Virus record (IMG/VR): IMGVR_UViG_3300023240_000010 | Direction: 5' to 3' (one strand) | Source of the DNA: a virus | Length of the DNA: 64,000 nt | In this document: piece by piece, positions 1 through 64,000 of the stretch | Layout: every line of letters starts with the position of its first letter | Numbering within the stretch: the stretch's first letter is position 1 | The notes under the pieces: generated by a model | Database searches by the model: none | Seen by the model: the letters and a program-made list of their open reading frames with translations, nothing else | What the model was told of the DNA's origin: nothing | Translations under genes and position numbers: made by a program

Positions 1-125
1 TCATGATCATCGATGATTTGATTACACAGTGACAAAGGCACTTTGTTTATACGCTTCTCTAGCGTCTCATCAAGGATAACTCGGCGAAGGTTTGCGGGGG
101 TTTCATTGTAATCATTATATAACAT
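1..125 (-). CDS. hypothetical protein, 5' part (runs off window edge)
   Basis: ATG at 125 after GAGAGA RBS and early promoter; reads MLYNDYNETPANLRRVILDE... Confidence 0.55.
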   Translation of the reverse strand, partial: MLYNDYNETPANLRRVILDETLEKRINKVPLSLCNQIIDDH

Positions 126-154
126 ATTTTATCTCTCTCTCAATTCGTACAACC

Positions 155-229
155 ATTATAACATATTCACACAGGGTGTCAACACTTTTCACATTTTTCT
201 CATGAATAGTGATTATTCATCAGATGAAT
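155..229 (-). promoter_or_regulatory. early sigma70-type promoter with upstream ATGAAT-N7-ATTCAT palindrome
   Basis: TTGACA (182-177), 16 nt, TATAAT (160-155); palindrome 202-220. Confidence 0.85.
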
Positions 230-232
230 CTC

Positions 233-787
233 TTAGTAGTACCATGAACGGTAGTGAGTAGCATCAGCAGTAGTCTTTGAAGCACTTGAGTGACTGTAGG
301 TCTTGAAACCACCGTAGTTGTTTAATCTCTTGGTCATCTCTTCACCTCTAAAATCATTAGGAGTAAGACGAACACGTTCACAATCATAACCTTCAGAATC
401 TTTGACAGTAGAATAACCAATCTTACGAACGATTACAGTAGTCGCACTAGGTTTAGCAACAACTTGGTAAGCATCAACATTGGTTTGCTCATAACCCCAA
501 CTGTCAACGAACAAGTCGCCAACTTTAACATCTGCGGCAAGAGCGACTTTCTTTATCTTCTGAGTGATCTTATATTCTTCTTTCGCTTTCTGATTGGCAA
601 TACGGTTTTCGATGAATTGAGTACATACTAGAATCATACGCTCAACACTTTGGTAACGAGTGTGAAACTCGCTCTTGAAACCTAAACGACTTCGTGGAGC
701 AGGACGGTCACAACGAGCAATATTTCTTTCTTCGTCTAGTACAAGGGTAAGACCCTGTTCTTCGTACATCGCAATTAAATCATTCAT
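233..787 (-). CDS. conserved hypothetical phage protein
   Basis: ORF; start MNDLIAM after GAGAGA RBS; SWGYEQTNVDAYQVV motif typical of phage hypotheticals. Confidence 0.75.
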   Translation of the reverse strand: MNDLIAMYEEQGLTLVLDEERNIARCDRPAPRSRLGFKSEFHTRYQSVERMILVCTQFIENRIANQKAKEEYKITQKIKKVALAADVKVGDLFVDSWGYEQTNVDAYQVVAKPSATTVIVRKIGYSTVKDSEGYDCERVRLTPNDFRGEEMTKRLNNYGGFKTYSHSSASKTTADATHYRSWYY

Positions 788-824
788 AATATATTCTCTC
801 TTCATCTCGATTAACTAAGTACTT

Positions 825-893
825 ATTATATCATATCTGGTGTTCTTGTCTACCTTTCTCTCACTTATTTTTAGAACATTTTGTTATAAGAAC
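825..893 (-). promoter_or_regulatory. early promoter with second upstream motif (TTAGA..TTTTGTTATAAGAAC)
   Basis: TAGACA (852-847) / TATAAT (830-825); motif 871-893 shared with 10996 and 21151. Confidence 0.7.
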
Positions 894-901
894 CTGCATT
901 C

Positions 902-1195
902 TTATGCTGCCCACAGAGAAAGAATATTCTTTGATAGTAACACAAGACCAACACCGTTTACACAAATCAATGCTCTATCTTTCCACATGAACGAGACTGC
1001 TAACCACCCGATTAATCCAATGTATGACAAGGCGAGATCGTAGTACATCAATCCCTCAATTCCTCGTACTGACATTGCAGAGAGAACCATAACAGAGGCA
1101 AACCACTTGACATACCAATCAATAGTATACTTTGGTGTTGCCGACTTGAAGATTCGTTTGGAGTTTTTCAACTCTTCGGGGGTGAACTCTGTCAT
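902..1195 (-). CDS. small membrane protein (DUF6552-like)
   Basis: three hydrophobic segments; IDWYVKW and WKDRALI motifs; paralog of 3892..4314. Confidence 0.65.
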   Translation of the reverse strand: MTEFTPEELKNSKRIFKSATPKYTIDWYVKWFASVMVLSAMSVRGIEGLMYYDLALSYIGLIGWLAVSFMWKDRALICVNGVGLVLLSKNILSLWAA

Positions 1196-1198
1196 TAT

Positions 1199-1357
1199 TT
1201 AATACTCTTCATTAAGTTTATATGCACTGTAGACTGCGGCGATTGAACCAATCACACCAAACACTATAGCAGTACTGAGTGGCATACTGTCAGTCTCGAT
1301 TGCACCAACAGCACCCATCATCATCAAACTACCTAATACAAGATTCAGTTTATTCAT
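1199..1357 (-). CDS. small membrane protein (~52 aa, not in ORF track)
   Basis: MNKLNLVLGSLMMMGAVGAIETDSMPLSTAIVFGVIGSIAAVYSAYKLNEEY fills gap, start overlaps upstream stop. Confidence 0.55.
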   Translation of the reverse strand: MNKLNLVLGSLMMMGAVGAIETDSMPLSTAIVFGVIGSIAAVYSAYKLNEEY

Positions 1358-1569
1358 TCTTCATCAAACTCCTCAGGATCTTGAATCACTTGAAACAGAA
1401 TATCCGCTGTAATTCCAATTGTCTTTAGATATGACTCCATATCCTCGGCCTCTTCGCGATCGGCAAACACCATCACATTAGGACGTCCATCCTCTTCATC
1501 GATGTACGCTACTGTCCAAAGCGCATCACCATATTCGACTTTGCCGAACATATCTGAATAATCACTCAT
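1354..1569 (-). CDS. hypothetical acidic protein
   Basis: ORF with AGGTGA RBS. Confidence 0.65.
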   Translation of the reverse strand: MSDYSDMFGKVEYGDALWTVAYIDEEDGRPNVMVFADREEAEDMESYLKTIGITADILFQVIQDPEEFDEE

Positions 1570-1611
1570 ATTATTTCACCTGTATCATGTAAGCGGGTTT
1601 ATTCATCATAA

Positions 1612-1881
1612 TTATACCGCATTGTGAGTAAATCGTGGAAGCAGTCGAAATGGTGCTTGAAAATTCAGTGATTGGTGTTTGATAAGAGGTTCTTCGATTC
1701 CTCTCTCGTCAAGAGCATCAAAGAACAACTGAGCATCACAATCACATTCTAACCAGACTGAAGTCCCGTTAAAGAAGGAGTACTCAGAGATTTTGTTCAT
1801 GAAACCAAGGTTCTCTACAACACTAGCAGGAACTTTGAGGTAAGAATGACTTGGGTCAGATATATAAGTAATTGCTTTCAT
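1612..1881 (-). CDS. conserved hypothetical phage protein
   Basis: DPSHSYLKV...WLECDCDA motif. Confidence 0.7.
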   Translation of the reverse strand: MKAITYISDPSHSYLKVPASVVENLGFMNKISEYSFFNGTSVWLECDCDAQLFFDALDERGIEEPLIKHQSLNFQAPFRLLPRFTHNAV

Positions 1882-2141
1882 TGTTTATCTCCGTAATCTC
1901 CGTAAAATTCTTGGGCAAATCGCATCCATACTTGATCAGTGTTAGGTTCAGTTTGGTAAAGGAAAGAGAAAATGTTGTCAGTCTCTTGTGAGGTATTAGT
2001 GGCATCAACGACGATCATATCAACGTCATCATTGTCATACCAATCTAACTTAGAAGTGAACACATCTGCTACACGATTGAAGTAGAACACGGTAGTATCA
2101 ATCGTCTTGGCATAGTTGAATATTCTGTCTTTCATAATCAT
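1878..2141 (-). CDS. hypothetical protein
   Basis: ORF directly downstream of early promoter. Confidence 0.65.
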   Translation of the reverse strand: MIMKDRIFNYAKTIDTTVFYFNRVADVFTSKLDWYDNDDVDMIVVDATNTSQETDNIFSFLYQTEPNTDQVWMRFAQEFYGDYGDKQ

Positions 2142-2159
2142 CTTCTCTTTATCACTGAA

Positions 2160-2244
2160 TAGGGTACTATTATCTCATGAAATGACAACATAGTCAACAC
2201 TTTTGCCATTTATTTGATGAATACTCATCATTCATCTGATGAAT
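2160..2244 (-). promoter_or_regulatory. early promoter cassette with ATGAAT-N7-ATTCAT palindrome
   Basis: TTGACT (2197-2192), 17 nt, GATAAT (2174-2169); palindrome 2217-2235. Confidence 0.85.
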
Positions 2245-2245
2245 C

Positions 2246-2575
2246 TTACTCAACTCTATCGTGAACTGCAACCGCACCGTAGAACGAACCACCAAGTAAC
2301 TCGTCACAGAGTCTTGAGAACCTTGAGTCAGAACAACCCGCATAGTTCCCACCGAACATCGTCATGTTGTTACCCAACTTTGAAGTCGGAATCAGTCTCA
2401 GGATTTTTTTACCGCCGATGGGTTCTGCCATCACTAGTGTTGCGGACGGGTAGTCGTCACACGGTTCGGATGGTCCTTCTGCATTTACCACAGTGAAACC
2501 TTTTGCGTAACTTGACTCGCCACCTGAGGTGCAGTCGTAATTACCATGCTTATAAATGTTTACGTGAATTCCCAT
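2246..2575 (-). CDS. conserved hypothetical phage protein
   Basis: start MGIHVNIY after GGAGA RBS; DCTSGG...MFGGNYAGCSDSRF...VHDRVE motif. Confidence 0.75.
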   Translation of the reverse strand: MGIHVNIYKHGNYDCTSGGESSYAKGFTVVNAEGPSEPCDDYPSATLVMAEPIGGKKILRLIPTSKLGNNMTMFGGNYAGCSDSRFSRLCDELLGGSFYGAVAVHDRVE

Positions 2576-2600
2576 AATATATCTCCAATAATTTAAGTAG

Positions 2601-2864
2601 TTACGCTGCCTTCTTAATTTCTTCGAAACCTTTTGCTTCAAGGATGAAACGAACTCGCTCACGATCAAGAGAGTCACCGTCACCCCACTCTTCGAATCGA
2701 TCAGGATTGACACAAATATTGAGATAATCGACAATAGCGATCTCAATGTCGGGGATACCACACCCAAGGTCATAGAGACCCTCCTTACCATAGAAAGAGT
2801 GAACATAATCGCGGAAGTCAGCGAGTTGTGGATTCTTAGATAATGCGAAGAAGTTAGTAATCAT
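2601..2864 (-). CDS. hypothetical protein
   Basis: FYGKEGLY...GDSLDRERVR; first gene after promoter. Confidence 0.7.
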   Translation of the reverse strand: MITNFFALSKNPQLADFRDYVHSFYGKEGLYDLGCGIPDIEIAIVDYLNICVNPDRFEEWGDGDSLDRERVRFILEAKGFEEIKKAA

Positions 2865-2958
2865 AATATGTCTCTCTGTCTAATGAGGTACTATTATACC
2901 ATAACTGGAGATGGTGTCAACACTTTTGCCATTTATTTGATGAATACTCAACATTCAT
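2861..2958 (-). promoter_or_regulatory. early promoter cassette with ATGAAT-N7-ATTCAT palindrome
   Basis: TTGACA (2920-2915) / TATAAT (2898-2893); palindrome 2940-2958. Confidence 0.85.
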
Positions 2959-2963
2959 GGAAC

Positions 2964-3320
2964 TTATGACGATGGGTATTTCCACCAGACGAATGTCGCG
3001 ACTAGTGCCATAGTAATACCGGCATAGATTACTGCTTTGATATTAGGTACAGTGTAGTACATAATAATGAGGGAAGATGACATCATAACGACCATGCCGA
3101 TCTTTGCTTTGACAGGGAATATCTTCTTCTCTTTCCAGTTGGTAAGAAACTCACCGAACCAGGGATGATTATATAACCACTTCTCCATTCGAGGACTAGA
3201 CTTCGAGAAGCAATAGACTGCACCCAACAGAAAGTGACTGAATGGAATTCCAGGTGTGATGAAACCAACATATGCTAATACAACACACAACCAACCTAAA
3301 CCCATCCAGAAGTATTTCAT
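2964..3320 (-). CDS. ybaN: YbaN/DUF454 family inner-membrane protein
   Basis: LGWLCVVLAYVG..PGIP...F...A.YCFSKSSPR...WL.NHPWFG signature. Confidence 0.85.
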   Translation of the reverse strand: MKYFWMGLGWLCVVLAYVGFITPGIPFSHFLLGAVYCFSKSSPRMEKWLYNHPWFGEFLTNWKEKKIFPVKAKIGMVVMMSSSLIIMYYTVPNIKAVIYAGITMALVATFVWWKYPSS

Positions 3321-3574
3321 TTGTATTTTATTCCTAATTGTTTTAAAAAGATTCTTTTAAATAGCGAAGGTTTCTCGTCATCATTAACTACTACATTATT
3401 GAGGTTAACGGTATAGTTCATAGAGGTAGCATAAGTCTCATCGATGAAGCATAAACCACCACCATTGATCGATGTTAAAGAATTTGAGTAATCTGGTTGC
3501 GGTTGTTCTTGAGTAACATCTAAACACAGTTGATCAGGGAATTTGTCGTAAAATCTAAACTGTTGTTGTATCAT
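3317..3574 (-). CDS. hypothetical protein
   Basis: ORF coupled between iscA and ybaN; start uncertain. Confidence 0.5.
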   Translation of the reverse strand: MIQQQFRFYDKFPDQLCLDVTQEQPQPDYSNSLTSINGGGLCFIDETYATSMNYTVNLNNVVVNDDEKPSLFKRIFLKQLGIKYK

Positions 3575-3890
3575 AATAAAAACTCTCTCCACATCCACAT
3601 TCGCCAGTTACATTAGGGTTGACGAACTGAAACCCTTCATTGAATCCTTCGACAGTATACTCCAATCTTGTTCCTTGTAGAAACAATATACTTTTGGGAT
3701 CAACCACTAAAGAAACTTCCTCTAGTGGAATAATTATATCATCATCGTTTCTTACATAAGAGTATTCCATCTCATAGGCGTATCCACTACAACCTGCTTT
3801 GTTTACTTTTACTCGAATATCACAATCGGTACGTCCCTCAAGACGTTTACGCAATACATCTAGTGCATCGGGTGTTGATGTTATTGACAT
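3555..3890 (-). CDS. iscA: iron-sulfur cluster assembly accessory protein (IscA/HesB family)
   Basis: GCSGYAY motif, VDPKS..FL.GT.L.Y, C-terminal NPN...CGCGESF. Confidence 0.92.
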   Translation of the reverse strand: MSITSTPDALDVLRKRLEGRTDCDIRVKVNKAGCSGYAYEMEYSYVRNDDDIIIPLEEVSLVVDPKSILFLQGTRLEYTVEGFNEGFQFVNPNVTGECGCGESFYYDTTTV

Positions 3891-3891
3891 G

Positions 3892-4314
3892 TTAAACTTG
3901 CTCCACTAAAACTTCTACTAAGGACATTAAGACCGCAGTGCCGCTTATAGCACTACCAATCATAATCGCTTTGTCATTCCAACAATGACCCACATACACC
4001 CAACAAGTCGCGGCAGATGCATAACATATCTGACCTGCTGTGCCAAACCCTGCACTCATAATGAATACTCCAACCACACCAAGTATAGTTGCTACCCACT
4101 TGACATAACTATCAACGGTTCCTGTAGGAGTTGCAGGTTTTAAATCCTCGACTTCTGATTGAAGTACTTCTAACTCTTCCTTAAGTCTTTTACGCTCGAC
4201 ATTAAGTTCCATTGCAAGTCTACCTGCTTTAGACATTGTACTGCCAGAGAACTCCGCTTGAACTTCAGGACTAAGTTGACCCTCGACTCTTGCAACTCGT
4301 TCATCTTCGTTCAA
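3892..4314 (-). CDS. membrane protein (DUF6552-like) with N-terminal coiled coil
   Basis: VDSYVKWVAT...WNDKAIM; paralog of 902..1195. Confidence 0.6.
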   Translation of the reverse strand: MNEDERVARVEGQLSPEVQAEFSGSTMSKAGRLAMELNVERKRLKEELEVLQSEVEDLKPATPTGTVDSYVKWVATILGVVGVFIMSAGFGTAGQICYASAATCWVYVGHCWNDKAIMIGSAISGTAVLMSLVEVLVEQV

Positions 4315-4505
4315 TCTTCAACTCCGAAATGTTCTCTAACCGCATTACCCGCAGAGCGATAGTAATCATAGTCACTTGCCACGGCAGAACATTCCTGTAT
4401 AATCAACTTAGCGAATTCCGCAGATTGTCGAGTAGGCATATCACAACCACAACTGCACATTTCTAATCCAGACTGTAAAGCAAGTTCTTTTATTCGTTCG
4501 TTCAT
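4311..4505 (-). CDS. hypothetical protein
   Basis: MNERIKELA...FAKLIIQEC...EHFGVE, a common phage hypothetical pattern. Confidence 0.65.
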   Translation of the reverse strand: MNERIKELALQSGLEMCSCGCDMPTRQSAEFAKLIIQECSAVASDYDYYRSAGNAVREHFGVED

Positions 4506-4804
4506 AATCCTATTAATCCTAATCCATGATTTGCTATTGCATTTAGTATTATAGTAACACAAGTTACCATGTGAGTCAACCACCATAGTGTACGAATACT
4601 AGCAACAGTGTTTGCTTGCTTGTCTGTCTCACCGACTTTCTCACCTAGACTCTTTGCCCAGATTCTCCACCATTTGCTCAAGTTCTTTTACTCTCTCTTC
4701 TAATTGATTGATGTATTCTTCTACTATCTCTCTCTCGCAGAGAGTCTTACAACAAATAGAGATGTGTTGCTTTGCTCTTACTTCCAAACTTTTCTCACCA
4801 CGTC

Positions 4805-5134
4805 TCATAGTAGTTTACTCCAATCAGTATCTTCGGGCATCATTTGTACTTGCCCTTCGAATTGCTGTTGTTCTCTTAACTGATTATAGATACCTGCGTT
4901 ATTCATACGCAAACCATAACCTTCTTTGCTACATCTGTAGAGTGACCCGCTTTCACCATGAAAATGAATTTCATCTTCACGATCAAACACAAGAGTAATA
5001 CCACTGTTAATTCGCCAACTGTCACCACCTAAGTAACCACCACTCCATCCTCCTAATACTTTGTAGAAAGGGAATGTGCCTTTGCCTTCTTTGATCTTTA
5101 GTACTACCCAGTTGTCTGGCGTATATTCACTCAT
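4805..5134 (-). CDS. conserved hypothetical phage protein
   Basis: YTPDNWVVLK...YKVLGGWSGGYLGGDSWRINSGI...G.SGS.Y.C motif seen in T4-like phages. Confidence 0.8.
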   Translation of the reverse strand: MSEYTPDNWVVLKIKEGKGTFPFYKVLGGWSGGYLGGDSWRINSGITLVFDREDEIHFHGESGSLYRCSKEGYGLRMNNAGIYNQLREQQQFEGQVQMMPEDTDWSKLL

Positions 5135-5502
5135 TTCGACTCCAACCATTTTATTTTATGACCTGATTTTGTTTCGAAGTGATTAATCAAATCATCGTAT
5201 GACATTAAATCACTAGACTCATAGTCATAAAGAAAATCAGATAATATATTCCAAGATTCAGTCTCCATAACACCTAGACCATACTCACATCCACCATCGT
5301 AATATTCTTGCTCATCGAGACCACGAATATCAATACGTCCACAAGCATATGTAATACTTGGTGTTCTTGAAATGTAGGTTTCTCCTGCCTTCGATTTCAT
5401 AAAACTACTATATACCCGTTCCTCTTCGATCATTGGGATATTGTTATCTTCGTACCAACGAGTCGTTACTGGACCCATCCAGTTTGTGCTATAACTAATC
5501 AC
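5131..5502 (-). CDS. hypothetical protein
   Basis: likely GTG start (MISYSTNWMGP) overlapping upstream stop. Confidence 0.6.
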   Translation of the reverse strand: MISYSTNWMGPVTTRWYEDNNIPMIEEERVYSSFMKSKAGETYISRTPSITYACGRIDIRGLDEQEYYDGGCEYGLGVMETESWNILSDFLYDYESSDLMSYDDLINHFETKSGHKIKWLESK

Positions 5503-6457
5503 CGTAGTACTCCATGTACCACTCGTAGAATTTAGCAACACCTTCTTCAACATCAACCTTCGGAGCATATCCTAGTTTAGCAAGTTTCGTTGTATCTGAC
5601 CATGTTTCAAGAGCATCAGCAGGATGTGGAGCGCGAAGGTCTTGTAATGATTTCTTGCCCGTACACTTCACAATCTCATTGATGAAGTCTATTAGACCCA
5701 CCTGCTTTCCATTACCAATATTGAATATCTCGCCAGATTCAATCTTATCATTCTCAATCACTATCTCAATGCCGTCAAGTATATCATCAACGTAGGTGAA
5801 GTCTCTCTTCATGTTACCCCAGTTATACACCGTGATACGTTCACCCGCTAGAATCTTCTTGGTGAAATCGAACAGTGCCATGTCAGGTCTGCCCCACGGT
5901 CCATAGACTGTGAAGAATCTCAGTCCAACATTATTCAGACCGCTGATCTTGAACATACATTCGTTAGCATACTTGCTGTATGAATACGCATTCAACTGGT
6001 GCGCTTGAACATTGTCCTCTTTCCAAGGAAGTTCTTTAGTGCTACTGTACACGCTAGACGTAGACGCATAGATCACCCGAATGTCGGGTAAATATGTCTG
6101 AAGCAATTCAATGATATTTTGTGTACCGTCAATGTTGTTCTTGTGATATTCACTTTCTTTACCAAACGAATCGCGCACCCCCGCCATAGCACCGAGATGA
6201 ATAACCTGGTCAGGCATAAAGTCAACAAAAGTTTTACGAAGATGACGAATGTCTCCTGATGCGAAATCACAATTAGTAACAGGAATCTTTAGTGCCTTTA
6301 CTCGATCATATTTAAAGGATGCATCGTACAAGTGGGAGTTGAAGTTGTCGATACCTAACGCTTCGTAACCCTTAGCATTCAATCGAGCGACCAGTTGTGA
6401 CCCAATGAAACCGGCACCGCCAGTTACGAGTATTTTATTTCCCTTTGAAGTAGTCAT
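5495..6457 (-). CDS. NAD-dependent epimerase/dehydratase, UDP-glucuronate 4-epimerase-like
   Basis: TGGAGFIG, ASTSSVY, YSYSK (YxxxK), LRFFTVYGPWGRPDMA, RDFTYVDD. Confidence 0.92.
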   Translation of the reverse strand: MTTSKGNKILVTGGAGFIGSQLVARLNAKGYEALGIDNFNSHLYDASFKYDRVKALKIPVTNCDFASGDIRHLRKTFVDFMPDQVIHLGAMAGVRDSFGKESEYHKNNIDGTQNIIELLQTYLPDIRVIYASTSSVYSSTKELPWKEDNVQAHQLNAYSYSKYANECMFKISGLNNVGLRFFTVYGPWGRPDMALFDFTKKILAGERITVYNWGNMKRDFTYVDDILDGIEIVIENDKIESGEIFNIGNGKQVGLIDFINEIVKCTGKKSLQDLRAPHPADALETWSDTTKLAKLGYAPKVDVEEGVAKFYEWYMEYYGD

Positions 6458-6650
6458 ACATATCCCATATAGCGTGGAGAGTTAGCATAACGCCCAGAAA
6501 AATCATGAATGGAGTTTCAGCAATTATCAAGACTGCGAACGCAAGAAATGCACCGAAGAAGTGTTTAAGAACTCGCGCATTCTCAAGAGTCTGAAACGCC
6601 TTAATCTTCTGAACAGCGGTGTTGTAAATTATTTTAAAAGTTTCTTTCAT
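6435..6650 (-). CDS. small membrane protein
   Basis: two hydrophobic segments; coupled ORF. Confidence 0.6.
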   Translation of the reverse strand: MKETFKIIYNTAVQKIKAFQTLENARVLKHFFGAFLAFAVLIIAETPFMIFLGVMLTLHAIWDMYDYFKGK

Positions 6651-7087
6651 TTGTTTGTACCTGTAGTATTAAATCTCATGTAGTGCAATCTCTCACCACC
6701 TTCTTGCAACCACGACTCGTTGAGTGTGATGATCGGATCATTGTTAGAATTATGTTTCACCGTAGTTCTCTCTGCATGGAAGTCTTCACCGACAAGATTT
6801 AAGCGAATAGGAGTTTCCCAACCCTCTATCCACTTACTAGTGTCGTAATCATCATCTACTAATTGTTGCTGTAGAATATGCGTAGAGAAGTAATCGTCCG
6901 AAGACTCGATTGCTGTCTCTGCTAACTGCCAGAACGCCTCATCACGTCCCTGCGCAACAGTTACGTTCTCTATGATGTATGTATTACCGCCCTTATTCTT
7001 CCAATACTGAGGACACTCGGTAGTAGAATCGACCCAATCATGAGCGCCATAGTTCTCTCTATCTTGACACATCATTAAAATTTTCAT
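6647..7087 (-). CDS. conserved hypothetical phage protein
   Basis: Q.RENYGAHDW....CPQYWKNKGG motif. Confidence 0.75.
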   Translation of the reverse strand: MKILMMCQDRENYGAHDWVDSTTECPQYWKNKGGNTYIIENVTVAQGRDEAFWQLAETAIESSDDYFSTHILQQQLVDDDYDTSKWIEGWETPIRLNLVGEDFHAERTTVKHNSNNDPIITLNESWLQEGGERLHYMRFNTTGTNK

Positions 7088-7380
7088 GCTTTCTTCCTCG
7101 CTTTAAAACCTTTGACTTCCATCGCTTGCATCGGACTAGTTTGTTTACTTAGTTCAATGTACTCTTCGATGGTGAAGTTCTTAACTAGGAAGTTAACCCA
7201 CGACTTCCAAGGTTTGCTACCATACTTGAATCGTGCAACAAAAGTACGTTCGGGCATACCGTACCAAGATGGGTGACAGTCAGGAGACACTTGCTCCATA
7301 GTGCGAGAACCTTCGAACGCGCCTTGATACATCAAGTACATGCCGTCCCAAGTGAAGTTTTCTTTAGTAAATGCAGTCAT
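7084..7380 (-). CDS. conserved hypothetical phage protein
   Basis: FVARFKYG...FLVKNFTIEEY motif; first gene after promoter. Confidence 0.75.
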   Translation of the reverse strand: MTAFTKENFTWDGMYLMYQGAFEGSRTMEQVSPDCHPSWYGMPERTFVARFKYGSKPWKSWVNFLVKNFTIEEYIELSKQTSPMQAMEVKGFKARKKA

Positions 7381-7401
7381 AACATATCTCTCTCATCTGA
7401 T

Positions 7402-7478
7402 TAGGGTACTATTATCTCATGAAATGACAACATAGTCAACCTAATTAGCATTTATCTCATGAATACTCACTATTCATG
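7402..7478 (-). promoter_or_regulatory. early promoter cassette with ATGAAT-N7-ATTCAT palindrome
   Basis: TTGACT (7439-7434) / GATAAT (7416-7411); palindrome 7459-7477; 39 bp identical to 2160-2198. Confidence 0.85.
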
Positions 7479-7487
7479 GAAGTTATA

Positions 7488-7841
7488 TCACTCGAAAAAT
7501 GGTAGCAGATCACCATGATGCGATCTTGGTATAAATGGAGTAAGCGAAATTGAATTTGATAAGGCGAGTCGGTCTAGTCTTTTCTGGTGATGCACATGAC
7601 AATGCTTTCTCCAGTTTATAGTGCCGTTCTTTTTCTTTGAGTGATTATGCGCTAACTTGTCACAACCTGCAACTGTACACTCGGGTCTGATTGGATGTGT
7701 TCTATCTCTAATAGGATGCAGGTCTTCGTAATGTTCGTCGCAGAGGTTTCTATACACTTCACCGAAATAACGTACATCAGTATGCTCAGATGTTTGACCG
7801 CAATCTTCTATGCAACATATTGGGGGGTTTCTCATAATCAT
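7488..7841 (-). CDS. Cys/His-rich protein with two putative zinc-finger repeats
   Basis: C-x4-C...C-x2-H twice (CCIEDC..LCDEH; CTVAGC..HCHVH). Confidence 0.6.
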   Translation of the reverse strand: MIMRNPPICCIEDCGQTSEHTDVRYFGEVYRNLCDEHYEDLHPIRDRTHPIRPECTVAGCDKLAHNHSKKKNGTINWRKHCHVHHQKRLDRLALSNSISLTPFIPRSHHGDLLPFFE

Positions 7842-7881
7842 TTACTCAAAAGTTAATATTCATAATAAAAGCGTTAAGTGC

Positions 7882-7910
7882 ATTATACTAGGATTTGGAG
7901 GGGATGTCAA
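7882..7910 (-). promoter_or_regulatory. early promoter
   Basis: TTGACA-17-TATAAT. Confidence 0.75.
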
Positions 7911-8380
7911 GCGTTATTTAGGATGAGTGCAAATATAGCATATGTAATAGTACCTAAGACAGCAATAAGAACACAGTTGATTACATTAGAGACAAATGCT
8001 TTACGTTGTCTAATTTGCTTATACATTGTCTTCTCTCGCTGATCCTTTATCTGTCTACGCATGTCAGTCAATTCTTTATATGCATCACCAGGAAAACAGA
8101 AAGTCAATAGTTCTCGGAGATCTTTTTCTTGTGCTTTGACTTTACGTTCTTGAATGAACATATCCATCGCATCTTTCTCGATACTTGAGGAATAGAATAG
8201 TTTCTTGAATAGAGGAGGATTGTCTGCTTGACGCTTCGCTTCATTGAAGTCAGCAACGGCACCGTACCATTTACCTATCTGACCTAGAGTATCTTCTACT
8301 TCACGTCCAGCGGAAATCATTGCAGTTATTGTTTTGTATGCGGATGTTGCGACTGCCACAGCAGAGATTGGATCGATCAT
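7907..8380 (-). CDS. late-expressed hypothetical protein with C-terminal TM helix
   Basis: MIDPISAVAVA start with AGAGG RBS; C-terminal hydrophobic helix; own late promoter. Confidence 0.75.
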   Translation of the reverse strand: MIDPISAVAVATSAYKTITAMISAGREVEDTLGQIGKWYGAVADFNEAKRQADNPPLFKKLFYSSSIEKDAMDMFIQERKVKAQEKDLRELLTFCFPGDAYKELTDMRRQIKDQREKTMYKQIRQRKAFVSNVINCVLIAVLGTITYAIFALILNNA

Positions 8381-8384
8381 AAAC

Positions 8385-8439
8385 AAACCTCTTTAGTACA
8401 TGCATTAATATCATTACAATATTTATACTAAAGAGGTTT
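8385..8439 (-). promoter_or_regulatory. T4-type late promoter inside RBS-sequestering 14-bp hairpin
   Basis: AAACCTCTTTAGTA (8385-8398) / TACTAAAGAGGTTT (8426-8439); TATAAATA at 8427-8420. Confidence 0.8.
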
Positions 8440-8451
8440 TTCAGAAGTTAA

Positions 8452-8634
8452 TTATACTTTAGATCGCACTTGCCATTGCCATCTTAGAAACCATTTCATT
8501 CGCCGGAAGTACTCTTTCGAATCATAGTCAGGGTATTTTCCGTCATACCCTTCACACTCTTCGCAATGAAGAATCCACTGTTGATAACAAAATGCTCGAA
8601 AAGTTGTGTTAGGCATCTTATGATGCCATCTCAA
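8452..8634 (-). CDS. hypothetical protein
   Basis: short ORF, FRAFCYQQWILHCEEC...EYF..MKWFL pattern. Confidence 0.55.
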   Translation of the reverse strand: MRWHHKMPNTTFRAFCYQQWILHCEECEGYDGKYPDYDSKEYFRRMKWFLRWQWQVRSKV

Positions 8635-9580
8635 CTGCGAGGTTTACTGCTTTGACTTTCTTCGCTTGATTAGATCCGAACCATGCAGACGCCATACGAG
8701 TATCAGCAGATCGACCCAACAAGTGATCGGTTGTGTAAGTCACTGCATTAAGTGCTTGCCACCATGATCCGCGTCCGTACTCAGCGCCCGGTTGTGTGTC
8801 AAGTTGATCCATCGCCAACTTAGCGGTGCGAGATAGATCATTGTATGCTTTTGCTTCACGAGCGGCAGCATTAGCAACTGGGAACACGTTGTTAAAGTAG
8901 TTAATCAAATCACCGAATGATGCTTGCTTGTGTCCTAAGTAATTCGCCATCTCTTTATACTGAGCAAACTTGTCGTGAGCAATTCCCATATGCGCTTTAA
9001 CTTCATCAGGATTAAACTTAGAACGGTGGTTCATAGTTACTTGATTGTTTGAGTTCGCACTGAGCGAGAATGTCAAGGTGTTGTTACATACTACACGAAT
9101 AGGAGTAAAGCGAACATTGATTGCTTTGCCATACTGATGTGGGTTAGATAGTAACAAGAACGAATCGACTTGATCATCACCAAGGATATCGAATGACTCA
9201 TTTACTTTAGCAAGAACCCAAGTGATTTGTCCATCCTTTAGTGAACCCGCAGTATGCATCTCCATATCGCCAGCGGCGCAGTACTCAGCAAAGAAATCGA
9301 ACGCTTCGCTATTCTGAACAGGATTCCATGACTTGCCTACGTTAGTTAGTACAGCATTGGTATCTGTACGGATAAGTGCTTCCTGACCCGTCTCAATTAA
9401 CTCACCACGCACGTTGATCAATGCAGGGTGCTTCTCCACACCCCAATCCAATCCCGCTTCGACCATCATCTCTCTCGGAGACAAATCTGTAGATACTTTA
9501 GTACCGAGACCATGCCAAGGAACTTGTCCTGCATATGCCATTTGTGCTTTACCGTTTACAATCTCTAATTCATGACTCAT
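8618..9580 (-). CDS. DUF932/DUF945 family protein (phage/plasmid-like, TIGR03299 type)
   Basis: PWHGLG..V, AGLDW.V, PVQN.EAF.F, TAGSL, TPIRVVCNNTL, W.ALNAVT. Confidence 0.88.
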   Translation of the reverse strand: MSHELEIVNGKAQMAYAGQVPWHGLGTKVSTDLSPREMMVEAGLDWGVEKHPALINVRGELIETGQEALIRTDTNAVLTNVGKSWNPVQNSEAFDFFAEYCAAGDMEMHTAGSLKDGQITWVLAKVNESFDILGDDQVDSFLLLSNPHQYGKAINVRFTPIRVVCNNTLTFSLSANSNNQVTMNHRSKFNPDEVKAHMGIAHDKFAQYKEMANYLGHKQASFGDLINYFNNVFPVANAAAREAKAYNDLSRTAKLAMDQLDTQPGAEYGRGSWWQALNAVTYTTDHLLGRSADTRMASAWFGSNQAKKVKAVNLAVEMAS

Positions 9581-9612
9581 AATATATCTCTCTTTCGCAT
9601 TAATGAAGTGTT

Positions 9613-9641
9613 ATTATAACATAGTTAATATGTAATTGCAA
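9613..9641 (-). promoter_or_regulatory. early promoter
   Basis: TTGCAA-17-TATAAT. Confidence 0.65.
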
Positions 9642-9649
9642 CATATATT

Positions 9650-9910
9650 TTAAGAAAAGTAAAAATAAATTACTATGCCTGTTGCTATCAAAAACAACCA
9701 CGTATTAATTGTTGATTTTGTTCTGGCATCAGCACAAGACTTACACACAAACACCTTTCGCTTGTTGACATACGCTCTTGATGATGTTGCTTTCTTTGTT
9801 TGATGACTATATCCATGAGAGGTATTAGTCTTCGTTATAGTGACTCGTTTCATGTTGGGTTGAATATCACGTTGCCCACAATCATAACAGGTTTTCTTTG
9901 CATACGTCAT
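9650..9910 (-). CDS. hypothetical protein with CxxC pairs and C-terminal TM
   Basis: CYDC...CKSC, hydrophobic tail. Confidence 0.6.
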   Translation of the reverse strand: MTYAKKTCYDCGQRDIQPNMKRVTITKTNTSHGYSHQTKKATSSRAYVNKRKVFVCKSCADARTKSTINTWLFLIATGIVIYFYFS

Positions 9911-10284
9911 TTTATTATCCTTTTATACATATATTTTGATTGATTCTGTCGCTTGAAATCGCCTGACAGTTTACCCTTGTAAGTATGGCACATATCACAT
10001 AGTTCCATACAGTTGCTCGGATCGTTTTCTAAGTGATCACCATTTATATGATCGATCTGAGTCTGTCCCCATGCCCACGGTGCTTTGACATAATCGAGTG
10101 GACATTCGAATCCAAGTTGACCGTTCTGATTACTACAGTCACCAGTCTTGAATGGAGTTACACCTTCTGCTAGTGTCGCGGCACCATATCCAGCACGATG
10201 ACAACGAGAACAGAAGGATCTCCATCTACTACCGCAATGAGTCACTAGTTTTTCACAACCGTAATTTAAGCATATTGGTCTCAT
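9907..10284 (-). CDS. HNH endonuclease-like protein
   Basis: QIDHINGDHLENDPSNCMELCDMCH (HNH core) plus N-terminal Cys cluster. Confidence 0.75.
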   Translation of the reverse strand: MRPICLNYGCEKLVTHCGSRWRSFCSRCHRAGYGAATLAEGVTPFKTGDCSNQNGQLGFECPLDYVKAPWAWGQTQIDHINGDHLENDPSNCMELCDMCHTYKGKLSGDFKRQNQSKYMYKRIIK

Positions 10285-10907
10285 AGTGAGAACTCCCCTA
10301 TTTTTTTCTCTTCACGAATTTTCTCCATTCGATCACGGGCAGCAACCCAGTTCTCAAATGACATTGGTTTACGAGCATCGCCAAACTTGAGTTTGTTTTG
10401 CTTGAATGAATCTGCTAGAACTTTCTTGAATTGACTACCCATGAACTGTCCCACAAGTTTCAGTAATGCTTGACGAAACGAACGTCCGTGGTGCATGTGA
10501 CCAAGAGTGTGAGCAAGTTCGTGCAACAAAGTGTACATATCTAAACCAGAATTGACATTTAAGTATACAGTCTTGCCGTTAGTAGAACCAGCAGTTCTTC
10601 CTGAGGCGCGCTTCATCTGTACTACGTCAGGATAGTTGTTGAAGATTCTACCGACATTGTTCTCGACAGATTCTTTCCACATCTTCTCCCACAACTTAGA
10701 CTTGTAGATTTTCTTAGTGAATTTTTCTGCTTCTGCGATAGACTTGAATATAGGGATCTGAACAGAGCGTTGGAATCTCCACTCTGCATCGTAGCACTTG
10801 GTGCGCTCCATGTCCTTAGAACCGCGCATCTCGCCCTTGTTCTGCTTGATTTGATGTTTAGTTACGTACATCTCGTAAAGACTTGAATCTGCGATTTTGA
10901 AGAACAT
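10281..10907 (-). CDS. HEXXH zinc metallopeptidase-like protein
   Basis: TLLHELAHTLGHMHHGRSF. Confidence 0.75.
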   Translation of the reverse strand: MFFKIADSSLYEMYVTKHQIKQNKGEMRGSKDMERTKCYDAEWRFQRSVQIPIFKSIAEAEKFTKKIYKSKLWEKMWKESVENNVGRIFNNYPDVVQMKRASGRTAGSTNGKTVYLNVNSGLDMYTLLHELAHTLGHMHHGRSFRQALLKLVGQFMGSQFKKVLADSFKQNKLKFGDARKPMSFENWVAARDRMEKIREEKKIGEFSL

Positions 10908-10916
10908 GGTAGTTAC

Positions 10917-11023
10917 TCTCTCTGTCTAATGAGGTACCATTATATCACGAGAGAGTAACATCCACAAGCATTATTATGATTTAATAACACTATTTTTAGA
11001 GTATTTTGTTATATGTTTATAAC
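10917..11023 (-). promoter_or_regulatory. early promoter cassette with GTTATA-N4-TATAAC palindrome
   Basis: TATAAT 10944-10939; leader nearly identical to 2871/16166; palindrome 11008-11023. Confidence 0.65.
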
Positions 11024-11031
11024 CTTTCGAT

Positions 11032-11472
11032 CTATAGAACGACAACACCTTCAGCAATTAATCGCTCTCGATTTGCCAAATGCTGGGCATCAACATCATC
11101 TTTACTGCCGCCGAAGTAAGGTACAGCATGACCTTCCTCAACCAGAATCTTTGTAGCACCTCGCCAAGAGTCACTAGTCACATCATACACATCGAAGTCA
11201 CCAAGAATACGACCGAACTTACCCTTTGCATCTTCGCCTTTGATTACTTCAGTCCTTAGAATTGCTGTCTTACCTAACAATTCTTTGAGTCTCTTAGATG
11301 CCGCTTTACCAAACTTCTTCTCTACCTTATCGCGAGTACGTGATTCTGGCGTATCGATGCCCATCATGCGAACACGTTCTTTGCGCAACCAAACGCCGAA
11401 TCCCAGATCGATGTCTACATCTACTGTGTCTCCGTCAACTACTCTTAATATCTCTACTTTGTAATCGTACAT
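11032..11472 (-). CDS. thermonuclease (staphylococcal nuclease family)
   Basis: RVVDGDTVDVDIDLGF, RVRMMGIDTPE, GKFGRILG. Confidence 0.9.
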   Translation of the reverse strand: MYDYKVEILRVVDGDTVDVDIDLGFGVWLRKERVRMMGIDTPESRTRDKVEKKFGKAASKRLKELLGKTAILRTEVIKGEDAKGKFGRILGDFDVYDVTSDSWRGATKILVEEGHAVPYFGGSKDDVDAQHLANRERLIAEGVVVL

Positions 11473-11864
11473 TATTTTTCCTCTACGACCTCTTTGGGTT
11501 CGTCATTAATAGTTCGGTAGTATACCACAACTTCCTTTAACTGTCCTATGTACCGTTTTATTTCCTGCATGTTATATGCCATCAACTCATAGTCATCAAT
11601 TGTCATTGCAGTAAAGACTACTGTACCGTTTAGTTTCTCCATCTCTGCGAGAAACGTATCCAGATTCTTATCTGATACAACATAGAAGTATGGTTCTTTC
11701 AGATCGATTGCACGAGGCAGAGTAGGATGCACAATGGGTATCTTCACCTCTATAGTACGAATCTCGACTGGAATAACTTTAGGTGCTTGAGGAAGTAACG
11801 AACAACCTGTACTAATTAAGATTGCTGATAAAAGCAGAATCTTCTTCGATGCTGTCAAATACAT
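11472..11864 (-). CDS. putative o-spanin (outer-membrane lipoprotein)
   Basis: lipobox ISTGC, Pro-rich segment, overlaps 3' end of i-spanin-like gene; start uncertain. Confidence 0.65.
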   Translation of the reverse strand: MYLTASKKILLLSAILISTGCSLLPQAPKVIPVEIRTIEVKIPIVHPTLPRAIDLKEPYFYVVSDKNLDTFLAEMEKLNGTVVFTAMTIDDYELMAYNMQEIKRYIGQLKEVVVYYRTINDEPKEVVEEK

Positions 11865-12204
11865 TCTTGGTCCCCTTGTTAATACGTGGTTCAATTAGTC
11901 CAGGTTTTGCTGCCGCTAATTTGCTTAGATTGTGTCTACGGAAGATGTTCATGTATCGAGACATCTCGCCTTCGATCTCCGAGTTACGTGCCGACTGTGC
12001 GCTTAGTGCTTCACTAGTCTTTGTCAGATTGTTCTGAAGGGCGTCGATAGTAGCAATCTGTTCCTGCTGTCTTAACTCTTGTGCCTGTAGAACTAACTGC
12101 TGTTGCTCCACCTTAGTGACTAATGGCAGATGCGCAAATGTATAGAACAGATAGAAACCTATAGAACCACTCAGTATCACACCGAACAGTATTTTACTTA
12201 TCAT
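11812..12204 (-). CDS. putative i-spanin
   Basis: N-terminal TM, coiled coil, LAAAKPGLIE..IN motif typical of T4-like spanins. Confidence 0.7.
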   Translation of the reverse strand: MISKILFGVILSGSIGFYLFYTFAHLPLVTKVEQQQLVLQAQELRQQEQIATIDALQNNLTKTSEALSAQSARNSEIEGEMSRYMNIFRRHNLSKLAAAKPGLIEPRINKGTKNVFDSIEEDSAFISNLN

Positions 12205-12422
12205 AGCGCACCTGCAAGAACCATTAGACCTTCTGCAATCGTTGCCGCGAGGATTCTATCCTTTTCAGTATCAAGCAGTTTAATGATAGTCGATGTATCA
12301 ACAACATCTTTGATCAACTCATCATACTCATCTTGTGCAAGTTCACCATTATCCAGGTAACTCTTCAACTCATGAATGTGGATCTCTGCTTTCTTTTCCC
12401 AAACTTCTAATACTAAGTTCAT
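12201..12422 (-). CDS. hypothetical protein
   Basis: translationally coupled ORF. Confidence 0.6.
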   Translation of the reverse strand: MNLVLEVWEKKAEIHIHELKSYLDNGELAQDEYDELIKDVVDTSTIIKLLDTEKDRILAATIAEGLMVLAGAL

Positions 12423-12793
12423 TTCTTTATCCTTGTTCCGAATACCGATAGTGCTGTGTCAGTCACATCTCGAATACTCTTTCGTTTCATTTTACAGTAG
12501 ATTATACTGGGCGACTCCCTGACCAACAACTCACCTGCGAGACTTTGAATCTCACTGTAGATTTTTGTGGTGTTGCTGTTGAGTGTATGTTCACTGTATG
12601 CAGTGAGAACGGATGCAAGACGATGTATCTCTTTTAGTTCGTCTTGATCGCAGGGACTAGGTGTTACTGATGCAGATACATGAAGTTCTGCGAGATAACC
12701 AAACTCTTGGTTGTCGAAGTTGTCTGGGAATAAACTACATCCAGACATTAATAATGCTAGTGCTATTATACTAACTTTGCGGTATGTTACCAT
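12419..12793 (-). CDS. lipoprotein
   Basis: signal peptide with lipobox LMSGC. Confidence 0.7.
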   Translation of the reverse strand: MVTYRKVSIIALALLMSGCSLFPDNFDNQEFGYLAELHVSASVTPSPCDQDELKEIHRLASVLTAYSEHTLNSNTTKIYSEIQSLAGELLVRESPSIIYCKMKRKSIRDVTDTALSVFGTRIKK

Positions 12794-13004
12794 TTTCTTT
12801 TACCCACGCTATTTCTTTCTTGGTGAGATCACGAAACTTTCGACGCGATACTGACCACTGCTTCTTCGGTTTCGAGAATCGCATCTCTTTACCGCCTTTG
12901 GGTATATAACCTAACAATTGCTCACCCATAGTAATATATATGTGGTTGCTTATCTTGTAATTGCCCCAATCGGTTGTCTCTTCGCGGTATCGTTCTGCCA
13001 TCAT
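12771..13004 (-). CDS. conserved hypothetical phage protein
   Basis: EETTDWG...NHIY...GY.....F..P...SRRKF. Confidence 0.65.
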   Translation of the reverse strand: MMAERYREETTDWGNYKISNHIYITMGEQLLGYIPKGGKEMRFSKPKKQWSVSRRKFRDLTKKEIAWVKENGNIPQS

Positions 13005-13184
13005 TTAGTCCTCTTTGTTCTATTCAATTCACCAGCAAATAATGTGTACGTGAACTTGTTGGTAGTCACTGTAAGTCCATCAAAAGAAATCACTGTCTCT
13101 TTGGACTTCTTATCTTCTTCAATCTTTTTCGTCAGAGTCGCTAGGCAATCCCAGTTTGTCTTCAGTGTATAATCTACCATTATA

Positions 13185-13493
13185 TCAGGATCTTCTCATG
13201 TTTGCAATGTCTATTGCTTCTTGTTGATTGAGGATTGGCACCGCATTTGATTTGTGCATTGTAGCAATACCCTTGATAAGTGTGCCGGTATATCTCATTC
13301 TTTCTTTTCTTTCAGTATTACCAATACTAACATCAAGAGATTTATAAACCTTAGTCTCTCTTTGGTAGGGTCCATCAGCAACAACTAATTCTTTGAATGC
13401 TGGTGGTGTGTACTTGTCATACACAACACCACGCGCTTTCTTCTTTTTGATTTTACGACCATAAAAGTCGTGTGTCATGCTACCGTAATTCAT
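13185..13493 (-). CDS. conserved hypothetical T4-like phage protein
   Basis: YTGTLIKGIATMHKSNAVPI...A.DIANMRR motif. Confidence 0.8.
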   Translation of the reverse strand: MNYGSMTHDFYGRKIKKKKARGVVYDKYTPPAFKELVVADGPYQRETKVYKSLDVSIGNTERKERMRYTGTLIKGIATMHKSNAVPILNQQEAIDIANMRRS

Positions 13494-13662
13494 CTAACCA
13501 CGCCTTGGTTATATCGAGACCGTTGATCTTAGATTCTTTCTTCTTGTCAACGTGCGTGTTAGGTTTGTTGAACTTCTCCATGTTCTTTGCAACAGGGTTA
13601 GTGTTGCTGAAATCCTTCGCTGTATTCTTACGATTACTTCTTTTTGACTGTGAACGTCCCAT
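13480..13662 (-). CDS. small basic hypothetical protein
   Basis: NPVAKNM.KFNKP.THVDKKK motif; GAGGAG RBS; promoter TTGCAT/TATAAT at ~13688-13715. Confidence 0.65.
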   Translation of the reverse strand: MGRSQSKRSNRKNTAKDFSNTNPVAKNMEKFNKPNTHVDKKKESKINGLDITKAWLDELR

Positions 13663-13719
13663 CACTAACTCCTCATAATATATGATATTATAACACATCC
13701 CTGTGTTATATGCAACCAT

Positions 13720-13971
13720 TTATTTAAACAGTTCGTCGTACAGTGCTTCGAGGTCCTCGTAGTCTGCCTTAACATCATTCATCGATTGCTTATGATAGAT
13801 CACCGCAAGTTTACGAATCTGCTTCTTATCGACACCAGTATTTTCGAACGTCACCTGAACGATGTCTTTCTGCAAATCTTTCTCTGCATCAACACGTAGC
13901 ATCGAATCGGACAACTCTTTGATGGCGTCTTTTACTTTCTTACGGTCTTCTGGACTACTAATCATTTTCAT
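13720..13971 (-). CDS. DsbA-like dsDNA-binding protein (T4 DsbA/GapR-like)
   Basis: IKELSDSMLRVDAEKDLQKDI...IRKLAVIYHKQ...LYDELF. Confidence 0.7.
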   Translation of the reverse strand: MKMISSPEDRKKVKDAIKELSDSMLRVDAEKDLQKDIVQVTFENTGVDKKQIRKLAVIYHKQSMNDVKADYEDLEALYDELFK

Positions 13972-13992
13972 TCTCTCATTATTAAATTAAAT

Positions 13993-14472
13993 TTACTTAC
14001 GTTTATACCAAGAGGCAAAAGTGTATCTTGTTCCCTCTGTAATTGGTGTTACTTTGTGCCAATAGTGTATTCCATCATAGAATACAATACGTCCCTTCTT
14101 TGGTGCTACCGTTGTTCCATCAGCAAACTCAGTAAACCCACCTTCGAAATCATCATTCAAATACAATATCGAGGTGAAAACTGTGTGCTTACTTGCTACA
14201 TCACTGTGCAGATTCATGAAAGTACCTAGCGACCATTCATAGATTTGTGCCCAGTGTACCTTACTTTCTGCTAGTTGCTGTGCCTCAATGTTCTGCTTAT
14301 CCCAAACATGTGCTATCAACTCATTTAAGGGTGAATCTTCGCCACAGTCAAGATTGTTATACTTGCAATTCTTGAATGCGGGTTTAGATTCACCTGCATT
14401 ATAATAATCTATTAACAAGTCAGCGATATGTTCTTCGATGAAATTGTCGATTATTATAATCTTTTTAGACAT
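13993..14472 (-). CDS. 2OG-Fe(II) oxygenase
   Basis: HSD, ILYLNDDFEGG, PKKG..V.Y, H.V.PI..G.RY. Confidence 0.9.
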   Translation of the reverse strand: MSKKIIIIDNFIEEHIADLLIDYYNAGESKPAFKNCKYNNLDCGEDSPLNELIAHVWDKQNIEAQQLAESKVHWAQIYEWSLGTFMNLHSDVASKHTVFTSILYLNDDFEGGFTEFADGTTVAPKKGRIVFYDGIHYWHKVTPITEGTRYTFASWYKRK

Positions 14473-14846
14473 TACCAAGTCAACTCGATACGCGAATCTG
14501 CCTTACCGTTCCAGTTCACTTGAATACCACACTCTGCGAAGATAGGCAACACTTCGATGAGATTTTTAACACCCTCTTCACTTCCGCTGAAACAAAACAG
14601 ACTTTCGTTGGTCGAATCAGTGGTGTGGAAGTGCCGGTCCCACTCCATTTCATCATCATCATCATCATCATAATCCACTTCTTCTTCGATGTCCTGCTCA
14701 TGATTGAACAATACCTTCTCGAGATCAATATCATCTTCGCAGGATACTTCATCCCATGCGCAAGTCTGACAGCAAGGTAAACCCCAAGCACAATACCAAC
14801 CATCTCTGCGTAGTCGTACAAATGCTCTTTCTAAGTTATTCATCAA
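14472..14846 (-). CDS. hypothetical protein (DUF6891-like)
   Basis: AF..LR..G.......CCQTCAW...W.G....RI. Confidence 0.55.
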   Translation of the reverse strand: MMNNLERAFVRLRRDGWYCAWGLPCCQTCAWDEVSCEDDIDLEKVLFNHEQDIEEEVDYDDDDDDEMEWDRHFHTTDSTNESLFCFSGSEEGVKNLIEVLPIFAECGIQVNWNGKADSRIELTW

Positions 14847-15081
14847 GACCTAACTCCCTTCTCTTCAGAGCAAAGTTCTGCTCTAATACTCGCCATAGAT
14901 TTTCAAACCTAATAGTTGATATTTGATGTAACCCTAACAATGCATTCTGTATCTCATCTTCTGACATAGTTTCGGTCGCATGGTAAATATCATTAATATC
15001 ATCTACAGTCTGCCACGCTTTCATAACATAGGTTTCAAGATCATGCAAGGTATTCTCTTCGCTTCTAAACTTCTCCATCAT
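14836..15081 (-). CDS. hypothetical protein
   Basis: DLE..M.AW..VDD...NALLGL......RFE.LW pattern. Confidence 0.65.
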   Translation of the reverse strand: MMEKFRSEENTLHDLETYVMKAWQTVDDINDIYHATETMSEDEIQNALLGLHQISTIRFENLWRVLEQNFALKRRELGLDE

Positions 15082-15460
15082 TCATCTCCCGTTGTCCAAT
15101 TTCATCTTCCATACAGTTGCGAAATTCTGGTCGAATACCAGGTATCTTTACCACTGCTTCAAGATGAGCAGTATCCATTTCAGCAATAGTTACAAATTTA
15201 AGTGGTTGATCACCATTGATACCATACGTTCCCCACTTCAGTATTTCTCGCTGTACAGAATGTGGTTCATCATCATACAGACTCATTTCAATATAAGGAG
15301 CAGAGTCGTGTTGATTACGTCTGCCATAATCTAATCCACCATCAACCATATAAGTCAACCCATTGGCATCCTTATACGTTTTATAGTCGTGCCGATGTGT
15401 CGATTCTAAGATCGTGCCATCAGGTGTTTGAATTGCATTGCGAATAAGATTCGGGGGCAT
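15065..15460 (-). CDS. conserved hypothetical phage protein
   Basis: NAIQTPDGTILES.HRHDY, YMVDGGLDY.RR, WGTYG.NGDQPL. Confidence 0.8.
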   Translation of the reverse strand: MPPNLIRNAIQTPDGTILESTHRHDYKTYKDANGLTYMVDGGLDYGRRNQHDSAPYIEMSLYDDEPHSVQREILKWGTYGINGDQPLKFVTIAEMDTAHLEAVVKIPGIRPEFRNCMEDEIGQREMNDGEV

Positions 15461-15462
15461 AA

Positions 15463-15873
15463 TTATACCATCTTATCAAAGGGGAAACAATCAAGAAAGA
15501 GTTCACGTTCAAGGCGATACGCTTCTTTCTCCCAAGGTTGGTTAGTGTAAGCGTAGTTGTCAGCATTGCGACCCTTCCACTTCCACACACCGTCGGCGCT
15601 CAACTCACCGCGTAGAAACTGTCGAGCATGTACCATCTCGTGTGCGAGTGCTTGCATCTGTTCAAGGAAAGTCTGTCCTTTCTTACCGATCTGAATGTAG
15701 GCATAATCTGTGTCGCCCTCACACAGACCTTGAGCATAGTTAGGCAGTTCAGATTTGAACTTGATAGTCACCAACTTAGAAGTGAATCGATGAATTTTTA
15801 GAGCACCCATAAGACGCGCAACATACTCTTCGACTATTTCTGGTTTGGCATGACGACCTTCAATACTAAACAT
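15463..15873 (-). CDS. HEXXH metallopeptidase-like protein
   Basis: LAHEMVHARQF.RGEL...Y..QPWEKEAY. Confidence 0.8.
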   Translation of the reverse strand: MFSIEGRHAKPEIVEEYVARLMGALKIHRFTSKLVTIKFKSELPNYAQGLCEGDTDYAYIQIGKKGQTFLEQMQALAHEMVHARQFLRGELSADGVWKWKGRNADNYAYTNQPWEKEAYRLERELFLDCFPFDKMV

Positions 15874-15906
15874 AACAACACTCTCTCTCACTCAATTTGT
15901 ACAACG

Positions 15907-15935
15907 ATTATCTCACAATCTTACGATGATGTCAA
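15907..15935 (-). promoter_or_regulatory. early promoter
   Basis: TTGACA-17-GATAAT. Confidence 0.7.
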
Positions 15936-15940
15936 CACTT

Positions 15941-16159
15941 TTATGCGGGTTGATGCACATCAATTGTATCGATAATCTTATTAAGTACCGCAGGATTCTT
16001 ACATGCTAGATAGACCAGCATAGACTGAAGATAACCAACTGTATAGTTAGCATCATGAATATCAAACTCATTAGCACCTGACTCTGCGATGAGGTCAGTC
16101 ATTTGTTGAACTAGTTTCTGAACTTTATCAACGGCAACTGCATTCTGTATAAATTTCAT
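15941..16159 (-). CDS. hypothetical protein
   Basis: first gene after promoter cassette; Y.VGYLQSM motif. Confidence 0.65.
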   Translation of the reverse strand: MKFIQNAVAVDKVQKLVQQMTDLIAESGANEFDIHDANYTVGYLQSMLVYLACKNPAVLNKIIDTIDVHQPA

Positions 16160-16253
16160 AATATGTCTCTCTGTCTAATGAGGTACTATTATATCATACT
16201 GGCGAATATAGTCAATAGATTAATCATTTATTTGATGAATAGTCATCATTCAT
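16156..16253 (-). promoter_or_regulatory. early promoter cassette with ATGAAT-N7-ATTCAT palindrome
   Basis: TTGACT (16215-16210) / TATAAT (16193-16188); palindrome 16235-16253; 38 bp identical to 2861-2898. Confidence 0.85.
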
Positions 16254-16533
16254 CGGATTTATGGTCTATCGGAGTTATGCCGATCTTCATAATTCTCTTG
16301 TCACTTATGTCGGTTAAGTATGAATTATCTTCTCGAAACATGGCGTATGCCTCCCTATTAGACAATGCTCTATGAGATACTATCTGCTCACCTAACCAGT
16401 CTTGTGAAAACTCTTTTGCTTCTTCCATCACCACGGTGTCACATGCCCATTCTTCAGGAGAATCATCCTCTAACTCAACACAATATCTCATTCTATAGGT
16501 GCTTATACATTCTACCATCACTAACTTAGTCAT
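16246..16533 (-). CDS. conserved hypothetical phage protein
   Basis: VMVECIS.YRMRYCVE...WA.DTV...EA.EFSQ.WLGEQIVSHR. Confidence 0.7.
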   Translation of the reverse strand: MTKLVMVECISTYRMRYCVELEDDSPEEWACDTVVMEEAKEFSQDWLGEQIVSHRALSNREAYAMFREDNSYLTDISDKRIMKIGITPIDHKSDE

Positions 16534-16729
16534 TCCATTCTCCAAATATAGAGGGTGCTAGTTTTTGCGCCTCTTCCATATGGTATTCGCCGGGATAGTG
16601 CTTCAAGCAACTGTATGCTTGTTTACGTATAGCACTCGGTGCCCTGGGTGTCTTCTTTGGATCCATCAAGTCAATTAGAAATTGTCTAGTATAGTTTACT
16701 GCTCTCCGTCTTTCGTTTGGCATTGTCAT
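16526..16729 (-). CDS. BPSL0761-like small protein
   Basis: MTMP.ER.RAV...RQFL..L..P..TPR.P..IR..A...LKHYP. Confidence 0.75.
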   Translation of the reverse strand: MTMPNERRRAVNYTRQFLIDLMDPKKTPRAPSAIRKQAYSCLKHYPGEYHMEEAQKLAPSIFGEWND

Positions 16730-16730
16730 A

Positions 16731-16898
16731 TTATTTTTCTCTAGTAATGAACACCTTTAGTGTACGATTATCATCTTGTAGACTATAACTGATATTTTCA
16801 CGAGCGTCCATGTAATTAACGTATGATCGCCCATGCTGATCTATCACTTCGAATCGCGTAATTTTCTGGTATGCTGCCACTATTTCACTGTCGGTCAT
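16731..16898 (-). CDS. hypothetical protein
   Basis: ITRFEVID..GRSYV...SLQDDNRTLKVFI. Confidence 0.65.
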   Translation of the reverse strand: MTDSEIVAAYQKITRFEVIDQHGRSYVNYMDARENISYSLQDDNRTLKVFITREK

Positions 16899-17335
16899 TA
16901 TATTTTCTCCACTGCAATGCCACACTTATTCAGAAATATTTCACCTTCGTTAGTTCTTAAATGAGGTGTATTATAATATACGTAATTTATTCCAGATTGA
17001 TATATTAACTTAGCACATTCTAAACAAGGAGCAGTCGTGGTATATAATGATGCGCCTTCGGTCGATTCAGATGATCGAGCAACCTTAGTGATTGCATTTG
17101 CTTCTGCATGAAGAACTTCGTCTTTGGTGACTAGTTTTCTACCGTAACCTGTGTTGCCAGTCTTTACTTCATGTTCGCATACATTATCCCAACCACTAGG
17201 CATACCATTGTATCCTATTGAGATGATGCGGTTATCCTTAACAATAACGCAACCAACTTTCAGTCGTACTGCATGTGACAGTTGTGCATAGGTTGACGCA
17301 ACTGCCATATGTGCTAAGTCCCATTTATCAATCAT
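16898..17335 (-). CDS. cd: dCMP deaminase
   Basis: KVGCVIVKD.RIISIGYNG, HAEANAI, PCLECAK zinc ligands. Confidence 0.93.
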   Translation of the reverse strand: MIDKWDLAHMAVASTYAQLSHAVRLKVGCVIVKDNRIISIGYNGMPSGWDNVCEHEVKTGNTGYGRKLVTKDEVLHAEANAITKVARSSESTEGASLYTTTAPCLECAKLIYQSGINYVYYNTPHLRTNEGEIFLNKCGIAVEKI

Positions 17336-18441
17336 AATTCTAAGTCTAATTTTTCCCAAGGCAAATCTGCTTTGCCGAAATGACCGTAGTTGGTCGTAAG
17401 GTCTAATTGTAACATAAACAGATTGAACTTGTCAATGATTCCTTTTGGTGTCAGGTCAACTTTTTCACGAATCAGTGCCGCTAGATCGTTTCTAACCTTA
17501 CCGTCAGCAAATACGTGTAGACTTGTTGGTTCTTTCACACCAATCGCATAACTTAATTGAACAGTACAAGTGTCAGCAAAGGTTGAGGCAACAATGTTTT
17601 TAGCAAGATATCTCGCCATATATGCGCCACTTCTATCGACTTTAGTACAGTCTTTACCGCTAAACGCTCCACCTCCGTGTGGTGCGTATCCACCATAGGT
17701 GTCTACGATGATCTTTCGACCAGTTACGCCTGTATCACCGTCTGGACCACCAATGATGAATCTACCAGTCGGATTGATTAAGAACTCTGTATCTTCATCG
17801 AAGTAACCAGTAATTGCCCGCTTGACAATCTGAGTGATGAACGTCCGAATAATATCGAATGGATAATCTTCTGTGTGTTGACTACTGCAAACAACTTTAC
17901 TAATGCGTAGAGGAGTGCCATCATCGTTGTACTCCATCGTCACCTGTGCTTTAGCATCAGGACCCAGATATTCAGCACGACCACTCTTTCGTTCTTCGGT
18001 CAATAGTTGAAGTATCTTGTGACTGTGATATATCGCACTCGGCATATAATCTTCGGTCTCGGTACACGCATAACCAAACATCAGACCCTGATCACCAGCA
18101 CCAAAGTCATCAGTGCCTAAAGCAATAACAGCACTCTGTCCATGGATAAGATTGACAACATCTAGCGGATCCCAATGAAAATTCTTTTGCTCGTACCCAA
18201 TCTCTGCCACAACACGACGAACAATACCTTCAATTGTATGGCGAGTTTTCATCGACATAGGAGTATCACTTTTATATTCGCCCGCAACTACCACTGTATT
18301 GCTAGTCACTAGGGTTTCGATTGCCGCACGATTGTTTGGGTTCTTGTCAATAAGAAAATACGCGATACTATCAGATATAAGATCCGCTATTTTATCTGGA
18401 TGCCCCTCGCTAACACTCTCGCTGGTAAACTCATAACTCAT
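17332..18441 (-). CDS. metK: S-adenosylmethionine synthetase
   Basis: FTSESVSEGHPDK, GAGDQGLMFGYA, GGGAFSGKD.TKVDRS, YGHFG. Confidence 0.97.
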   Translation of the reverse strand: MSYEFTSESVSEGHPDKIADLISDSIAYFLIDKNPNNRAAIETLVTSNTVVVAGEYKSDTPMSMKTRHTIEGIVRRVVAEIGYEQKNFHWDPLDVVNLIHGQSAVIALGTDDFGAGDQGLMFGYACTETEDYMPSAIYHSHKILQLLTEERKSGRAEYLGPDAKAQVTMEYNDDGTPLRISKVVCSSQHTEDYPFDIIRTFITQIVKRAITGYFDEDTEFLINPTGRFIIGGPDGDTGVTGRKIIVDTYGGYAPHGGGAFSGKDCTKVDRSGAYMARYLAKNIVASTFADTCTVQLSYAIGVKEPTSLHVFADGKVRNDLAALIREKVDLTPKGIIDKFNLFMLQLDLTTNYGHFGKADLPWEKLDLEL

Positions 18442-18547
18442 TATTCTTCATCCTTACTTTTTATTTTCCCTATTAGATACAACAATTCATCTATTGATTC
18501 CAGATCTCCTTCATCATTAGTATCGATCTCGACCTCTATCTTGATAA

Positions 18548-18748
18548 TCATGCAGTGTACCATTCCCTAACTAGGCGCATAGCATCGATCTGTTGTCGAA
18601 TCAATACAGCATCTTTCACTGGATCGTCATCAAATATTGTCATACAGAGTGGATGCTTGTTTGCTCTGAAGTCATCAATCTGGCGAGTCAACTCTTGCAC
18701 CATAATAGCATCGACTTGCTCATGTTCCAATTCAATATTAATCGACAT
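18548..18748 (-). CDS. hypothetical protein
   Basis: coupled ORF. Confidence 0.6.
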   Translation of the reverse strand: MSINIELEHEQVDAIMVQELTRQIDDFRANKHPLCMTIFDDDPVKDAVLIRQQIDAMRLVREWYTA

Positions 18749-19010
18749 TGAGAATCACCTTAATATGATCGTATCCAACAACCGCTAACTTTACTCCATC
18801 ATTTTCGAATGGCATTGCTTTAGTCCAATCAAGAATCACCTTGATACCAGGAACAATATATTCACACTCAGCACCAACAGCAACCACTTCAGCAGGTTTA
18901 TTACCCGTTGTAATATCACCCGATAGAATAATACCGCTTGCTAACTGGGTATCTGCCACTGCAACTTCCTTTACTACTACATAATAACTCATTACTAACA
19001 TATTACTCAT
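18738..19010 (-). CDS. GroES-like co-chaperonin
   Basis: VVVKE....T..ASGIIL mobile loop, A.VVAVG. Confidence 0.75.
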   Translation of the reverse strand: MSNMLVMSYYVVVKEVAVADTQLASGIILSGDITTGNKPAEVVAVGAECEYIVPGIKVILDWTKAMPFENDGVKLAVVGYDHIKVILNVD

Positions 19011-19105
19011 CATCATCTCCGTCGTTTTCTTTTAAATCAAATGCTAACCATGCAAACAGTAAAACTACCATTACTATCATTCCTAAATATTGTCCGGAAC
19101 TCCAC

Positions 19106-19321
19106 TCACTTACTAATTCGATGTTCATTATCCTTATCTTCGCTAAAATGCTCCTTTGTAAATTGCACAGGATTCTTCAGAAACTCTTTATCCTCATCCT
19201 GCAGAATCTCATTCCAGTACCCTTTAGCAAGCATGGGTAACCAAACGAATATCCATTTGTAACCAAACCATATCATAAAGGGCATCATAATCCATTCAAT
19301 AGTACTAAACTCTTGCATCAT
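19106..19321 (-). CDS. small membrane protein
   Basis: Trp/Phe-rich hydrophobic segment. Confidence 0.55.
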   Translation of the reverse strand: MMQEFSTIEWIMMPFMIWFGYKWIFVWLPMLAKGYWNEILQDEDKEFLKNPVQFTKEHFSEDKDNEHRISK

Positions 19322-20112
19322 ATATTCCTATTTCTTTCGTTCGCTTCAACTACATTTTCAAGGAACGCCATATCAGTTCCCAACTCTTTGCCTACCTGAA
19401 TCATTGCACTCATGTCTTTGGGGAAACAATGTCCACCGTAACCGAACTCGCCATCAGGACCAGGCACTTGTGTGTGAGAGTCAGATACTCTCGGATCTAA
19501 ACATAACGCATCAATAATACAATCATAGTCTGCACCACCATCGCCATGACTGCCACCTCTATAATCATCGAGTACTTGCCACATCTGATTAAAGAATGAT
19601 ACTTTGGTCGCCAAATAACAGTTGAGGAAGTATTTAGTGAATGCTGCCTGAGATGCTGTACTCAAGAATCGAACATCTTTCAGATTAGGCATAACTGGTT
19701 TAAGCAGTTCGTGCCAATACCTCATCTCACCACCACCGTAGACCGCAAACTCTGAATCAGTGAAGTCTTTGAGATAGTTGAAACTAGTCGTACCACGAAT
19801 GTACTCAGGACTAAATGTGATGTTTTCATCACGGATGTCAAAGAAGACTGGATCAGTTGTTGACTTCACCAAATACTTTGTACCGCCATACTTAGCAAAC
19901 ACCTCTTCTAATGCAGTCGTATCGCACTTGCCGTCATCGCCTTGAGGAGTAGCAACACACACGATTACACCTTCGACGATTAATTCATCATCAACATAGA
20001 AACCCTTGTAAGGATCATCGATAAGAAGTTCAATCTTAGGATGGTCTTTTAGTGCCGCGTATATCGCTTGTCCGACTGGACCATAACCCGCAATTACAAT
20101 TTTCTTGCTCAT
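19318..20112 (-). CDS. UDP-glucose/GDP-mannose dehydrogenase family protein (lacks C-terminal domain)
   Basis: GYGPVG, VCVATP, KST, FSPEY, K...N.YLATKVSFFN, DPR, GYGGHCFPKD with catalytic Cys. Confidence 0.88.
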   Translation of the reverse strand: MSKKIVIAGYGPVGQAIYAALKDHPKIELLIDDPYKGFYVDDELIVEGVIVCVATPQGDDGKCDTTALEEVFAKYGGTKYLVKSTTDPVFFDIRDENITFSPEYIRGTTSFNYLKDFTDSEFAVYGGGEMRYWHELLKPVMPNLKDVRFLSTASQAAFTKYFLNCYLATKVSFFNQMWQVLDDYRGGSHGDGGADYDCIIDALCLDPRVSDSHTQVPGPDGEFGYGGHCFPKDMSAMIQVGKELGTDMAFLENVVEANERNRNI

Positions 20113-20409
20113 CTATTCCTCACCTAGAAAGTTCTCTATTTTGTTGCCGCCTACTTTATCTATATTGGTGCTTAATCTGTACAAATGCTTCAGCAAAAAG
20201 TAGTACGTGTCCCAGATTAACATGGGTAGAAAAAGCATTATAACTTTATGTTGTCGTTTCATGACACATCCTTTTCATAAATTTCAATATTCTCAGCAGG
20301 AACATTCAGAGCAATCAGATTACGTCTCATCTGTTCGGGATCTGATACGTTCCATACAATGTGTCTCTCACCTAAACTGTCGATATATTCGAGATTCATT
20401 ACGTTCATT

Positions 20410-20814
20410 TTATGCTGCCTTCTTCAGTTCAAGGGGAGTATAGATGTAAGGAGTGTTGTAGTTTCCAACATTCATAGAGAGGTAGTGACTGACGTGGAAG
20501 TAATCAGTCATTGCATCAGATTCATCGAAGAAGTCTGGTCCTTTCATCGCATCTTTCAGTTCAGTCAGGAACGCAACAACAGTGGCATCATCATAGTTCT
20601 CTTTGATCCAGTGTTCGTTGACTTGAATGTAATCACGCGGTCCGTACTCACTGACAGGCAAAGAACCGAGGATGTCTAAAGCACCACTCTTGATGTTTAC
20701 AACCAACACGCTGTGGTGACGAACGGCAATACTACCTTTCATGTTGTACTTCTTGAGGACTGCTTTGATAGCAGGAGCGAATTCTTTTTTCATTTCTTGA
20801 CTTACATACGCCAT
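20410..20814 (-). CDS. conserved hypothetical phage protein
   Basis: MAYVSQE.KK..AP.IKAVLKKY.MKGSI...SDAMTDYF. Confidence 0.8.
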   Translation of the reverse strand: MAYVSQEMKKEFAPAIKAVLKKYNMKGSIAVRHHSVLVVNIKSGALDILGSLPVSEYGPRDYIQVNEHWIKENYDDATVVAFLTELKDAMKGPDFFDESDAMTDYFHVSHYLSMNVGNYNTPYIYTPLELKKAA

Positions 20815-20850
20815 AATCATATCTCTCAGTAATCGTTCGAATCAGGTGCT

Positions 20851-20917
20851 ATTATATCAATGTTTGCTTGGTCTGTCAACACTATCCACATTTTTATTGT
20901 GAATAGTGATTATTCAT
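20851..20917 (-). promoter_or_regulatory. early promoter with (G/A)TGAAT-N7-ATTCAT palindrome
   Basis: TTGACA (20879-20874), 17 nt, TATAAT; palindrome 20899-20917. Confidence 0.85.
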
Positions 20918-21113
20918 GAAACTTATGACACTTCGGCATATGCTTCTTCTGCATCCAGAAAGATGCGGTAGGTGTGTTCAACACCCGCAGAATCTAAACT
21001 CTGTACATACTCAGCAATATTGCCAAAACAACCAAACTCAACAAAACGTCCAGTACTCATATCAACTAAAACACTCATAATATATCCTTTACAAATCAAT
21101 CAAATCAGACACT

Positions 21114-21178
21114 ATTATAACAAAAAAACGAACTGCTGTCAACAGTTCGCTTAGATTGTTTTGTTATAAGAACATAAC
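21114..21178 (-). promoter_or_regulatory. terminator/promoter hybrid plus second upstream motif
   Basis: GCGAACTG-TTGACAG-CAGTTCG-T7 hairpin holding the -35 box; TATAAT 21119-21114; GTTATAAGAACATAAC 21163-21178. Confidence 0.7.
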
Positions 21179-21181
21179 TTC

Positions 21182-21439
21182 TTATGCTTCGGGTGGATAA
21201 CCCTCGTACCAGTCAGTCACGGTGTCAACTCGAAAGGATCGCCATGCTTCTTTGTCTAATGACCAGACAGCGAAGTGATCGTTTTCTGATTTCTGTTCTA
21301 GTATCTCGGGTACATTATCTTGAGACAATGCTCGATTGAGGGTGCAAGGCATGATCCTTGTGCCGCCACCATTAATCTTCTCGAACTGAACTGTAACTAC
21401 GCCTACTTGTGCCGCTAATAAAAATTCTTCTTTATTCAT
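21182..21439 (-). CDS. SH3/Sm-like beta-barrel protein (WYL_2/DUF2693-like)
   Basis: V.V.F.K..G..R.M.CTLN...VW.LDKEAWRSFRVD.V. Confidence 0.75.
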   Translation of the reverse strand: MNKEEFLLAAQVGVVTVQFEKINGGGTRIMPCTLNRALSQDNVPEILEQKSENDHFAVWSLDKEAWRSFRVDTVTDWYEGYPPEA

Positions 21440-21735
21440 AAATCACCTTCCTTAACAAATATACCATCAACCATTTGACCCTTGCGGTCCTTAATATCAT
21501 CGTATGCAACATCTAAACAATGTTCTAATGATAAACCATTACGCTCTGCAATGTTAATCAATACTACCATGATGTCACCAATATCATCTGCTACGTCTTT
21601 GTTCTTACACACGTTATCAGACAACTCACCTACTTCTTGAATTAACTTACAAACTTGATCCTTATCACTTGCGCCATCAATTAGATTGCGGTCGATATGC
21701 CATTGTTTCACTTGTTGTATTCTTTGTTCTATCAT
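21436..21735 (-). CDS. MazG-like nucleotide pyrophosphohydrolase
   Basis: W..DRNL, KL..EVGEL, DDIGDIMVVL, CL..AYDDIKDRKG...DG.FVKE. Confidence 0.88.
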   Translation of the reverse strand: MIEQRIQQVKQWHIDRNLIDGASDKDQVCKLIQEVGELSDNVCKNKDVADDIGDIMVVLINIAERNGLSLEHCLDVAYDDIKDRKGQMVDGIFVKEGDL

Positions 21736-21850
21736 TTGTTACCTCATTATATACTTTAGTTTTTGCTTCGTCTTTTCGCTCATTTAAATCCCATACTGAT
21801 CTTTGTCTTCTTTGTAAAGTTCTTATCTGAGCAACACTTCTCCGCACGTA

Positions 21851-22090
21851 CTATTCTCCTTGATAGATTTTCTTTAAGTACAATTCAAACTCTTCTACTT
21901 TGCCAGTTCTATTTGGCCAATAAATGTAATCTTTTTCTGGGTTTTTCTTTAAGTTCTCTAACAATGGTAGAATGCCATTATACAACATATCTAACCTATT
22001 TGCAACCAAAATCTCACTTTCTTTTGCAACAGTTACAGTTTCAAGTTCATCCTCTGTAACTGCTGTGAATCCAAAATCGAAGATGTCACT
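21851..22090 (-). CDS. conserved hypothetical T4-like phage protein
   Basis: FDFGFTAV.E.EL...PLL.NLK.NPEKDYIYWPNR. Confidence 0.75.
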   Translation of the reverse strand, partial: SDIFDFGFTAVTEDELETVTVAKESEILVANRLDMLYNGILPLLENLKKNPEKDYIYWPNRTGKVEEFELYLKKIYQGE

Positions 22091-22629
22091 CACTTCGCTA
22101 ATTCCCTTTCAAGAAATGCTTTGCCTGCTTTCGCTGCCGCTTCATCCCATTCTTTTGGTGTTACGTCGTTCAATGATCTTTCTTTATTAGGGAATTCATT
22201 ACCAACTGATTTTTCATGCGACCACTCTATATCTTCGAATGATAATTTACTTTCGATGGAATCTTCTCGTGGGAAGTCAAATGTTACGGTGTACTCGTCA
22301 AGATTTGTAGGACCAGACACAGCATAATCATAGTCATCTTCAGACATAGTTTCTTCTGAGTGAAGACGATCATGCTCATACAGTGCAAAAAATCCATAAT
22401 GAATAATCTTCACAATATCTTTGCGGTGATCTGCGGGTTCACCCTTCTTACCATATCGACCATTGTACTTGTCAACATTACCAAGAAAGAACCCTATACC
22501 ATGACCACGGTCAACGATTACTTCACTCGACTGTAATCCTCCCTGTCCATAATGACCATCATAAGTCTGGTCAATATACTTTGTGAACTCAGCAATCAGT
22601 TGGTCTTCTCTAAATTTATAGTTCGGCAT
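22090..22629 (-). CDS. DUF3310-like (nucleotide-kinase-related) protein with acidic C-terminal extension
   Basis: YKF.ED......YID.TY..HY, GF.LGN..KY..RYGKKG...RKD..K.IHY. Confidence 0.65.
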   Translation of the reverse strand: MPNYKFREDQLIAEFTKYIDQTYDGHYGQGGLQSSEVIVDRGHGIGFFLGNVDKYNGRYGKKGEPADHRKDIVKIIHYGFFALYEHDRLHSEETMSEDDYDYAVSGPTNLDEYTVTFDFPREDSIESKLSFEDIEWSHEKSVGNEFPNKERSLNDVTPKEWDEAAAKAGKAFLERELAK

Positions 22630-23140
22630 TTTTGTTCACCTCAATTAACATGGTCTGTGCATCTGATACTTCAAAGGGATCTGTCGGACAATTATTACCG
22701 AATCCTCGCTCTTCGAACAGTTTCATGATTCTCATATCTTGAACTAGCATAGAGTATCTCCAAGAACGCTTACCGAATCCAAGATTAGTCTTGTCAACTA
22801 ACATTCCTAGACTCTCTGCGAAGTCACCATTGCCATCAGGCAACATCTTAACATTCTTGATATCAAGATTCTTTGCCCACTGGAACATACTGAAAGCATC
22901 GTTCACCGAGGTGCACCAAACTTCATCAATACCCGCTTCCATGAACTCATTATAAAGTCCCTCATAACCCGGCAGTTGCTCATTAGAACAAGTGGGTGTG
23001 AACGCTCCTGGTAGACCAAAGATGACCACATTCTTTCCTGCAAATAAATCTTTGCTGGTCTTGTACGACCACACGAATGGGTTGTCATCGTTGCTGTCTA
23101 CTCGCTCTCTCATATAAAACATTGTATCTGGGACTAACAT
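22616..23140 (-). CDS. peroxiredoxin (Prx5/Redoxin family)
   Basis: PGAFTPTCS, SVND.F.M..W, DGNG.F, GKRSWRYSM. Confidence 0.93.
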   Translation of the reverse strand: MLVPDTMFYMRERVDSNDDNPFVWSYKTSKDLFAGKNVVIFGLPGAFTPTCSNEQLPGYEGLYNEFMEAGIDEVWCTSVNDAFSMFQWAKNLDIKNVKMLPDGNGDFAESLGMLVDKTNLGFGKRSWRYSMLVQDMRIMKLFEERGFGNNCPTDPFEVSDAQTMLIEVNKNAEL

Positions 23141-23153
23141 AATATAATTCCTA

Positions 23154-23357
23154 TTAATTAAGTTTCTTTTCATTTCCATCGTAATCAGTGACAAACACAT
23201 TCAGGTCATCATCAACTTCAATACTCTTTACTTTTAATAATGTAAGCAGGGACTGCCATACGTCAGACATCCCCTCCTTTACTCCTACTGCTTTACCTAC
23301 ATAGAATGATATTCCCATGCAACCGATTGCTATTAATGTATGTAAAACTGGATCCAT
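23154..23357 (-). CDS. small membrane protein
   Basis: MDPVLHTLIA.GC....YVG; GGAGA RBS. Confidence 0.6.
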   Translation of the reverse strand: MDPVLHTLIAIGCMGISFYVGKAVGVKEGMSDVWQSLLTLLKVKSIEVDDDLNVFVTDYDGNEKKLN

Positions 23358-23367
23358 TTCTATTCTC

Positions 23368-24738
23368 CTAGAACATTTTGATTGCAGATAGATTCTTACC
23401 ACTCGGTACATTTTTCATCATAACTTTATCATCAGTAAGTGTTTGCTGTGAAGGATCAATGTCATATAGACGCATTTTAGATCGATCAACACCAACGACG
23501 AATCGTTTCTCCACTTCCAGATCATTGTAGCGATTCTTCAACTGCTTTACCATGATTTGATTGAGACTTGCTAACTCTTCGTTACTGATCAACGCGAACA
23601 TCAAATCGGCAGTTGCAGGTAGTCCGAACGATTCACTAGTATCCTCAAGACCGGGATCAGAGTTGCCAAATCCTGATCGTGTAGTCTGAGTCGCAGACAT
23701 AACAGGAACATTGAACTCTACAGCAAGACCGCGTAACTCTTCGGCGATTGCTTTAATATATGTATAAGAGTTGATTGCTCCACCCATACTCTTCATTCTC
23801 GCACTCGCACATATGTTTAAGTAGTCAATGAATATTATATCAGGAACGAACTTCTTTTTCAACTTTAATTCGTTCAACAATGCACGAAAGTGACCGCTGT
23901 GTGCCGCACCAGTCGGATACTCTTTAATGATTAACTTACCATTAGTACCTGAAGCAACTTTCTTGACCCTATCACTAAACATAGTCTTCGACAAATTCTC
24001 TAACTGGTCAATAGGAACATTCAGTAAGTTAGCATCAATACGTTCTGCGATACGCTCTTCTGCCATCTCCATAGTAATGTATAGAGCATTACGTCCTTGT
24101 GATAAAGCATTTGCTGCCACGTGACACATGAACAGAGACTTACCAACACCAGTACCAGCAAGACAGATATTCAAAGTCTTATTGGGTAATCCACCCTTAG
24201 TGATAGTATTGAACTGTGACAAGTCAAACGGCAGGCGTTCTTCTTGCTCATGGTAAAAGTTATAACGACCCTCAACATCTTCGAGATAATCATGACCTAC
24301 ATTGTTATCAAAACATACTGACAGTGCTTGCGTAAGAATATCAGGCAGAGCATCTTTAGTATACGTCTGGTGTTTACCATCGATGACCGCAATCGATTCC
24401 ATGATAGCAAGATATACAGCACGATCTTGGCACCACTTCTCAGTAGTATCTAACAACCAATCTTCGTTCTCAGGTGAGTGAGTGAAGATGGTTGGCAGAA
24501 TATCCATTGCGTGGGTGTAAGTTTGTTCAGTGAATGAATCACACTGGTCAATCTCGATCTTGAATGATTCAATAGTAGGTAACGCATTGAATCTTGCGAC
24601 GAACTTCGTGACTTCAGTGAACAATAAAGAGTAAACACCTTCGAAGTACTCCTTCTTCAGATGAGGAATAACTTTACGTAAGTAAGGTTCATTCGTCAAC
24701 AAGTTTCTTAATATAGTTTGTTCTAAGTCAATCTTCAA
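23368..24738 (-). CDS. 41: replicative DNA helicase gp41
   Basis: Walker A AGTGVGKS, ITMEMAEE, DYLNICAS, TSESFGLPATAD, KQLKNRY. Confidence 0.96.
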   Translation of the reverse strand: MKIDLEQTILRNLLTNEPYLRKVIPHLKKEYFEGVYSLLFTEVTKFVARFNALPTIESFKIEIDQCDSFTEQTYTHAMDILPTIFTHSPENEDWLLDTTEKWCQDRAVYLAIMESIAVIDGKHQTYTKDALPDILTQALSVCFDNNVGHDYLEDVEGRYNFYHEQEERLPFDLSQFNTITKGGLPNKTLNICLAGTGVGKSLFMCHVAANALSQGRNALYITMEMAEERIAERIDANLLNVPIDQLENLSKTMFSDRVKKVASGTNGKLIIKEYPTGAAHSGHFRALLNELKLKKKFVPDIIFIDYLNICASARMKSMGGAINSYTYIKAIAEELRGLAVEFNVPVMSATQTTRSGFGNSDPGLEDTSESFGLPATADLMFALISNEELASLNQIMVKQLKNRYNDLEVEKRFVVGVDRSKMRLYDIDPSQQTLTDDKVMMKNVPSGKNLSAIKMF

Positions 24739-24740
24739 TT

Positions 24741-25049
24741 CTATTCCTCAGAGTCAGGGTTTCCCAACTGTAGTTGTCCTTCTTGTGCTGCCTTCTCTAG
24801 GATACTCTCTAGTACAGCACCAGCATAATCCTGCATCTCAACGTCATCTTCATTAATGCCGCTTGGAGTTGATTGTATCACAAAACTGAAGTTTAAGCAA
24901 CCATCTTCTGCATTAAATTTGATATTCCCATATCTCATTACAGTTTCAACGAATGGACCAGACATGAGACGTACATCCCACGCCTGGTCATTCTCAGTGC
25001 CGTCAGCAGGGACCAACTCGTAGTCAGTCCCCTCTATCATAGCAGTCAT
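24741..25049 (-). CDS. hypothetical protein (position of T4 gp40)
   Basis: between uvsX and gp41. Confidence 0.65.
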   Translation of the reverse strand: MTAMIEGTDYELVPADGTENDQAWDVRLMSGPFVETVMRYGNIKFNAEDGCLNFSFVIQSTPSGINEDDVEMQDYAGAVLESILEKAAQEGQLQLGNPDSEE

Positions 25050-26080
25050 TACCCTTCCTCGATCAGTGCATCTAAGTCAATAGTGGATCGCTTACCAATA
25101 CAGTAAGTCGATTCAACCAAGTCTTTGAAACCCTGTTGACTGAGAATGTCTTCCCAGAACTCTTCGGTAAGAGTATCTTTCTGACGGACTTTATTCTCAC
25201 TGCCCGCTTTCTGATACCAACCATTAGATGGTTTAGTAACATAACCACCGCCAAGTGCAATGTCAAGTAGACCAGAATACTGCTCGATACCACCTTCCCA
25301 CGTCACCGTGATTGGAATCTTAGACTGCTCTTTAACATATCGAGACTTCTCTACTTTAACGATGAAGTCATAACCCATCACTTCTGTACCCGTCTTGTTC
25401 TGGCGACGACCAATGATCCAGATGTTATCAGCACTATAATAGATGCCCGTACCACCGCCAACGATGTCTTTAGGGAACAGACCAATCTCTTTATAAGTGT
25501 GATTGATAGCAAGCAATGGAATGTTACGCATAGTCAAGTAAGGAGTGGTCATACGGAACAGACCCTTCAATGCTTTTGCACGAGACATATCAGCAACAGA
25601 TTTTTCATTGATAGCATCTTCAAGTTCTTTCTTAGATGCAAGATTACCAATAGAATCAATAACAATAATTACTTTATCATTCTTCTCGATTGTCTCAAGT
25701 TGACCAATCAAATCAAACTTGAGTTCTTCGACATTACGAATAGGTGTATGGAGTACACGATCCACATCGATGCCGAATGCAGTGAAGTACGACTGCGGCG
25801 AACCAAACTCAGAATCATAGAACAACATGATTGCTTCTGGATCTGCTTTTAGATATGCCGAAGCAATCTTCAATGCAAAGGATGTCTTGAAGTGCTTCGA
25901 TGGTCCAGCAAGAACAGTCATGCCAGACACCAAACCACCATCAAGTTTACCTGATAGTGCCACATTTAACATGGGCACATCAATAGGAGTTACTTCTTTA
26001 TCACCGAAGAACTCGGACTTGGACAACACATTGGTGCCCTTAATCTTAGAGTTCTTTTTCAATTTATCCATTACAGACAT
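25049..26080 (-). CDS. uvsX: RecA-like recombinase UvsX
   Basis: AGPSKHFKT, YDSEFG, DSIGNLASKKE, SVADMSRAKALK. Confidence 0.96.
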   Translation of the reverse strand: MSVMDKLKKNSKIKGTNVLSKSEFFGDKEVTPIDVPMLNVALSGKLDGGLVSGMTVLAGPSKHFKTSFALKIASAYLKADPEAIMLFYDSEFGSPQSYFTAFGIDVDRVLHTPIRNVEELKFDLIGQLETIEKNDKVIIVIDSIGNLASKKELEDAINEKSVADMSRAKALKGLFRMTTPYLTMRNIPLLAINHTYKEIGLFPKDIVGGGTGIYYSADNIWIIGRRQNKTGTEVMGYDFIVKVEKSRYVKEQSKIPITVTWEGGIEQYSGLLDIALGGGYVTKPSNGWYQKAGSENKVRQKDTLTEEFWEDILSQQGFKDLVESTYCIGKRSTIDLDALIEEG

Positions 26081-26083
26081 ATA

Positions 26084-27076
26084 TTAATCCTTCAGATTTT
26101 TGTAGTTAATACATTCATCCAATAAGGGCAACTTATCAGTCGTGCTGGCGAACATACGAACATCGTTCTCAAACTCTCCACCAAATGATCGTGCTTGCTT
26201 GTAACTAATACCAGAATCAGTACGACCACGAATGAACGTCGGAATCATTACATCACGATTAGTAAGATCAGGTGATTTCTCAATCATACGGCGAACGATA
26301 GATGGATTAGCACCACCGGTGTCCATAATTGCATCATGCAACTGATTAAAGTATGTTTGCTTCACTGCTTTGAATCCAGACACTGCTAACTTAGCATACG
26401 CAACTTCAAAGATAGAACCAGTAATAAACTGTTGTGCAGAGAATACACTTGTGTGTTGCATAATCTTCATATGCTCTGGAATAACTGCTGGATCACCACC
26501 GAAATACTCTACTGCTGGAGATAGAATGTTACCAATGTCAGTATCATCACCAAAGACAGGATTATACGTGACTTTCTTCATCATAACTTCATAAGTAAGT
26601 GCTTTAATCAGACGCTCAATAGTTTCAATATTGATGCTAGTCTTGATACATACACCACTACCACAACCTCTAATCAACTTGTTAACCATATTGATAAGTT
26701 CGGCATCATCCACAGAATCGTTCTTCAATAGAGGAACGGGGGTGCAGATGAACGTGATGCCTGGTTTCCAATCAACCAAATCATCGATACCTTCTAAACC
26801 AGAAATAATCATAGTATCGACTGTCTTACCGTCGAATGCTAATTGCATTGCTTGAGCGACTGTATTATCACCGATAACACCGATACGAATCTTCTGATCA
26901 CCACCACCAGATTGCTTCGATGCCGCCTGATCATCTAACTGTTGTTTTACTTCTTCACCTCGACCTGCCGCAATCATATCTGCCTGTTCTTGTGTTAAGG
27001 ATTCTGAATGCATCGTTGGTCCGGATCCCGTTCCTTCTACCAACTCACCTTCACTAATATCTCTAATATCACTCAT
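26084..27076 (-). CDS. degenerate UDP-glucose dehydrogenase-like protein
   Basis: IGVIG, FICTPVP..DSVD, IKTSI, YNP, AK...GF.AVK.TYFNQ; catalytic GGxCxxKD replaced by GGEFEND. Confidence 0.65.
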   Translation of the reverse strand: MSDIRDISEGELVEGTGSGPTMHSESLTQEQADMIAAGRGEEVKQQLDDQAASKQSGGGDQKIRIGVIGDNTVAQAMQLAFDGKTVDTMIISGLEGIDDLVDWKPGITFICTPVPLLKNDSVDDAELINMVNKLIRGCGSGVCIKTSINIETIERLIKALTYEVMMKKVTYNPVFGDDTDIGNILSPAVEYFGGDPAVIPEHMKIMQHTSVFSAQQFITGSIFEVAYAKLAVSGFKAVKQTYFNQLHDAIMDTGGANPSIVRRMIEKSPDLTNRDVMIPTFIRGRTDSGISYKQARSFGGEFENDVRMFASTTDKLPLLDECINYKNLKD

Positions 27077-27097
27077 ACATTTTTACCTTTCATTAAA

Positions 27098-28042
27098 TTA
27101 ATTATTTCTATACGCATATTCAACTGCTCGATCCGCTTCAACTTCTAGCGGTCTACTAGTATACCATTTTCCATTGTCATTGTCAAGTTGTCTGCATAAA
27201 TCCGCAACTTGCTTGGCAGTGATAGGATAACCTCGCTTGATTGCCGTACCTGCTGTAGCAACCATTATTTGATACATCTTGTGATACCACCCACCCTCTG
27301 CAATCGAACCATATTCTATAGCAAGACGCTTTGGAAAGAATGGACAGTCGCGATAATCTGTCCATGAGATGTTTGTTGCAGTCATCGAATTTTTACGATG
27401 CTGTATTACTGCTTGTTGCATTTCTTCGGGCAATCTGTCCAGAAAAGAATTGCCGGTCTTTGTAACGTATGGATGTTTACTTATAAGAGCAGTTGGATCA
27501 ATGCCGCTACCACCAGAATGCTTGAAGAAAAAATTATAAGCGCCTGGGTACACCGCAGGAATGTAATACATCCTTGCAAGATCCTTAGTCTGAGGGTCAC
27601 CGATTTCTCCAATATCGGTATTGAGGGCGTACCAAAACGACTTGATTTTATCATTTGGGATAGTCTCTGCAACTCTGAAGACAAGACGGAACTTATAATA
27701 GTCGTCGCGAGAACTAGCAGTAGAATAGCACACGAAGTCCAGATCGCTAAATCGAGCGATAATATCATTCTTCAGAAGGTCCAAGTCAGGAAGGAAAGTA
27801 TGCTTATCAACATCAACTGCACACCAACCTCCCCAATGCAAAGTATTGACGTTGCTACGTGTTGTGCCGTCTGCGAAAATGGCAGGACTGATAAGAGCGG
27901 ATGAGTTTTTTCCACCTTTTTCTCCATATTTAGTTGAGAGTGCTTCAAGTAATCCAACAAACTCATCCCAAGTATCAAAAGATGCCTTGCGGTGAGTCTT
28001 ATTGTCGAATGCGGATTGGAATATAGTCAGTTCGTATTTCAT
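27098..28042 (-). CDS. AEP-superfamily primase-like protein
   Basis: AVDVD (DxD), YSTASS...KFRLV, DPQTKD.ARMYY.P; helical C-terminus; promoter TTGCAT/TATAAT upstream. Confidence 0.6.
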   Translation of the reverse strand: MKYELTIFQSAFDNKTHRKASFDTWDEFVGLLEALSTKYGEKGGKNSSALISPAIFADGTTRSNVNTLHWGGWCAVDVDKHTFLPDLDLLKNDIIARFSDLDFVCYSTASSRDDYYKFRLVFRVAETIPNDKIKSFWYALNTDIGEIGDPQTKDLARMYYIPAVYPGAYNFFFKHSGGSGIDPTALISKHPYVTKTGNSFLDRLPEEMQQAVIQHRKNSMTATNISWTDYRDCPFFPKRLAIEYGSIAEGGWYHKMYQIMVATAGTAIKRGYPITAKQVADLCRQLDNDNGKWYTSRPLEVEADRAVEYAYRNN

Positions 28043-28081
28043 AAGATGTATTATAACACAGTTAATTTCAGAATGCAACCA

Positions 28082-28669
28082 TTATTTTTTAAGTGATAAT
28101 AGTCCCATTTGATTGGTTTGAGTCTTACCCTTGAAGGTTTGATCGTAGTCGAACTCTTTTACTAGTTCATACTTGCCCTGCTTGAGTACAGCAGACTTTA
28201 CTGGCGCTTGATCCCAGTTGTCTATCAGTAGATTAGGTATCGCCAACTCGTAGATAACTTCCATGTCATAGAGTGCTGCCGCTTCTGCATGATTGCCATC
28301 AACCAGTGCAAAGTCAAATACATATGAATTTATCAGTATCTCTTTAACATCTTTCGTTCTGCCTGGTACCCAAGTGAAGCGATTGATATACTTATCACGT
28401 AGAGTGACTGCCATATCTCGTCTAATCTGAGGATCGATTCGATCCCCTGGTTTACCAATCACTTCATTGTCAGGAGATACCCCAACAATTCTAGCATCAG
28501 TGTATGTCTCTAATTGGTAAGTGGTTGAATGACCAATATGAAATCCAATCTCCAATACAGACTTTGGTTTATAGTGTTCTTGCACAAACTCAAACGCATC
28601 GTACACTTGCTGTGTAGGAGGCATATAACCCCAACCTTTGTCGGGGAATGAGAGATGATCTAATTTCAT
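28082..28669 (-). CDS. class I SAM-dependent methyltransferase (Methyltransf_24-like)
   Basis: VLEIGFHIGHS motif I; FDFALVDGNH...D; IDN. Confidence 0.85.
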   Translation of the reverse strand: MKLDHLSFPDKGWGYMPPTQQVYDAFEFVQEHYKPKSVLEIGFHIGHSTTYQLETYTDARIVGVSPDNEVIGKPGDRIDPQIRRDMAVTLRDKYINRFTWVPGRTKDVKEILINSYVFDFALVDGNHAEAAALYDMEVIYELAIPNLLIDNWDQAPVKSAVLKQGKYELVKEFDYDQTFKGKTQTNQMGLLSLKK

Positions 28670-31107
28670 TAAAAGAATTCCTCTAGTGATGCTCTTGGTA
28701 CAGAACTCCATCCGACTGCTGCCAGAATGGGTTCAAGTGGTAAAAGAAAGGTCTTCTCATACTGTAAATTGTAATCGATCTGTGCATGGAGTCCAAGTTC
28801 TTTGGGTAAAGTAGTCGGGAATGAAATGACATTCTCTTTAATACGATTAGGTTGCTTCAGGTAGATAAACTTAATCTTCTCACCATCTTTAACAGTTTCG
28901 TATTTGTCAGTCATTCCTGCTTTCTTAATGTAGTGATTATATAGAAGGGCGCCACGAACATGAATTGGAGTGCCCTTACCATAAATATTCTTTCGATCCT
29001 TATACTTAGTAAGATCCGAGATACCTCTGGGGAACGCAACATCTTCGGGATCGAGAGAACTAAACTCGCTTCTGAAGTCTGCAATAAACTTCTGGGTATC
29101 TTCTTCTGTACCTTCGATGATAACCTTAAAGACTTCTTTGAACTTCTTACGACAGACCATAGGAGTCGATGACTTGATTGCTTCGATACCCATCATCTTG
29201 AGTTTAGGTTCTGCGTACTGGACGCCCTCGTTGTTATGTACATTTAGGATGTAACGCTTCTTCGCCAACCAGATACCACGATCAGCAATAACTTCTCGCT
29301 CCATCACCATGCGATTGATGTATGCATCAGTATCTTCTGCTAGTTTAGTATATGCGGCAGCAATGATTTTCTCAAAATGCTCTGAGCATATCTTATCAAG
29401 AAACTTAACAGGATCAGCAGGCGCGAACTTCGTTACCAAAGGTTCCATGTTGATATACAAGGAGTCAGTATCCATAGCAATAACATAATCTTTCTTATCT
29501 TTGAGGAGATTGTTCATCTCATCATTGACTGCTACCTCTGCTACCTTGATAGCACGTTGACCCGACATAGTAATACCCTCGGCGATACGCTGGTCGAAGT
29601 AACGGAAGTACTTATTAGCAAGCGCGCCGTAGAGACTGTTCATCAAAATCTTAATCGCCATCTGCTGATTATCCAGCGTTGCAATCTCATTCACGAGTTC
29701 ATGAGTGGGTTCAATCTCATACTTCTGCTGTGCCGCAAGCATGTTCTTCTTGATAGTAACACGATTATCATAGAACTTTCGAATCACGTTAGGAATAATA
29801 CCCTCTTTATCTTTGCGGAACGAAGCACCGTTAGCGGCAATAGCAGTAGGAATATCTTCGTCATAGCACATAGTCTCGGGTGACATATTGTACTGTACAA
29901 TGATGTTAGGATACAGAGATGCCAAATCGAATGATGTTACCCAGTTATGTGATCCTACTTGTGGTTCTTTCACGTAACCACCAACAATACGACTGACATC
30001 GTGATCGAGAGGAGGTTTAGGTGGAATAATAACATTCTTCTTAATCAACTGATTGTAGATGATAGAATCCCAGATAGAAGTTGTGCCGAATGTATCTGCA
30101 TAGTTTACTTTAGACTGGTATGCCATAGTAAGAGCAAGAGCAATCAGACCCATCTTCTCTTCGAATCGAACGATCAACTCAACATCTCTAATGTTATAGT
30201 CGATGTACTTCTGGTGATCTTCTTCGTATAGTGTGTGAAGATTACCATGTTCTTCGTATGATAGTTTTGCTTCACCGAGTATCGTCTGAGCAATATGATC
30301 CAGTTTGTAGGACTCTTGCTCACCGTATGTCAGTTTACCAAACTTCTTAAACAATTCAAGGTAGTCGAGTTGCGCAATGCCCATAATATCGTAAGTCTGG
30401 TCAACACCGTAAGCAGTTTTAGTTTCTCTCGCTTGAACTAACTTCCATGGAGAGAATGCTTTAATAGCATCATCATTGATTATATTACGAGTGCGGTTGA
30501 CTAGGTATGGAATATCAAACCCCTTTGAGTTCCAACCAGTAACGATGTCAGGGCAGTTAGCACCCCACCAGTCCAAGAAAGCACGAATCAACGCCTTCTC
30601 GTCGATCATCTTAAAGTACGTCACTTCTAAGTCATTCAGAGTTGGATCATAATCTTTAAGACCCCATACTGTGTAACCATCGCTTTGATTGTTCTTGACA
30701 CCAATAGCGGTAATAGGATGTGCCGCCTCTTGAGGTTTAGGGAAACCCTGATCAGACTTCACCTCAATATCGATTGAGCATATGTTAATTTGACTGAGAT
30801 CCCACTTGATGTCCTCTTGAGGGAATGCATCACTAATGAATTGGGTTACGAAGTTAGACTGACCGTGAACATCGAAGTTCTTCACGCCGTCATATTGTTT
30901 GGTGAATTCAGTCGCTTCTTTCATGGAATCGAACTGCATAGGTTCGACAGGAACACCGTATAGAGTTTTGTATTTACCAGTTGCTTTAGTCGATGTGACA
31001 AAAAGAGTTGGTTTATAAGGTACACGAAGTTCGACGCGCTCTCCGTTGTCATAACCGCGATAGAGTAATTTATTGCCGTATCGCGAGACGTTAGTGTAAA
31101 ATTTCAT
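28669..31107 (-). CDS. 43: family B DNA polymerase gp43
   Basis: DIE exo [39 protein letters not shown]. Confidence 0.98.
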
Positions 31108-31131
31108 AGATTCTCCATAGTATAAGACACC

Positions 31132-31160
31132 ATTATAACACACATGGTGAGGTCAGTCAA
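31132..31160 (-). promoter_or_regulatory. sigma70-type promoter for gp43
   Basis: TTGACT...TATAAT. Confidence 0.65.
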
Positions 31161-31165
31161 GCGAT

Positions 31166-31882
31166 TTATAGTGTCACGAAGTGAAAGTTTGGGTGTGTCT
31201 TTGAATTGTAGTATCGTTCTTTTCCTTGGAATCTAGTTCTATCTGTTACTGTGCAACCTTGATTCTCATCTATTAACTGAGTAACAGGACTATCAAGTAT
31301 CACACTTGGTTTGGTGTGAGCATGAGAAACATTAACCGAAACACCAGTCTTGTTGTCCATGCCTTTCTTCGGCCAATATACATTGTATCGATTATTGTTG
31401 TTCGCTTTACAGTATAAGTCAGTGACAGTATGGAGTATACTCATAGGTCCTCGACAGTTATGCTTCTCGTCATTAAGGACATAATCACAAAACATCTCTG
31501 CAATCTCTGGTCTAACTGTGTAACACTCAAGCGCAATACCAATATTACATGTTGGCATCTCTGTGTATTTTATCATAATACGTCTGAACATGTCAACCTG
31601 TTCTGGGATTAAATATGCATCATGCTCCATAATCCATACACGTTTGCCAATCGCGATTCTCCGCATGAGTCTGAATGTAGAGTGTATGTGTGCTATTTCT
31701 TGTGGTGATCTGTCTTTATGTTTTGATAACGTAAGATGTGGGAATAATGTATCTGGTGTTATACATTGTATTACGTTTATGTTGAGTACGTCAGATACGC
31801 ATTCAAAAGATTTGAGGGATAATTCGTTGTACTTTACTGCGAGTGGATTGTTTAGATCAACTCCCATATATGCTTCAATCAT
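31166..31882 (-). CDS. hypothetical protein, glycosyltransferase family 25-like
   Basis: EIAHIHST.RL......IMEHDA resembles GT25 EIxCxxSH...ILEDD core. Confidence 0.5.
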   Translation of the reverse strand: MIEAYMGVDLNNPLAVKYNELSLKSFECVSDVLNINVIQCITPDTLFPHLTLSKHKDRSPQEIAHIHSTFRLMRRIAIGKRVWIMEHDAYLIPEQVDMFRRIMIKYTEMPTCNIGIALECYTVRPEIAEMFCDYVLNDEKHNCRGPMSILHTVTDLYCKANNNNRYNVYWPKKGMDNKTGVSVNVSHAHTKPSVILDSPVTQLIDENQGCTVTDRTRFQGKERYYNSKTHPNFHFVTL

Positions 31883-31894
31883 TAGTTCATCCTA

Positions 31895-31920
31895 AAAGTT
31901 GGGAGGCATCTCACCTCCCG
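31895..31920 (-). terminator. intrinsic terminator
   Basis: GGGAGG-TGAGATG-CCTCCC then AACTTTT. Confidence 0.7.
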
Positions 31921-31934
31921 AGTTTTCTTGACTG

Positions 31935-32027
31935 TTAAATCAGTGCTGTGATTGATACGAACAATGCGATAGTACACATTGAACCTATTAACCAAGAACC
32001 GACCCTGTCTACTTTAGACGTTGCCAT
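31935..32027 (-). CDS. 30-aa single-pass membrane microprotein
   Basis: MATSKVDRVGSWLIGSMCTIALFVSITALI; GGAG RBS; between hsp20 and terminator. Confidence 0.6.
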   Translation of the reverse strand: MATSKVDRVGSWLIGSMCTIALFVSITALI

Positions 32028-32048
32028 TTCTTTTTTTCTCCACGAAAA

Positions 32049-32477
32049 TTAATTGATTTTAATTTTACGTGGACGCTTCTCTGCGGGCAATTCGACCTTT
32101 AGATTAACTACAAGGATACCTTTGTCCAGAGTCGCTCCTACTACTTCAACATACTCGGAAAGTCGAAAAGTTCGTTGAAACTTTTTAGTGGAAATACCTT
32201 TGTGTAGGTATTCAACAGGCGCATCCACACTTTGTTGATTGCCTGCTATGTTCAAAGTTCGCTCGTCCTGTTCAATGATAAGATCGTCCATCTCAAAACC
32301 CGCGACTGCTACCTCTATCACATAATCAAACTCGTTGATTTTTACTACGTTATGTGGAGGGTAAGTGTCTTTGGCATTTCTCGTGACAAAATCTAATTCA
32401 GCGAAGAGGTGGTCAAAACCCACAAATGATGCTCGTGGATATAGACTGGGTACTTTGATACTCGTTGTGTTCGTCAT
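32049..32477 (-). CDS. hsp20: small heat-shock protein Hsp20 (IbpA-like)
   Basis: GFD.LF, YPPHNV, IEVAVAGF, YLHKGIS...F.R.F.L, GILVV.L, P.EKRPRKI.I. Confidence 0.95.
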   Translation of the reverse strand: MTNTTSIKVPSLYPRASFVGFDHLFAELDFVTRNAKDTYPPHNVVKINEFDYVIEVAVAGFEMDDLIIEQDERTLNIAGNQQSVDAPVEYLHKGISTKKFQRTFRLSEYVEVVGATLDKGILVVNLKVELPAEKRPRKIKIN

Positions 32478-32548
32478 AGTGCTTCTCCTTAATTAAAAGC
32501 AAGATAAAAATGTAGACCGGACCATCCGCATCTACGCGCTTATTTATA
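32478..32548 (-). promoter_or_regulatory. late promoter and ROSE-like RNA thermometer in hsp20 5' UTR
   Basis: TATAAATA 32548-32541; hairpin 32535-32512; CUUGCUU-loop-AAGGAG pairing SD with bulged G. Confidence 0.7.
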
Positions 32549-32680
32549 CTAACAGTAACCCTGTTTCGTATAAAACTTGTACAGGTCAACATAGTATTGA
32601 AACTGTATTGGACTGTGATCAGGATTAGGAAGTTCCCCGAAGAGTTCTTCCATCCTGTGTATATGTTCTTCTACTGTCAC
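32549..32680 (-). CDS. small hypothetical protein (43 aa)
   Basis: GTG start overlapping regA stop; LPNPDHSP.QF.YYV.LY. Confidence 0.55.
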   Translation of the reverse strand: MTVEEHIHRMEELFGELPNPDHSPIQFQYYVDLYKFYTKQGYC

Positions 32681-33081
32681 TTGTTACCTATATTATACTT
32701 GGGACATAACTCCCACTCACTCTTTTCTTTGTGAGAAATAATCTTAATCTGTCTTAGCGGTGCGCATTCAGCAACCATCTCTTTATCAACGATGCTTACT
32801 AAACCCCAATCTGCTAACAACTGAGCAATACTATTTCTTCGTAGTAGATCCATCTCTTCTAAATTAGACTTCTTTCCGTCTAGTAGAAATAGTTCTTTAA
32901 AGTGTACAATGAAGTATCTGCCTTGCTTGTGTAGAATGTGACAAGACTGAAACAGTTTATTTTCTTTACGTGAGGCAACACCCATTCGTGTCAGAGTCTC
33001 GCGTACTTTTAAGAAGTCATCGGGTTCTTGAAGAATAACTTCTAACATATCGGACGATGTCCATAATTTAATTCCTTCCAC
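32677..33081 (-). CDS. regA: translational repressor RegA
   Basis: PDDFLKVRETLTRMG.ASRK..KL.QSCHILHKQGRYFIVHFKELF. Confidence 0.96.
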   Translation of the reverse strand: MEGIKLWTSSDMLEVILQEPDDFLKVRETLTRMGVASRKENKLFQSCHILHKQGRYFIVHFKELFLLDGKKSNLEEMDLLRRNSIAQLLADWGLVSIVDKEMVAECAPLRQIKIISHKEKSEWELCPKYNIGNK

Positions 33082-33445
33082 CTTTATAGATCCTTTTCTT
33101 AATACTTATTATTTGGTCGGGTGTGAGGAGTTTAAGAGCAGACTTTGCTTTCTCGTTGCTATAACCATAATACTCTTTAACTGCATCCACGTCATCAGAT
33201 TTGGTCGCTTTATCCCATTTAGAGAACCGCTTCCTCTTTCTAACTATATTTAGCAGAAAATGAAATTGCAGTTTCTTGTCTAAACTATGATGTTGATTCA
33301 TAGCATTAGCGACTGCAACAGTGTCTGGAAAGTAAGAAAGGGATCTATTTACCATATATGGAGCATAACCCTTCTCAGTCAGGTCATCTACCATCAGGTC
33401 TTTCTTAGTTAGATTAATCGCCATCACATAATCAAAAGGGTTCAT
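33068..33445 (-). CDS. 62: clamp loader small subunit gp62
   Basis: Y.PYMVNRSLS.F.DT...N.MN, RKRKRFSKW.K, EYYGYS.EKA. Confidence 0.92.
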   Translation of the reverse strand: MNPFDYVMAINLTKKDLMVDDLTEKGYAPYMVNRSLSYFPDTVAVANAMNQHHSLDKKLQFHFLLNIVRKRKRFSKWDKATKSDDVDAVKEYYGYSNEKAKSALKLLTPDQIISIKKRIYKGGRN

Positions 33446-34037
33446 TGTAGAATACGCCTCTTAGCAACTGCTGTATTCTGAAAATGTCCATAGCGATATC
33501 GTGTGCAGGGTTGTGAGCAATGAAGTCGCCTTCATTAACACCCTTAGGTATGAATGAGTTGTTGATATTAATACCATGACCAATTGCAATACCTTCAATC
33601 ATAGTACGAGTATCACGAACATCCCAGAATCTGTAGGGTTCTGATACGCCTAGCATATTGCATATAGATGTAGTGAGAACAGGATCAAAAGTGTTGCCTC
33701 GCGTATAAACTGTTTGACCAGGTGTCATTGTTAAACGAAGAAACGTAGGCAGTTCTGTGATTGATACATCTGTTGACAGAGGTTTGAGTTGCGACATTGC
33801 CGCTTCTCCTTGCTTCTGCCACCACGCGAGTGTATTCTTATCTACAATACGTCCATACTTCTCGACCTGCTCTTTGACATCAAACTTCATTATCTTAGCA
33901 AGACCAACTAAGTCCATATAAGAGTATGGAGTATCAGAAAGAAACATATCTTCGTCAACTGTCATTGCCGCCACGTTCACTACAGGAGCGGTGTTCAAGT
34001 CAGTGCCTAATGTTTCATAATCATAAATATTAATCAT
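33432..34037 (-). CDS. DEDDh 3'-5' exonuclease (DexA-like)
   Basis: D.ETLG, RG..FD, RDTRT, HNPAHD.A.D. Confidence 0.8.
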   Translation of the reverse strand: MINIYDYETLGTDLNTAPVVNVAAMTVDEDMFLSDTPYSYMDLVGLAKIMKFDVKEQVEKYGRIVDKNTLAWWQKQGEAAMSQLKPLSTDVSITELPTFLRLTMTPGQTVYTRGNTFDPVLTTSICNMLGVSEPYRFWDVRDTRTMIEGIAIGHGININNSFIPKGVNEGDFIAHNPAHDIAMDIFRIQQLLRGVFYNEPF

Positions 34038-34039
34038 TT

Positions 34040-34825
34040 TCAATACCATCCATTATCATAATCTATTTTATATAACTTTTTCACTCTAGCATAATCACTA
34101 GGAGTCATATTTCTTGTAATCAGTTCACTCGGTTCTAGTATCTTATAATAATCCATATAAGAAACTTGCTGTCTATTCTGTTCTGTTGTGGTACAAATAT
34201 CTAATAGAATATCTTGAGTAGACCTATAGTCCGAGTTGTTCGAAATATTCTTATGAGTATACCATACTTTTCTATCATAGTCAATACCATAAAACGAAAG
34301 AATGTGTTTATACATCTCTTCAATATTATTTAAGTTATAGACATAATCATAATTACTACGCAAACCCATATACAAAGTCTGAGTCCAGAAATGCTGATTA
34401 AGAACTTTACCTGAATACAGATCATCAAGTAGTAGTTTCACGCTAGAATATGCATCATAATCTTTGTTGATCAGAGGTATATCTTCGGGTGATGCATAGT
34501 TGCTCTTTGCCTGTAATTGAAGCATTTCGACCGCAGACTTAAATCTCTCTATAGGATCTCGCGTGACCGCGAATCGTACACTATCATATCTAAAAGGAAC
34601 ATCAAATTGATTGCCATATTTCAGAACTTGAAGTTGTCGCCAAGACGATGCCCCTCCTCTCACATGCTGAAAGTCTATCTGTTCTTTTTGAAAAGGAATA
34701 TTAGGTGCCACGACTTTCATAACCTGATGAAAGAATCCCTTTAAAGACGAGAATCCGTTCTTTGGGCATATTCTTATATCAATACCTTCGGGCAGATATA
34801 ATATGTTATCCGGTGTAATTGCCAT
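34040..34825 (-). CDS. sulfotransferase family protein (Sulfotransfer_2-like)
   Basis: PKNGFSSLK (5'-PSB loop), RDPIERFKSA (3'-PB), NQHFWTQ. Confidence 0.75.
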   Translation of the reverse strand: MAITPDNILYLPEGIDIRICPKNGFSSLKGFFHQVMKVVAPNIPFQKEQIDFQHVRGGASSWRQLQVLKYGNQFDVPFRYDSVRFAVTRDPIERFKSAVEMLQLQAKSNYASPEDIPLINKDYDAYSSVKLLLDDLYSGKVLNQHFWTQTLYMGLRSNYDYVYNLNNIEEMYKHILSFYGIDYDRKVWYTHKNISNNSDYRSTQDILLDICTTTEQNRQQVSYMDYYKILEPSELITRNMTPSDYARVKKLYKIDYDNGWY

Positions 34826-35763
34826 TAATTCATCTTCACGTTTGCCATAACCTCAGTCATACAAGCAACAATGTTTAACTCATGGTCTGCGACAAAGGCA
34901 TTCTTATACTGATAATCAGCAAGAATTAACACTAACTGCGGAATAGAATCTGGGTCGACCTTATCAAACATCTTATCATATAACGAACGAAAGATAGATG
35001 ATGCATCAACATCAATGTTATTGACGACCCAAGAGCGCATCTTCTTAAAGTCTTTTGTTTTTAGATGTTCGTATAGTTGATCAATCTGACTATCAGTACT
35101 ACAATCAATAGCAATAGACTCTAATTGACCACCCATCGAGAAGCGTTGACACTCATTGATTACTCGTCTCCAATCAGGAGCATGTTTCATAATCATGTTA
35201 GCAATAAGTTTATCGTTATATGTAACACCTTCAGTATCAAGAATTGTCTTGAGTCGTTCCATGAACTGACCACACAATTGACCCATGTCTTTCTTAGATG
35301 TATTGAATTCATATACACCACAGCGAGAATGGATAGGTTCGATGATACGGTTCTTAAAGTTACAAGTTAAGATAAATCTACAGTTGTCAGCGAACTCTTC
35401 GATGAAACCGCGTAGTGCGGGTTGAGTTGATTGCGCATTAAGATAATCTGCCTCATCTAGGATAACAACTTTAACGTCACCGCCAAGAGATACCGAAGAT
35501 GCAAATCTTCTAATCTTACCACGAAGTGTGTCGATGTTACCGTCTTCAGAACAGTTGACCACAATACAATCATAGTCAAGTTCTTTACATAGTGCCTTTG
35601 CTACAGTTGTTTTACCAAGACCAGCAGTACCAGTAAAAAGCATATTGGGCATCTCGCCGCCTTCTACGATTTTAAGGAATACATCTTTCAGTGATTTAGG
35701 AAGAATGGTGTCTTTAATTGTTTGTGGGCGATATCGCTCGGTCCAGATGAATTGGTCACTCAT
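34825..35763 (-). CDS. 44: clamp loader ATPase gp44
   Basis: W.E.YRP, G.AGLGKTT, ILDEADYL, FILTCN, SRC. Confidence 0.95.
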   Translation of the reverse strand: MSDQFIWTERYRPQTIKDTILPKSLKDVFLKIVEGGEMPNMLFTGTAGLGKTTVAKALCKELDYDCIVVNCSEDGNIDTLRGKIRRFASSVSLGGDVKVVILDEADYLNAQSTQPALRGFIEEFADNCRFILTCNFKNRIIEPIHSRCGVYEFNTSKKDMGQLCGQFMERLKTILDTEGVTYNDKLIANMIMKHAPDWRRVINECQRFSMGGQLESIAIDCSTDSQIDQLYEHLKTKDFKKMRSWVVNNIDVDASSIFRSLYDKMFDKVDPDSIPQLVLILADYQYKNAFVADHELNIVACMTEVMANVKMN

Positions 35764-35801
35764 AATATTTGTATCTCTCAAAAGTTAAAATTGTATAATA
35801 T

Positions 35802-35857
35802 AAAAAAATGTCTTGTCTACTATACGTAATTATACAGCAGACAAGACCAAAAGTCAA
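35802..35857 (-). terminator. 15-bp terminator hairpin with embedded sigma70 promoter
   Basis: GUCUUGUCUGCUGUA/UAUAGUAGACAAGAC + U7; TTGACT...TATAAT overlapping it. Confidence 0.7.
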
Positions 35858-36699
35858 GCATTTAATTTCTTAAAATAAAAATCGCCCCAGTTCGGATTAT
35901 AAGGCGGTATTTCTGCCGGCGGAATCTCGGAGTATCTTCGAAACTCTCTTGGATGATTATCTTTAAACTCGGATAGTATAAAGTCACCAGATTTCCAGAA
36001 TACATCATCAGAATGATCCGGTGACGTAAAGAATACAAGTTCTTCAGATAATGGATACACGTACTTATCCATTGCATAACCTATCACACTATAATCTAAT
36101 GTAAGTAATAGTGCAACTACTTCATTGTGCCTATTCGATATTTCAATCTTTATTACTGGATCGTTATTACTTAATAACTCTTTTGCTCCCTGCAATAAAT
36201 TATATTCACATCCTTCAACATCAATCTTTATATAAGAAACATTGACAAAGTTAAATGAGTCTAATGTTCTAGTAACTACTGTAGTACTGCCGATCAGTTT
36301 ACGATCTTCATTAACGACAGGAGGAACAAAGTCAAGATGATTTGTTCTTCCGTTTCCTTTATATACAACAAGAGATGCTGTAGCATTCTCGTCGCTTAAT
36401 GCTAGTCGATGTGTGATAATATTATCATGATGCTTTAAATTTTCTCTAAGGCAAACATAATCTTCACCAGGTTCAAAGGAATGTATTTCTCCGAAGTCCT
36501 TTACATATGAAACTGATTCAATACCAGTACTAGCACCGCAATCCAAATAAACTTTATCGGGTCCGTAAATATCACCAAGATTCAGAGAATCAATAACAAT
36601 TCTTGATTTTCCAAATGACGAAGTGATATTACGATGACCTTTGTCATTACCTCTAGTGAAGTAATCATGACCGAGAATATTCGCGATAGGCGTCAGCAC
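35854..36699 (-). CDS. FkbM family methyltransferase
   Basis: LDCGA..G, SFEP, ALSD, TLDS, IKIDVEGCE..LL.GA. Confidence 0.88.
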   Translation of the reverse strand: MLTPIANILGHDYFTRGNDKGHRNITSSFGKSRIVIDSLNLGDIYGPDKVYLDCGASTGIESVSYVKDFGEIHSFEPGEDYVCLRENLKHHDNIITHRLALSDENATASLVVYKGNGRTNHLDFVPPVVNEDRKLIGSTTVVTRTLDSFNFVNVSYIKIDVEGCEYNLLQGAKELLSNNDPVIKIEISNRHNEVVALLLTLDYSVIGYAMDKYVYPLSEELVFFTSPDHSDDVFWKSGDFILSEFKDNHPREFRRYSEIPPAEIPPYNPNWGDFYFKKLNA

Positions 36700-36703
36700 A
36701 AAA

Positions 36704-36895
36704 TCATTCTACCGCTTGTGCCTGAGCGTCTTCAACAATCTGTATCAATGCAATACACTGATCGCGTAACTGTCCAATAGTTGCTAGTTCTTCACCTTTA
36801 AAACCACCTCGTGCCGCAACTGTGTCGATTACTGCAACAGTTGATCGGGTGATACGATTAGCGAGGTCTGTCATTTCGTTAGTTGTTTTAATCAT
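36704..36895 (-). CDS. conserved hypothetical protein
   Basis: RSTVAVID....RGGFKGEEL.TIGQLRDQ. Confidence 0.7.
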   Translation of the reverse strand: MIKTTNEMTDLANRITRSTVAVIDTVAARGGFKGEELATIGQLRDQCIALIQIVEDAQAQAVE

Positions 36896-36897
36896 TA

Positions 36898-37572
36898 CTA
36901 TACTCCGTAAGTACTAGATTTTTCAAGGGCACACCAGTATTCGATGCCATTATCTTTGTTCACAAAATGTGAGATTAGTTTCTTAGAGATACCAACTTCA
37001 TAATCACCATCAATCATTTTTAGATTAGAGATGTTAAAGATAAAGTTGAACTTCTCTTCAGCAAATACTCCATCAACATCAATAGAATATACGTTTGATG
37101 TACGATCATTGTTATCGATCACAGACAATGATACAACACCATCAGTTGCGGTCACTGACATTTCAGTATGACCAAGAACAGATGCCGCACGTTTGATACT
37201 TGATAGCGTAGCACTATCTAGTGTAAACTTAACTTCGGTCTCAGGCATAATAATGTCCTTCGAAGGAGTAGTTAGCATCTCAATGTCAGAGTAGAAGTAC
37301 TTGATACGTGAGCGACCAGCACTATCTGTTACGAGAACATATGAGTCTTCGAACTTGAGTCGAGGAGAGTCTACCAGAGATAGAACACTCAGAAACTCAC
37401 TGAGTTCATAGATGCCAAATGTCTTGGGGAATGTCACATCTAGTTCAACAGAACTTAGGACATTCTTTGCTTCTGATACAGTCTTGATTACATTGCCTTC
37501 AGTGATCACAATGTTTGGGTTGATAGTAGCATAGTTCTTGAGAACTTGCATTGTCTTTTCAGTTAATTCCAT
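36898..37572 (-). CDS. 45: sliding clamp gp45
   Basis: LKNYATIN.N, FGIYEL.EFL, NLKMI.GDY.V, YW.ALE; promoter TTGACA/TATAAT at ~37604-37632. Confidence 0.95.
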   Translation of the reverse strand: MELTEKTMQVLKNYATINPNIVITEGNVIKTVSEAKNVLSSVELDVTFPKTFGIYELSEFLSVLSLVDSPRLKFEDSYVLVTDSAGRSRIKYFYSDIEMLTTPSKDIIMPETEVKFTLDSATLSSIKRAASVLGHTEMSVTATDGVVSLSVIDNNDRTSNVYSIDVDGVFAEEKFNFIFNISNLKMIDGDYEVGISKKLISHFVNKDNGIEYWCALEKSSTYGV

Positions 37573-37628
37573 AATATATCTCAGTTGGTTTGTTTATGGG
37601 TGTATTATAACATAGAACTTTAGGGATG

Positions 37629-39335
37629 TCAAGCGACTTTACTAAAGTTTTTCTCTTTAATGAATTCAATCTTTGAATCAAAGTATTGCTCCAGGATTGC
37701 TCCTTTATGACTGATAACAAAGATGCTAGAATCACCATCCATACTATCAATTATCTTAGTTAGGTTATCCACACCATCAGCATCAAGAGACGAATCGAAA
37801 GTTTCATCTAGTATCAACAGATTAGTGGCAACACTGTTCTTCATCTTAGCGATCATACGCCAGGTAAATAGTAACGCCAGATCGATGCGTTGCTTCTCGC
37901 CCTCAGAGAAAGAATCATACGAGAACGAATCACGGTGACGCGAACGAATAGTTTCTTTGAAAGTGTCATCTAGGTCAAACGAGACATAGAAGTCCAGAAT
38001 CTGGAGATACTGATTCGTTAGTTTATTAATGACAGGCAAGTACTGCTTAATGATTTTGGTTTTAATACCAGTATCTTTCAACAGTTCTGCTATAACAACA
38101 CCGTATGATCCTTCATCAGCAATCACAATATGCTCATCATGTAGAACTTGCTTACTCGCTTCGAGTTCTGCTTTTGCCTCTAATGCTTCATCAATACTTG
38201 CTGTCTCTTCATCAATCTTAATAAGATCATTCTGAAGAACTGACATACGTTTCTGCCACTCGTTCACTTGAGCATTACTGATATGTACATCATTAATGGC
38301 AGAGACTAGTTGCCTGCTATGTGTCTCTACACTTCCACGTCTATCGTCGAGTTCGTTGATTTTGGTGGACGCTTGGGTTCTACCTTCTTCGAGTTCTTCT
38401 CCCTTAGTTCGTGCGTGTGCTGTTTTTGTTGATTTAAGGGATTCTTCGATGTCCTGGTCACAGGTTGGACAGATGTCATTACTTTCATAGAATTTAATTT
38501 CCTTTGCAAGTTCTTTCTGTTTAACCTGAAACTGATGGTCGTACTTCTCGAACTCTACTCTCTGCTTGTTTATCTTAGCAAGTTGCGACTTTACCATTGC
38601 AAGTTCATGCTCAAGATCAGCAGTATTAGTTGCTATACGTTCATCAATCTTCTCGCCCAACTCAGTAATCTCTACCTGCTTCTTCTCTTTCTGTTCGGAA
38701 CTAAGTAGACGAAGTGTGTTTACATATCGTTCTTGGTTCTTAATCTTATCACGAATCAACTCTAACTGAACTTGATTAGTCCGACCCTTCTCACGTAGCA
38801 CAGACATACGCTCTTTAAGAATACCATTCATCTTAGAGAATACGTTAATGTCAAGTAGGTCTTCGATCACATCTCGTCTATGTTGAGCAGGGAGTTGCAT
38901 GAATGGAACAAATGAAGATGATCCAAGAACAACTATCTGGTGAAACGATTTGTGATTCAACTTCAGAATATTCTTCTCAAGTACTGATTGATACTCCTTG
39001 TTGTGACTGTCCTGATTGACCAGAACATTATCTTTCCATATCTCGAAAGTATTAGGTTTAATACCACGATGAATCTTATACTCACTTACACCAACAGAGA
39101 ACTCTACTTCAACTTCAGTTCCTTTATTGTTGATAGAATTGATCAACTGATTCTTCGTGATACTCCGATGTGCCTTACCGAACAGTGCGAATGACAGAGC
39201 ATCCAACATCGTAGACTTACCTGCACCGTTCTGACCTACTACAAGAGTAGACCTAGAACGATTCAGTTGGATCTCAGTGAAACTATCACCGGTCGATAAG
39301 AAATTCTTATATCTTAATGTTTTAAAAATAATCAT
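37629..39335 (-). CDS. 46: recombination endonuclease subunit gp46 (Rad50/SbcC-like)
   Basis: G.NGAGKST, CPTC zinc hook, FSEGEK.RIDL, LDE.FDSSLD, ISH. Confidence 0.96.
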   Translation of the reverse strand: MIIFKTLRYKNFLSTGDSFTEIQLNRSRSTLVVGQNGAGKSTMLDALSFALFGKAHRSITKNQLINSINNKGTEVEVEFSVGVSEYKIHRGIKPNTFEIWKDNVLVNQDSHNKEYQSVLEKNILKLNHKSFHQIVVLGSSSFVPFMQLPAQHRRDVIEDLLDINVFSKMNGILKERMSVLREKGRTNQVQLELIRDKIKNQERYVNTLRLLSSEQKEKKQVEITELGEKIDERIATNTADLEHELAMVKSQLAKINKQRVEFEKYDHQFQVKQKELAKEIKFYESNDICPTCDQDIEESLKSTKTAHARTKGEELEEGRTQASTKINELDDRRGSVETHSRQLVSAINDVHISNAQVNEWQKRMSVLQNDLIKIDEETASIDEALEAKAELEASKQVLHDEHIVIADEGSYGVVIAELLKDTGIKTKIIKQYLPVINKLTNQYLQILDFYVSFDLDDTFKETIRSRHRDSFSYDSFSEGEKQRIDLALLFTWRMIAKMKNSVATNLLILDETFDSSLDADGVDNLTKIIDSMDGDSSIFVISHKGAILEQYFDSKIEFIKEKNFSKVA

Positions 39336-40405
39336 ACGATATCTAAGGTCTGTGCCTCAATCATTAATTGGTGAACTTCACTCTTGATCCGGTCTTTGTC
39401 TAAGACTGTATCTACAGCGTCTATGTAAGTATACAACAAATCCTCGGTAGAGTCAACATTTATTTTATCATCATCAACATCATTACCCATAAACTCTGAA
39501 AAGTTCTCTGCAATCTTCAGTTCATGTATCTGTTTCATCTGCAAACGATCCACAAACTTCTCGAACAATTTAGGTTTAGATTTGTTCACTACAACTAACT
39601 TAACATACTTATGGTCTACGTCAGGTAGTTCACCAATGCCATACTTGTAGTCTGCTTTCTCTACTGTATCATCATAGTATACACGTTCAAAGATACGTAG
39701 TGGATTATGTACAGGTGTCAGTTCACGAGTGTCTGTGTCCAGGACATGAAAGTACTTAGGATCATGCGCATCAGACCAGAAGAACTCGTACTGTGACCCA
39801 AGATAATGAATCGGTCCTTGCTGTGACTTAGTATGAAAATGACCAGATAGAACCATTTCGAATCTATCGAACGTCGATGATTTCATACCATGTACACAAG
39901 GAATGCCCGCTTGCATCTCAAACCCTTCTAACTCCAAGTGCGCACCTACATGAGATGCTTTACACGTAGCAAGAAACTCCATCGTGTGCTTTTCGTTATC
40001 TTGGTTTATCCACGGAACAAGTGCAAAATCAAGACCATCATAATTAACAACAGTAGGTTTTTCGATGATACGAACCTCTGCCATATAATGTCCGAGTAGT
40101 TCTTTTAGAGCATTCAGTTGATTCGTGTTCTTGTAGTACACATCGTGATTGCCAGGAATAATGTCCATGTGTATTTTATACTCACGGAGTTTCTCTAGGA
40201 ATATCTTACGATTGTGTTCTAGTGCCTTAAAGTTAATGGTCTTTCTGTTCTCATAATAATCACCAAGATGCACAATCTTAGTAATCCCGTTCTCTTTCAG
40301 ATATGGAAAGAACACATCACGATAGAATCTCTCTTGATAGTCCATAAAGACTTCAGAAGAATTTCGTACACCGCAATGCGTATCATTTAGGAAAGCAATC
40401 TTCAA
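39332..40405 (-). CDS. 47: recombination endonuclease subunit gp47 (Mre11/SbcD-like)
   Basis: DTH.G, HLGD, GNHD, SGHFH. Confidence 0.95.
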   Translation of the reverse strand: MKIAFLNDTHCGVRNSSEVFMDYQERFYRDVFFPYLKENGITKIVHLGDYYENRKTINFKALEHNRKIFLEKLREYKIHMDIIPGNHDVYYKNTNQLNALKELLGHYMAEVRIIEKPTVVNYDGLDFALVPWINQDNEKHTMEFLATCKASHVGAHLELEGFEMQAGIPCVHGMKSSTFDRFEMVLSGHFHTKSQQGPIHYLGSQYEFFWSDAHDPKYFHVLDTDTRELTPVHNPLRIFERVYYDDTVEKADYKYGIGELPDVDHKYVKLVVVNKSKPKLFEKFVDRLQMKQIHELKIAENFSEFMGNDVDDDKINVDSTEDLLYTYIDAVDTVLDKDRIKSEVHQLMIEAQTLDIV

Positions 40406-40408
40406 ACT

Positions 40409-41020
40409 CTAGTCCTCAAAATGATCTGATAAGTCCGAATCAACAGAGCGACTTCGACGTTTGCGCTTATTGTCTTTGGCATACTCTTTAATGAGTCTAT
40501 CATTGGACTTAACATAGTCGATTCTACCACGCAATTCTTCGACAAATGCTTGGGTCTGCTGTTGTACTCCAGCGTCAAGCAATTCACTACTCACCATCTC
40601 TGACAAACCACTCTCTGACAGATAGCGAATCTTGATGTCTTGTTGCTTCTTCTCTTTCTCAATACGACGAAGAAATGCATACCAACTAATCTGTGTGAAG
40701 TATGCGAATGCATTAGGTTTACCAGTTCGTGTAGCAGTCTCCAGATTGTAGTTTTCAATTGCTTTGAGGCAGTTTTCTACAGCATCCATTACCATTTCTT
40801 CGCGATACGTATATCGGACGAAGTTAGATTTGTGTGATAGTCCTTCACATATCTTTAAAAAGCATTCCGCAATGTAGTTAGTGACGATTGGCGGTACTTC
40901 GCCTCTCGCTACTGCGGCATTCTTAGATGCAACATAGTCTACTACCGACTGTGAGAACAGAGCATTATTAACGTAATGTGGTTTCTCTTTCGGTTTTAGT
41001 TTCTTTGTTGGTTCTTTCAT
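40409..41020 (-). CDS. 55: late sigma factor gp55
   Basis: HYVNN, YI.ECFLKI..GLS...NF..YTYREEM..DA.ENC, NAFAYFTQI...AFLRRI.KEKKQ. Confidence 0.95.
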   Translation of the reverse strand: MKEPTKKLKPKEKPHYVNNALFSQSVVDYVASKNAAVARGEVPPIVTNYIAECFLKICEGLSHKSNFVRYTYREEMVMDAVENCLKAIENYNLETATRTGKPNAFAYFTQISWYAFLRRIEKEKKQQDIKIRYLSESGLSEMVSSELLDAGVQQQTQAFVEELRGRIDYVKSNDRLIKEYAKDNKRKRRSRSVDSDLSDHFED

Positions 41021-41038
41021 TATCTTTGCTTACTCGGG

Positions 41039-41497
41039 TTAGTTGTGGATTGGTATGTTCTTGTTAGGACCATTATACACTGCTTCGTTTTGATTGTCAA
41101 CCACTCTCTGTCTTAAATCAGAAGAAGAGAATCTATGGGATCTTTCATTGAAGTAGATGTGCATACCGCGCTTGCGACAGAGGTCTCTGCCAGTGAACTC
41201 TTTGTCTTTGTACTCTTCGCCAAGTATACGCACATCTATATCGTACATAGAAAGAATGTCAAGAAGGTCACGCTCGGTGCTGTAGGGAACAATCTCGTCA
41301 ACATACGAACACGCTTGAAGTTGCGTGTAGCGTTCAACGATGGTTTGGATGGGTGCGTTCTTTTCGGGGCGATCTAGTTGAGGGTCAACTTGAAGTCCTA
41401 CTATAAGATATTCACATTGTTCTTTTGCGTTGCGGAGCATCTGTACGTGACCAGCATGTAGCAGATCGAATGCCGAGCAAGTGAAACCAATTTTCAT
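41039..41497 (-). CDS. cytidylyltransferase (TagD/glycerol-3-phosphate cytidylyltransferase-like)
   Basis: FDLLHAGH (HxGH), C.YLIVGLQ.DP, ER..QL..C.YVDEI, R.H.FSSS.LR. Confidence 0.88.
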   Translation of the reverse strand: MKIGFTCSAFDLLHAGHVQMLRNAKEQCEYLIVGLQVDPQLDRPEKNAPIQTIVERYTQLQACSYVDEIVPYSTERDLLDILSMYDIDVRILGEEYKDKEFTGRDLCRKRGMHIYFNERSHRFSSSDLRQRVVDNQNEAVYNGPNKNIPIHN

Positions 41498-41529
41498 TAT
41501 ATAATGCCATTTCGTTTAATATAGAGTCC

Positions 41530-41558
41530 ATTATACACTATTAATGAACGATTGTCAA
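41530..41558 (-). promoter_or_regulatory. sigma70-type promoter driving tagD-like/gp55 operon
   Basis: TTGACA-17-TATAAT. Confidence 0.8.
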
Positions 41559-41584
41559 GAAGTAAAAATAATTAAAGAAAAAGG

Positions 41585-41613
41585 TTGACATCCTTTCTCA
41601 TTTATAGTATAAT
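41585..41613 (+). promoter_or_regulatory. divergent (antisense) sigma70 promoter
   Basis: perfect TTGACA-17-TATAAT on + strand with no credible + strand gene. Confidence 0.7.
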
Positions 41614-41655
41614 GCACTTAGAATGTTTTTAATCATAAAAAAACTCTTTTGACAC

Positions 41656-42141
41656 TCAGTGAACAATATCGTCATCTGTTGGATTAGACTTTAAGAAAGG
41701 AAACTGTACAACATTAGATCCGTCTTTGCTCATCACTCGTTTCATAGACTGTTCTAAGCGTCCTCTATTTTTATCTAAGTTTCTTTGGTACTCTGCTTCC
41801 GCTTCCGCAACTTCTTCGTCACGCTCAAAGGCAACAGCATTCATTTCTTCTACAGCATAAACATACTCAGAGGCAAGGTGCTTGCTAGGACGATTGCTCG
41901 TAATTACATGACTCATATTCATTACCATATATTCTTTCTCGCCCTCACAAAAATTGACAAAGGGGCGAAACATAAAGACACTCTCGCCAGACTCGTTCAT
42001 TTGTCCGTTCACTATCTGCATAACATTCTTAATAATAATTTCATTAATAGCGGGGTCAGCAGGATCGTTCCACTCCAAAACTTCACAAACTATTTCATGA
42101 CCACTACTTAACTTAAACTGAGCAAAATCTATTTCGTTCAT
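41656..42141 (-). CDS. conserved T4-like hypothetical protein (Sm-like fold candidate)
   Basis: QFKL.SG.EIVC.V; conserved position downstream of uvsW. Confidence 0.7.
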   Translation of the reverse strand: MNEIDFAQFKLSSGHEIVCEVLEWNDPADPAINEIIIKNVMQIVNGQMNESGESVFMFRPFVNFCEGEKEYMVMNMSHVITSNRPSKHLASEYVYAVEEMNAVAFERDEEVAEAEAEYQRNLDKNRGRLEQSMKRVMSKDGSNVVQFPFLKSNPTDDDIVH

Positions 42142-43616
42142 TATATATCAACCTGTGTTATCTTATAGGGGAACTTCTCACTAGTATATATCTTTATTCT
42201 TTCTGCACTATGGCGAAGAGTAAAGTTTGCTTTCTTACCTATATGTAGATCATCTGCTATATCATATAATTTAGCAGTTGAACCATCATCACTCTGCCTT
42301 AACCCACGCCCGATAGACTGGAGTACACGTATCTGAGACTTGCTCGGAGACGCGAATATAATGTTGTGCAGATTTCGAATGTTAATACCAGTAGAAAAAG
42401 TGCCAAGAGAGGCAACAATGATACAATTATTATGCTTATCAACGATATTACGGATCTGCTCTCTATCTGCTGTCTTCGTCTCCCCACTAACATAGAATAT
42501 CCTTTGTCCTTCTTTAAGTTTATCTTCTACTAAATCACGTAGAACTTTACCATGTCTATCAACCAAGTTGAATAGTACTAGCGTATTTCCTTTCTGACTG
42601 ACAGCAAGGTTTGCAATAAAGTTATTGCGCTTCTCGTATGATACAATGAAATCAATCTCTTCTTGGTAAGTCCTGCCTTCGGTCAACTTACAAAACTCTT
42701 CGGCATACTTCAGTAGTATGATATCAATATCCAGTTTTGCTAATGTCTCATTTTCTTGTAGTGCGTGTGTAGTAGTAACACGATGTACTGGACCAAATAG
42801 TCCCTCTAGTACTAACTTATGTACTTGAGTACCGTCGAGTGTACCTGTTGTTCCCCACCTGTACTCAGCATTCTTTGCTTTGTTCATAATAGATGATAAA
42901 GACTTCGACTTGAATCCATGTACTTCATCACCAAAGATAGCACCATAGTCTTCAAACCAAACTGGGTGTAACTTATAGATGGACTGCCATGTTGTGACAA
43001 CAATACGCTTATCAGTCTCTTTATCTTTACCAGAGTAAATCTTATGTACTTCGTTATCTACATCCATTCCGTATGATTTAAAGTCAGCATACATCTGCTC
43101 AACAAGAGAAGTTGTCGGAACAATAACAAGAATCTTCTTATCATGATTCACCATGTACCATTGCATTAGCAGATAGATGATAAAGGATTTACCAGAACCA
43201 GTCGGTGATATTAGAATGCATCGCTTATATGTGATTGCATGTGTTATAGCATCATACTGATAGTCGCGAGGTTTGAATGGAATACCTAAAGTATCCATCC
43301 AATTCATGGTCTCTACGTGATTGACTTTGTTAGTTTCGTACGGGAAACCGTAAGGACCTTCGTCCACCTTGATGCCATACCCACGTTGCATAGCAAACTT
43401 CTTTATAGCATAGTATAACCCTGCATTGATCTGTCCTGTGTTACGATCCAGCATTCTTATCTTGCCGTCCCACAACCGCTTCTTTACAGCGGGCATGAAC
43501 TTCGCGCCAGGAACTTCAAATGTAAAGTGTTCACTCAATTCATGGACCACATCAGGGTCACACTCCACCAATTGGAGCATCGAGTAATCTTTCATTTTCA
43601 GGGTTATTGTTTGCAT
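42141..43616 (-). CDS. uvsW: SF2 helicase UvsW
   Basis: PRDYQ, SPTGSGKS, VPTTSLV.QM, DEVH, GTTGTL, TFSTGINI, LQSIGRGLR. Confidence 0.96.
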   Translation of the reverse strand: MQTITLKMKDYSMLQLVECDPDVVHELSEHFTFEVPGAKFMPAVKKRLWDGKIRMLDRNTGQINAGLYYAIKKFAMQRGYGIKVDEGPYGFPYETNKVNHVETMNWMDTLGIPFKPRDYQYDAITHAITYKRCILISPTGSGKSFIIYLLMQWYMVNHDKKILVIVPTTSLVEQMYADFKSYGMDVDNEVHKIYSGKDKETDKRIVVTTWQSIYKLHPVWFEDYGAIFGDEVHGFKSKSLSSIMNKAKNAEYRWGTTGTLDGTQVHKLVLEGLFGPVHRVTTTHALQENETLAKLDIDIILLKYAEEFCKLTEGRTYQEEIDFIVSYEKRNNFIANLAVSQKGNTLVLFNLVDRHGKVLRDLVEDKLKEGQRIFYVSGETKTADREQIRNIVDKHNNCIIVASLGTFSTGINIRNLHNIIFASPSKSQIRVLQSIGRGLRQSDDGSTAKLYDIADDLHIGKKANFTLRHSAERIKIYTSEKFPYKITQVDI

Positions 43617-44060
43617 TTAGAATCCTGCTTCAAATTGCTTCCATCGTATCATATTTCCGATTGTCTGGTGTCGCCACTTAATGTTCTCGACGATTTCTTT
43701 CAACACATCGATTAGTTCTTTTATATATGTGATCCTTGCTTCGCTCTTCATGATCTCGGGATCAGAGTTATAGTAGTAATCCATTTCCCCTTTAAGAATC
43801 TTCAGACCATCAAAGGGATCAGGATTCCATCCCTTCTTCTCGATCACTTCACGAGACATCTTACCTTGGTAATATAACCACTTATCTTTAAGTAGTAATT
43901 TCTGCTTGAACTCCACATCCTTTAACTTCAGGCGCGAGTCAGAGAGTAATGTTAGATACTTAGCATGGAGACGTGGTGTCTCCTGGGAACTAACGTCTAA
44001 TTGGTTAAACTCAATTTCACAGTCTTTCGTCCATTCTTGTAGAACAGTTTGTAAATCCAT
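43617..44060 (-). CDS. uvsY: recombination mediator UvsY
   Basis: W.KD..I, P.LHAKYL, KW.YY.GK, I.WRHQ.I.N.I.W..F.AG. Confidence 0.9.
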   Translation of the reverse strand: MDLQTVLQEWTKDCEIEFNQLDVSSQETPRLHAKYLTLLSDSRLKLKDVEFKQKLLLKDKWLYYQGKMSREVIEKKGWNPDPFDGLKILKGEMDYYYNSDPEIMKSEARITYIKELIDVLKEIVENIKWRHQTIGNMIRWKQFEAGF

Positions 44061-44074
44061 AATATTTCACCTTA

Positions 44075-44097
44075 AAAAATGTAGTTATTAACTACAC
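44075..44097 (-). terminator. intrinsic terminator after gp3
   Basis: GUGUAGUU-AAU-AACUACAU followed by U-tract. Confidence 0.55.
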
Positions 44098-44104
44098 TAT
44101 TGTA

Positions 44105-44614
44105 TCATACAAAATCAAAATAGTCAAACTTAAACGATATAGGGAACGTAATAAACTGCCCATCGCTAGTTGAAGCAAAAGTAATGTCACCTAATGATAT
44201 AGGAAATGAGTTGACATACTTCAGTTCTCTTGCAACATTATTGCCGCTAGTCAGCACTGCTACTCTAATATCACAGTAGTGTGCAATGTCTTGGATCGCA
44301 CCACCCGCCAGAAGTCTACCAGTATTAGGTCTGTGTGGCGTTTCAACCATTCTTTCCATCCACTGAAACAATTCTTCGTAGACATTCATTTTCTCATCCA
44401 TTAGAATATCCATGGACAATGTGCCGAATGCAACTGTATCGCCCGTCAATGCAACAGACGCTCTACGATACGGCACATCAACAGCATTCATCTCCATAGA
44501 GGGATGCATCACTTGCTGTGCGTAGAATTGTAAATTAGGAAAGTTCTCACGAGATACTGTGATCTTAAATCCAGTTGGTGCGAGATAGTTAGTATCGCAT
44601 GTAAAGTCTGCCAT
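44105..44614 (-). CDS. 3: tail completion/sheath stabiliser gp3
   Basis: NYL.PTGFK......PN..FY.Q, F..L......DE.M..Y.E...W, FPISLG.I.F; late promoter at 44647-44640. Confidence 0.85.
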   Translation of the reverse strand: MADFTCDTNYLAPTGFKITVSRENFPNLQFYAQQVMHPSMEMNAVDVPYRRASVALTGDTVAFGTLSMDILMDEKMNVYEELFQWMERMVETPHRPNTGRLLAGGAIQDIAHYCDIRVAVLTSGNNVARELKYVNSFPISLGDITFASTSDGQFITFPISFKFDYFDFV

Positions 44615-44658
44615 TGTTTCTTACTCCAGTTTATACAGATATTTATACAAGTTTTAAC

Positions 44659-44844
44659 TCAGTATCCACCAGTCTTAAACCAACCCTTTCCTTTAAGATG
44701 AAATCCACCACCACCAGCAACAAAGACTTTCTTTAGTTCTTCTTCTTTACATTTAGGACAAGTAGTCAATGGATCGTCTGACATTTTTTGCATCACTTCT
44801 AATTTGTTTTCACACTTCTTACATTCATAATTGTATGTAGGCAT
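44659..44844 (-). CDS. FmdB family zinc-ribbon protein
   Basis: MPTY.Y.C.KC, Q.MSD.PL..CP.C, F.LKG.GW..T. Confidence 0.88.
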   Translation of the reverse strand: MPTYNYECKKCENKLEVMQKMSDDPLTTCPKCKEEELKKVFVAGGGGFHLKGKGWFKTGGY

Positions 44845-44884
44845 CACGTTTCTCAGAGTTTAATTATAGAACTATTTAGCAGAC

Positions 44885-44910
44885 AAAAAAAACCCCTCCG
44901 TGAGGAGGGG
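44885..44910 (-). terminator. intrinsic terminator after gp23
   Basis: CCCCTCC-TCAC-GGAGGGG followed by T8. Confidence 0.85.
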
Positions 44911-44958
44911 TATAAAGATTAAAACAAGTTTCTTATTATTATCTTTTCTACTACAGTC

Positions 44959-46299
44959 TTATGCGAGGATGTTGTCTACGCGGAAGATACGGTAGTATTG
45001 GTTGGTACGAGCGGCAGCAAGTCCGTCTTGAGCACCAGCAGTTCCAGCATATGGGTTAGATACCATACCATAACGAGTCTTGAACCCGATACGTGGTTGG
45101 AAATCATTCTCGCCAACTGCGCGAACCATTTGTAAAGGAACATATGGGCAGTAGAAGATACCAGCGTCATATGGGTTAGTGCCTTTATAACCAACAGTAA
45201 CGTAGTCACCAGTGGCGTAGGGATCGATGAACACTTTAGTGCGACCGTTAAGAACACCAGCAAAAGTATTACCAGTATCATCTACGTTCAAGTTAGCAGA
45301 GATAGCAGGTGAATAATCAAGCATACCGGCAGCAACAAGGGCAGTAGCAACATCTGAAGAACAGATTACTACGTTACCTTTACCGCGACGAGTGTCTTTG
45401 GCGATTTGGTTGCTTTCGCGTTCGATTTGAACTAACAAACCTTTGAACTTCTCTACGCTCCAACGACCGTCTGCATCAGTTGACAAGTCAAAGATACCTT
45501 GAGTCTGGACGTTAGAAGTAAGACAACCGATCTTCGCTTGACTGTTGATAGTACGAACGATTTCGCGGTTGATCTCAGCAAGAATCTCAGTAGACAAGAT
45601 GTTTGCAAGTTCAGTTTCAGCATCCAAACCGTGGATTGCTTTAAGATCCTGAGCAAGTTCAAGCGAGTATTCTGCTTTCAATGCACGAGACTTAGCGGTT
45701 ACAGTTGCTTTCTCGATTGAGAAACCCATTTCAGCGAATGCAGAACCAGTGTTGCCAAGTGCTTCAGCATCAGCAGTAGGCATAGCGCCGCCAACTTTTG
45801 GTACATAAGTAGCGCCAGAATCAGCAATGCTTGAGTCAACGTCAGTATCAGTTGCGCCAACTAGACCAGAAGAACCACGGCCATCAGTAGTAGCAGAAGA
45901 GTCGCCGGAATAACCAGTTACTGCTTCGTTGTACAATGCTTCGTCACCAGCAGTAGCACCGGCACGAGTAGTCTTGTAGTTGCTCTTCATAGCGAAGATC
46001 AAACCAGTAGGACCAGTCATAGGTTGAACACCAGCAAGATCGTATGCCATCAAGTTAGGCATTGCACGACGAACGAGTGCAATCAATACTGGATTCCAGT
46101 TAGCAGTACCAGTTACAGAGGCGTTGCTGTTACCTGGAGTTTCATTAAGCATGTTGCTTTCTTCGAGGAATGCTTTCTCTTGGTTCTCAAGGATAGCGGC
46201 GGTTACTGCTTTACGGTGATGATCGGTGATGGCGCCGGCAGAACTTTCATTCAGCACTGGACTCCACTTCTCAATTAGTTTATCGTATGATTGTTGCAT
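44959..46299 (-). CDS. 23: major capsid protein gp23
   Basis: KW.P.L, LVRRAMPNL.AYD..GVQPMTGPTGLIFAM, SRALKAEYS.ELAQDLKAIHGLDAE, FQPRIGFKTRYG. Confidence 0.98.
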   Translation of the reverse strand: MQQSYDKLIEKWSPVLNESSAGAITDHHRKAVTAAILENQEKAFLEESNMLNETPGNSNASVTGTANWNPVLIALVRRAMPNLMAYDLAGVQPMTGPTGLIFAMKSNYKTTRAGATAGDEALYNEAVTGYSGDSSATTDGRGSSGLVGATDTDVDSSIADSGATYVPKVGGAMPTADAEALGNTGSAFAEMGFSIEKATVTAKSRALKAEYSLELAQDLKAIHGLDAETELANILSTEILAEINREIVRTINSQAKIGCLTSNVQTQGIFDLSTDADGRWSVEKFKGLLVQIERESNQIAKDTRRGKGNVVICSSDVATALVAAGMLDYSPAISANLNVDDTGNTFAGVLNGRTKVFIDPYATGDYVTVGYKGTNPYDAGIFYCPYVPLQMVRAVGENDFQPRIGFKTRYGMVSNPYAGTAGAQDGLAAARTNQYYRIFRVDNILA

Positions 46300-46319
46300 T
46301 TGGTTAATACTCCTAGTAT

Positions 46320-47366
46320 TTACTTATTAGATTTTTTGATTGCGGTAAGGTACTGTTCCATCACTGACCCAGGTACAGGTCCAGTTTCTTCAGCAGACCA
46401 GTCTTCATTGATATCTTCTACAATAGTTGCTACGTCTTTCTTAAAGTAGGACTCTTTAACAGTCTTTACTTTATGTGCGAAAGATTCAGCATCTTCGAAG
46501 TCGAGTGATTCAACTAGACCTTTTAACTTCTCAACCTGAGTGTCAGCAAGATCGCCAGCAGATTCACGAATGATCGCGTCACGCTGAAGTCTTTCTAATT
46601 TCTCAGACATTTCAATGGCAGAACCAGTTTGAGCATTAAGTTTCTCTTCTAATTCTGAAACTTGCTCCGCTAGTTCATCAACAAGATTCACTTTGGATTC
46701 AGGTACTTCGATGTAAGATTCGATGAACAAGTCTTTCAGACTGCCCATAAAGTTCTCAGCGATTTCAGTACGCAGACCAGATTCAACAGCAATCTGATTT
46801 TCTTTCATCCAGTTCTCAACTACATAGTTAAGATATGAATCAACTTTCTCAACTAGGTCACTTCGAGTTGCCTCAAGTTCTTCGTCAAGTCGTGATTGGT
46901 ATTCATCTTCAATTCTTTCAATTTCTTCTGAAAGTTTTGAACGAATAGCAGTATCAAAGATTACAGCAGTTTTCGCTTTAAACTCATCTGATAAAGTTTG
47001 CTCTGATTCAACAAGGTCATTCAATTCGTCAGTTACAGAGAATTCAGGCAGTTCAACTGCGTCTGAAACTTCCATATCATCAAATTCTTCTGACATCTTG
47101 GTGTATGCAGCATTTAGATCCGCTTTCTTCATAGAAGATAACTTACCATACATTGCATTCAGCAAACCTGCTTTAGTCTTTGGTGCAGGATCTTGTTTAG
47201 TATTGTCGCCCTTACGTGCTGGCGCTTTAGACTTAACTCCATCTTCTGCTTTATCTACGGACGCGATTGCGTCTGCTTCGGTGCCTACTGGCATCATTTG
47301 AGTACTTCCTTCCTCGATTGAGTTATCCTCATCAACAGGAAGTACAATTTTCATATCTTCCGACAT
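46320..47366 (-). CDS. 22: prohead core scaffold gp22
   Basis: LS.EFK.K...IF..A, KVD.YLNYVVE.W..EN..A...GLR.EI.E.F. Confidence 0.92.
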   Translation of the reverse strand: MSEDMKIVLPVDEDNSIEEGSTQMMPVGTEADAIASVDKAEDGVKSKAPARKGDNTKQDPAPKTKAGLLNAMYGKLSSMKKADLNAAYTKMSEEFDDMEVSDAVELPEFSVTDELNDLVESEQTLSDEFKAKTAVIFDTAIRSKLSEEIERIEDEYQSRLDEELEATRSDLVEKVDSYLNYVVENWMKENQIAVESGLRTEIAENFMGSLKDLFIESYIEVPESKVNLVDELAEQVSELEEKLNAQTGSAIEMSEKLERLQRDAIIRESAGDLADTQVEKLKGLVESLDFEDAESFAHKVKTVKESYFKKDVATIVEDINEDWSAEETGPVPGSVMEQYLTAIKKSNK

Positions 47367-47376
47367 GTTTGACTCC

Positions 47377-48036
47377 TTAATAGTTCGATTTGAGTAACGA
47401 GAGGAAATTTTTGTACTCACGAATCTGCGTCTCGTAGAGATGCTTTTTCGGAGCAGTTCTTATTTCTGTCTCCATATTTTCAATTACTTGAGAAGAGAGG
47501 ATACCATTGTTCCATACCCAGTCAACGCCTTCCATGATACCATTAACAAATGCTGATGGTGCCGATGGATCTTGTACGATATCGACTGTATTTAACATAT
47601 AGTCATCTTTAACGTACATAACGCCATTTCTATTCTCAAGACTACCCATACCACGAGTTGACACGCCTAGTTGAACGCCACCTTCGAGAAGACCTTTTAC
47701 AATCCTACCCATCGGAGTATCCAATATTTGTGCTTTTCCAACAACATCATTACCTTCCCATTGAAGGTCAGTAATGAGATGTGAAACTTTATCAAGATTT
47801 ACAGTCGGACCTTCGGGATGATTCAACTCACCAACCGCTCGCTTCTGACTTACTTGTTCTTTGACGTATTTATCTACAGCACGTTCCATAATCTGCTTAG
47901 GGTAAATACGACCATTTCTATTCTTTTGCTCTGCCGACATAAAGATGCCTTCAATGACAAACTTCTTCTCACCTTGTGCATTCTTTTCGACAATGCATTG
48001 CACATCATTCTCTGTGTATTCAGTGATCAGTTTCAT
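47377..48036 (-). CDS. 21: prohead protease gp21
   Basis: NRNGRIYP, GEL.HP.GP.VNL..VSH, ILDTPMG, GVSTRGMGSL, DIV.DPSAP.AFV.GIME. Confidence 0.96.
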   Translation of the reverse strand: MKLITEYTENDVQCIVEKNAQGEKKFVIEGIFMSAEQKNRNGRIYPKQIMERAVDKYVKEQVSQKRAVGELNHPEGPTVNLDKVSHLITDLQWEGNDVVGKAQILDTPMGRIVKGLLEGGVQLGVSTRGMGSLENRNGVMYVKDDYMLNTVDIVQDPSAPSAFVNGIMEGVDWVWNNGILSSQVIENMETEIRTAPKKHLYETQIREYKNFLSLLKSNY

Positions 48037-48242
48037 TACATTTCCTTGGCAAATGCTACGCCCATCTTTTCCGCTTCTTTCTGCGAACGATAGGTGTCGA
48101 GTTTTTCACCATCAATGAAGACAGTAAATCCTTTGGCATCTTTGTGAATCATTACTTTCACTTTGCCAACTTTCGTATCGAAGACATGTTCGCCAGCAGG
48201 CATCTTAGTCTTCGCTTCTCTAATTTCTTTGAATGATATCAT
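48036..48242 (-). CDS. small head-module protein (gp68 position)
   Basis: coupled to gp21; I.EA cleavage-like motif near N-terminus. Confidence 0.6.
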   Translation of the reverse strand: MISFKEIREAKTKMPAGEHVFDTKVGKVKVMIHKDAKGFTVFIDGEKLDTYRSQKEAEKMGVAFAKEM

Positions 48243-48877
48243 TTAAACTGTTCCAAATCTATGACAAACATATTGAAAGCACCAAATATCTTTGTTCTAT
48301 TCTTGCTTATAGACAGTAGGTATGCCCACTGTGCTTTTGTCCAATTAGTATCTGCTTCAATAATAATGGCGCTTTTAGCATAAGGTGTAAACTTAGTCAA
48401 AACTTCTTGGATCCTTTCTTTGCCTGAAGTCTTATAGACTGGAAAGAATCTTTGAAGCAATACATAATCATAAAATGTTTCACAATCACGTATCTTGAAA
48501 TCATCTGCTAGTACATCTGTGCATAGATAATCAACAGGCACTTCCCACGATTCTCTTACACACTTAAAGTGGTCAACTTGCTCTTCCCACTCTACTGTTG
48601 ATATATGTAACTTCTTACCAAGTCGATTATTAACAAACTCAAGAAACGCAGGTCCTATACCAATATCTAAGTATATCCCACCTCTATCAAATGTCAGTAA
48701 CCTCTTATATAGTAATTCATTAAACTTAATCTGGTTACGCATGTTCTTAGCATTCATGTACTGCACTGTGCTAAGATGCATAGGAACCGCGAACAGTTCC
48801 TTATGCTTCATTACGTAGTAAAGATGATCCTCTGATGCCTGATCAATGATCGCTTCAAATTTTTTGTCTACTAGCAT
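48239..48877 (-). CDS. putative class I SAM-dependent methyltransferase inserted in head operon
   Basis: YLDIGIGPAF motif I, acidic residue after beta2 (STVEW), YDYVLL; preceded by two TATAAATA boxes. Confidence 0.6.
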   Translation of the reverse strand: MLVDKKFEAIIDQASEDHLYYVMKHKELFAVPMHLSTVQYMNAKNMRNQIKFNELLYKRLLTFDRGGIYLDIGIGPAFLEFVNNRLGKKLHISTVEWEEQVDHFKCVRESWEVPVDYLCTDVLADDFKIRDCETFYDYVLLQRFFPVYKTSGKERIQEVLTKFTPYAKSAIIIEADTNWTKAQWAYLLSISKNRTKIFGAFNMFVIDLEQFK

Positions 48878-48897
48878 TTATTTATACTTATTAGTAT

Positions 48898-49203
48898 TTA
48901 TACTTCAGAGTCGTCGAGGTCTTCATCTTCTTCATCTTCATCTTCTTCAATGTCATCCTCAGCATCGTCACCCGCATCTGCCCACATATCTGCTTGCGAA
49001 TTAAAGATTTGATCTGCAATTCTAATCTTCGCCTGATCAAGTGTATCTGACAGTCTCTCGCCAACTAAGTCATTAAACTGTGTCTCTGCCGCATTAAAGT
49101 CCTGCGCTTGTATAGCATCAATTAAATCAGCGATAGGTTGTGAACCAGTCTCAATAGGTTCTGCTTGTATCTCATCAATAATCACGTTTTCATCTGACAT
49201 CAT
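48898..49203 (-). CDS. acidic prohead core protein (gp67-like)
   Basis: position after portal; highly acidic C-terminus. Confidence 0.7.
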   Translation of the reverse strand: MMSDENVIIDEIQAEPIETGSQPIADLIDAIQAQDFNAAETQFNDLVGERLSDTLDQAKIRIADQIFNSQADMWADAGDDAEDDIEEDEDEEDEDLDDSEV

Positions 49204-49221
49204 ATTCTCCAAAATTTATCG

Positions 49222-50844
49222 TTACTTTTCTTGTGTAGTATCTATGTCTTTCTTAACTGGCGCTTTAGGTGCGGCAACTGGTGCAGTAGGAGCAGGTGCT
49301 TTAGGTGCTGGTTCTTCTTTCTCATCTTCAGCACCAGGAGTCCTGTCTACAATCTCATCGTCAGAGATTTCTTTAGCAATGTCCTTCTTCATGTCTTTCA
49401 TATCATCTTCGCTTAACTGAAGAACATTACGCATGACCCAATCTTTAGAGAAGTATTCACCAACGTACTGTGTTACTTCATTCATTAGACCAACACGCTC
49501 TCGAAGAATCTCCATCTCTTTAAGTTCGGTGAAATAGTTGTCCTTCATGAAATCTACATAGATGTCATCTTTCCACTCTTCCCAATCTTGCTCAGTAATA
49601 ATACCCTTGAGTAATAACTGCTTGCGCAAGATGTTCATGAACAGAGCAGAGAATCTACGTCTCAAGCGATCAATGAACTTTTGGAACTTAACTTCGTCTC
49701 GTGAAATCTCAGTACTACGACCTAGTGAGAACTGTGCCTCTTGCTCTAATCGACTGACAGGTACATTCAGTGAACGATACAAACGCTTCTGAAAGTAGAT
49801 AACATCATCAATCTGTCCAAGATTCTCGCCGCCAGGCAGTGTACTAATCTCAGTACCACGCCCGCCTTCTCTACGTGGCAACCAGAAATCTTCGAGCATA
49901 GACATATGCTTACGGTCATCTTTCATCTGACCAGTATCAGCATCATATACTAACTTGTTACGATACTGTGTCATAATGTCTTTCATGTATTGATCTGCCT
50001 TACCACGAGGTAAGTTACCAACATCAATATAAAAGATTCGACGTTCTGGTGCGCGAGCAAGTCTATAGATTACTAGACTATCTTCCATCATGCGCAACTG
50101 ATTAATGGGTTTTAATGCTTTGTGAAGATAAGATACTACCTTCTTTTTAGATTCGTCAAGTAGACCCGAAGTAACATATGCAATTGAGTCAGTCGCTAGT
50201 TTAACACCACTACTCTGATTGCCTGGTTTGTCTTCGTATACGTAGTACTCATCGATGCTATCAACAAGTTTAACGCCAGTTCTGGGATCTTTCTTGTATT
50301 TAATTTCTTTAACTTTGCGCACTTTTGCGCTATCGATGTTACGTATCTCTTGGATGCCCGCTTTCATGTTGCTTTCATTAACAAGCAAATGATAGTACAG
50401 TCTACCGTCTACGTAGAACGATCTGAATATATCGTGACCCAGTTCATTGAACTTGAGCATTGCAACAATGCTGTCAAACTCATCTCGAATCAAATCTTTA
50501 ATCTTATCTGATGCTTCAATATCATCAAGAGCAATCTCGACGGATGAAGAATTTTCTGAAGAAGAGATACCTTCATTTACAATCTCTTCAATTGCCATGT
50601 CTACTTCGGGATGCATTGCAACACCTCGATAGCGCATGATTAATTGTGCATTATCTTTAGACTGGTCGCCTTCCATGTTTACGTACTGACCAAAGTGACC
50701 AGCAGTAGCAGTTACATAACCTGCACCGTCATTGTCTGTTGGAGGCACGACAGATGGCAACTTCTCTTTATTAGAAGTCGCTTTGCCTGCTCTTTTGATT
50801 TCGAATCCAAAGAGTTTTAATGCGTTGTTGTCTTGGTCTGCCAT
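49222..50844 (-). CDS. 20: portal protein gp20
   Basis: HPEVD.AIE.IVNE, YVDGR, LHKA.KP.NQLRMMEDSLVIYRL.RAPERRIFYIDVGNLP, EDFWLPRREGGRGTEI.TLPGG. Confidence 0.98.
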   Translation of the reverse strand: MADQDNNALKLFGFEIKRAGKATSNKEKLPSVVPPTDNDGAGYVTATAGHFGQYVNMEGDQSKDNAQLIMRYRGVAMHPEVDMAIEEIVNEGISSSENSSSVEIALDDIEASDKIKDLIRDEFDSIVAMLKFNELGHDIFRSFYVDGRLYYHLLVNESNMKAGIQEIRNIDSAKVRKVKEIKYKKDPRTGVKLVDSIDEYYVYEDKPGNQSSGVKLATDSIAYVTSGLLDESKKKVVSYLHKALKPINQLRMMEDSLVIYRLARAPERRIFYIDVGNLPRGKADQYMKDIMTQYRNKLVYDADTGQMKDDRKHMSMLEDFWLPRREGGRGTEISTLPGGENLGQIDDVIYFQKRLYRSLNVPVSRLEQEAQFSLGRSTEISRDEVKFQKFIDRLRRRFSALFMNILRKQLLLKGIITEQDWEEWKDDIYVDFMKDNYFTELKEMEILRERVGLMNEVTQYVGEYFSKDWVMRNVLQLSEDDMKDMKKDIAKEISDDEIVDRTPGAEDEKEEPAPKAPAPTAPVAAPKAPVKKDIDTTQEK

Positions 50845-50861
50845 ATTCTTTCCTAGTAAAT

Positions 50862-50895
50862 AATAATGAGGGAGCACCGAAGCACTCCCTATTAT
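50862..50895 (-). terminator. intrinsic terminator after gp19
   Basis: AUAAUAGGGAGUGC-UUCG-GUGCUCCCUCAUUAU UUCG-loop hairpin. Confidence 0.75.
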
Positions 50896-50906
50896 TTAGT
50901 ACGGTC

Positions 50907-51434
50907 TTAACTAGTAGTATTTGATTCCCAATACTGATATGAGAACGTCACATCAAAGGTTTCAACTTCGTCACGAGTATCATAACTCAGAGCGATTGGT
51001 CCTACAAGTGTTGGGAAAGCACCTCTGAACTGATAACGCTTTAGTACGTCAGAGTTACGATCCAACTGATCAACAATTAAGTCTGCTTGATAATCGACAG
51101 GATTAATTAAACCAGTGTTAGATTGGTGTGCATTGATACCGTTCATCCAACGCTCGAAAGCATCACGAACATCGAAATCAGTATCGTTAATAATGGTTAC
51201 TGTCCAATCTTCGAATGTACGATCACCAGCAATCTTCATCTCACGACCACGGAATGGTACCAAAAGAGGTGCCATCTGTGATTGTGGCAACTGTGCTGAT
51301 TTGCAAAGGAATGACGTAAGTTCTACGTTACCCCCAGCATATGCCGGAAAGTTAAGGGTTGTCTTAAACAGGTTGGGGCGAGCACCGCCACCTCTGAGTT
51401 TCGATTTAAAATCATCTACGCCTAAAATTGCCAT
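50907..51434 (-). CDS. 19: tail tube protein gp19
   Basis: GGARPNLF, FRGR..KIAGDRTF..WT.T.IND, FE.W.N.IN, F.VTF.YQYW. Confidence 0.96.
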   Translation of the reverse strand: MAILGVDDFKSKLRGGGARPNLFKTTLNFPAYAGGNVELTSFLCKSAQLPQSQMAPLLVPFRGREMKIAGDRTFEDWTVTIINDTDFDVRDAFERWMNGINAHQSNTGLINPVDYQADLIVDQLDRNSDVLKRYQFRGAFPTLVGPIALSYDTRDEVETFDVTFSYQYWESNTTS

Positions 51435-51447
51435 TGTCTATTCTCCC

Positions 51448-53193
51448 TTATACCAGACCGACTACTTCATCGAAATCAACACCGGTTCTAACTGCTACGA
51501 AGTTCAAAGATACGTAGTTGATAGATCGTGCTGGTTTGATAAAGACAGTAGCGATAAATTGATTATTGTCAATCACTGATGCTGTGTTGTTTGTTTCGTC
51601 ACATACAACTCTAAAATCAGTAATGCCTCTACGACCCTTAATCTCTCTCAAGAAAGGTTCGACTATGTTTACGAACTCAGCACGAGTGAACTCATCATTG
51701 AATTCAAACATTACGTTCTGTGCTGCCGCTTTGATTGCACGTTCTACGCCTAAGAACAGACGACGGACGTTGATACGATCAAATGCAGATGGACGACCTA
51801 GTTTAGTCTTATCGCCATACAGAAGAATACCTTGTCCTGGCAGATTAACGATTGGGTTAACGCCTGCTTTGTACAGAGTATCACGCTGTGCTTTAGTTGC
51901 TGAGTATGCAAGATTAGTTACGCCATAGTACTGACCACGGCGACTGCCTGCAGGAGAGAACCAAGGTGCCGCAACATCATCAGTCAATGCCATTACACCA
52001 GCAGTCGATGCTGCCGCGGCAATATAAACATACTGATCATTATACTTGTCATACACTTTAAGATAGTTGTTATCAACAATCAAGTAAGAAGATGCAGGAA
52101 ACAAGTTAGCAGTAGCGACAGTGTTTGTTACTATAGCACTAGGTGCTACACCGACAACATCAGCACGTGCAGGAGATGTTACAACAACACAATCTTTACG
52201 TGCAGTAGCAATGCTTACAAGATTACTTACAACTGTTACTTGATCCGCTGAAAGTTGCGCACCAGGAGCAATGAGAAAGTCAACTTGAATAGTATCAACA
52301 TCTTCGAACAAACTGAATCCAGAGAGATATTCAGCAGTAGTGAATGTTCCACTGTTTGCACCGCCAGAAAGAATGGTGGTATCGATAGCAGTCTTAGTGC
52401 CAGTGCCATTAACGGCAGCAGTAAATAATACTGAAGTGGTAGTAGTTGCAACTTCGTCGGGCAGACTTACACATCGTACAAACTCAGAACCGGCATTGAC
52501 TACATCGACGGCATAGTTAGATGCGCCTTCAGGAGTTCTAGCATCAGTTGCTACAGATACGTATGGGAATGCTTCAAGAACAGTGCCAGGAGTGCCTGAG
52601 AATTGACCAGTACGATCAATAACTGCAATGTGAATTTCGTCAAAAGCAACATCACCAGAAGCAGATAAACCTGCTACATGAGATGAAGTACCTGGACGTC
52701 CATCGAAAGATGCTTTGTATGCCCAAGTAGCGAATAAATCAGTAGTTGCGCGAGGACAAATCTGAACGTCGATTGAGTTTCCAACAACACCAGCGTGTTT
52801 GCCAACGAACGTATGTCCGCCTGCACTTAACCCTGATTTAGTATTCAAGAAAGCATCATCGTTCTTGATTGTAGGTGCGCTTGCGCCTCCATCACTGTCA
52901 TATGAGTTAACTGCGGTAGCAGTAGCATCACGAACAACATAGAGATCGGTAGAATATTTTAGAAAAGAACTTGCTGTCAAGTAATCGACAACAGAACTAT
53001 CGTTTGTTAATGTAGGAGATCCGAATACACCTACCAATTGAGATTCATTTGAAATCTTTGTTGGTACGCCTATAGGTCCCCAGTTAAAGTCGCCAACAAT
53101 TGCACCAGTAGAAGAAGTGACAGCAGGAACAACACCTGATAAGTCAAACTCTTTTACTGTAATGTTGGGAGACTCTGATGGTATAAATGCCAT
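51448..53193 (-). CDS. 18: tail sheath protein gp18
   Basis: SP...VKE.DLS, F.WGP, PWFSPAG..RG, RD.LY..GVNP, GDKT....SAFDRINVRRLF, IKPARSIN; late promoter ~53265-53258. Confidence 0.97.
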   Translation of the reverse strand: MAFIPSESPNITVKEFDLSGVVPAVTSSTGAIVGDFNWGPIGVPTKISNESQLVGVFGSPTLTNDSSVVDYLTASSFLKYSTDLYVVRDATATAVNSYDSDGGASAPTIKNDDAFLNTKSGLSAGGHTFVGKHAGVVGNSIDVQICPRATTDLFATWAYKASFDGRPGTSSHVAGLSASGDVAFDEIHIAVIDRTGQFSGTPGTVLEAFPYVSVATDARTPEGASNYAVDVVNAGSEFVRCVSLPDEVATTTTSVLFTAAVNGTGTKTAIDTTILSGGANSGTFTTAEYLSGFSLFEDVDTIQVDFLIAPGAQLSADQVTVVSNLVSIATARKDCVVVTSPARADVVGVAPSAIVTNTVATANLFPASSYLIVDNNYLKVYDKYNDQYVYIAAAASTAGVMALTDDVAAPWFSPAGSRRGQYYGVTNLAYSATKAQRDTLYKAGVNPIVNLPGQGILLYGDKTKLGRPSAFDRINVRRLFLGVERAIKAAAQNVMFEFNDEFTRAEFVNIVEPFLREIKGRRGITDFRVVCDETNNTASVIDNNQFIATVFIKPARSINYVSLNFVAVRTGVDFDEVVGLV

Positions 53194-53278
53194 GGTCTTG
53201 TCCTTTATTAGTTAAACATATGATAAGAATTCATAATACGGTTGTATATCAATGTTTTATTTATACATACTGTTATTT

Positions 53279-54901
53279 TCAATATGTATCATTACCCCAC
53301 GTTGCCCATTGCTGGTGTTTATCATTCTCTGACTGTTCAATACGATCTATTTCAGCACTGCCGTCATCAATAAAACCGAAGGGCACGATATCATCTTCGA
53401 TCTGTCTTACTTGATTTTCGAACATCATCTGCTTTAAATTGATATCTGTCATGTCTGCGAAGAACTGTGTGGATACAAAGTAACCAAACATCACTAGATT
53501 CATCATCAAGTCATCGTGATTACCATCTGATGCTTCATAAGATTGTCCCTGTGCTGTAAACGTGGACATCTCAAAGATAGTATTCTCATCGACGATTTCT
53601 AACTTGTTCTCTTCAAGAATATCTTTGATAGCAGAACAACCTAGTCGCTTCGACTTACGGGTTATTTCAACACCAATTCGATTTGCTTTAGTAGCAGATT
53701 CGACATGGACATTCTCGTACTCTAAGTCGTGATACAGACCTTGACACACTACAGTGCCTTGATCGTTTGACTCGACTATAACATACGCTTCATTGTAGAC
53801 TTTCGCATATTTATATATAATGTCAGGGAAGAGTAATGGAGAGATATTGTTGTTGCGATATACACATACCTGTTGAAAAGGTCTTGTAGTAATATCGATT
53901 AATGTAAATGTAGAATAATCCTGACCTCTTCCCTTACTCACATCACAAGTCATGATATATTCGTGACTTTGTACAGGTTCTTTATATACGAGGCAATCAC
54001 CGCCTTCTAGTATCTGTATAGGATTAATTGCTCTCAAGTCTAATAGACAACCAGCATTAATCAGCGTATCACCTGTTCCGAAGAAGGTGTTACCAAACTC
54101 TTGATCGAACTGCAACTGCGAAGTGTTCGCAATAGTCTGTCGCTTCCACTCTTCGTCTCGTCCAGGTACATCCCACCAGTTTACGGTGAATGGTTTATAT
54201 TCATTAACTTTCTGAGTTGCACCCTGCCATATCTTGTGATATGTATTACCTATTCCGTTGGCGGTTGAGGTGATGATAACTTTTGTATCTTTGCCCGCAG
54301 AGACAACTGGATACGTTGAAGTATAGAACTCAGCAGCGCGTTCAACGAAAGCAAACTCATCGAGAAACAACAGATTAACAGACATACCCCGAATAGAAGA
54401 CCCACTAGTAGCAGCGGCAATAATTCGACTATTATTAGAAAATTCAATAGAACCTTTATTGAGTGCTTTACAACCTGGTTGCAGAAAGAACGGTAGATTC
54501 TCAAGAGCAAGTGTAATACGCTGTAGCATTTCACGAGAGGTTGCTCCTTTGTTCGCTAGAACAGCAATCGTTTTCTCTGGATGAAAGAGCGCATACCATA
54601 AAAGGTATACAACAGATGATATAGATTTGCCTGACTGTCTACAAGCAAGCACGATAGTGAATCTGTGTGCACCAAAGTGATCAAACATATTTTCTTGATA
54701 ATCATATAGATTAAAGTTTACAAGACCTTCATCTAATGATATAATCTTAATGTAAGTACGAGCAAAGTAAGCAGGATCATTACTGCACTTCGCGTACTCC
54801 ATGACTTCCCACTCAGTCCATTGTTGTAATACGCCGTCACGTTTTACATTAGGATTACCGAGATAGGATGTGCCGCTATTGAGGTTCGTCTGGAACGACA
54901 T
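53279..54901 (-). CDS. 17: terminase large subunit gp17
   Basis: YLGNPN.K, RQSGKS, ILANK..T.RE, SIRG.S, LDEFAF, STANG, DVS.G.G.DYS, HDDL.M. Confidence 0.97.
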   Translation of the reverse strand: MSFQTNLNSGTSYLGNPNVKRDGVLQQWTEWEVMEYAKCSNDPAYFARTYIKIISLDEGLVNFNLYDYQENMFDHFGAHRFTIVLACRQSGKSISSVVYLLWYALFHPEKTIAVLANKGATSREMLQRITLALENLPFFLQPGCKALNKGSIEFSNNSRIIAAATSGSSIRGMSVNLLFLDEFAFVERAAEFYTSTYPVVSAGKDTKVIITSTANGIGNTYHKIWQGATQKVNEYKPFTVNWWDVPGRDEEWKRQTIANTSQLQFDQEFGNTFFGTGDTLINAGCLLDLRAINPIQILEGGDCLVYKEPVQSHEYIMTCDVSKGRGQDYSTFTLIDITTRPFQQVCVYRNNNISPLLFPDIIYKYAKVYNEAYVIVESNDQGTVVCQGLYHDLEYENVHVESATKANRIGVEITRKSKRLGCSAIKDILEENKLEIVDENTIFEMSTFTAQGQSYEASDGNHDDLMMNLVMFGYFVSTQFFADMTDINLKQMMFENQVRQIEDDIVPFGFIDDGSAEIDRIEQSENDKHQQWATWGNDTY

Positions 54902-55241
54902 TAATTACCTTTTGCTCTTCGGCATTCTTAATCAGCATTCGCTGTAAGTCTGTTGTACTGCCAATGAATACATTATTATTAGTAACAGTACTAGGTGCGT
55001 CTAAAGCGGGTTTAGTAGTTGCGGTGACTTCCTTATACTTCTTATTCAAGTCCATCAACTTATCATTAACATCAGATATGTTTTTAATCATGCCAGAAAG
55101 AACTTCGAATGCCCGAGGATGTTCACTCTCACGAGCAACTTCAATCATCAACTCTAAAGACTCACGACCTTTCTCAATCAGATCGTTGTATGTGTCACGA
55201 GAGGTGTTATAGTCTGCATCAATGTTATCATGTTCTGCCAT
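54876..55241 (-). CDS. 16: terminase small subunit gp16
   Basis: DY..SR.....LI.KG, A..SEHPRAFEV, TNNN.FIGST.DLQ..L. Confidence 0.93.
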   Translation of the reverse strand: MAEHDNIDADYNTSRDTYNDLIEKGRESLELMIEVARESEHPRAFEVLSGMIKNISDVNDKLMDLNKKYKEVTATTKPALDAPSTVTNNNVFIGSTTDLQRMLIKNAEEQKVINVVPDEPQ

Positions 55242-55244
55242 ATA

Positions 55245-55472
55245 TTATCTCTTTCGCTCAGACATTTGTTGTGCCCAAGTCAATTCTTCGATGAGTCGAT
55301 TATACCACGCTATGTCATATGTATCTGTATTCTTATCTCGCTCTTCAGCAAGTTGTTCAATACGGACATCGACATATTTCTGCTTGGCGATACTCAATTC
55401 TTCGTTTGCTTTATCCCAGAATTTCTTATCTATTTCAGTTGTATCAAGTTGGAACGACATCTCTGCTTTCAT
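55245..55472 (-). CDS. conserved hypothetical protein
   Basis: Y...RI.QL..ER.K....YD..WYNRLI.EL.WAQ. Confidence 0.6.
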   Translation of the reverse strand: MKAEMSFQLDTTEIDKKFWDKANEELSIAKQKYVDVRIEQLAEERDKNTDTYDIAWYNRLIEELTWAQQMSERKR

Positions 55473-56337
55473 ATCCTTTTACCATCACCGGTACACCGGT
55501 AGTACCATTAAATACAACACCCCAAACAAGAACACGAGTAGCATCAACACCTTCGGGTATCGGATAATCTAAATCATGTTCAGTACAATATGCTTGCACA
55601 TCTTGCCAATACGCATCGAAAAACATATCGTTCATGTTATCTATAATGCCATCTTCGTTGTGTATTCTAGCATAATATACACTACGTTGGTCACTCACCT
55701 CGGGAGGATAGGTGACTGAAGGTATTCTATTTCGGTGAACAATCTTCATTGACACAGTGTCATCATCAAGGTTAAACTTGTAACCGAACCAAGGCATCAA
55801 CATTGTATATACGTTTAAGTCTACATTGTATCTTGAATGTGGAGGTCGTCTATGTACGTATTGATTAACATTAGCAAAATCCGTTGCTGGATCAGTGAAC
55901 ATCTCCATATCATAGAAACTGATTGACGATGCCGCAGTATATGGTGGTCTATATGGACCGTAACTGCCTACCACATTCAAATTAGAGGTTTCAAGATCAT
56001 ATGCGGGGAAACGTGCCTCAATAATACCAACAAGTTCTTGACCTTCAGTTTCATGAATTAAATAATCTACTCTTTTTATTTGACCATTAACATACACGTT
56101 AGAGGCAGGGTTGTCACCGCTAGGAATCTGTTCTCTATAAGAAGTCCAGATTTCATGTTTAATAAATTCATTAAGAGATGTATATGAATCTTCGTAATTT
56201 ATAGTGCCGTCTGCATTCAATATCGCAGGAGCATTCATAATCAAATTGCCTGAAGAATCATTAACATACACTCGCCAAATGTGTGTTTCGACTGGATCTC
56301 GCTCGTATACTAAATCATTTACATCTATATTATTCAT
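55444..56337 (-). CDS. hypothetical protein (possible fibre/baseplate-associated)
   Basis: long ORF directly downstream of giant structural gene. Confidence 0.65.
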   Translation of the reverse strand: MNNIDVNDLVYERDPVETHIWRVYVNDSSGNLIMNAPAILNADGTINYEDSYTSLNEFIKHEIWTSYREQIPSGDNPASNVYVNGQIKRVDYLIHETEGQELVGIIEARFPAYDLETSNLNVVGSYGPYRPPYTAASSISFYDMEMFTDPATDFANVNQYVHRRPPHSRYNVDLNVYTMLMPWFGYKFNLDDDTVSMKIVHRNRIPSVTYPPEVSDQRSVYYARIHNEDGIIDNMNDMFFDAYWQDVQAYCTEHDLDYPIPEGVDATRVLVWGVVFNGTTGVPVMVKGYESRDVVPT

Positions 56338-56339
56338 AA

Positions 56340-59300
56340 TTAAATTCCGTTAAAAGTGCTGGTGTAGGCACTAACACTAGATCGATAGTTATATGTCAAA
56401 ACCGTTGTGCCTGTACCAAGAGTTCCATTATATTCTTTAATAGTTACTGTTACCCATCTTGAATTAACGACAAGAGCATCTTGGCCGCCTGACGGTGTTG
56501 TCTGAGCAATATGTCGATAATAGTGTACACCACTTTGTGTAGATGTTCCAACCACCCACCATTGAGTCGAAGTATTGTCCCATGCGGCAACTTCTACACC
56601 ATTCACATAACGCTGTCCATAGACGTATGAATAACCACTTGAACCACCAGTTTGTTGATTAGGTACAGTCGGAATAGTTCTTTGTGAATCATTATAAAAT
56701 CTAACATTCATCTGGTAATTTGAACCAATGTAATCGGATCTCGCCGCGATAGGAAGAATCCAGTTATCATCATACTCTGGATCACCAAAATCTTCATAAA
56801 TAGTACCGCCCGATGCATAATGTGGTTGAAAATTCTTCCATACAATTCCTTGACCAGTATGATTGTACTCAGTCATTAGAGTTGTAGTTTGCGGATTTCC
56901 GTTTAAATTAAAGAAACTTGCCTCAAGTACATCGTTAGTATTGTATTCTAAATTTACAGTTACTGGAGTAGTATCTGCAATAGTAACTGTTGCAGCAGTA
57001 GCAAGTCCAAGATTGGCGCCAAGATATTCATTATACGAAAATTCGTTATTGAAGACTCTAATATTCCAGACATCATCGAAATGATCACTATTCACCAGTG
57101 TTGCTAAATTAAAGGTACCCGCATTGCTTGATACTGCTACAGTGCCATATAGTTCGGTCGCATCGCCCCAATCCGCCGGGAAAGCAAACTTTATATGTTC
57201 GCCTGTAACTGTCGCTCTAGTTGTAGGTTCTGACATTGTGACATAACCAGCAGTGCCGCTAGTATTGATTATACTAGTGATTGTACCCGGTAGGGCAGCG
57301 TCATCAGTTGACATTCCTACTTGTAAATCTAAACCAGAATTTGAAGGACCTTGGTGATCGATCTGTGAGGTGCCCGCACTTCGACCATTTGGACAGTCAA
57401 GTGTTTTAATTATTGCAGGATCATGCCAGTAGTATGTGCCCGGAGGAATATTAGATCCTCCAATAGTGTATATTATCGTAGAACCTTCTTGACCAGTCGT
57501 AGCATTAGGAGTAACTGTCATTGCTGGTGCTTGATCGACTAGATTGAATGTTGTAGATGCTATTACTGTGCCGGATGCGGACGCATAACCACCACGTGAA
57601 ACAGTAATTCCACCGACTGAAGTGCCTTGATATGTAGTACTAGAAGTTGTACTCAGAAATATATTTCGAGTTGCGGAACTACTAGATGATGCAAGTTGTT
57701 GCGTAGGTATTCTACCAATTACTGCGGATCCAGTAACCTCGATATACAGTGTCTCGCTGTTTGGACTAGTTTGGTTAGTCGCAGAAATCACTATATTCAG
57801 AGTGCTGCCTTCAACAGGACTATTAGATGTAACGGAATAGTTTGTTACGGACGTATCAGTTACAGTGACAGTTCCACTAGACACAACAGGAGGTACGCTT
57901 GAATTGTTAGAATCAGAAACAAGAACACTGAATGATTCTGTGCCCTCGGTGAGCGCATCATTAAGCAAAGCGACAGCAATAGTACCAGTACCGCCAGTCA
58001 CAACCAACGAACTTCTATTGGTGTTTGAACCTATCGCACTAGAAAAGTCTGCCGCTTGTATCGAACTGCCTGTAGGAATCCACCAATAGTATGTTCCGTC
58101 TGGTTGATTAGTCGTGAATGTGAATGTAACTTGACTACCTTCATTCGCAGAAGATGTACTAGGCGATAAAGCATATGAAGTGTTAGTACCTTGTATCACG
58201 TAAGACAGTGACGCTAACAGATTACCACCCGTCTGAGCATCATATAGACGCGCAGTGAATGATTCATCCTCAACTTCAGAATCAGAAGCAACAGTAATCT
58301 GAAAGACAGTATCGCCTGGATCACTAATAGCAGTTGATGAACGTGAACCTGTCTGCGGAGGTGTTGTTGTGAAATCTGCATCTACAGTTGTACCGTGAAG
58401 TATTTCAAACCATACAGTAGTAGGATCAGGAATATTTGTTCCGTCTACTGAGAAAGTGATTGTAGTACCTTCGACCGCGAACTCTGGACTAGAATTCATA
58501 CCCCATGTAGGCGCAACGTCTGTCATCACAAAGGTTGTTGTTGTAGTAGCATTAGATACGTTATTAGTTATACTGACAGTAGGAGTTACAGTTCCTTGAT
58601 ATAAATCACTAACAGTAGTAGGTATAACTTTAGTGAATACTCCATTGCCTTCTGCGGGTACAGTAAATGTCTCCGTCAGAGGAGAAATTCTTCCATCAGC
58701 ATTAGTAATAGTGTAAGTTAAAGAATCACCAGTCTCTGATGTGTTTACTGTGATAGCAAGAACAAGTGAGTTGCCTTCTACAATATCTTCTGCTGAAACT
58801 GTGAATGCACTCGCTACTTGTTGTACGGAAACTGTTGTTGTTGCCACTGTTGTCTGATTCACATCTCTGATATTAACAGTAAACTCTTCGTCATCATCGG
58901 ATGCCTGATCGATAACAGTTTTAAGTGAGAACGAACCGGTGCTACCTGATATAGTTACCAAAGACAACGCACTCTGAAGATCAGCAACTTGCTGTGGAGC
59001 AACTGTGAAATCAGCATCGTTGGTGTCGCCATGAACTACATGATAGTATAGTTCGGTAGATCCGTCATAAGGTACATTTGATCCGTTGACTGTGAATGTT
59101 ATCACATCACCTTCATTAGGCGTAGCAGAACTGGGTGTTAAAGTATATGAAGGCGCAGAGTTATTAATAGTAATAATAGCACTTTCTAAGTTTCTACCAT
59201 CTCGATCAATTACTTTCAGCGTGTAGTTGTCGCTAGAAGAACCGGCAGCATCACTATCAATCCAACTTCTTAATGTGAAAGTTGCAGTAGAATTGTTGAC

Positions 59301-60194
59301 GTTTATTAATCGAGGACCAGCACTATCACCAAACAATGGTATTTTACTGGTGATTGCGGGCAAATTAGAATATGCAGGTGTTATGAATGCATTGAGTGGA
59401 AAGTCTGAGTCAGTAGTTGAACCATGCTCGACATACGCATACACAGCGTCAATGCCTTCGGGTATATTATTACCAGTCAGTGTGAATGTTGTTGTTTCGC
59501 CTTCGTTAGTAGGACCGTCATTGGCGAGTGAGTATGAGATAGAGGTTCTTGCTACTGCACTATCACTGGGTAAATTCATGATACTAAGATCATTAGTGGC
59601 AAGTAGAACTTCGCTGCCGAGATACATTCCTGCAGGATGCACAAACTTCTTAAATACTTCTGACCATTGTGAGATAGGAATACCTACACGAATAAGCAGA
59701 GCATATGTCTGATACAGTTTATCGTCGGTTAAGAAGTTTAGATAGTCCGGACCAATTCGCGATTTTGTGTCAGATACATTAAAGATGTCTTCTTTAGGAT
59801 AAAGAACTTCAGCGTCCAAACCATAGAACGATCTGAAGAACCATTCAATAGCAAACTTAGATCCTTTAGCACGAAACAATGTACTAGAGAAGTTTGCGGC
59901 AGCACGTTTCTCTGCCTCTGATTGTCCAAAACCTTCGAAGTAATTCTCGCCAAGAAGTAACTCATCTTCAATAAAGGAGAGTAGAGTAACGTCTGTCTCG
60001 TTAATGTCACGAGAAGCGAATAGATGATTGAGAAGTTCTGTTGGTTTGTATGTATCTTGCCACTCATAATACTCTTCAAGAAGTTTTATGAATTTAGGAT
60101 AAGCGGAACTAAAATGCTCGGGCAAAACACTTTCAATCTGATCTTTACGCAGATTGACATGTCTTCTTCTCTTGTCGATAAAACCTTTATGCAT
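56340..60194 (-). CDS. giant virion protein: gp7-like baseplate N-terminus plus tandem Calx-beta/Ig-like repeats
   Basis: LPEHF...YPKF..LLE.YYEW, FR.KGS...I..FFR, VHPAG.YL; repeated xEGxxxTFT modules. Confidence 0.7.
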   Translation of the reverse strand: MHKGFIDKRRRHVNLRKDQIESVLPEHFSSAYPKFIKLLEEYYEWQDTYKPTELLNHLFASRDINETDVTLLSFIEDELLLGENYFEGFGQSEAEKRAAANFSSTLFRAKGSKFAIEWFFRSFYGLDAEVLYPKEDIFNVSDTKSRIGPDYLNFLTDDKLYQTYALLIRVGIPISQWSEVFKKFVHPAGMYLGSEVLLATNDLSIMNLPSDSAVARTSISYSLANDGPTNEGETTTFTLTGNNIPEGIDAVYAYVEHGSTTDSDFPLNAFITPAYSNLPAITSKIPLFGDSAGPRLINVNNSTATFTLRSWIDSDAAGSSSDNYTLKVIDRDGRNLESAIITINNSAPSYTLTPSSATPNEGDVITFTVNGSNVPYDGSTELYYHVVHGDTNDADFTVAPQQVADLQSALSLVTISGSTGSFSLKTVIDQASDDDEEFTVNIRDVNQTTVATTTVSVQQVASAFTVSAEDIVEGNSLVLAITVNTSETGDSLTYTITNADGRISPLTETFTVPAEGNGVFTKVIPTTVSDLYQGTVTPTVSITNNVSNATTTTTFVMTDVAPTWGMNSSPEFAVEGTTITFSVDGTNIPDPTTVWFEILHGTTVDADFTTTPPQTGSRSSTAISDPGDTVFQITVASDSEVEDESFTARLYDAQTGGNLLASLSYVIQGTNTSYALSPSTSSANEGSQVTFTFTTNQPDGTYYWWIPTGSSIQAADFSSAIGSNTNRSSLVVTGGTGTIAVALLNDALTEGTESFSVLVSDSNNSSVPPVVSSGTVTVTDTSVTNYSVTSNSPVEGSTLNIVISATNQTSPNSETLYIEVTGSAVIGRIPTQQLASSSSSATRNIFLSTTSSTTYQGTSVGGITVSRGGYASASGTVIASTTFNLVDQAPAMTVTPNATTGQEGSTIIYTIGGSNIPPGTYYWHDPAIIKTLDCPNGRSAGTSQIDHQGPSNSGLDLQVGMSTDDAALPGTITSIINTSGTAGYVTMSEPTTRATVTGEHIKFAFPADWGDATELYGTVAVSSNAGTFNLATLVNSDHFDDVWNIRVFNNEFSYNEYLGANLGLATAATVTIADTTPVTVNLEYNTNDVLEASFFNLNGNPQTTTLMTEYNHTGQGIVWKNFQPHYASGGTIYEDFGDPEYDDNWILPIAARSDYIGSNYQMNVRFYNDSQRTIPTVPNQQTGGSSGYSYVYGQRYVNGVEVAAWDNTSTQWWVVGTSTQSGVHYYRHIAQTTPSGGQDALVVNSRWVTVTIKEYNGTLGTGTTVLTYNYRSSVSAYTSTFNGI

Positions 60195-60856
60195 TATGCA
60201 CCATTTCCACTATTCAGCGTTTTCACTGCTAGTGCTAGTCTATCTATTGCGTCTTTAACATTTGTTGGTGCTGGACTAGTCCATAGTCCTGCACTATCTG
60301 TAGTGTAACCAAGTAAGTTACCTAAACCAGAGTAAGAACCCGCAGTTAAAATATTAGTTTGTGGATTGTAGGATAGTTGAGTATCAGTTCTTGCACTATC
60401 GTCGCCCGCAACAACACTTGTCATTACTGGATATAATGCAGTGATTGTTGAACCAGAAGAATCAACTTTAATCAATTCTGATGTGTGAGATGCTACATAA
60501 GCAACAATCGCTCCTGATGTCGCCAAAGCACTGTCCGTAAGAGATAATCCACCGGCAGAGTCAACTATTGAAGTTGCATATGTGCTATTAACATAATCGC
60601 GCAGAATGCCAAATTTGACTGTACCAGAAGTGGAGATATCACCACCAGCGATAAGTTCGTTAGCGATAGTAAGATCGCCTAATGGAATAACAATACCGCC
60701 ATCAGCAGAATCCCGAATGTTCTTTGCCAGATGTGAAAGCAAGAGTCCTCGGGTAATCTTCTTTGTCGTTCCAGTACTTACATCATTAATAACAATAACA
60801 TCCGAATCGACTGATACTGTTAATACTGGTAGTGCCGATATCTTAATATCTGCCAT
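60194..60856 (-). CDS. virion fibre/structural protein (paralog of 60899..62491)
   Basis: MA..KIS.L N-terminus; shared C-terminal YTTDSAGLW..APT..A..R.A..KTLN..GA. Confidence 0.7.
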   Translation of the reverse strand: MADIKISALPVLTVSVDSDVIVINDVSTGTTKKITRGLLLSHLAKNIRDSADGGIVIPLGDLTIANELIAGGDISTSGTVKFGILRDYVNSTYATSIVDSAGGLSLTDSALATSGAIVAYVASHTSELIKVDSSGSTITALYPVMTSVVAGDDSARTDTQLSYNPQTNILTAGSYSGLGNLLGYTTDSAGLWTSPAPTNVKDAIDRLALAVKTLNSGNGA

Positions 60857-60898
60857 TTCTATTCTTCCTCAAATACTTTCTGTTATTTAGACTTAGTG

Positions 60899-62491
60899 TT
60901 AAGCGCCTACTTGACCGTTTAATGTTTTAAGTAATATCGCAAATCGATTGACTGCTGAGTCAAGAGTTGTGGGTGCCGCACCATTCCATAATCCTGCGCT
61001 ATCTGTAGTATACGCGATACCGGTATTCAATAGATTCTGCAAAGGATTGTATGTTAGATTGAGATCCACGTTAGTGTTATCATTACCAGATGCTGCCGAC
61101 CCAAGATGCACATAGTATGTTGCGCTATCATTGATCGTACTAACTGCTACGTTGGCAGCGTTAGTAGCAGAGAGTGCCGCTACATCTGTTATGTTCGAAC
61201 CATTACCAGCAAGATTTGTAGCAGTTAGTGTATTAGTTGCGGCATCAAATACAATACCACCATCTGTTGACACACTGTCAGAACCCGTCTGAGATGCTTT
61301 CAACATTATATACTGAGTGCCAGTAGTAGGATTAAAGTTAGAGTTAATCTTTGTTGCAGGCACTTCTGTGAGTAGTTTACCTTCACCAGAGAAAGCGCCA
61401 GCAGTTAATAAGTTGCTGAATGGATTGTATAGTATACCCGCATCTGTGTTTACACTATCTACACCAGTCGCACTCTGAACGAATAGAATGGAGTGTGAAG
61501 CATCAACAACAGACGGAAGTACATTCAATGCATTAGCAATACTACCACCACCAGGAATGGGTAAGTTAGTAAGTAAAGAACCATCACCCGCAAATGCAGT
61601 AGAAGACAATCTACCATTCGATGCGTTATATGTTAATGCGGCATTAGCGGCAAGAGTTGCTTGTAATCCAGTCTGAGCAGTACCCATGAAAGGATATAAA
61701 GTTGTCTGGGAGGCGGCAGTAGTAGTAACAATAGTGTCAGCATATTGTGCCTGAACTGCATTACTTGCGTTTGTAGCACTGTCAGCAGCAAGAGCGAATG
61801 TAGCAAGAGCAGAAGTCAAAGAGGACGTGGCGACGGTCGCACTATCTGCATTAACTGCACGAGTTGCAAGTAGAGCGAATAAAGCACTTGCTGCCGTTGT
61901 AGCACTGTCAGCATATAGAGCATGAGTCGCTTCGGTAGCAAAGTTTGCACTATCAGCATTTGTCGCACTATCAGCAAGAACACCTGTCAACAGCGAACCG
62001 TCACCAGCAAAGAAAGGAGAAGTTAATACACCTGTATTTGGGTTAGATGTTAAGTTACTCTGAGTATGTACGCTGTCTAGTCCAGTCGCACTGTTGCGAA
62101 TCATTAGAAAATATGGATTAGCATCTGTGCCTGCATCAACAGCATTAACAACCTGATCGTTAGTAGGCAAGTTCGTTAGTGCAGAACCATCACCTTCGAA
62201 TGATAGTGCTTTAAGATTTCCTGTCGAGGCATCATAAGTAAGAGAACCACTCGATCGAACTGAATCATATGAATCATCAGGACCATTACCGAAGAACACT
62301 TTCGTCTCAGTAGAACTTACATCGTTAGTAACCAATACAGTGTTTGATTGGTTAGCAGTTTGTCCGAGGAGTAAGTCACTCGCTTTGATCTGCTTAGTAA
62401 GGTTAGTACTAACATCCACTATGATTAGAACGTCATCGTTCGCCGGTGCTCCGACTGCCGAGTCTAAATCTGTTATCTTTACGCCTGCCAT
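60899..62491 (-). CDS. tail fibre-like protein with ADSAT and FxGDGSxLT repeats
   Basis: repeated L.YN....L....F.GDGS.LT modules; Ala/Thr-rich ADSAT stretch; late promoter 62530-62523. Confidence 0.75.
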   Translation of the reverse strand: MAGVKITDLDSAVGAPANDDVLIIVDVSTNLTKQIKASDLLLGQTANQSNTVLVTNDVSSTETKVFFGNGPDDSYDSVRSSGSLTYDASTGNLKALSFEGDGSALTNLPTNDQVVNAVDAGTDANPYFLMIRNSATGLDSVHTQSNLTSNPNTGVLTSPFFAGDGSLLTGVLADSATNADSANFATEATHALYADSATTAASALFALLATRAVNADSATVATSSLTSALATFALAADSATNASNAVQAQYADTIVTTTAASQTTLYPFMGTAQTGLQATLAANAALTYNASNGRLSSTAFAGDGSLLTNLPIPGGGSIANALNVLPSVVDASHSILFVQSATGVDSVNTDAGILYNPFSNLLTAGAFSGEGKLLTEVPATKINSNFNPTTGTQYIMLKASQTGSDSVSTDGGIVFDAATNTLTATNLAGNGSNITDVAALSATNAANVAVSTINDSATYYVHLGSAASGNDNTNVDLNLTYNPLQNLLNTGIAYTTDSAGLWNGAAPTTLDSAVNRFAILLKTLNGQVGA

Positions 62492-62535
62492 TGTTATTCC
62501 TCAGAATATGTTTCTATAATTCTATTTATAGTGTT

Positions 62536-63825
62536 TTACGTCACAGTTATTGTAACTGTTGCAGTTTCTGTCTGTCCCGTATTGGGTGTTACTCTGTATG
62601 TAAATATATCAACTCCTGCAAAACCACTAGTAGGAGTATAACGAATTATTCCGTTCGCTGAATCTGTTATCAATACTGTACCATTAACTGGTGCTCCACC
62701 TGCAGGTATTGTGTATACAATAGAACTAGATTCGAACGTATCGTTAGCACCCGCATCAATGTCAATATACAATGCATCACCAGTGTTAATTGATGCAGTG
62801 ACATTAATAGCATCATCAACAGCATTAGTTACTGAAACGCTGATAGTTTGATCGAACTTTGTTCCGTCTGCCATATTCACAGAAAGTACGAATGAGTCAG
62901 AACCCGAGAAGTCTGGATTAGGAGTATATGTCCAATTACCAGTGGCGTTGTTTGCACCTGTTCGTGTTGTAATAGATGTGCCGAGACTTGCAGTTGCAGT
63001 ACCGTTTGTCGGAGCAGTGCCTATAGTAAATGTGTTGACTTTGCTTTGAGCATTAGTAATCTTAAATGCTGTTAGTATGTTGCCGCCATCTTCATTCAAT
63101 AGTGTGCCGCTTGTGCCTGTTACGACATTGCCTACTACGGATGTAGTGAACAAGTCATTTCCATCTAAGTCTTTGACACCAATATCAGCACTTGTTATAA
63201 TAGCACCTGTTGCCGCAACACCCTTATACAAACTAATCTTCATTTCGAAATCAAGTGTATATATGATTGAACGTCTGTTCTCTATCTGACCTTCATAATC
63301 GTCAGAGAATGTTATACCCTGTAATGTTATGGGGGTGTCTTCCTTGACATCGTACTCCGATAAAGGTTTTACTGTTACAGTATACTGTGGTGTGAAATAA
63401 GGTAGAATCTGTTCGATAATTTGTAATACATCATCCTGACTTTTACCATACACGTTCAACTGAAAGTTAACATTATATGGAACAGGTGTGTATAGTTGTG
63501 TTGCTGAACCAGTATAAGTTGTTGGCGCTTTAACACAGTTGTTCATCTTAGGTAATTGTCTTACTGGATCATAGTTCATTGCTACGATTTCGAATGACAT
63601 TCTTGGTAGTTTTAATGCAATCTGTCTTTCGTTTACCTCACCGTTAAGCATGTTGTCCATGCGTGTGAGAAAGTCGCGCTTAGGTGCATATGATAATGGA
63701 ACTTTTACTTGACTAATAACTTCGCCTGCGCTATTCTTACGTATGACATTTATGTTATTAAACAATGAACCAAATACGGCAACTGCTTTTCTAATTCTTT
63801 GATGATAGAAATGTGAACCTAACAT
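62536..63825 (-). CDS. 15: tail terminator gp15 with C-terminal Ig-like (Big_9/cadherin-like) extension
   Basis: FYH..IRK.V..FG.LFN.I, KVPL.YAPK, LPRMSFE, PVPYN, QI.EQILPYF.P; then YTP..F.G.D.F.Y repeats. Confidence 0.9.
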   Translation of the reverse strand: MLGSHFYHQRIRKAVAVFGSLFNNINVIRKNSAGEVISQVKVPLSYAPKRDFLTRMDNMLNGEVNERQIALKLPRMSFEIVAMNYDPVRQLPKMNNCVKAPTTYTGSATQLYTPVPYNVNFQLNVYGKSQDDVLQIIEQILPYFTPQYTVTVKPLSEYDVKEDTPITLQGITFSDDYEGQIENRRSIIYTLDFEMKISLYKGVAATGAIITSADIGVKDLDGNDLFTTSVVGNVVTGTSGTLLNEDGGNILTAFKITNAQSKVNTFTIGTAPTNGTATASLGTSITTRTGANNATGNWTYTPNPDFSGSDSFVLSVNMADGTKFDQTISVSVTNAVDDAINVTASINTGDALYIDIDAGANDTFESSSIVYTIPAGGAPVNGTVLITDSANGIIRYTPTSGFAGVDIFTYRVTPNTGQTETATVTITVT

Positions 63826-64000
63826 TATACTGGATCTCCGAATGGATTAGACTCAGAGAAGTCAATGAAGTCTGTCGCAACAGTATCAAAGATTGCATTC
63901 TGATTGCCAATTTCTAAGTTCTCGCCTGCAACTGAAGTTGGTGTTTCACTAATTGCAGAAGTCTGTCCTACTACAGGTAACGATGCTGCCCAACTATGAT
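63825..64000 (-). CDS. 14: neck protein gp14, C-terminal fragment
   Basis: ends ...DFIDFSESNPFGDPV*, the conserved gp14 tail, directly upstream of gp15. Confidence 0.85.
   Translation of the reverse strand, partial: HSWAASLPVVGQTSAISETPTSVAGENLEIGNQNAIFDTVATDFIDFSESNPFGDPV

Follow-up and report, generated by a model that had tools for sequence, protein, structure and literature searches.

The window (the whole stretch of 64,000 nucleotides that was analysed) comprises the variable early region and the core genes of an uncultured marine T4-like myovirus. The T4-type core genes gp43, gp41, gp46, uvsW, gp23, gp20, gp18, gp17 and gp15 are present according to PHROG matches, and the major capsid protein is closest to those of Phage C48C1, Melnitz and HTVC008M. 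The stretch 1-23 kb is taken up by about 60 small ORFs on the minus strand, most of them of unknown function. Family matches in this early region include a DsbA family protein (13720..13971) and a WYL_2 protein (21182..21439); the PHROG matches there also include 'transcriptional regulator' and 'DNA binding protein'. Nothing resembling an integrase was seen among the early ORFs, and Rfam gave no matches at the gathering score within the window.

Palindromes and cassettes in the early region

The window was scanned for ATGAATNNNNNNNATTCAT with at most one mismatch. Exact copies were found at 202, 2217, 2940, 7459 and 16235, and a copy with one mismatch at 20899; two further one-mismatch matches, at 54186 and 56184, are unrelated. 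These 8 matches compare with 0.65 expected, and none of 100 shuffles reached 8. The initial annotation had listed six ATGAAT-N7-ATTCAT palindromes, of which five proved exact and one near-exact. It had also placed each of them 19 nt from a TTGAC(A/T) box, and this distance is exact at all six sites when read on the minus strand, on which all genes of the region lie and each palindrome is located upstream of a promoter. All six copies lie within 1-21 kb; the replication and structural genes at 21-64 kb hold none.

Each palindrome belongs to an intergenic module of about 100-110 bp, whose start coincides with, or closely follows, the stop codon of the gene before it. The order is stop codon, palindrome, A-rich UP-like stretch, consensus sigma-70 promoter, GAGAGA site and ATG. 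The 7-bp stem and 5-nt loop follow the consensus ATGAATR-NTSRS-TATTCAT, the UP-like tract contains ..AWAAATG.., and the promoter is near-consensus with an extended -10; the -35 box is followed by 16-17 nt, TGn(T/G)ATAAT, the GAGAGA ribosome site and then ATG. Because everything between the palindrome and the start codon, both included, forms one repeated module, the 19-nt distance is partly inherited with it and does not represent six independent coincidences.

All six cassettes are on the minus strand. Cassette 1 (123..232) combines a third half-site (224-229), the palindrome (202-220) and an A-rich stretch of 19 nt (183-201) with a promoter (-35 TTGACA at 177-182, -10 TATAAT at 155-160), an SD at 132-141 and an ATG at 123-125; its gene continues past the window start, and orthologous copies of the cassette occur in G003 and L472. 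Cassette 2 (2139..2245; palindrome 2217-2235, -35 TTGACT at 2192-2197, -10 GATAAT at 2169-2174) lies at the start of ORF 1878..2141, and also has a third half-site (2239-2244). An additional half-site (ATTCAT-CTG/CAG-ATGAAT) had been described for two copies, which are these. Identical copies of cassette 2 are found in G001/L504, and in L426 it heads a different gene. Cassette 3 (2862..2963; -35 at 2915-2920, -10 at 2893-2898) lies at the start of ORF 2601..2864, with its palindrome (2940-2958) 5 nt past the stop of ORF 2964..3320. Cassette 4 (7378..7487; palindrome 7459-7477, -35 TTGACT at 7434-7439, -10 GATAAT at 7411-7416) lies at the start of ORF 7084..7380 and has copies in the metagenome loci L419, L487 and L527. 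In cassette 5 (16157..16253; -35 at 16210-16215, -10 at 16188-16193), at the start of ORF 15941..16159, the palindrome (16235-16253) indeed overlaps a stop codon, that of ORF 16246..16545 (16246-16248). Cassette 6 (20818..20922; -35 at 20874-20879, -10 at 20851-20856), at the start of ORF 20410..20820, carries the near-exact palindrome (20899-20917), which reads ATGAAT..ATTCAC on the minus strand. Its orthologues (G002, G004, G005, G009 and L410) vary in the loop and spacer; the core arms are the same. Right before the -35 box of cassette 6 is TGTGGATAGTG, an inverted copy of the right arm and loop.

Cassettes of a second class are also located on the minus strand. One (803..904) has the palindrome TAAGAA-N6-TTCTTA (887-904) and a TAACAAAATGTTCTAA motif, with a -35 box TAGACA at 847-852 and a -10 box at 825-830, at the start of ORF 233..805. 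The other (21097..21184), with the palindrome at 21167-21184, the -35 box at 21137-21142 and the -10 box at 21114-21119, lies at the start of ORF 20923..21099. An upstream palindrome or motif of this second kind is also borne by a promoter near 10916-10959. Both palindrome classes occupy the same place upstream of the promoter. The promoters at 7882, 15907 and 41530 lack the ATGAAT-N7-ATTCAT palindrome, in agreement with the initial annotation.

Gene order at the cassettes in relatives

The gene order of the window was compared with that of G001, G003, L426 and L504, and whole genes were found to be present, absent or moved exactly at the cassettes. For example, a single cassette of G003 stands in place of cassette 3, ORF 2601..2864, ORF 2246..2575 and cassette 2 of the window. 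ORF 2601..2864 is absent from G001/L504, with the junction at ATATTATG, and in G001 cassette 3 heads the next gene directly. An insertion in G003, between the stop of ORF 233..805 and cassette 1, includes a 78%-identical copy of ORF 2246..2575. Moreover, the gene driven by cassette 1 in the window is driven by a class-2 cassette in G001. Mosaic cassettes were also found, and the combinations a1b1, a1b2 and a2b1 of spacer type and promoter-core type all occur. Paralogous and mosaic in nature, the modules mark the joints at which relatives insert, delete and re-order whole genes. The earlier view of the palindrome as the mark of a specific subset of genes did not hold, since it is one end of a mobile cassette and the same gene may be served by either class.

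Conservation, spacing and folding of the palindrome

About 20 distinct copies from several lineages were aligned. The core arms TGAAT/ATTCA (5+5 bp) are symmetric and invariant among them, with a mean column identity of 75% for the N7, 76% for the 19-nt spacer and 56-64% for the flanks; part of the arm invariance is ascertainment, because several of the searches specified the arms. The arms are thus conserved and the spacer semi-variable, as had been claimed, and the relatives do not show the equal conservation of spacer and arms that would be expected of a copy-paste relic. The alignment indicates that the palindrome is under a constraint of its own.

The distance to the -35 box is 19 nt in about 15 distinct copies, 20 nt in three, 9 nt in two and 8 nt in one, and these classes probably reflect only one or two indel events. 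The clustering at 8-9 and 19-20 nt, about one helical turn apart, fits a face-of-helix constraint and counts against explaining the palindrome as a hairpin. Related DNA amounting to about 1.5 Mb contained no copy lacking a promoter; this constant link to promoters argues against a purely 3'-end element, for which solitary copies might be anticipated. In five lineages, additional half-sites are found 3 bp upstream of the palindrome, and in L505 the full palindrome is repeated in tandem, with about 22 bp between the two centres. In G001 (23372) and G002 (359), promoters of the family have been retained although the left arm of the palindrome is decayed.

Every copy is predicted to form a stem of 7-8 bp with a loop of 3-5 nt; the stem is A/U-rich and has one G-C pair. 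The hairpin of the 19-mer is weak (-2 to -5 kcal/mol), and the surrounding stretches of 56 nt give fold z-scores of only -1.3 to -2.5. Position 7 of the stem is A or G and position 13 is always T, so that this pair is A-U (6) or G-U (9) and never A.C. The changes A4>G and A5>G are found in the left arm only, where A to G gives a G-U wobble in L386 (ATGGAT) and G002_359 (CTGAGT); the outer pair is compensated to G-C in G006_151. Of 17 copies, 12 have a sense hairpin that is more stable than its antisense counterpart; in 2 it is less stable, and in 3 the two are equal. The variation of the stem is one-sided, keeping the sense pairing and breaking the dyad symmetry, which points to a hairpin over a symmetric dimer site. 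Covariation is not significant; five of the eight pairs never vary, and shuffles reached the observed score in 164 of 500 trials. Pairing alone would not call for TGAAT/ATTCA to be wholly invariant next to a loop that varies, which counts against a reading as a hairpin only.

No canonical terminator was found on the minus strand in a scan of 1-20 kb. Nor does the palindrome resemble an intrinsic terminator: a stem with one G-C pair is followed by CAAATAAATG, in place of a G+C-rich stem and a U-run. The initial annotation had noted that no U-tract follows the palindrome on the coding strand, and there is no U-run there. The palindrome is unlikely to be an intrinsic terminator because of this, and its low stability also argues against such a role.

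Relationship to PeSL cassettes

PeSL (promoter-early stem-loop) cassettes are known from RB49/phi1 (Arbiol et al. 2010, PMC2839356), and from PST/T4 and nt-1/KVP40 (Comeau et al. 2014, PMC4122927). In the descriptions published, a stem-loop lies just upstream of the promoter, with an AT-rich region, -35/-10 boxes, an SD and a start codon. The anatomy of the present cassettes matches this layout. The phages are also alike in that the host genome of the cassettes is a T4-like myovirus with a repeated intergenic module from stop codon to ATG and a sigma-70 promoter; several subclasses occur per genome, concentrated among small ORFans of the variable (hyperplastic) early region; insertions, deletions and gene swaps between close relatives occur at the modules; and the stem sequence is conserved within a lineage. 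However, with its 7 bp and one G-C pair the present stem is A/U-rich and weak, whereas that of RB49 is G(n)/C(n), and terminator activity is not predicted for it. Other differences are the letter-perfect arms over about 20 copies, the quantised distance to the -35 box (8/9/19/20 nt), the extra half-sites and tandem copies, and a marine bacterium as the host.

The six sites are probably the stem-loop ends of PeSL-type cassettes, in which the palindrome is mainly a hairpin. The stem-loop of PeSL211/210 in RB49 was shown to terminate or attenuate upstream transcription, and a further trait of PeSL cassettes is recombination between neighbours into mini-circles. By analogy with the tested PeSLs, the palindrome would act mainly as a sense-strand hairpin, either in the RNA of read-through transcripts or in single-stranded DNA. 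Through pausing, attenuation or the formation of 3' ends, the hairpin may insulate the promoter unit from transcription arriving from upstream. Short homologies for cassette recombination might come from the invariant blocks (arms, TTGAC and ATAAT), and the fixed 19-nt distance might result from the descent of the module together with a fixed position needed by the UP tract.

Alternative explanations for the palindrome

ATGAAT-N7-ATTCAT might instead be read sequence-specifically by a protein, as duplex DNA or as a nut-like pentaloop RNA hairpin, which is a possible but tentative reading. It is rather doubtful that the palindrome is the duplex operator of a dimeric regulator (phage or host), which activates or represses a subclass of early promoters and is carried along by the cassette. 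The centre of the regulator would fall near -63/-64, with the UP tract immediately downstream. This would be consistent with core arms that stay invariant while the N7 and spacer vary, with the placing of every genuine copy 8, 9, 19 or 20 nt from TTGAC in steps of about one helical turn, and with the extra half-sites and the tandem palindrome of L505; moreover, the hairpin is too weak to act alone, and the DsbA family, WYL_2 and PHROG matches of the early region are candidate DNA-binding proteins at the family level. However, the two half-sites have their centres 13 bp apart, an awkward distance for a helix-turn-helix dimer, and a symmetric dimer does not predict the asymmetric variation (G at 7 but never C at 13; A>G in the left arm only). 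The survival of family promoters with a decayed left arm and the occurrence of the same gene under either cassette class also count against an operator. T4 DsbA, for its part, binds late promoters and is not known to bind sites like these palindromes. Among the early-ORF family matches and the bacterial-genome matches listed, nothing could be linked to the palindrome, be it a regulator, a known motif or a host regulon, and none of the bacterial genomes listed had clustered copies. The ARG boxes of ArgR are similar in their half-sites (TGAAT/ATTCA) and in tandem palindromes 3 bp apart with a period of about 21-22 bp; however, an ARG box has N4 between the half-sites and an 18-bp geometry, which the N7 here does not fit. 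The dimeric-regulator site proposed in the initial annotation thus stands in part: the palindrome's own constraint, promoter linkage, helical-turn spacings and tandem copy agree with it, whereas the one-sided variation does not. As for RNA, the boxB hairpins of lambda nut sites have a short stem and a pentaloop of semi-conserved sequence in early transcripts. The likeness is purely speculative and would need a protein partner; the hairpin here lies upstream of promoters, at gene ends, and no N-like protein or boxA is known here.

A dedicated recombination site, read by a phage recombinase as a folded single strand or cruciform, like integron attC at cassette 3' ends, and driving cassette excision and insertion, seems very unlikely. 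The palindrome does lie immediately past each gene's stop, the homology of some cassettes starts in the loop or left arm (G001 23372), and tandem and partial palindromes resemble unequal exchanges; the PeSL authors also considered such a role possible, and one crossover was mapped to the loop (PMC2839356). The junctions mapped here are, however, mostly elsewhere: at ATATTATG near the start codon, in the -10/SD interval, or at a GAGA microhomology about 10 nt upstream of the palindrome. That no integrase-like gene was seen among the early ORFs also speaks against it. It is highly improbable that the palindrome has no function of its own and owes its similarity to recent duplication and gene conversion between cassettes. 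Although the cassettes are clearly paralogous and recombining, and degenerate copies stand beside working promoters, the 7-nt loop and flanks have diverged repeatedly and the arms have not, even at about 77-90% DNA identity of orthologues; the arms are also kept in lineages with another spacing. The least probable explanation is a host Fis-type site upstream of the UP element, a layout copied from rRNA P1 promoters. In the Fis motif, G and C bound a core of 15 bp, Y-R steps occur at +/-3-4 and T/A at +/-8, and Fis needs an A/T-rich centre without guanine amino groups (PMC4784862). Every copy here fits G-N13-C with these steps and T/A, and is followed directly by an A-rich UP-like tract and a strong consensus promoter, like Fis site I and the UP element of rrnB P1. 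However, the central 5 bp (NTSRS) have 2-3 G/C pairs in nearly all copies, and Fis does not account for the outer A/T or for the A-A at -6/-5, which never varies; it does not read these conserved positions. With a centre near -64, the site is about 7 bp away from the rrnB P1 Fis site (-71), and the host may not have Fis.

Implications

PeSL-type cassettes have so far been described from T4-type phages that infect enterobacteria and vibrios. With the six sites as members, their range would also include an uncultured marine T4-like lineage that has Melnitz and the pelagimyophages as relatives. Gain, loss and re-wiring of single genes can be seen in clean natural form at the cassettes. If a protein does read the palindrome, marine PeSL cassettes would carry a regulatory switch besides the promoter; on duplex DNA this would be a phase-dependent activator or shut-off repressor of one early promoter subclass, and on RNA a pentaloop hairpin recognised in read-through transcripts. 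The PeSL authors left open whether the stem-loop is a terminator, a protein site or a recombination signal, and a letter-perfect, weakly pairing palindrome with quantised spacing is a concrete test case for its role.

Phage lineage and early region

The T4-type core genes and the capsid relatives show that the window is from an uncultured marine T4-like myovirus, and the cassettes lie in its variable early region. PHROG and Pfam matches located the T4-type DNA polymerase, gp41 helicase, gp46, UvsW, major head protein, portal, sheath, terminase and gp15 within 23-64 kb. The capsid protein shares 69% identity with Phage C48C1, and 60-62% with Methylophilales phage Melnitz and Pelagibacter phage HTVC008M. 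The same searches found auxiliary genes in 1-23 kb (epimerase, DUF932, MetK, UDP-glucose dehydrogenase-like, peroxiredoxin, dCMP deaminase, MazG and DsbA) amid about 60 small ORFs, and the early-region ORFs are on the minus strand without exception. DNA searches of the phage collection returned one epimerase gene and nothing else, and no copy of the palindrome was found in C48C1, the closest cultured phage.

Anatomy of the cassettes

A pattern search of the window for ATGAATNNNNNNNATTCAT with at most one mismatch gave 8 matches against 0.65 expected; 8 or more occurred in 0 of 100 shuffles. Six are the ATGAAT-N7-ATTCAT palindromes at 202, 2217, 2940, 7459, 16235 and 20899 (class-1 cassettes 1-6), at the coordinates of the initial annotation; the other two (54186 and 56184) are within late genes and look like chance matches. 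Each palindrome follows the stop codon of the preceding ORF by 5-13 nt, except in cassette 5, where the two overlap at 16246-16248. At all six sites it is followed by 19 A-rich nt containing an invariant AAATG, then by TTGAC(A/T), 16-17 nt, TGn(T/G)ATAAT, and about 20 nt further on by GAGAGA and ATG. The entire stretch of about 100-110 bp is a repeated module, with a mean column identity of 65% (cassette alignment A1). Third half-sites are present at 224-229 and 2239-2244, as first described, and the genes flanking the cassettes are indeed all of unknown function.

The 5' edge of the cassettes (197-220 in the window, and the other five copies) contains stop codons in several frames. TGA forms palindrome positions 2-4 in every copy, positions 6-8 (T-R-R), which are TGG in no copy, spell one of the stops TAA, TAG and TGA in 13 of the 17 distinct copies, and the third-frame stop often comes from CATAAG or CTGA immediately upstream. 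These stops would close any gene fused to the cassette. In cassette 6 (20880-20906), the TGTGGATAGTG abutting the -35 box repeats the right arm and loop (CACTATTCACA) in inverted orientation, which gives an alternative 11-bp hairpin; the copies of the related contig G007 have GAATAGTR at this place. Judged from these two sequences, the 19-20-nt spacer may have arisen through partial duplication of the palindrome.

The window also contains class-2 early-promoter cassettes, which are mutually exclusive with class 1. Two of them (803-904 and 21097-21184) have the palindrome TAAGAA-N6-TTCTTA, at 887-904 and 21167-21184 respectively, followed by TAACAAAAYRWTCTAA before the -35 box; a related form is located at about 10916-10959, GTTATA..TATAAC being the other class-2 palindrome variant. 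In relatives, the left arm is GTTATAA or ATAAGAA and TTATAAC is constant, and the stem is broken (TTGTTA) in G002/G005.

Relatives and gene shuffling

Pattern and profile searches found the class-1 cassette in the IMG/VR contigs G001-G005 and G009. More distant carriers are G006 (locus L113), G007 (the L139 contig), G008 (L055), L386 and L410; the metagenome loci L419, L426, L472, L487, L504, L505 and L527 were found with a promoter-only pattern that left the palindrome unspecified. Among 80 gp41 relatives (894 kb), the palindrome was present in L030 and L055 only. In L113 it lies directly after a tRNA-Pro gene (992-1068), and not after an ORF (L113:1068-1100). Across 2.8 kb, L419 and the window share 95% identity, and L419 has an additional class-1 cassette (L419:2258) absent from the window. 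The metagenome contigs of about 150 kb behind L419, L460 and L474 (Ga0209816_1000015, OSJC01000024.1 and OBMK010000019.1) contain the promoter motif of the cassette family, and probably represent nearly complete genomes of the lineage.

Between the window and G001 and G003 (78-98% DNA identity), rearrangements start and end at cassettes. For example, the MKDRIFNYA gene is headed directly by a single cassette-3-type unit in G003; whereas in the window it is preceded by cassette 3, ORF 2601..2864, ORF 2246..2575 and cassette 2. ORF 2601..2864 is absent from G001 and L504, the join being at the shared ATATTATG around the start codon. An insertion in G003, between the stop of ORF 233..805 and cassette 1, brings its own class-2 promoter and includes a copy of ORF 2246..2575 (78% identical); in the window, the corresponding junction falls on a GAGA microhomology roughly 10 nt upstream of the palindrome. 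Cassette 2 is the head of an unrelated gene in L426, and the G001 counterpart of the gene after cassette 1 is driven by a class-2 cassette. The cassettes are also mosaic, since three of the four possible combinations of spacer type and promoter-core type occur.

Stem-loop or protein-binding site

The promoter-early stem-loops (PeSLs) of T4-type phages combine a stem-loop, placed immediately before a strong early promoter of sigma-70-like type, with an AT-rich region, an SD and a start codon; they cluster in hyperplastic regions, form several subclasses, and are found at indels between close T4-type phages (PMC2839356, PMC4122927). The class-1 cassettes have the anatomy and behaviour of PeSLs, with all the defining sequence-level features, and the coexistence of class 1 and class 2 in the window agrees with the subclasses described for PeSLs. 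Two further defining features of PeSLs, terminator activity and mini-circles, are functional. Stems as different as G(n)/C(n) in RB49 and AGNA/TCNT in PST have been published (PMC4122927), and an A/U-rich one does not fall outside this spread. The palindrome is probably the stem-loop module of a PeSL-type cassette, and its main roles would be those of a sense-strand hairpin and a homology block. Several signs favour the sense-strand hairpin. In the palindrome alignment (A2), position 7 is A or G and its partner, position 13, is always T, so that 6 rows pair as A-U and 9 as G-U; the stop codons at positions 6-8 are another possible reason for this choice. The only two core changes are left-arm A>G (ATGGAT in L386; CTGAGT, with a 10-nt loop, in G002_359), and each leaves a wobble pair in the sense RNA but disrupts the dyad symmetry of the DNA. 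The outer pair of G006_151 is compensated (G...C). Of 17 copies, 12 fold more favourably on the sense strand than on the antisense and 2 less favourably, with 3 showing no difference. A formal covariation test was not significant, because 5 of the 8 pairs never vary.

The initial annotation read the palindromes as operator or activator sites of an early-gene regulon. A sequence-specific reader of some kind is plausible, though less likely than not, and a protein operator is a less likely reading that still competes with the hairpin; some evidence points that way. The ten core positions (TGAAT/ATTCA) are invariant in the 15 copies of A2, an invariance that is partly due to ascertainment, but the promoter-only search gave 8 class-1 occurrences with exact cores in all 8 and an alternative compensated stem in none. 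The expected pattern of conserved arms around a semi-variable centre was recovered: across the 20 distinct copies that have the 19-nt spacing, the left and right arms average 1.00 and 0.97 in column identity, compared with 0.75 in N7, 0.76 in the spacer and 0.56-0.64 in the flanks. Orthologues of cassette 6 (about 77-95% DNA identity) vary in the loop, spacer and outer pair around a constant core. No genuine copy was seen without a promoter, and the hairpin alone amounts to only -2 to -5 kcal/mol. An extra ATTCAY occurs 3 bp upstream in two window copies, G006, G008, L410 and L505; L505:3430-3475 even has two complete tandem palindromes with 3 bp between them. The supposedly invariant 19 nt to TTGAC holds for the six window sites and for most of the copies overall (about 15-20 distinct ones), but 20 nt (two copies in G007, and L386), 8 nt (G008) and 9 nt (two copies in G006) also occur. 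The 8-9-nt spacing at L113 and L055 (L055:16310-16345) reflects the missing AAATAAATG block; the constant distance of this block from -35 accounts on its own for some of the uniformity in spacing. Arm constancy and promoter linkage would suit a regulon; whereas service of the same gene by either cassette class argues against a gene-specific one. Moreover, degenerate right-arm-only copies stand before intact promoters (G001 23372/L330/L385, and G001 27760), so the promoter does not need the palindrome.

Candidate DNA binders in the early region include the DsbA-family gene (13720..13971, minus strand; T4 DsbA-family small DNA-binding protein, Pfam PF11126, E 3e-15), the WYL_2-domain protein gene (21182..21439, minus strand), and members of the PHROG categories 'DNA binding' and 'transcriptional regulator'. 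A host regulon scan with one genome per prokaryote species gave at least 120 scattered single matches in all phyla, with no clustering among the matches listed. A literature search for a TGAAT/ATTCA operator returned nothing relevant. ARG boxes have the half-site in common with the palindrome but the wrong spacing. An intrinsic terminator was rejected, with a single G-C pair, no match in the terminator scan and, as noted before, no U-run after the palindrome; no known RNA family matched. The boundary and Y-R positions fit the Fis motif, but the centre of the palindrome lacks the A/T richness of the motif (PMC4784862). A DnaA-box resemblance before the -35 of cassette 6 (TGTGGATAG) has no counterpart in other copies. 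AAATAAATG was also rejected as a family marker, being a widespread A-rich, UP-like tract of promoters in many unrelated viral contigs. The arrangement AAATAAATG-N9/10-TTGAC-N18/19-ATAAT, often in the form AAATAAATGAAAATAA, is present in over 120 viral contigs of diverse types (L296-L413), far above the estimated chance expectation, and represents a UP-element-like layout that strong phage promoters commonly have.

The cassettes are best read as PeSL-type elements in another phage, and not as a new regulatory system. The examples of shuffling are clean, and the palindrome poses a sharp experimental question.
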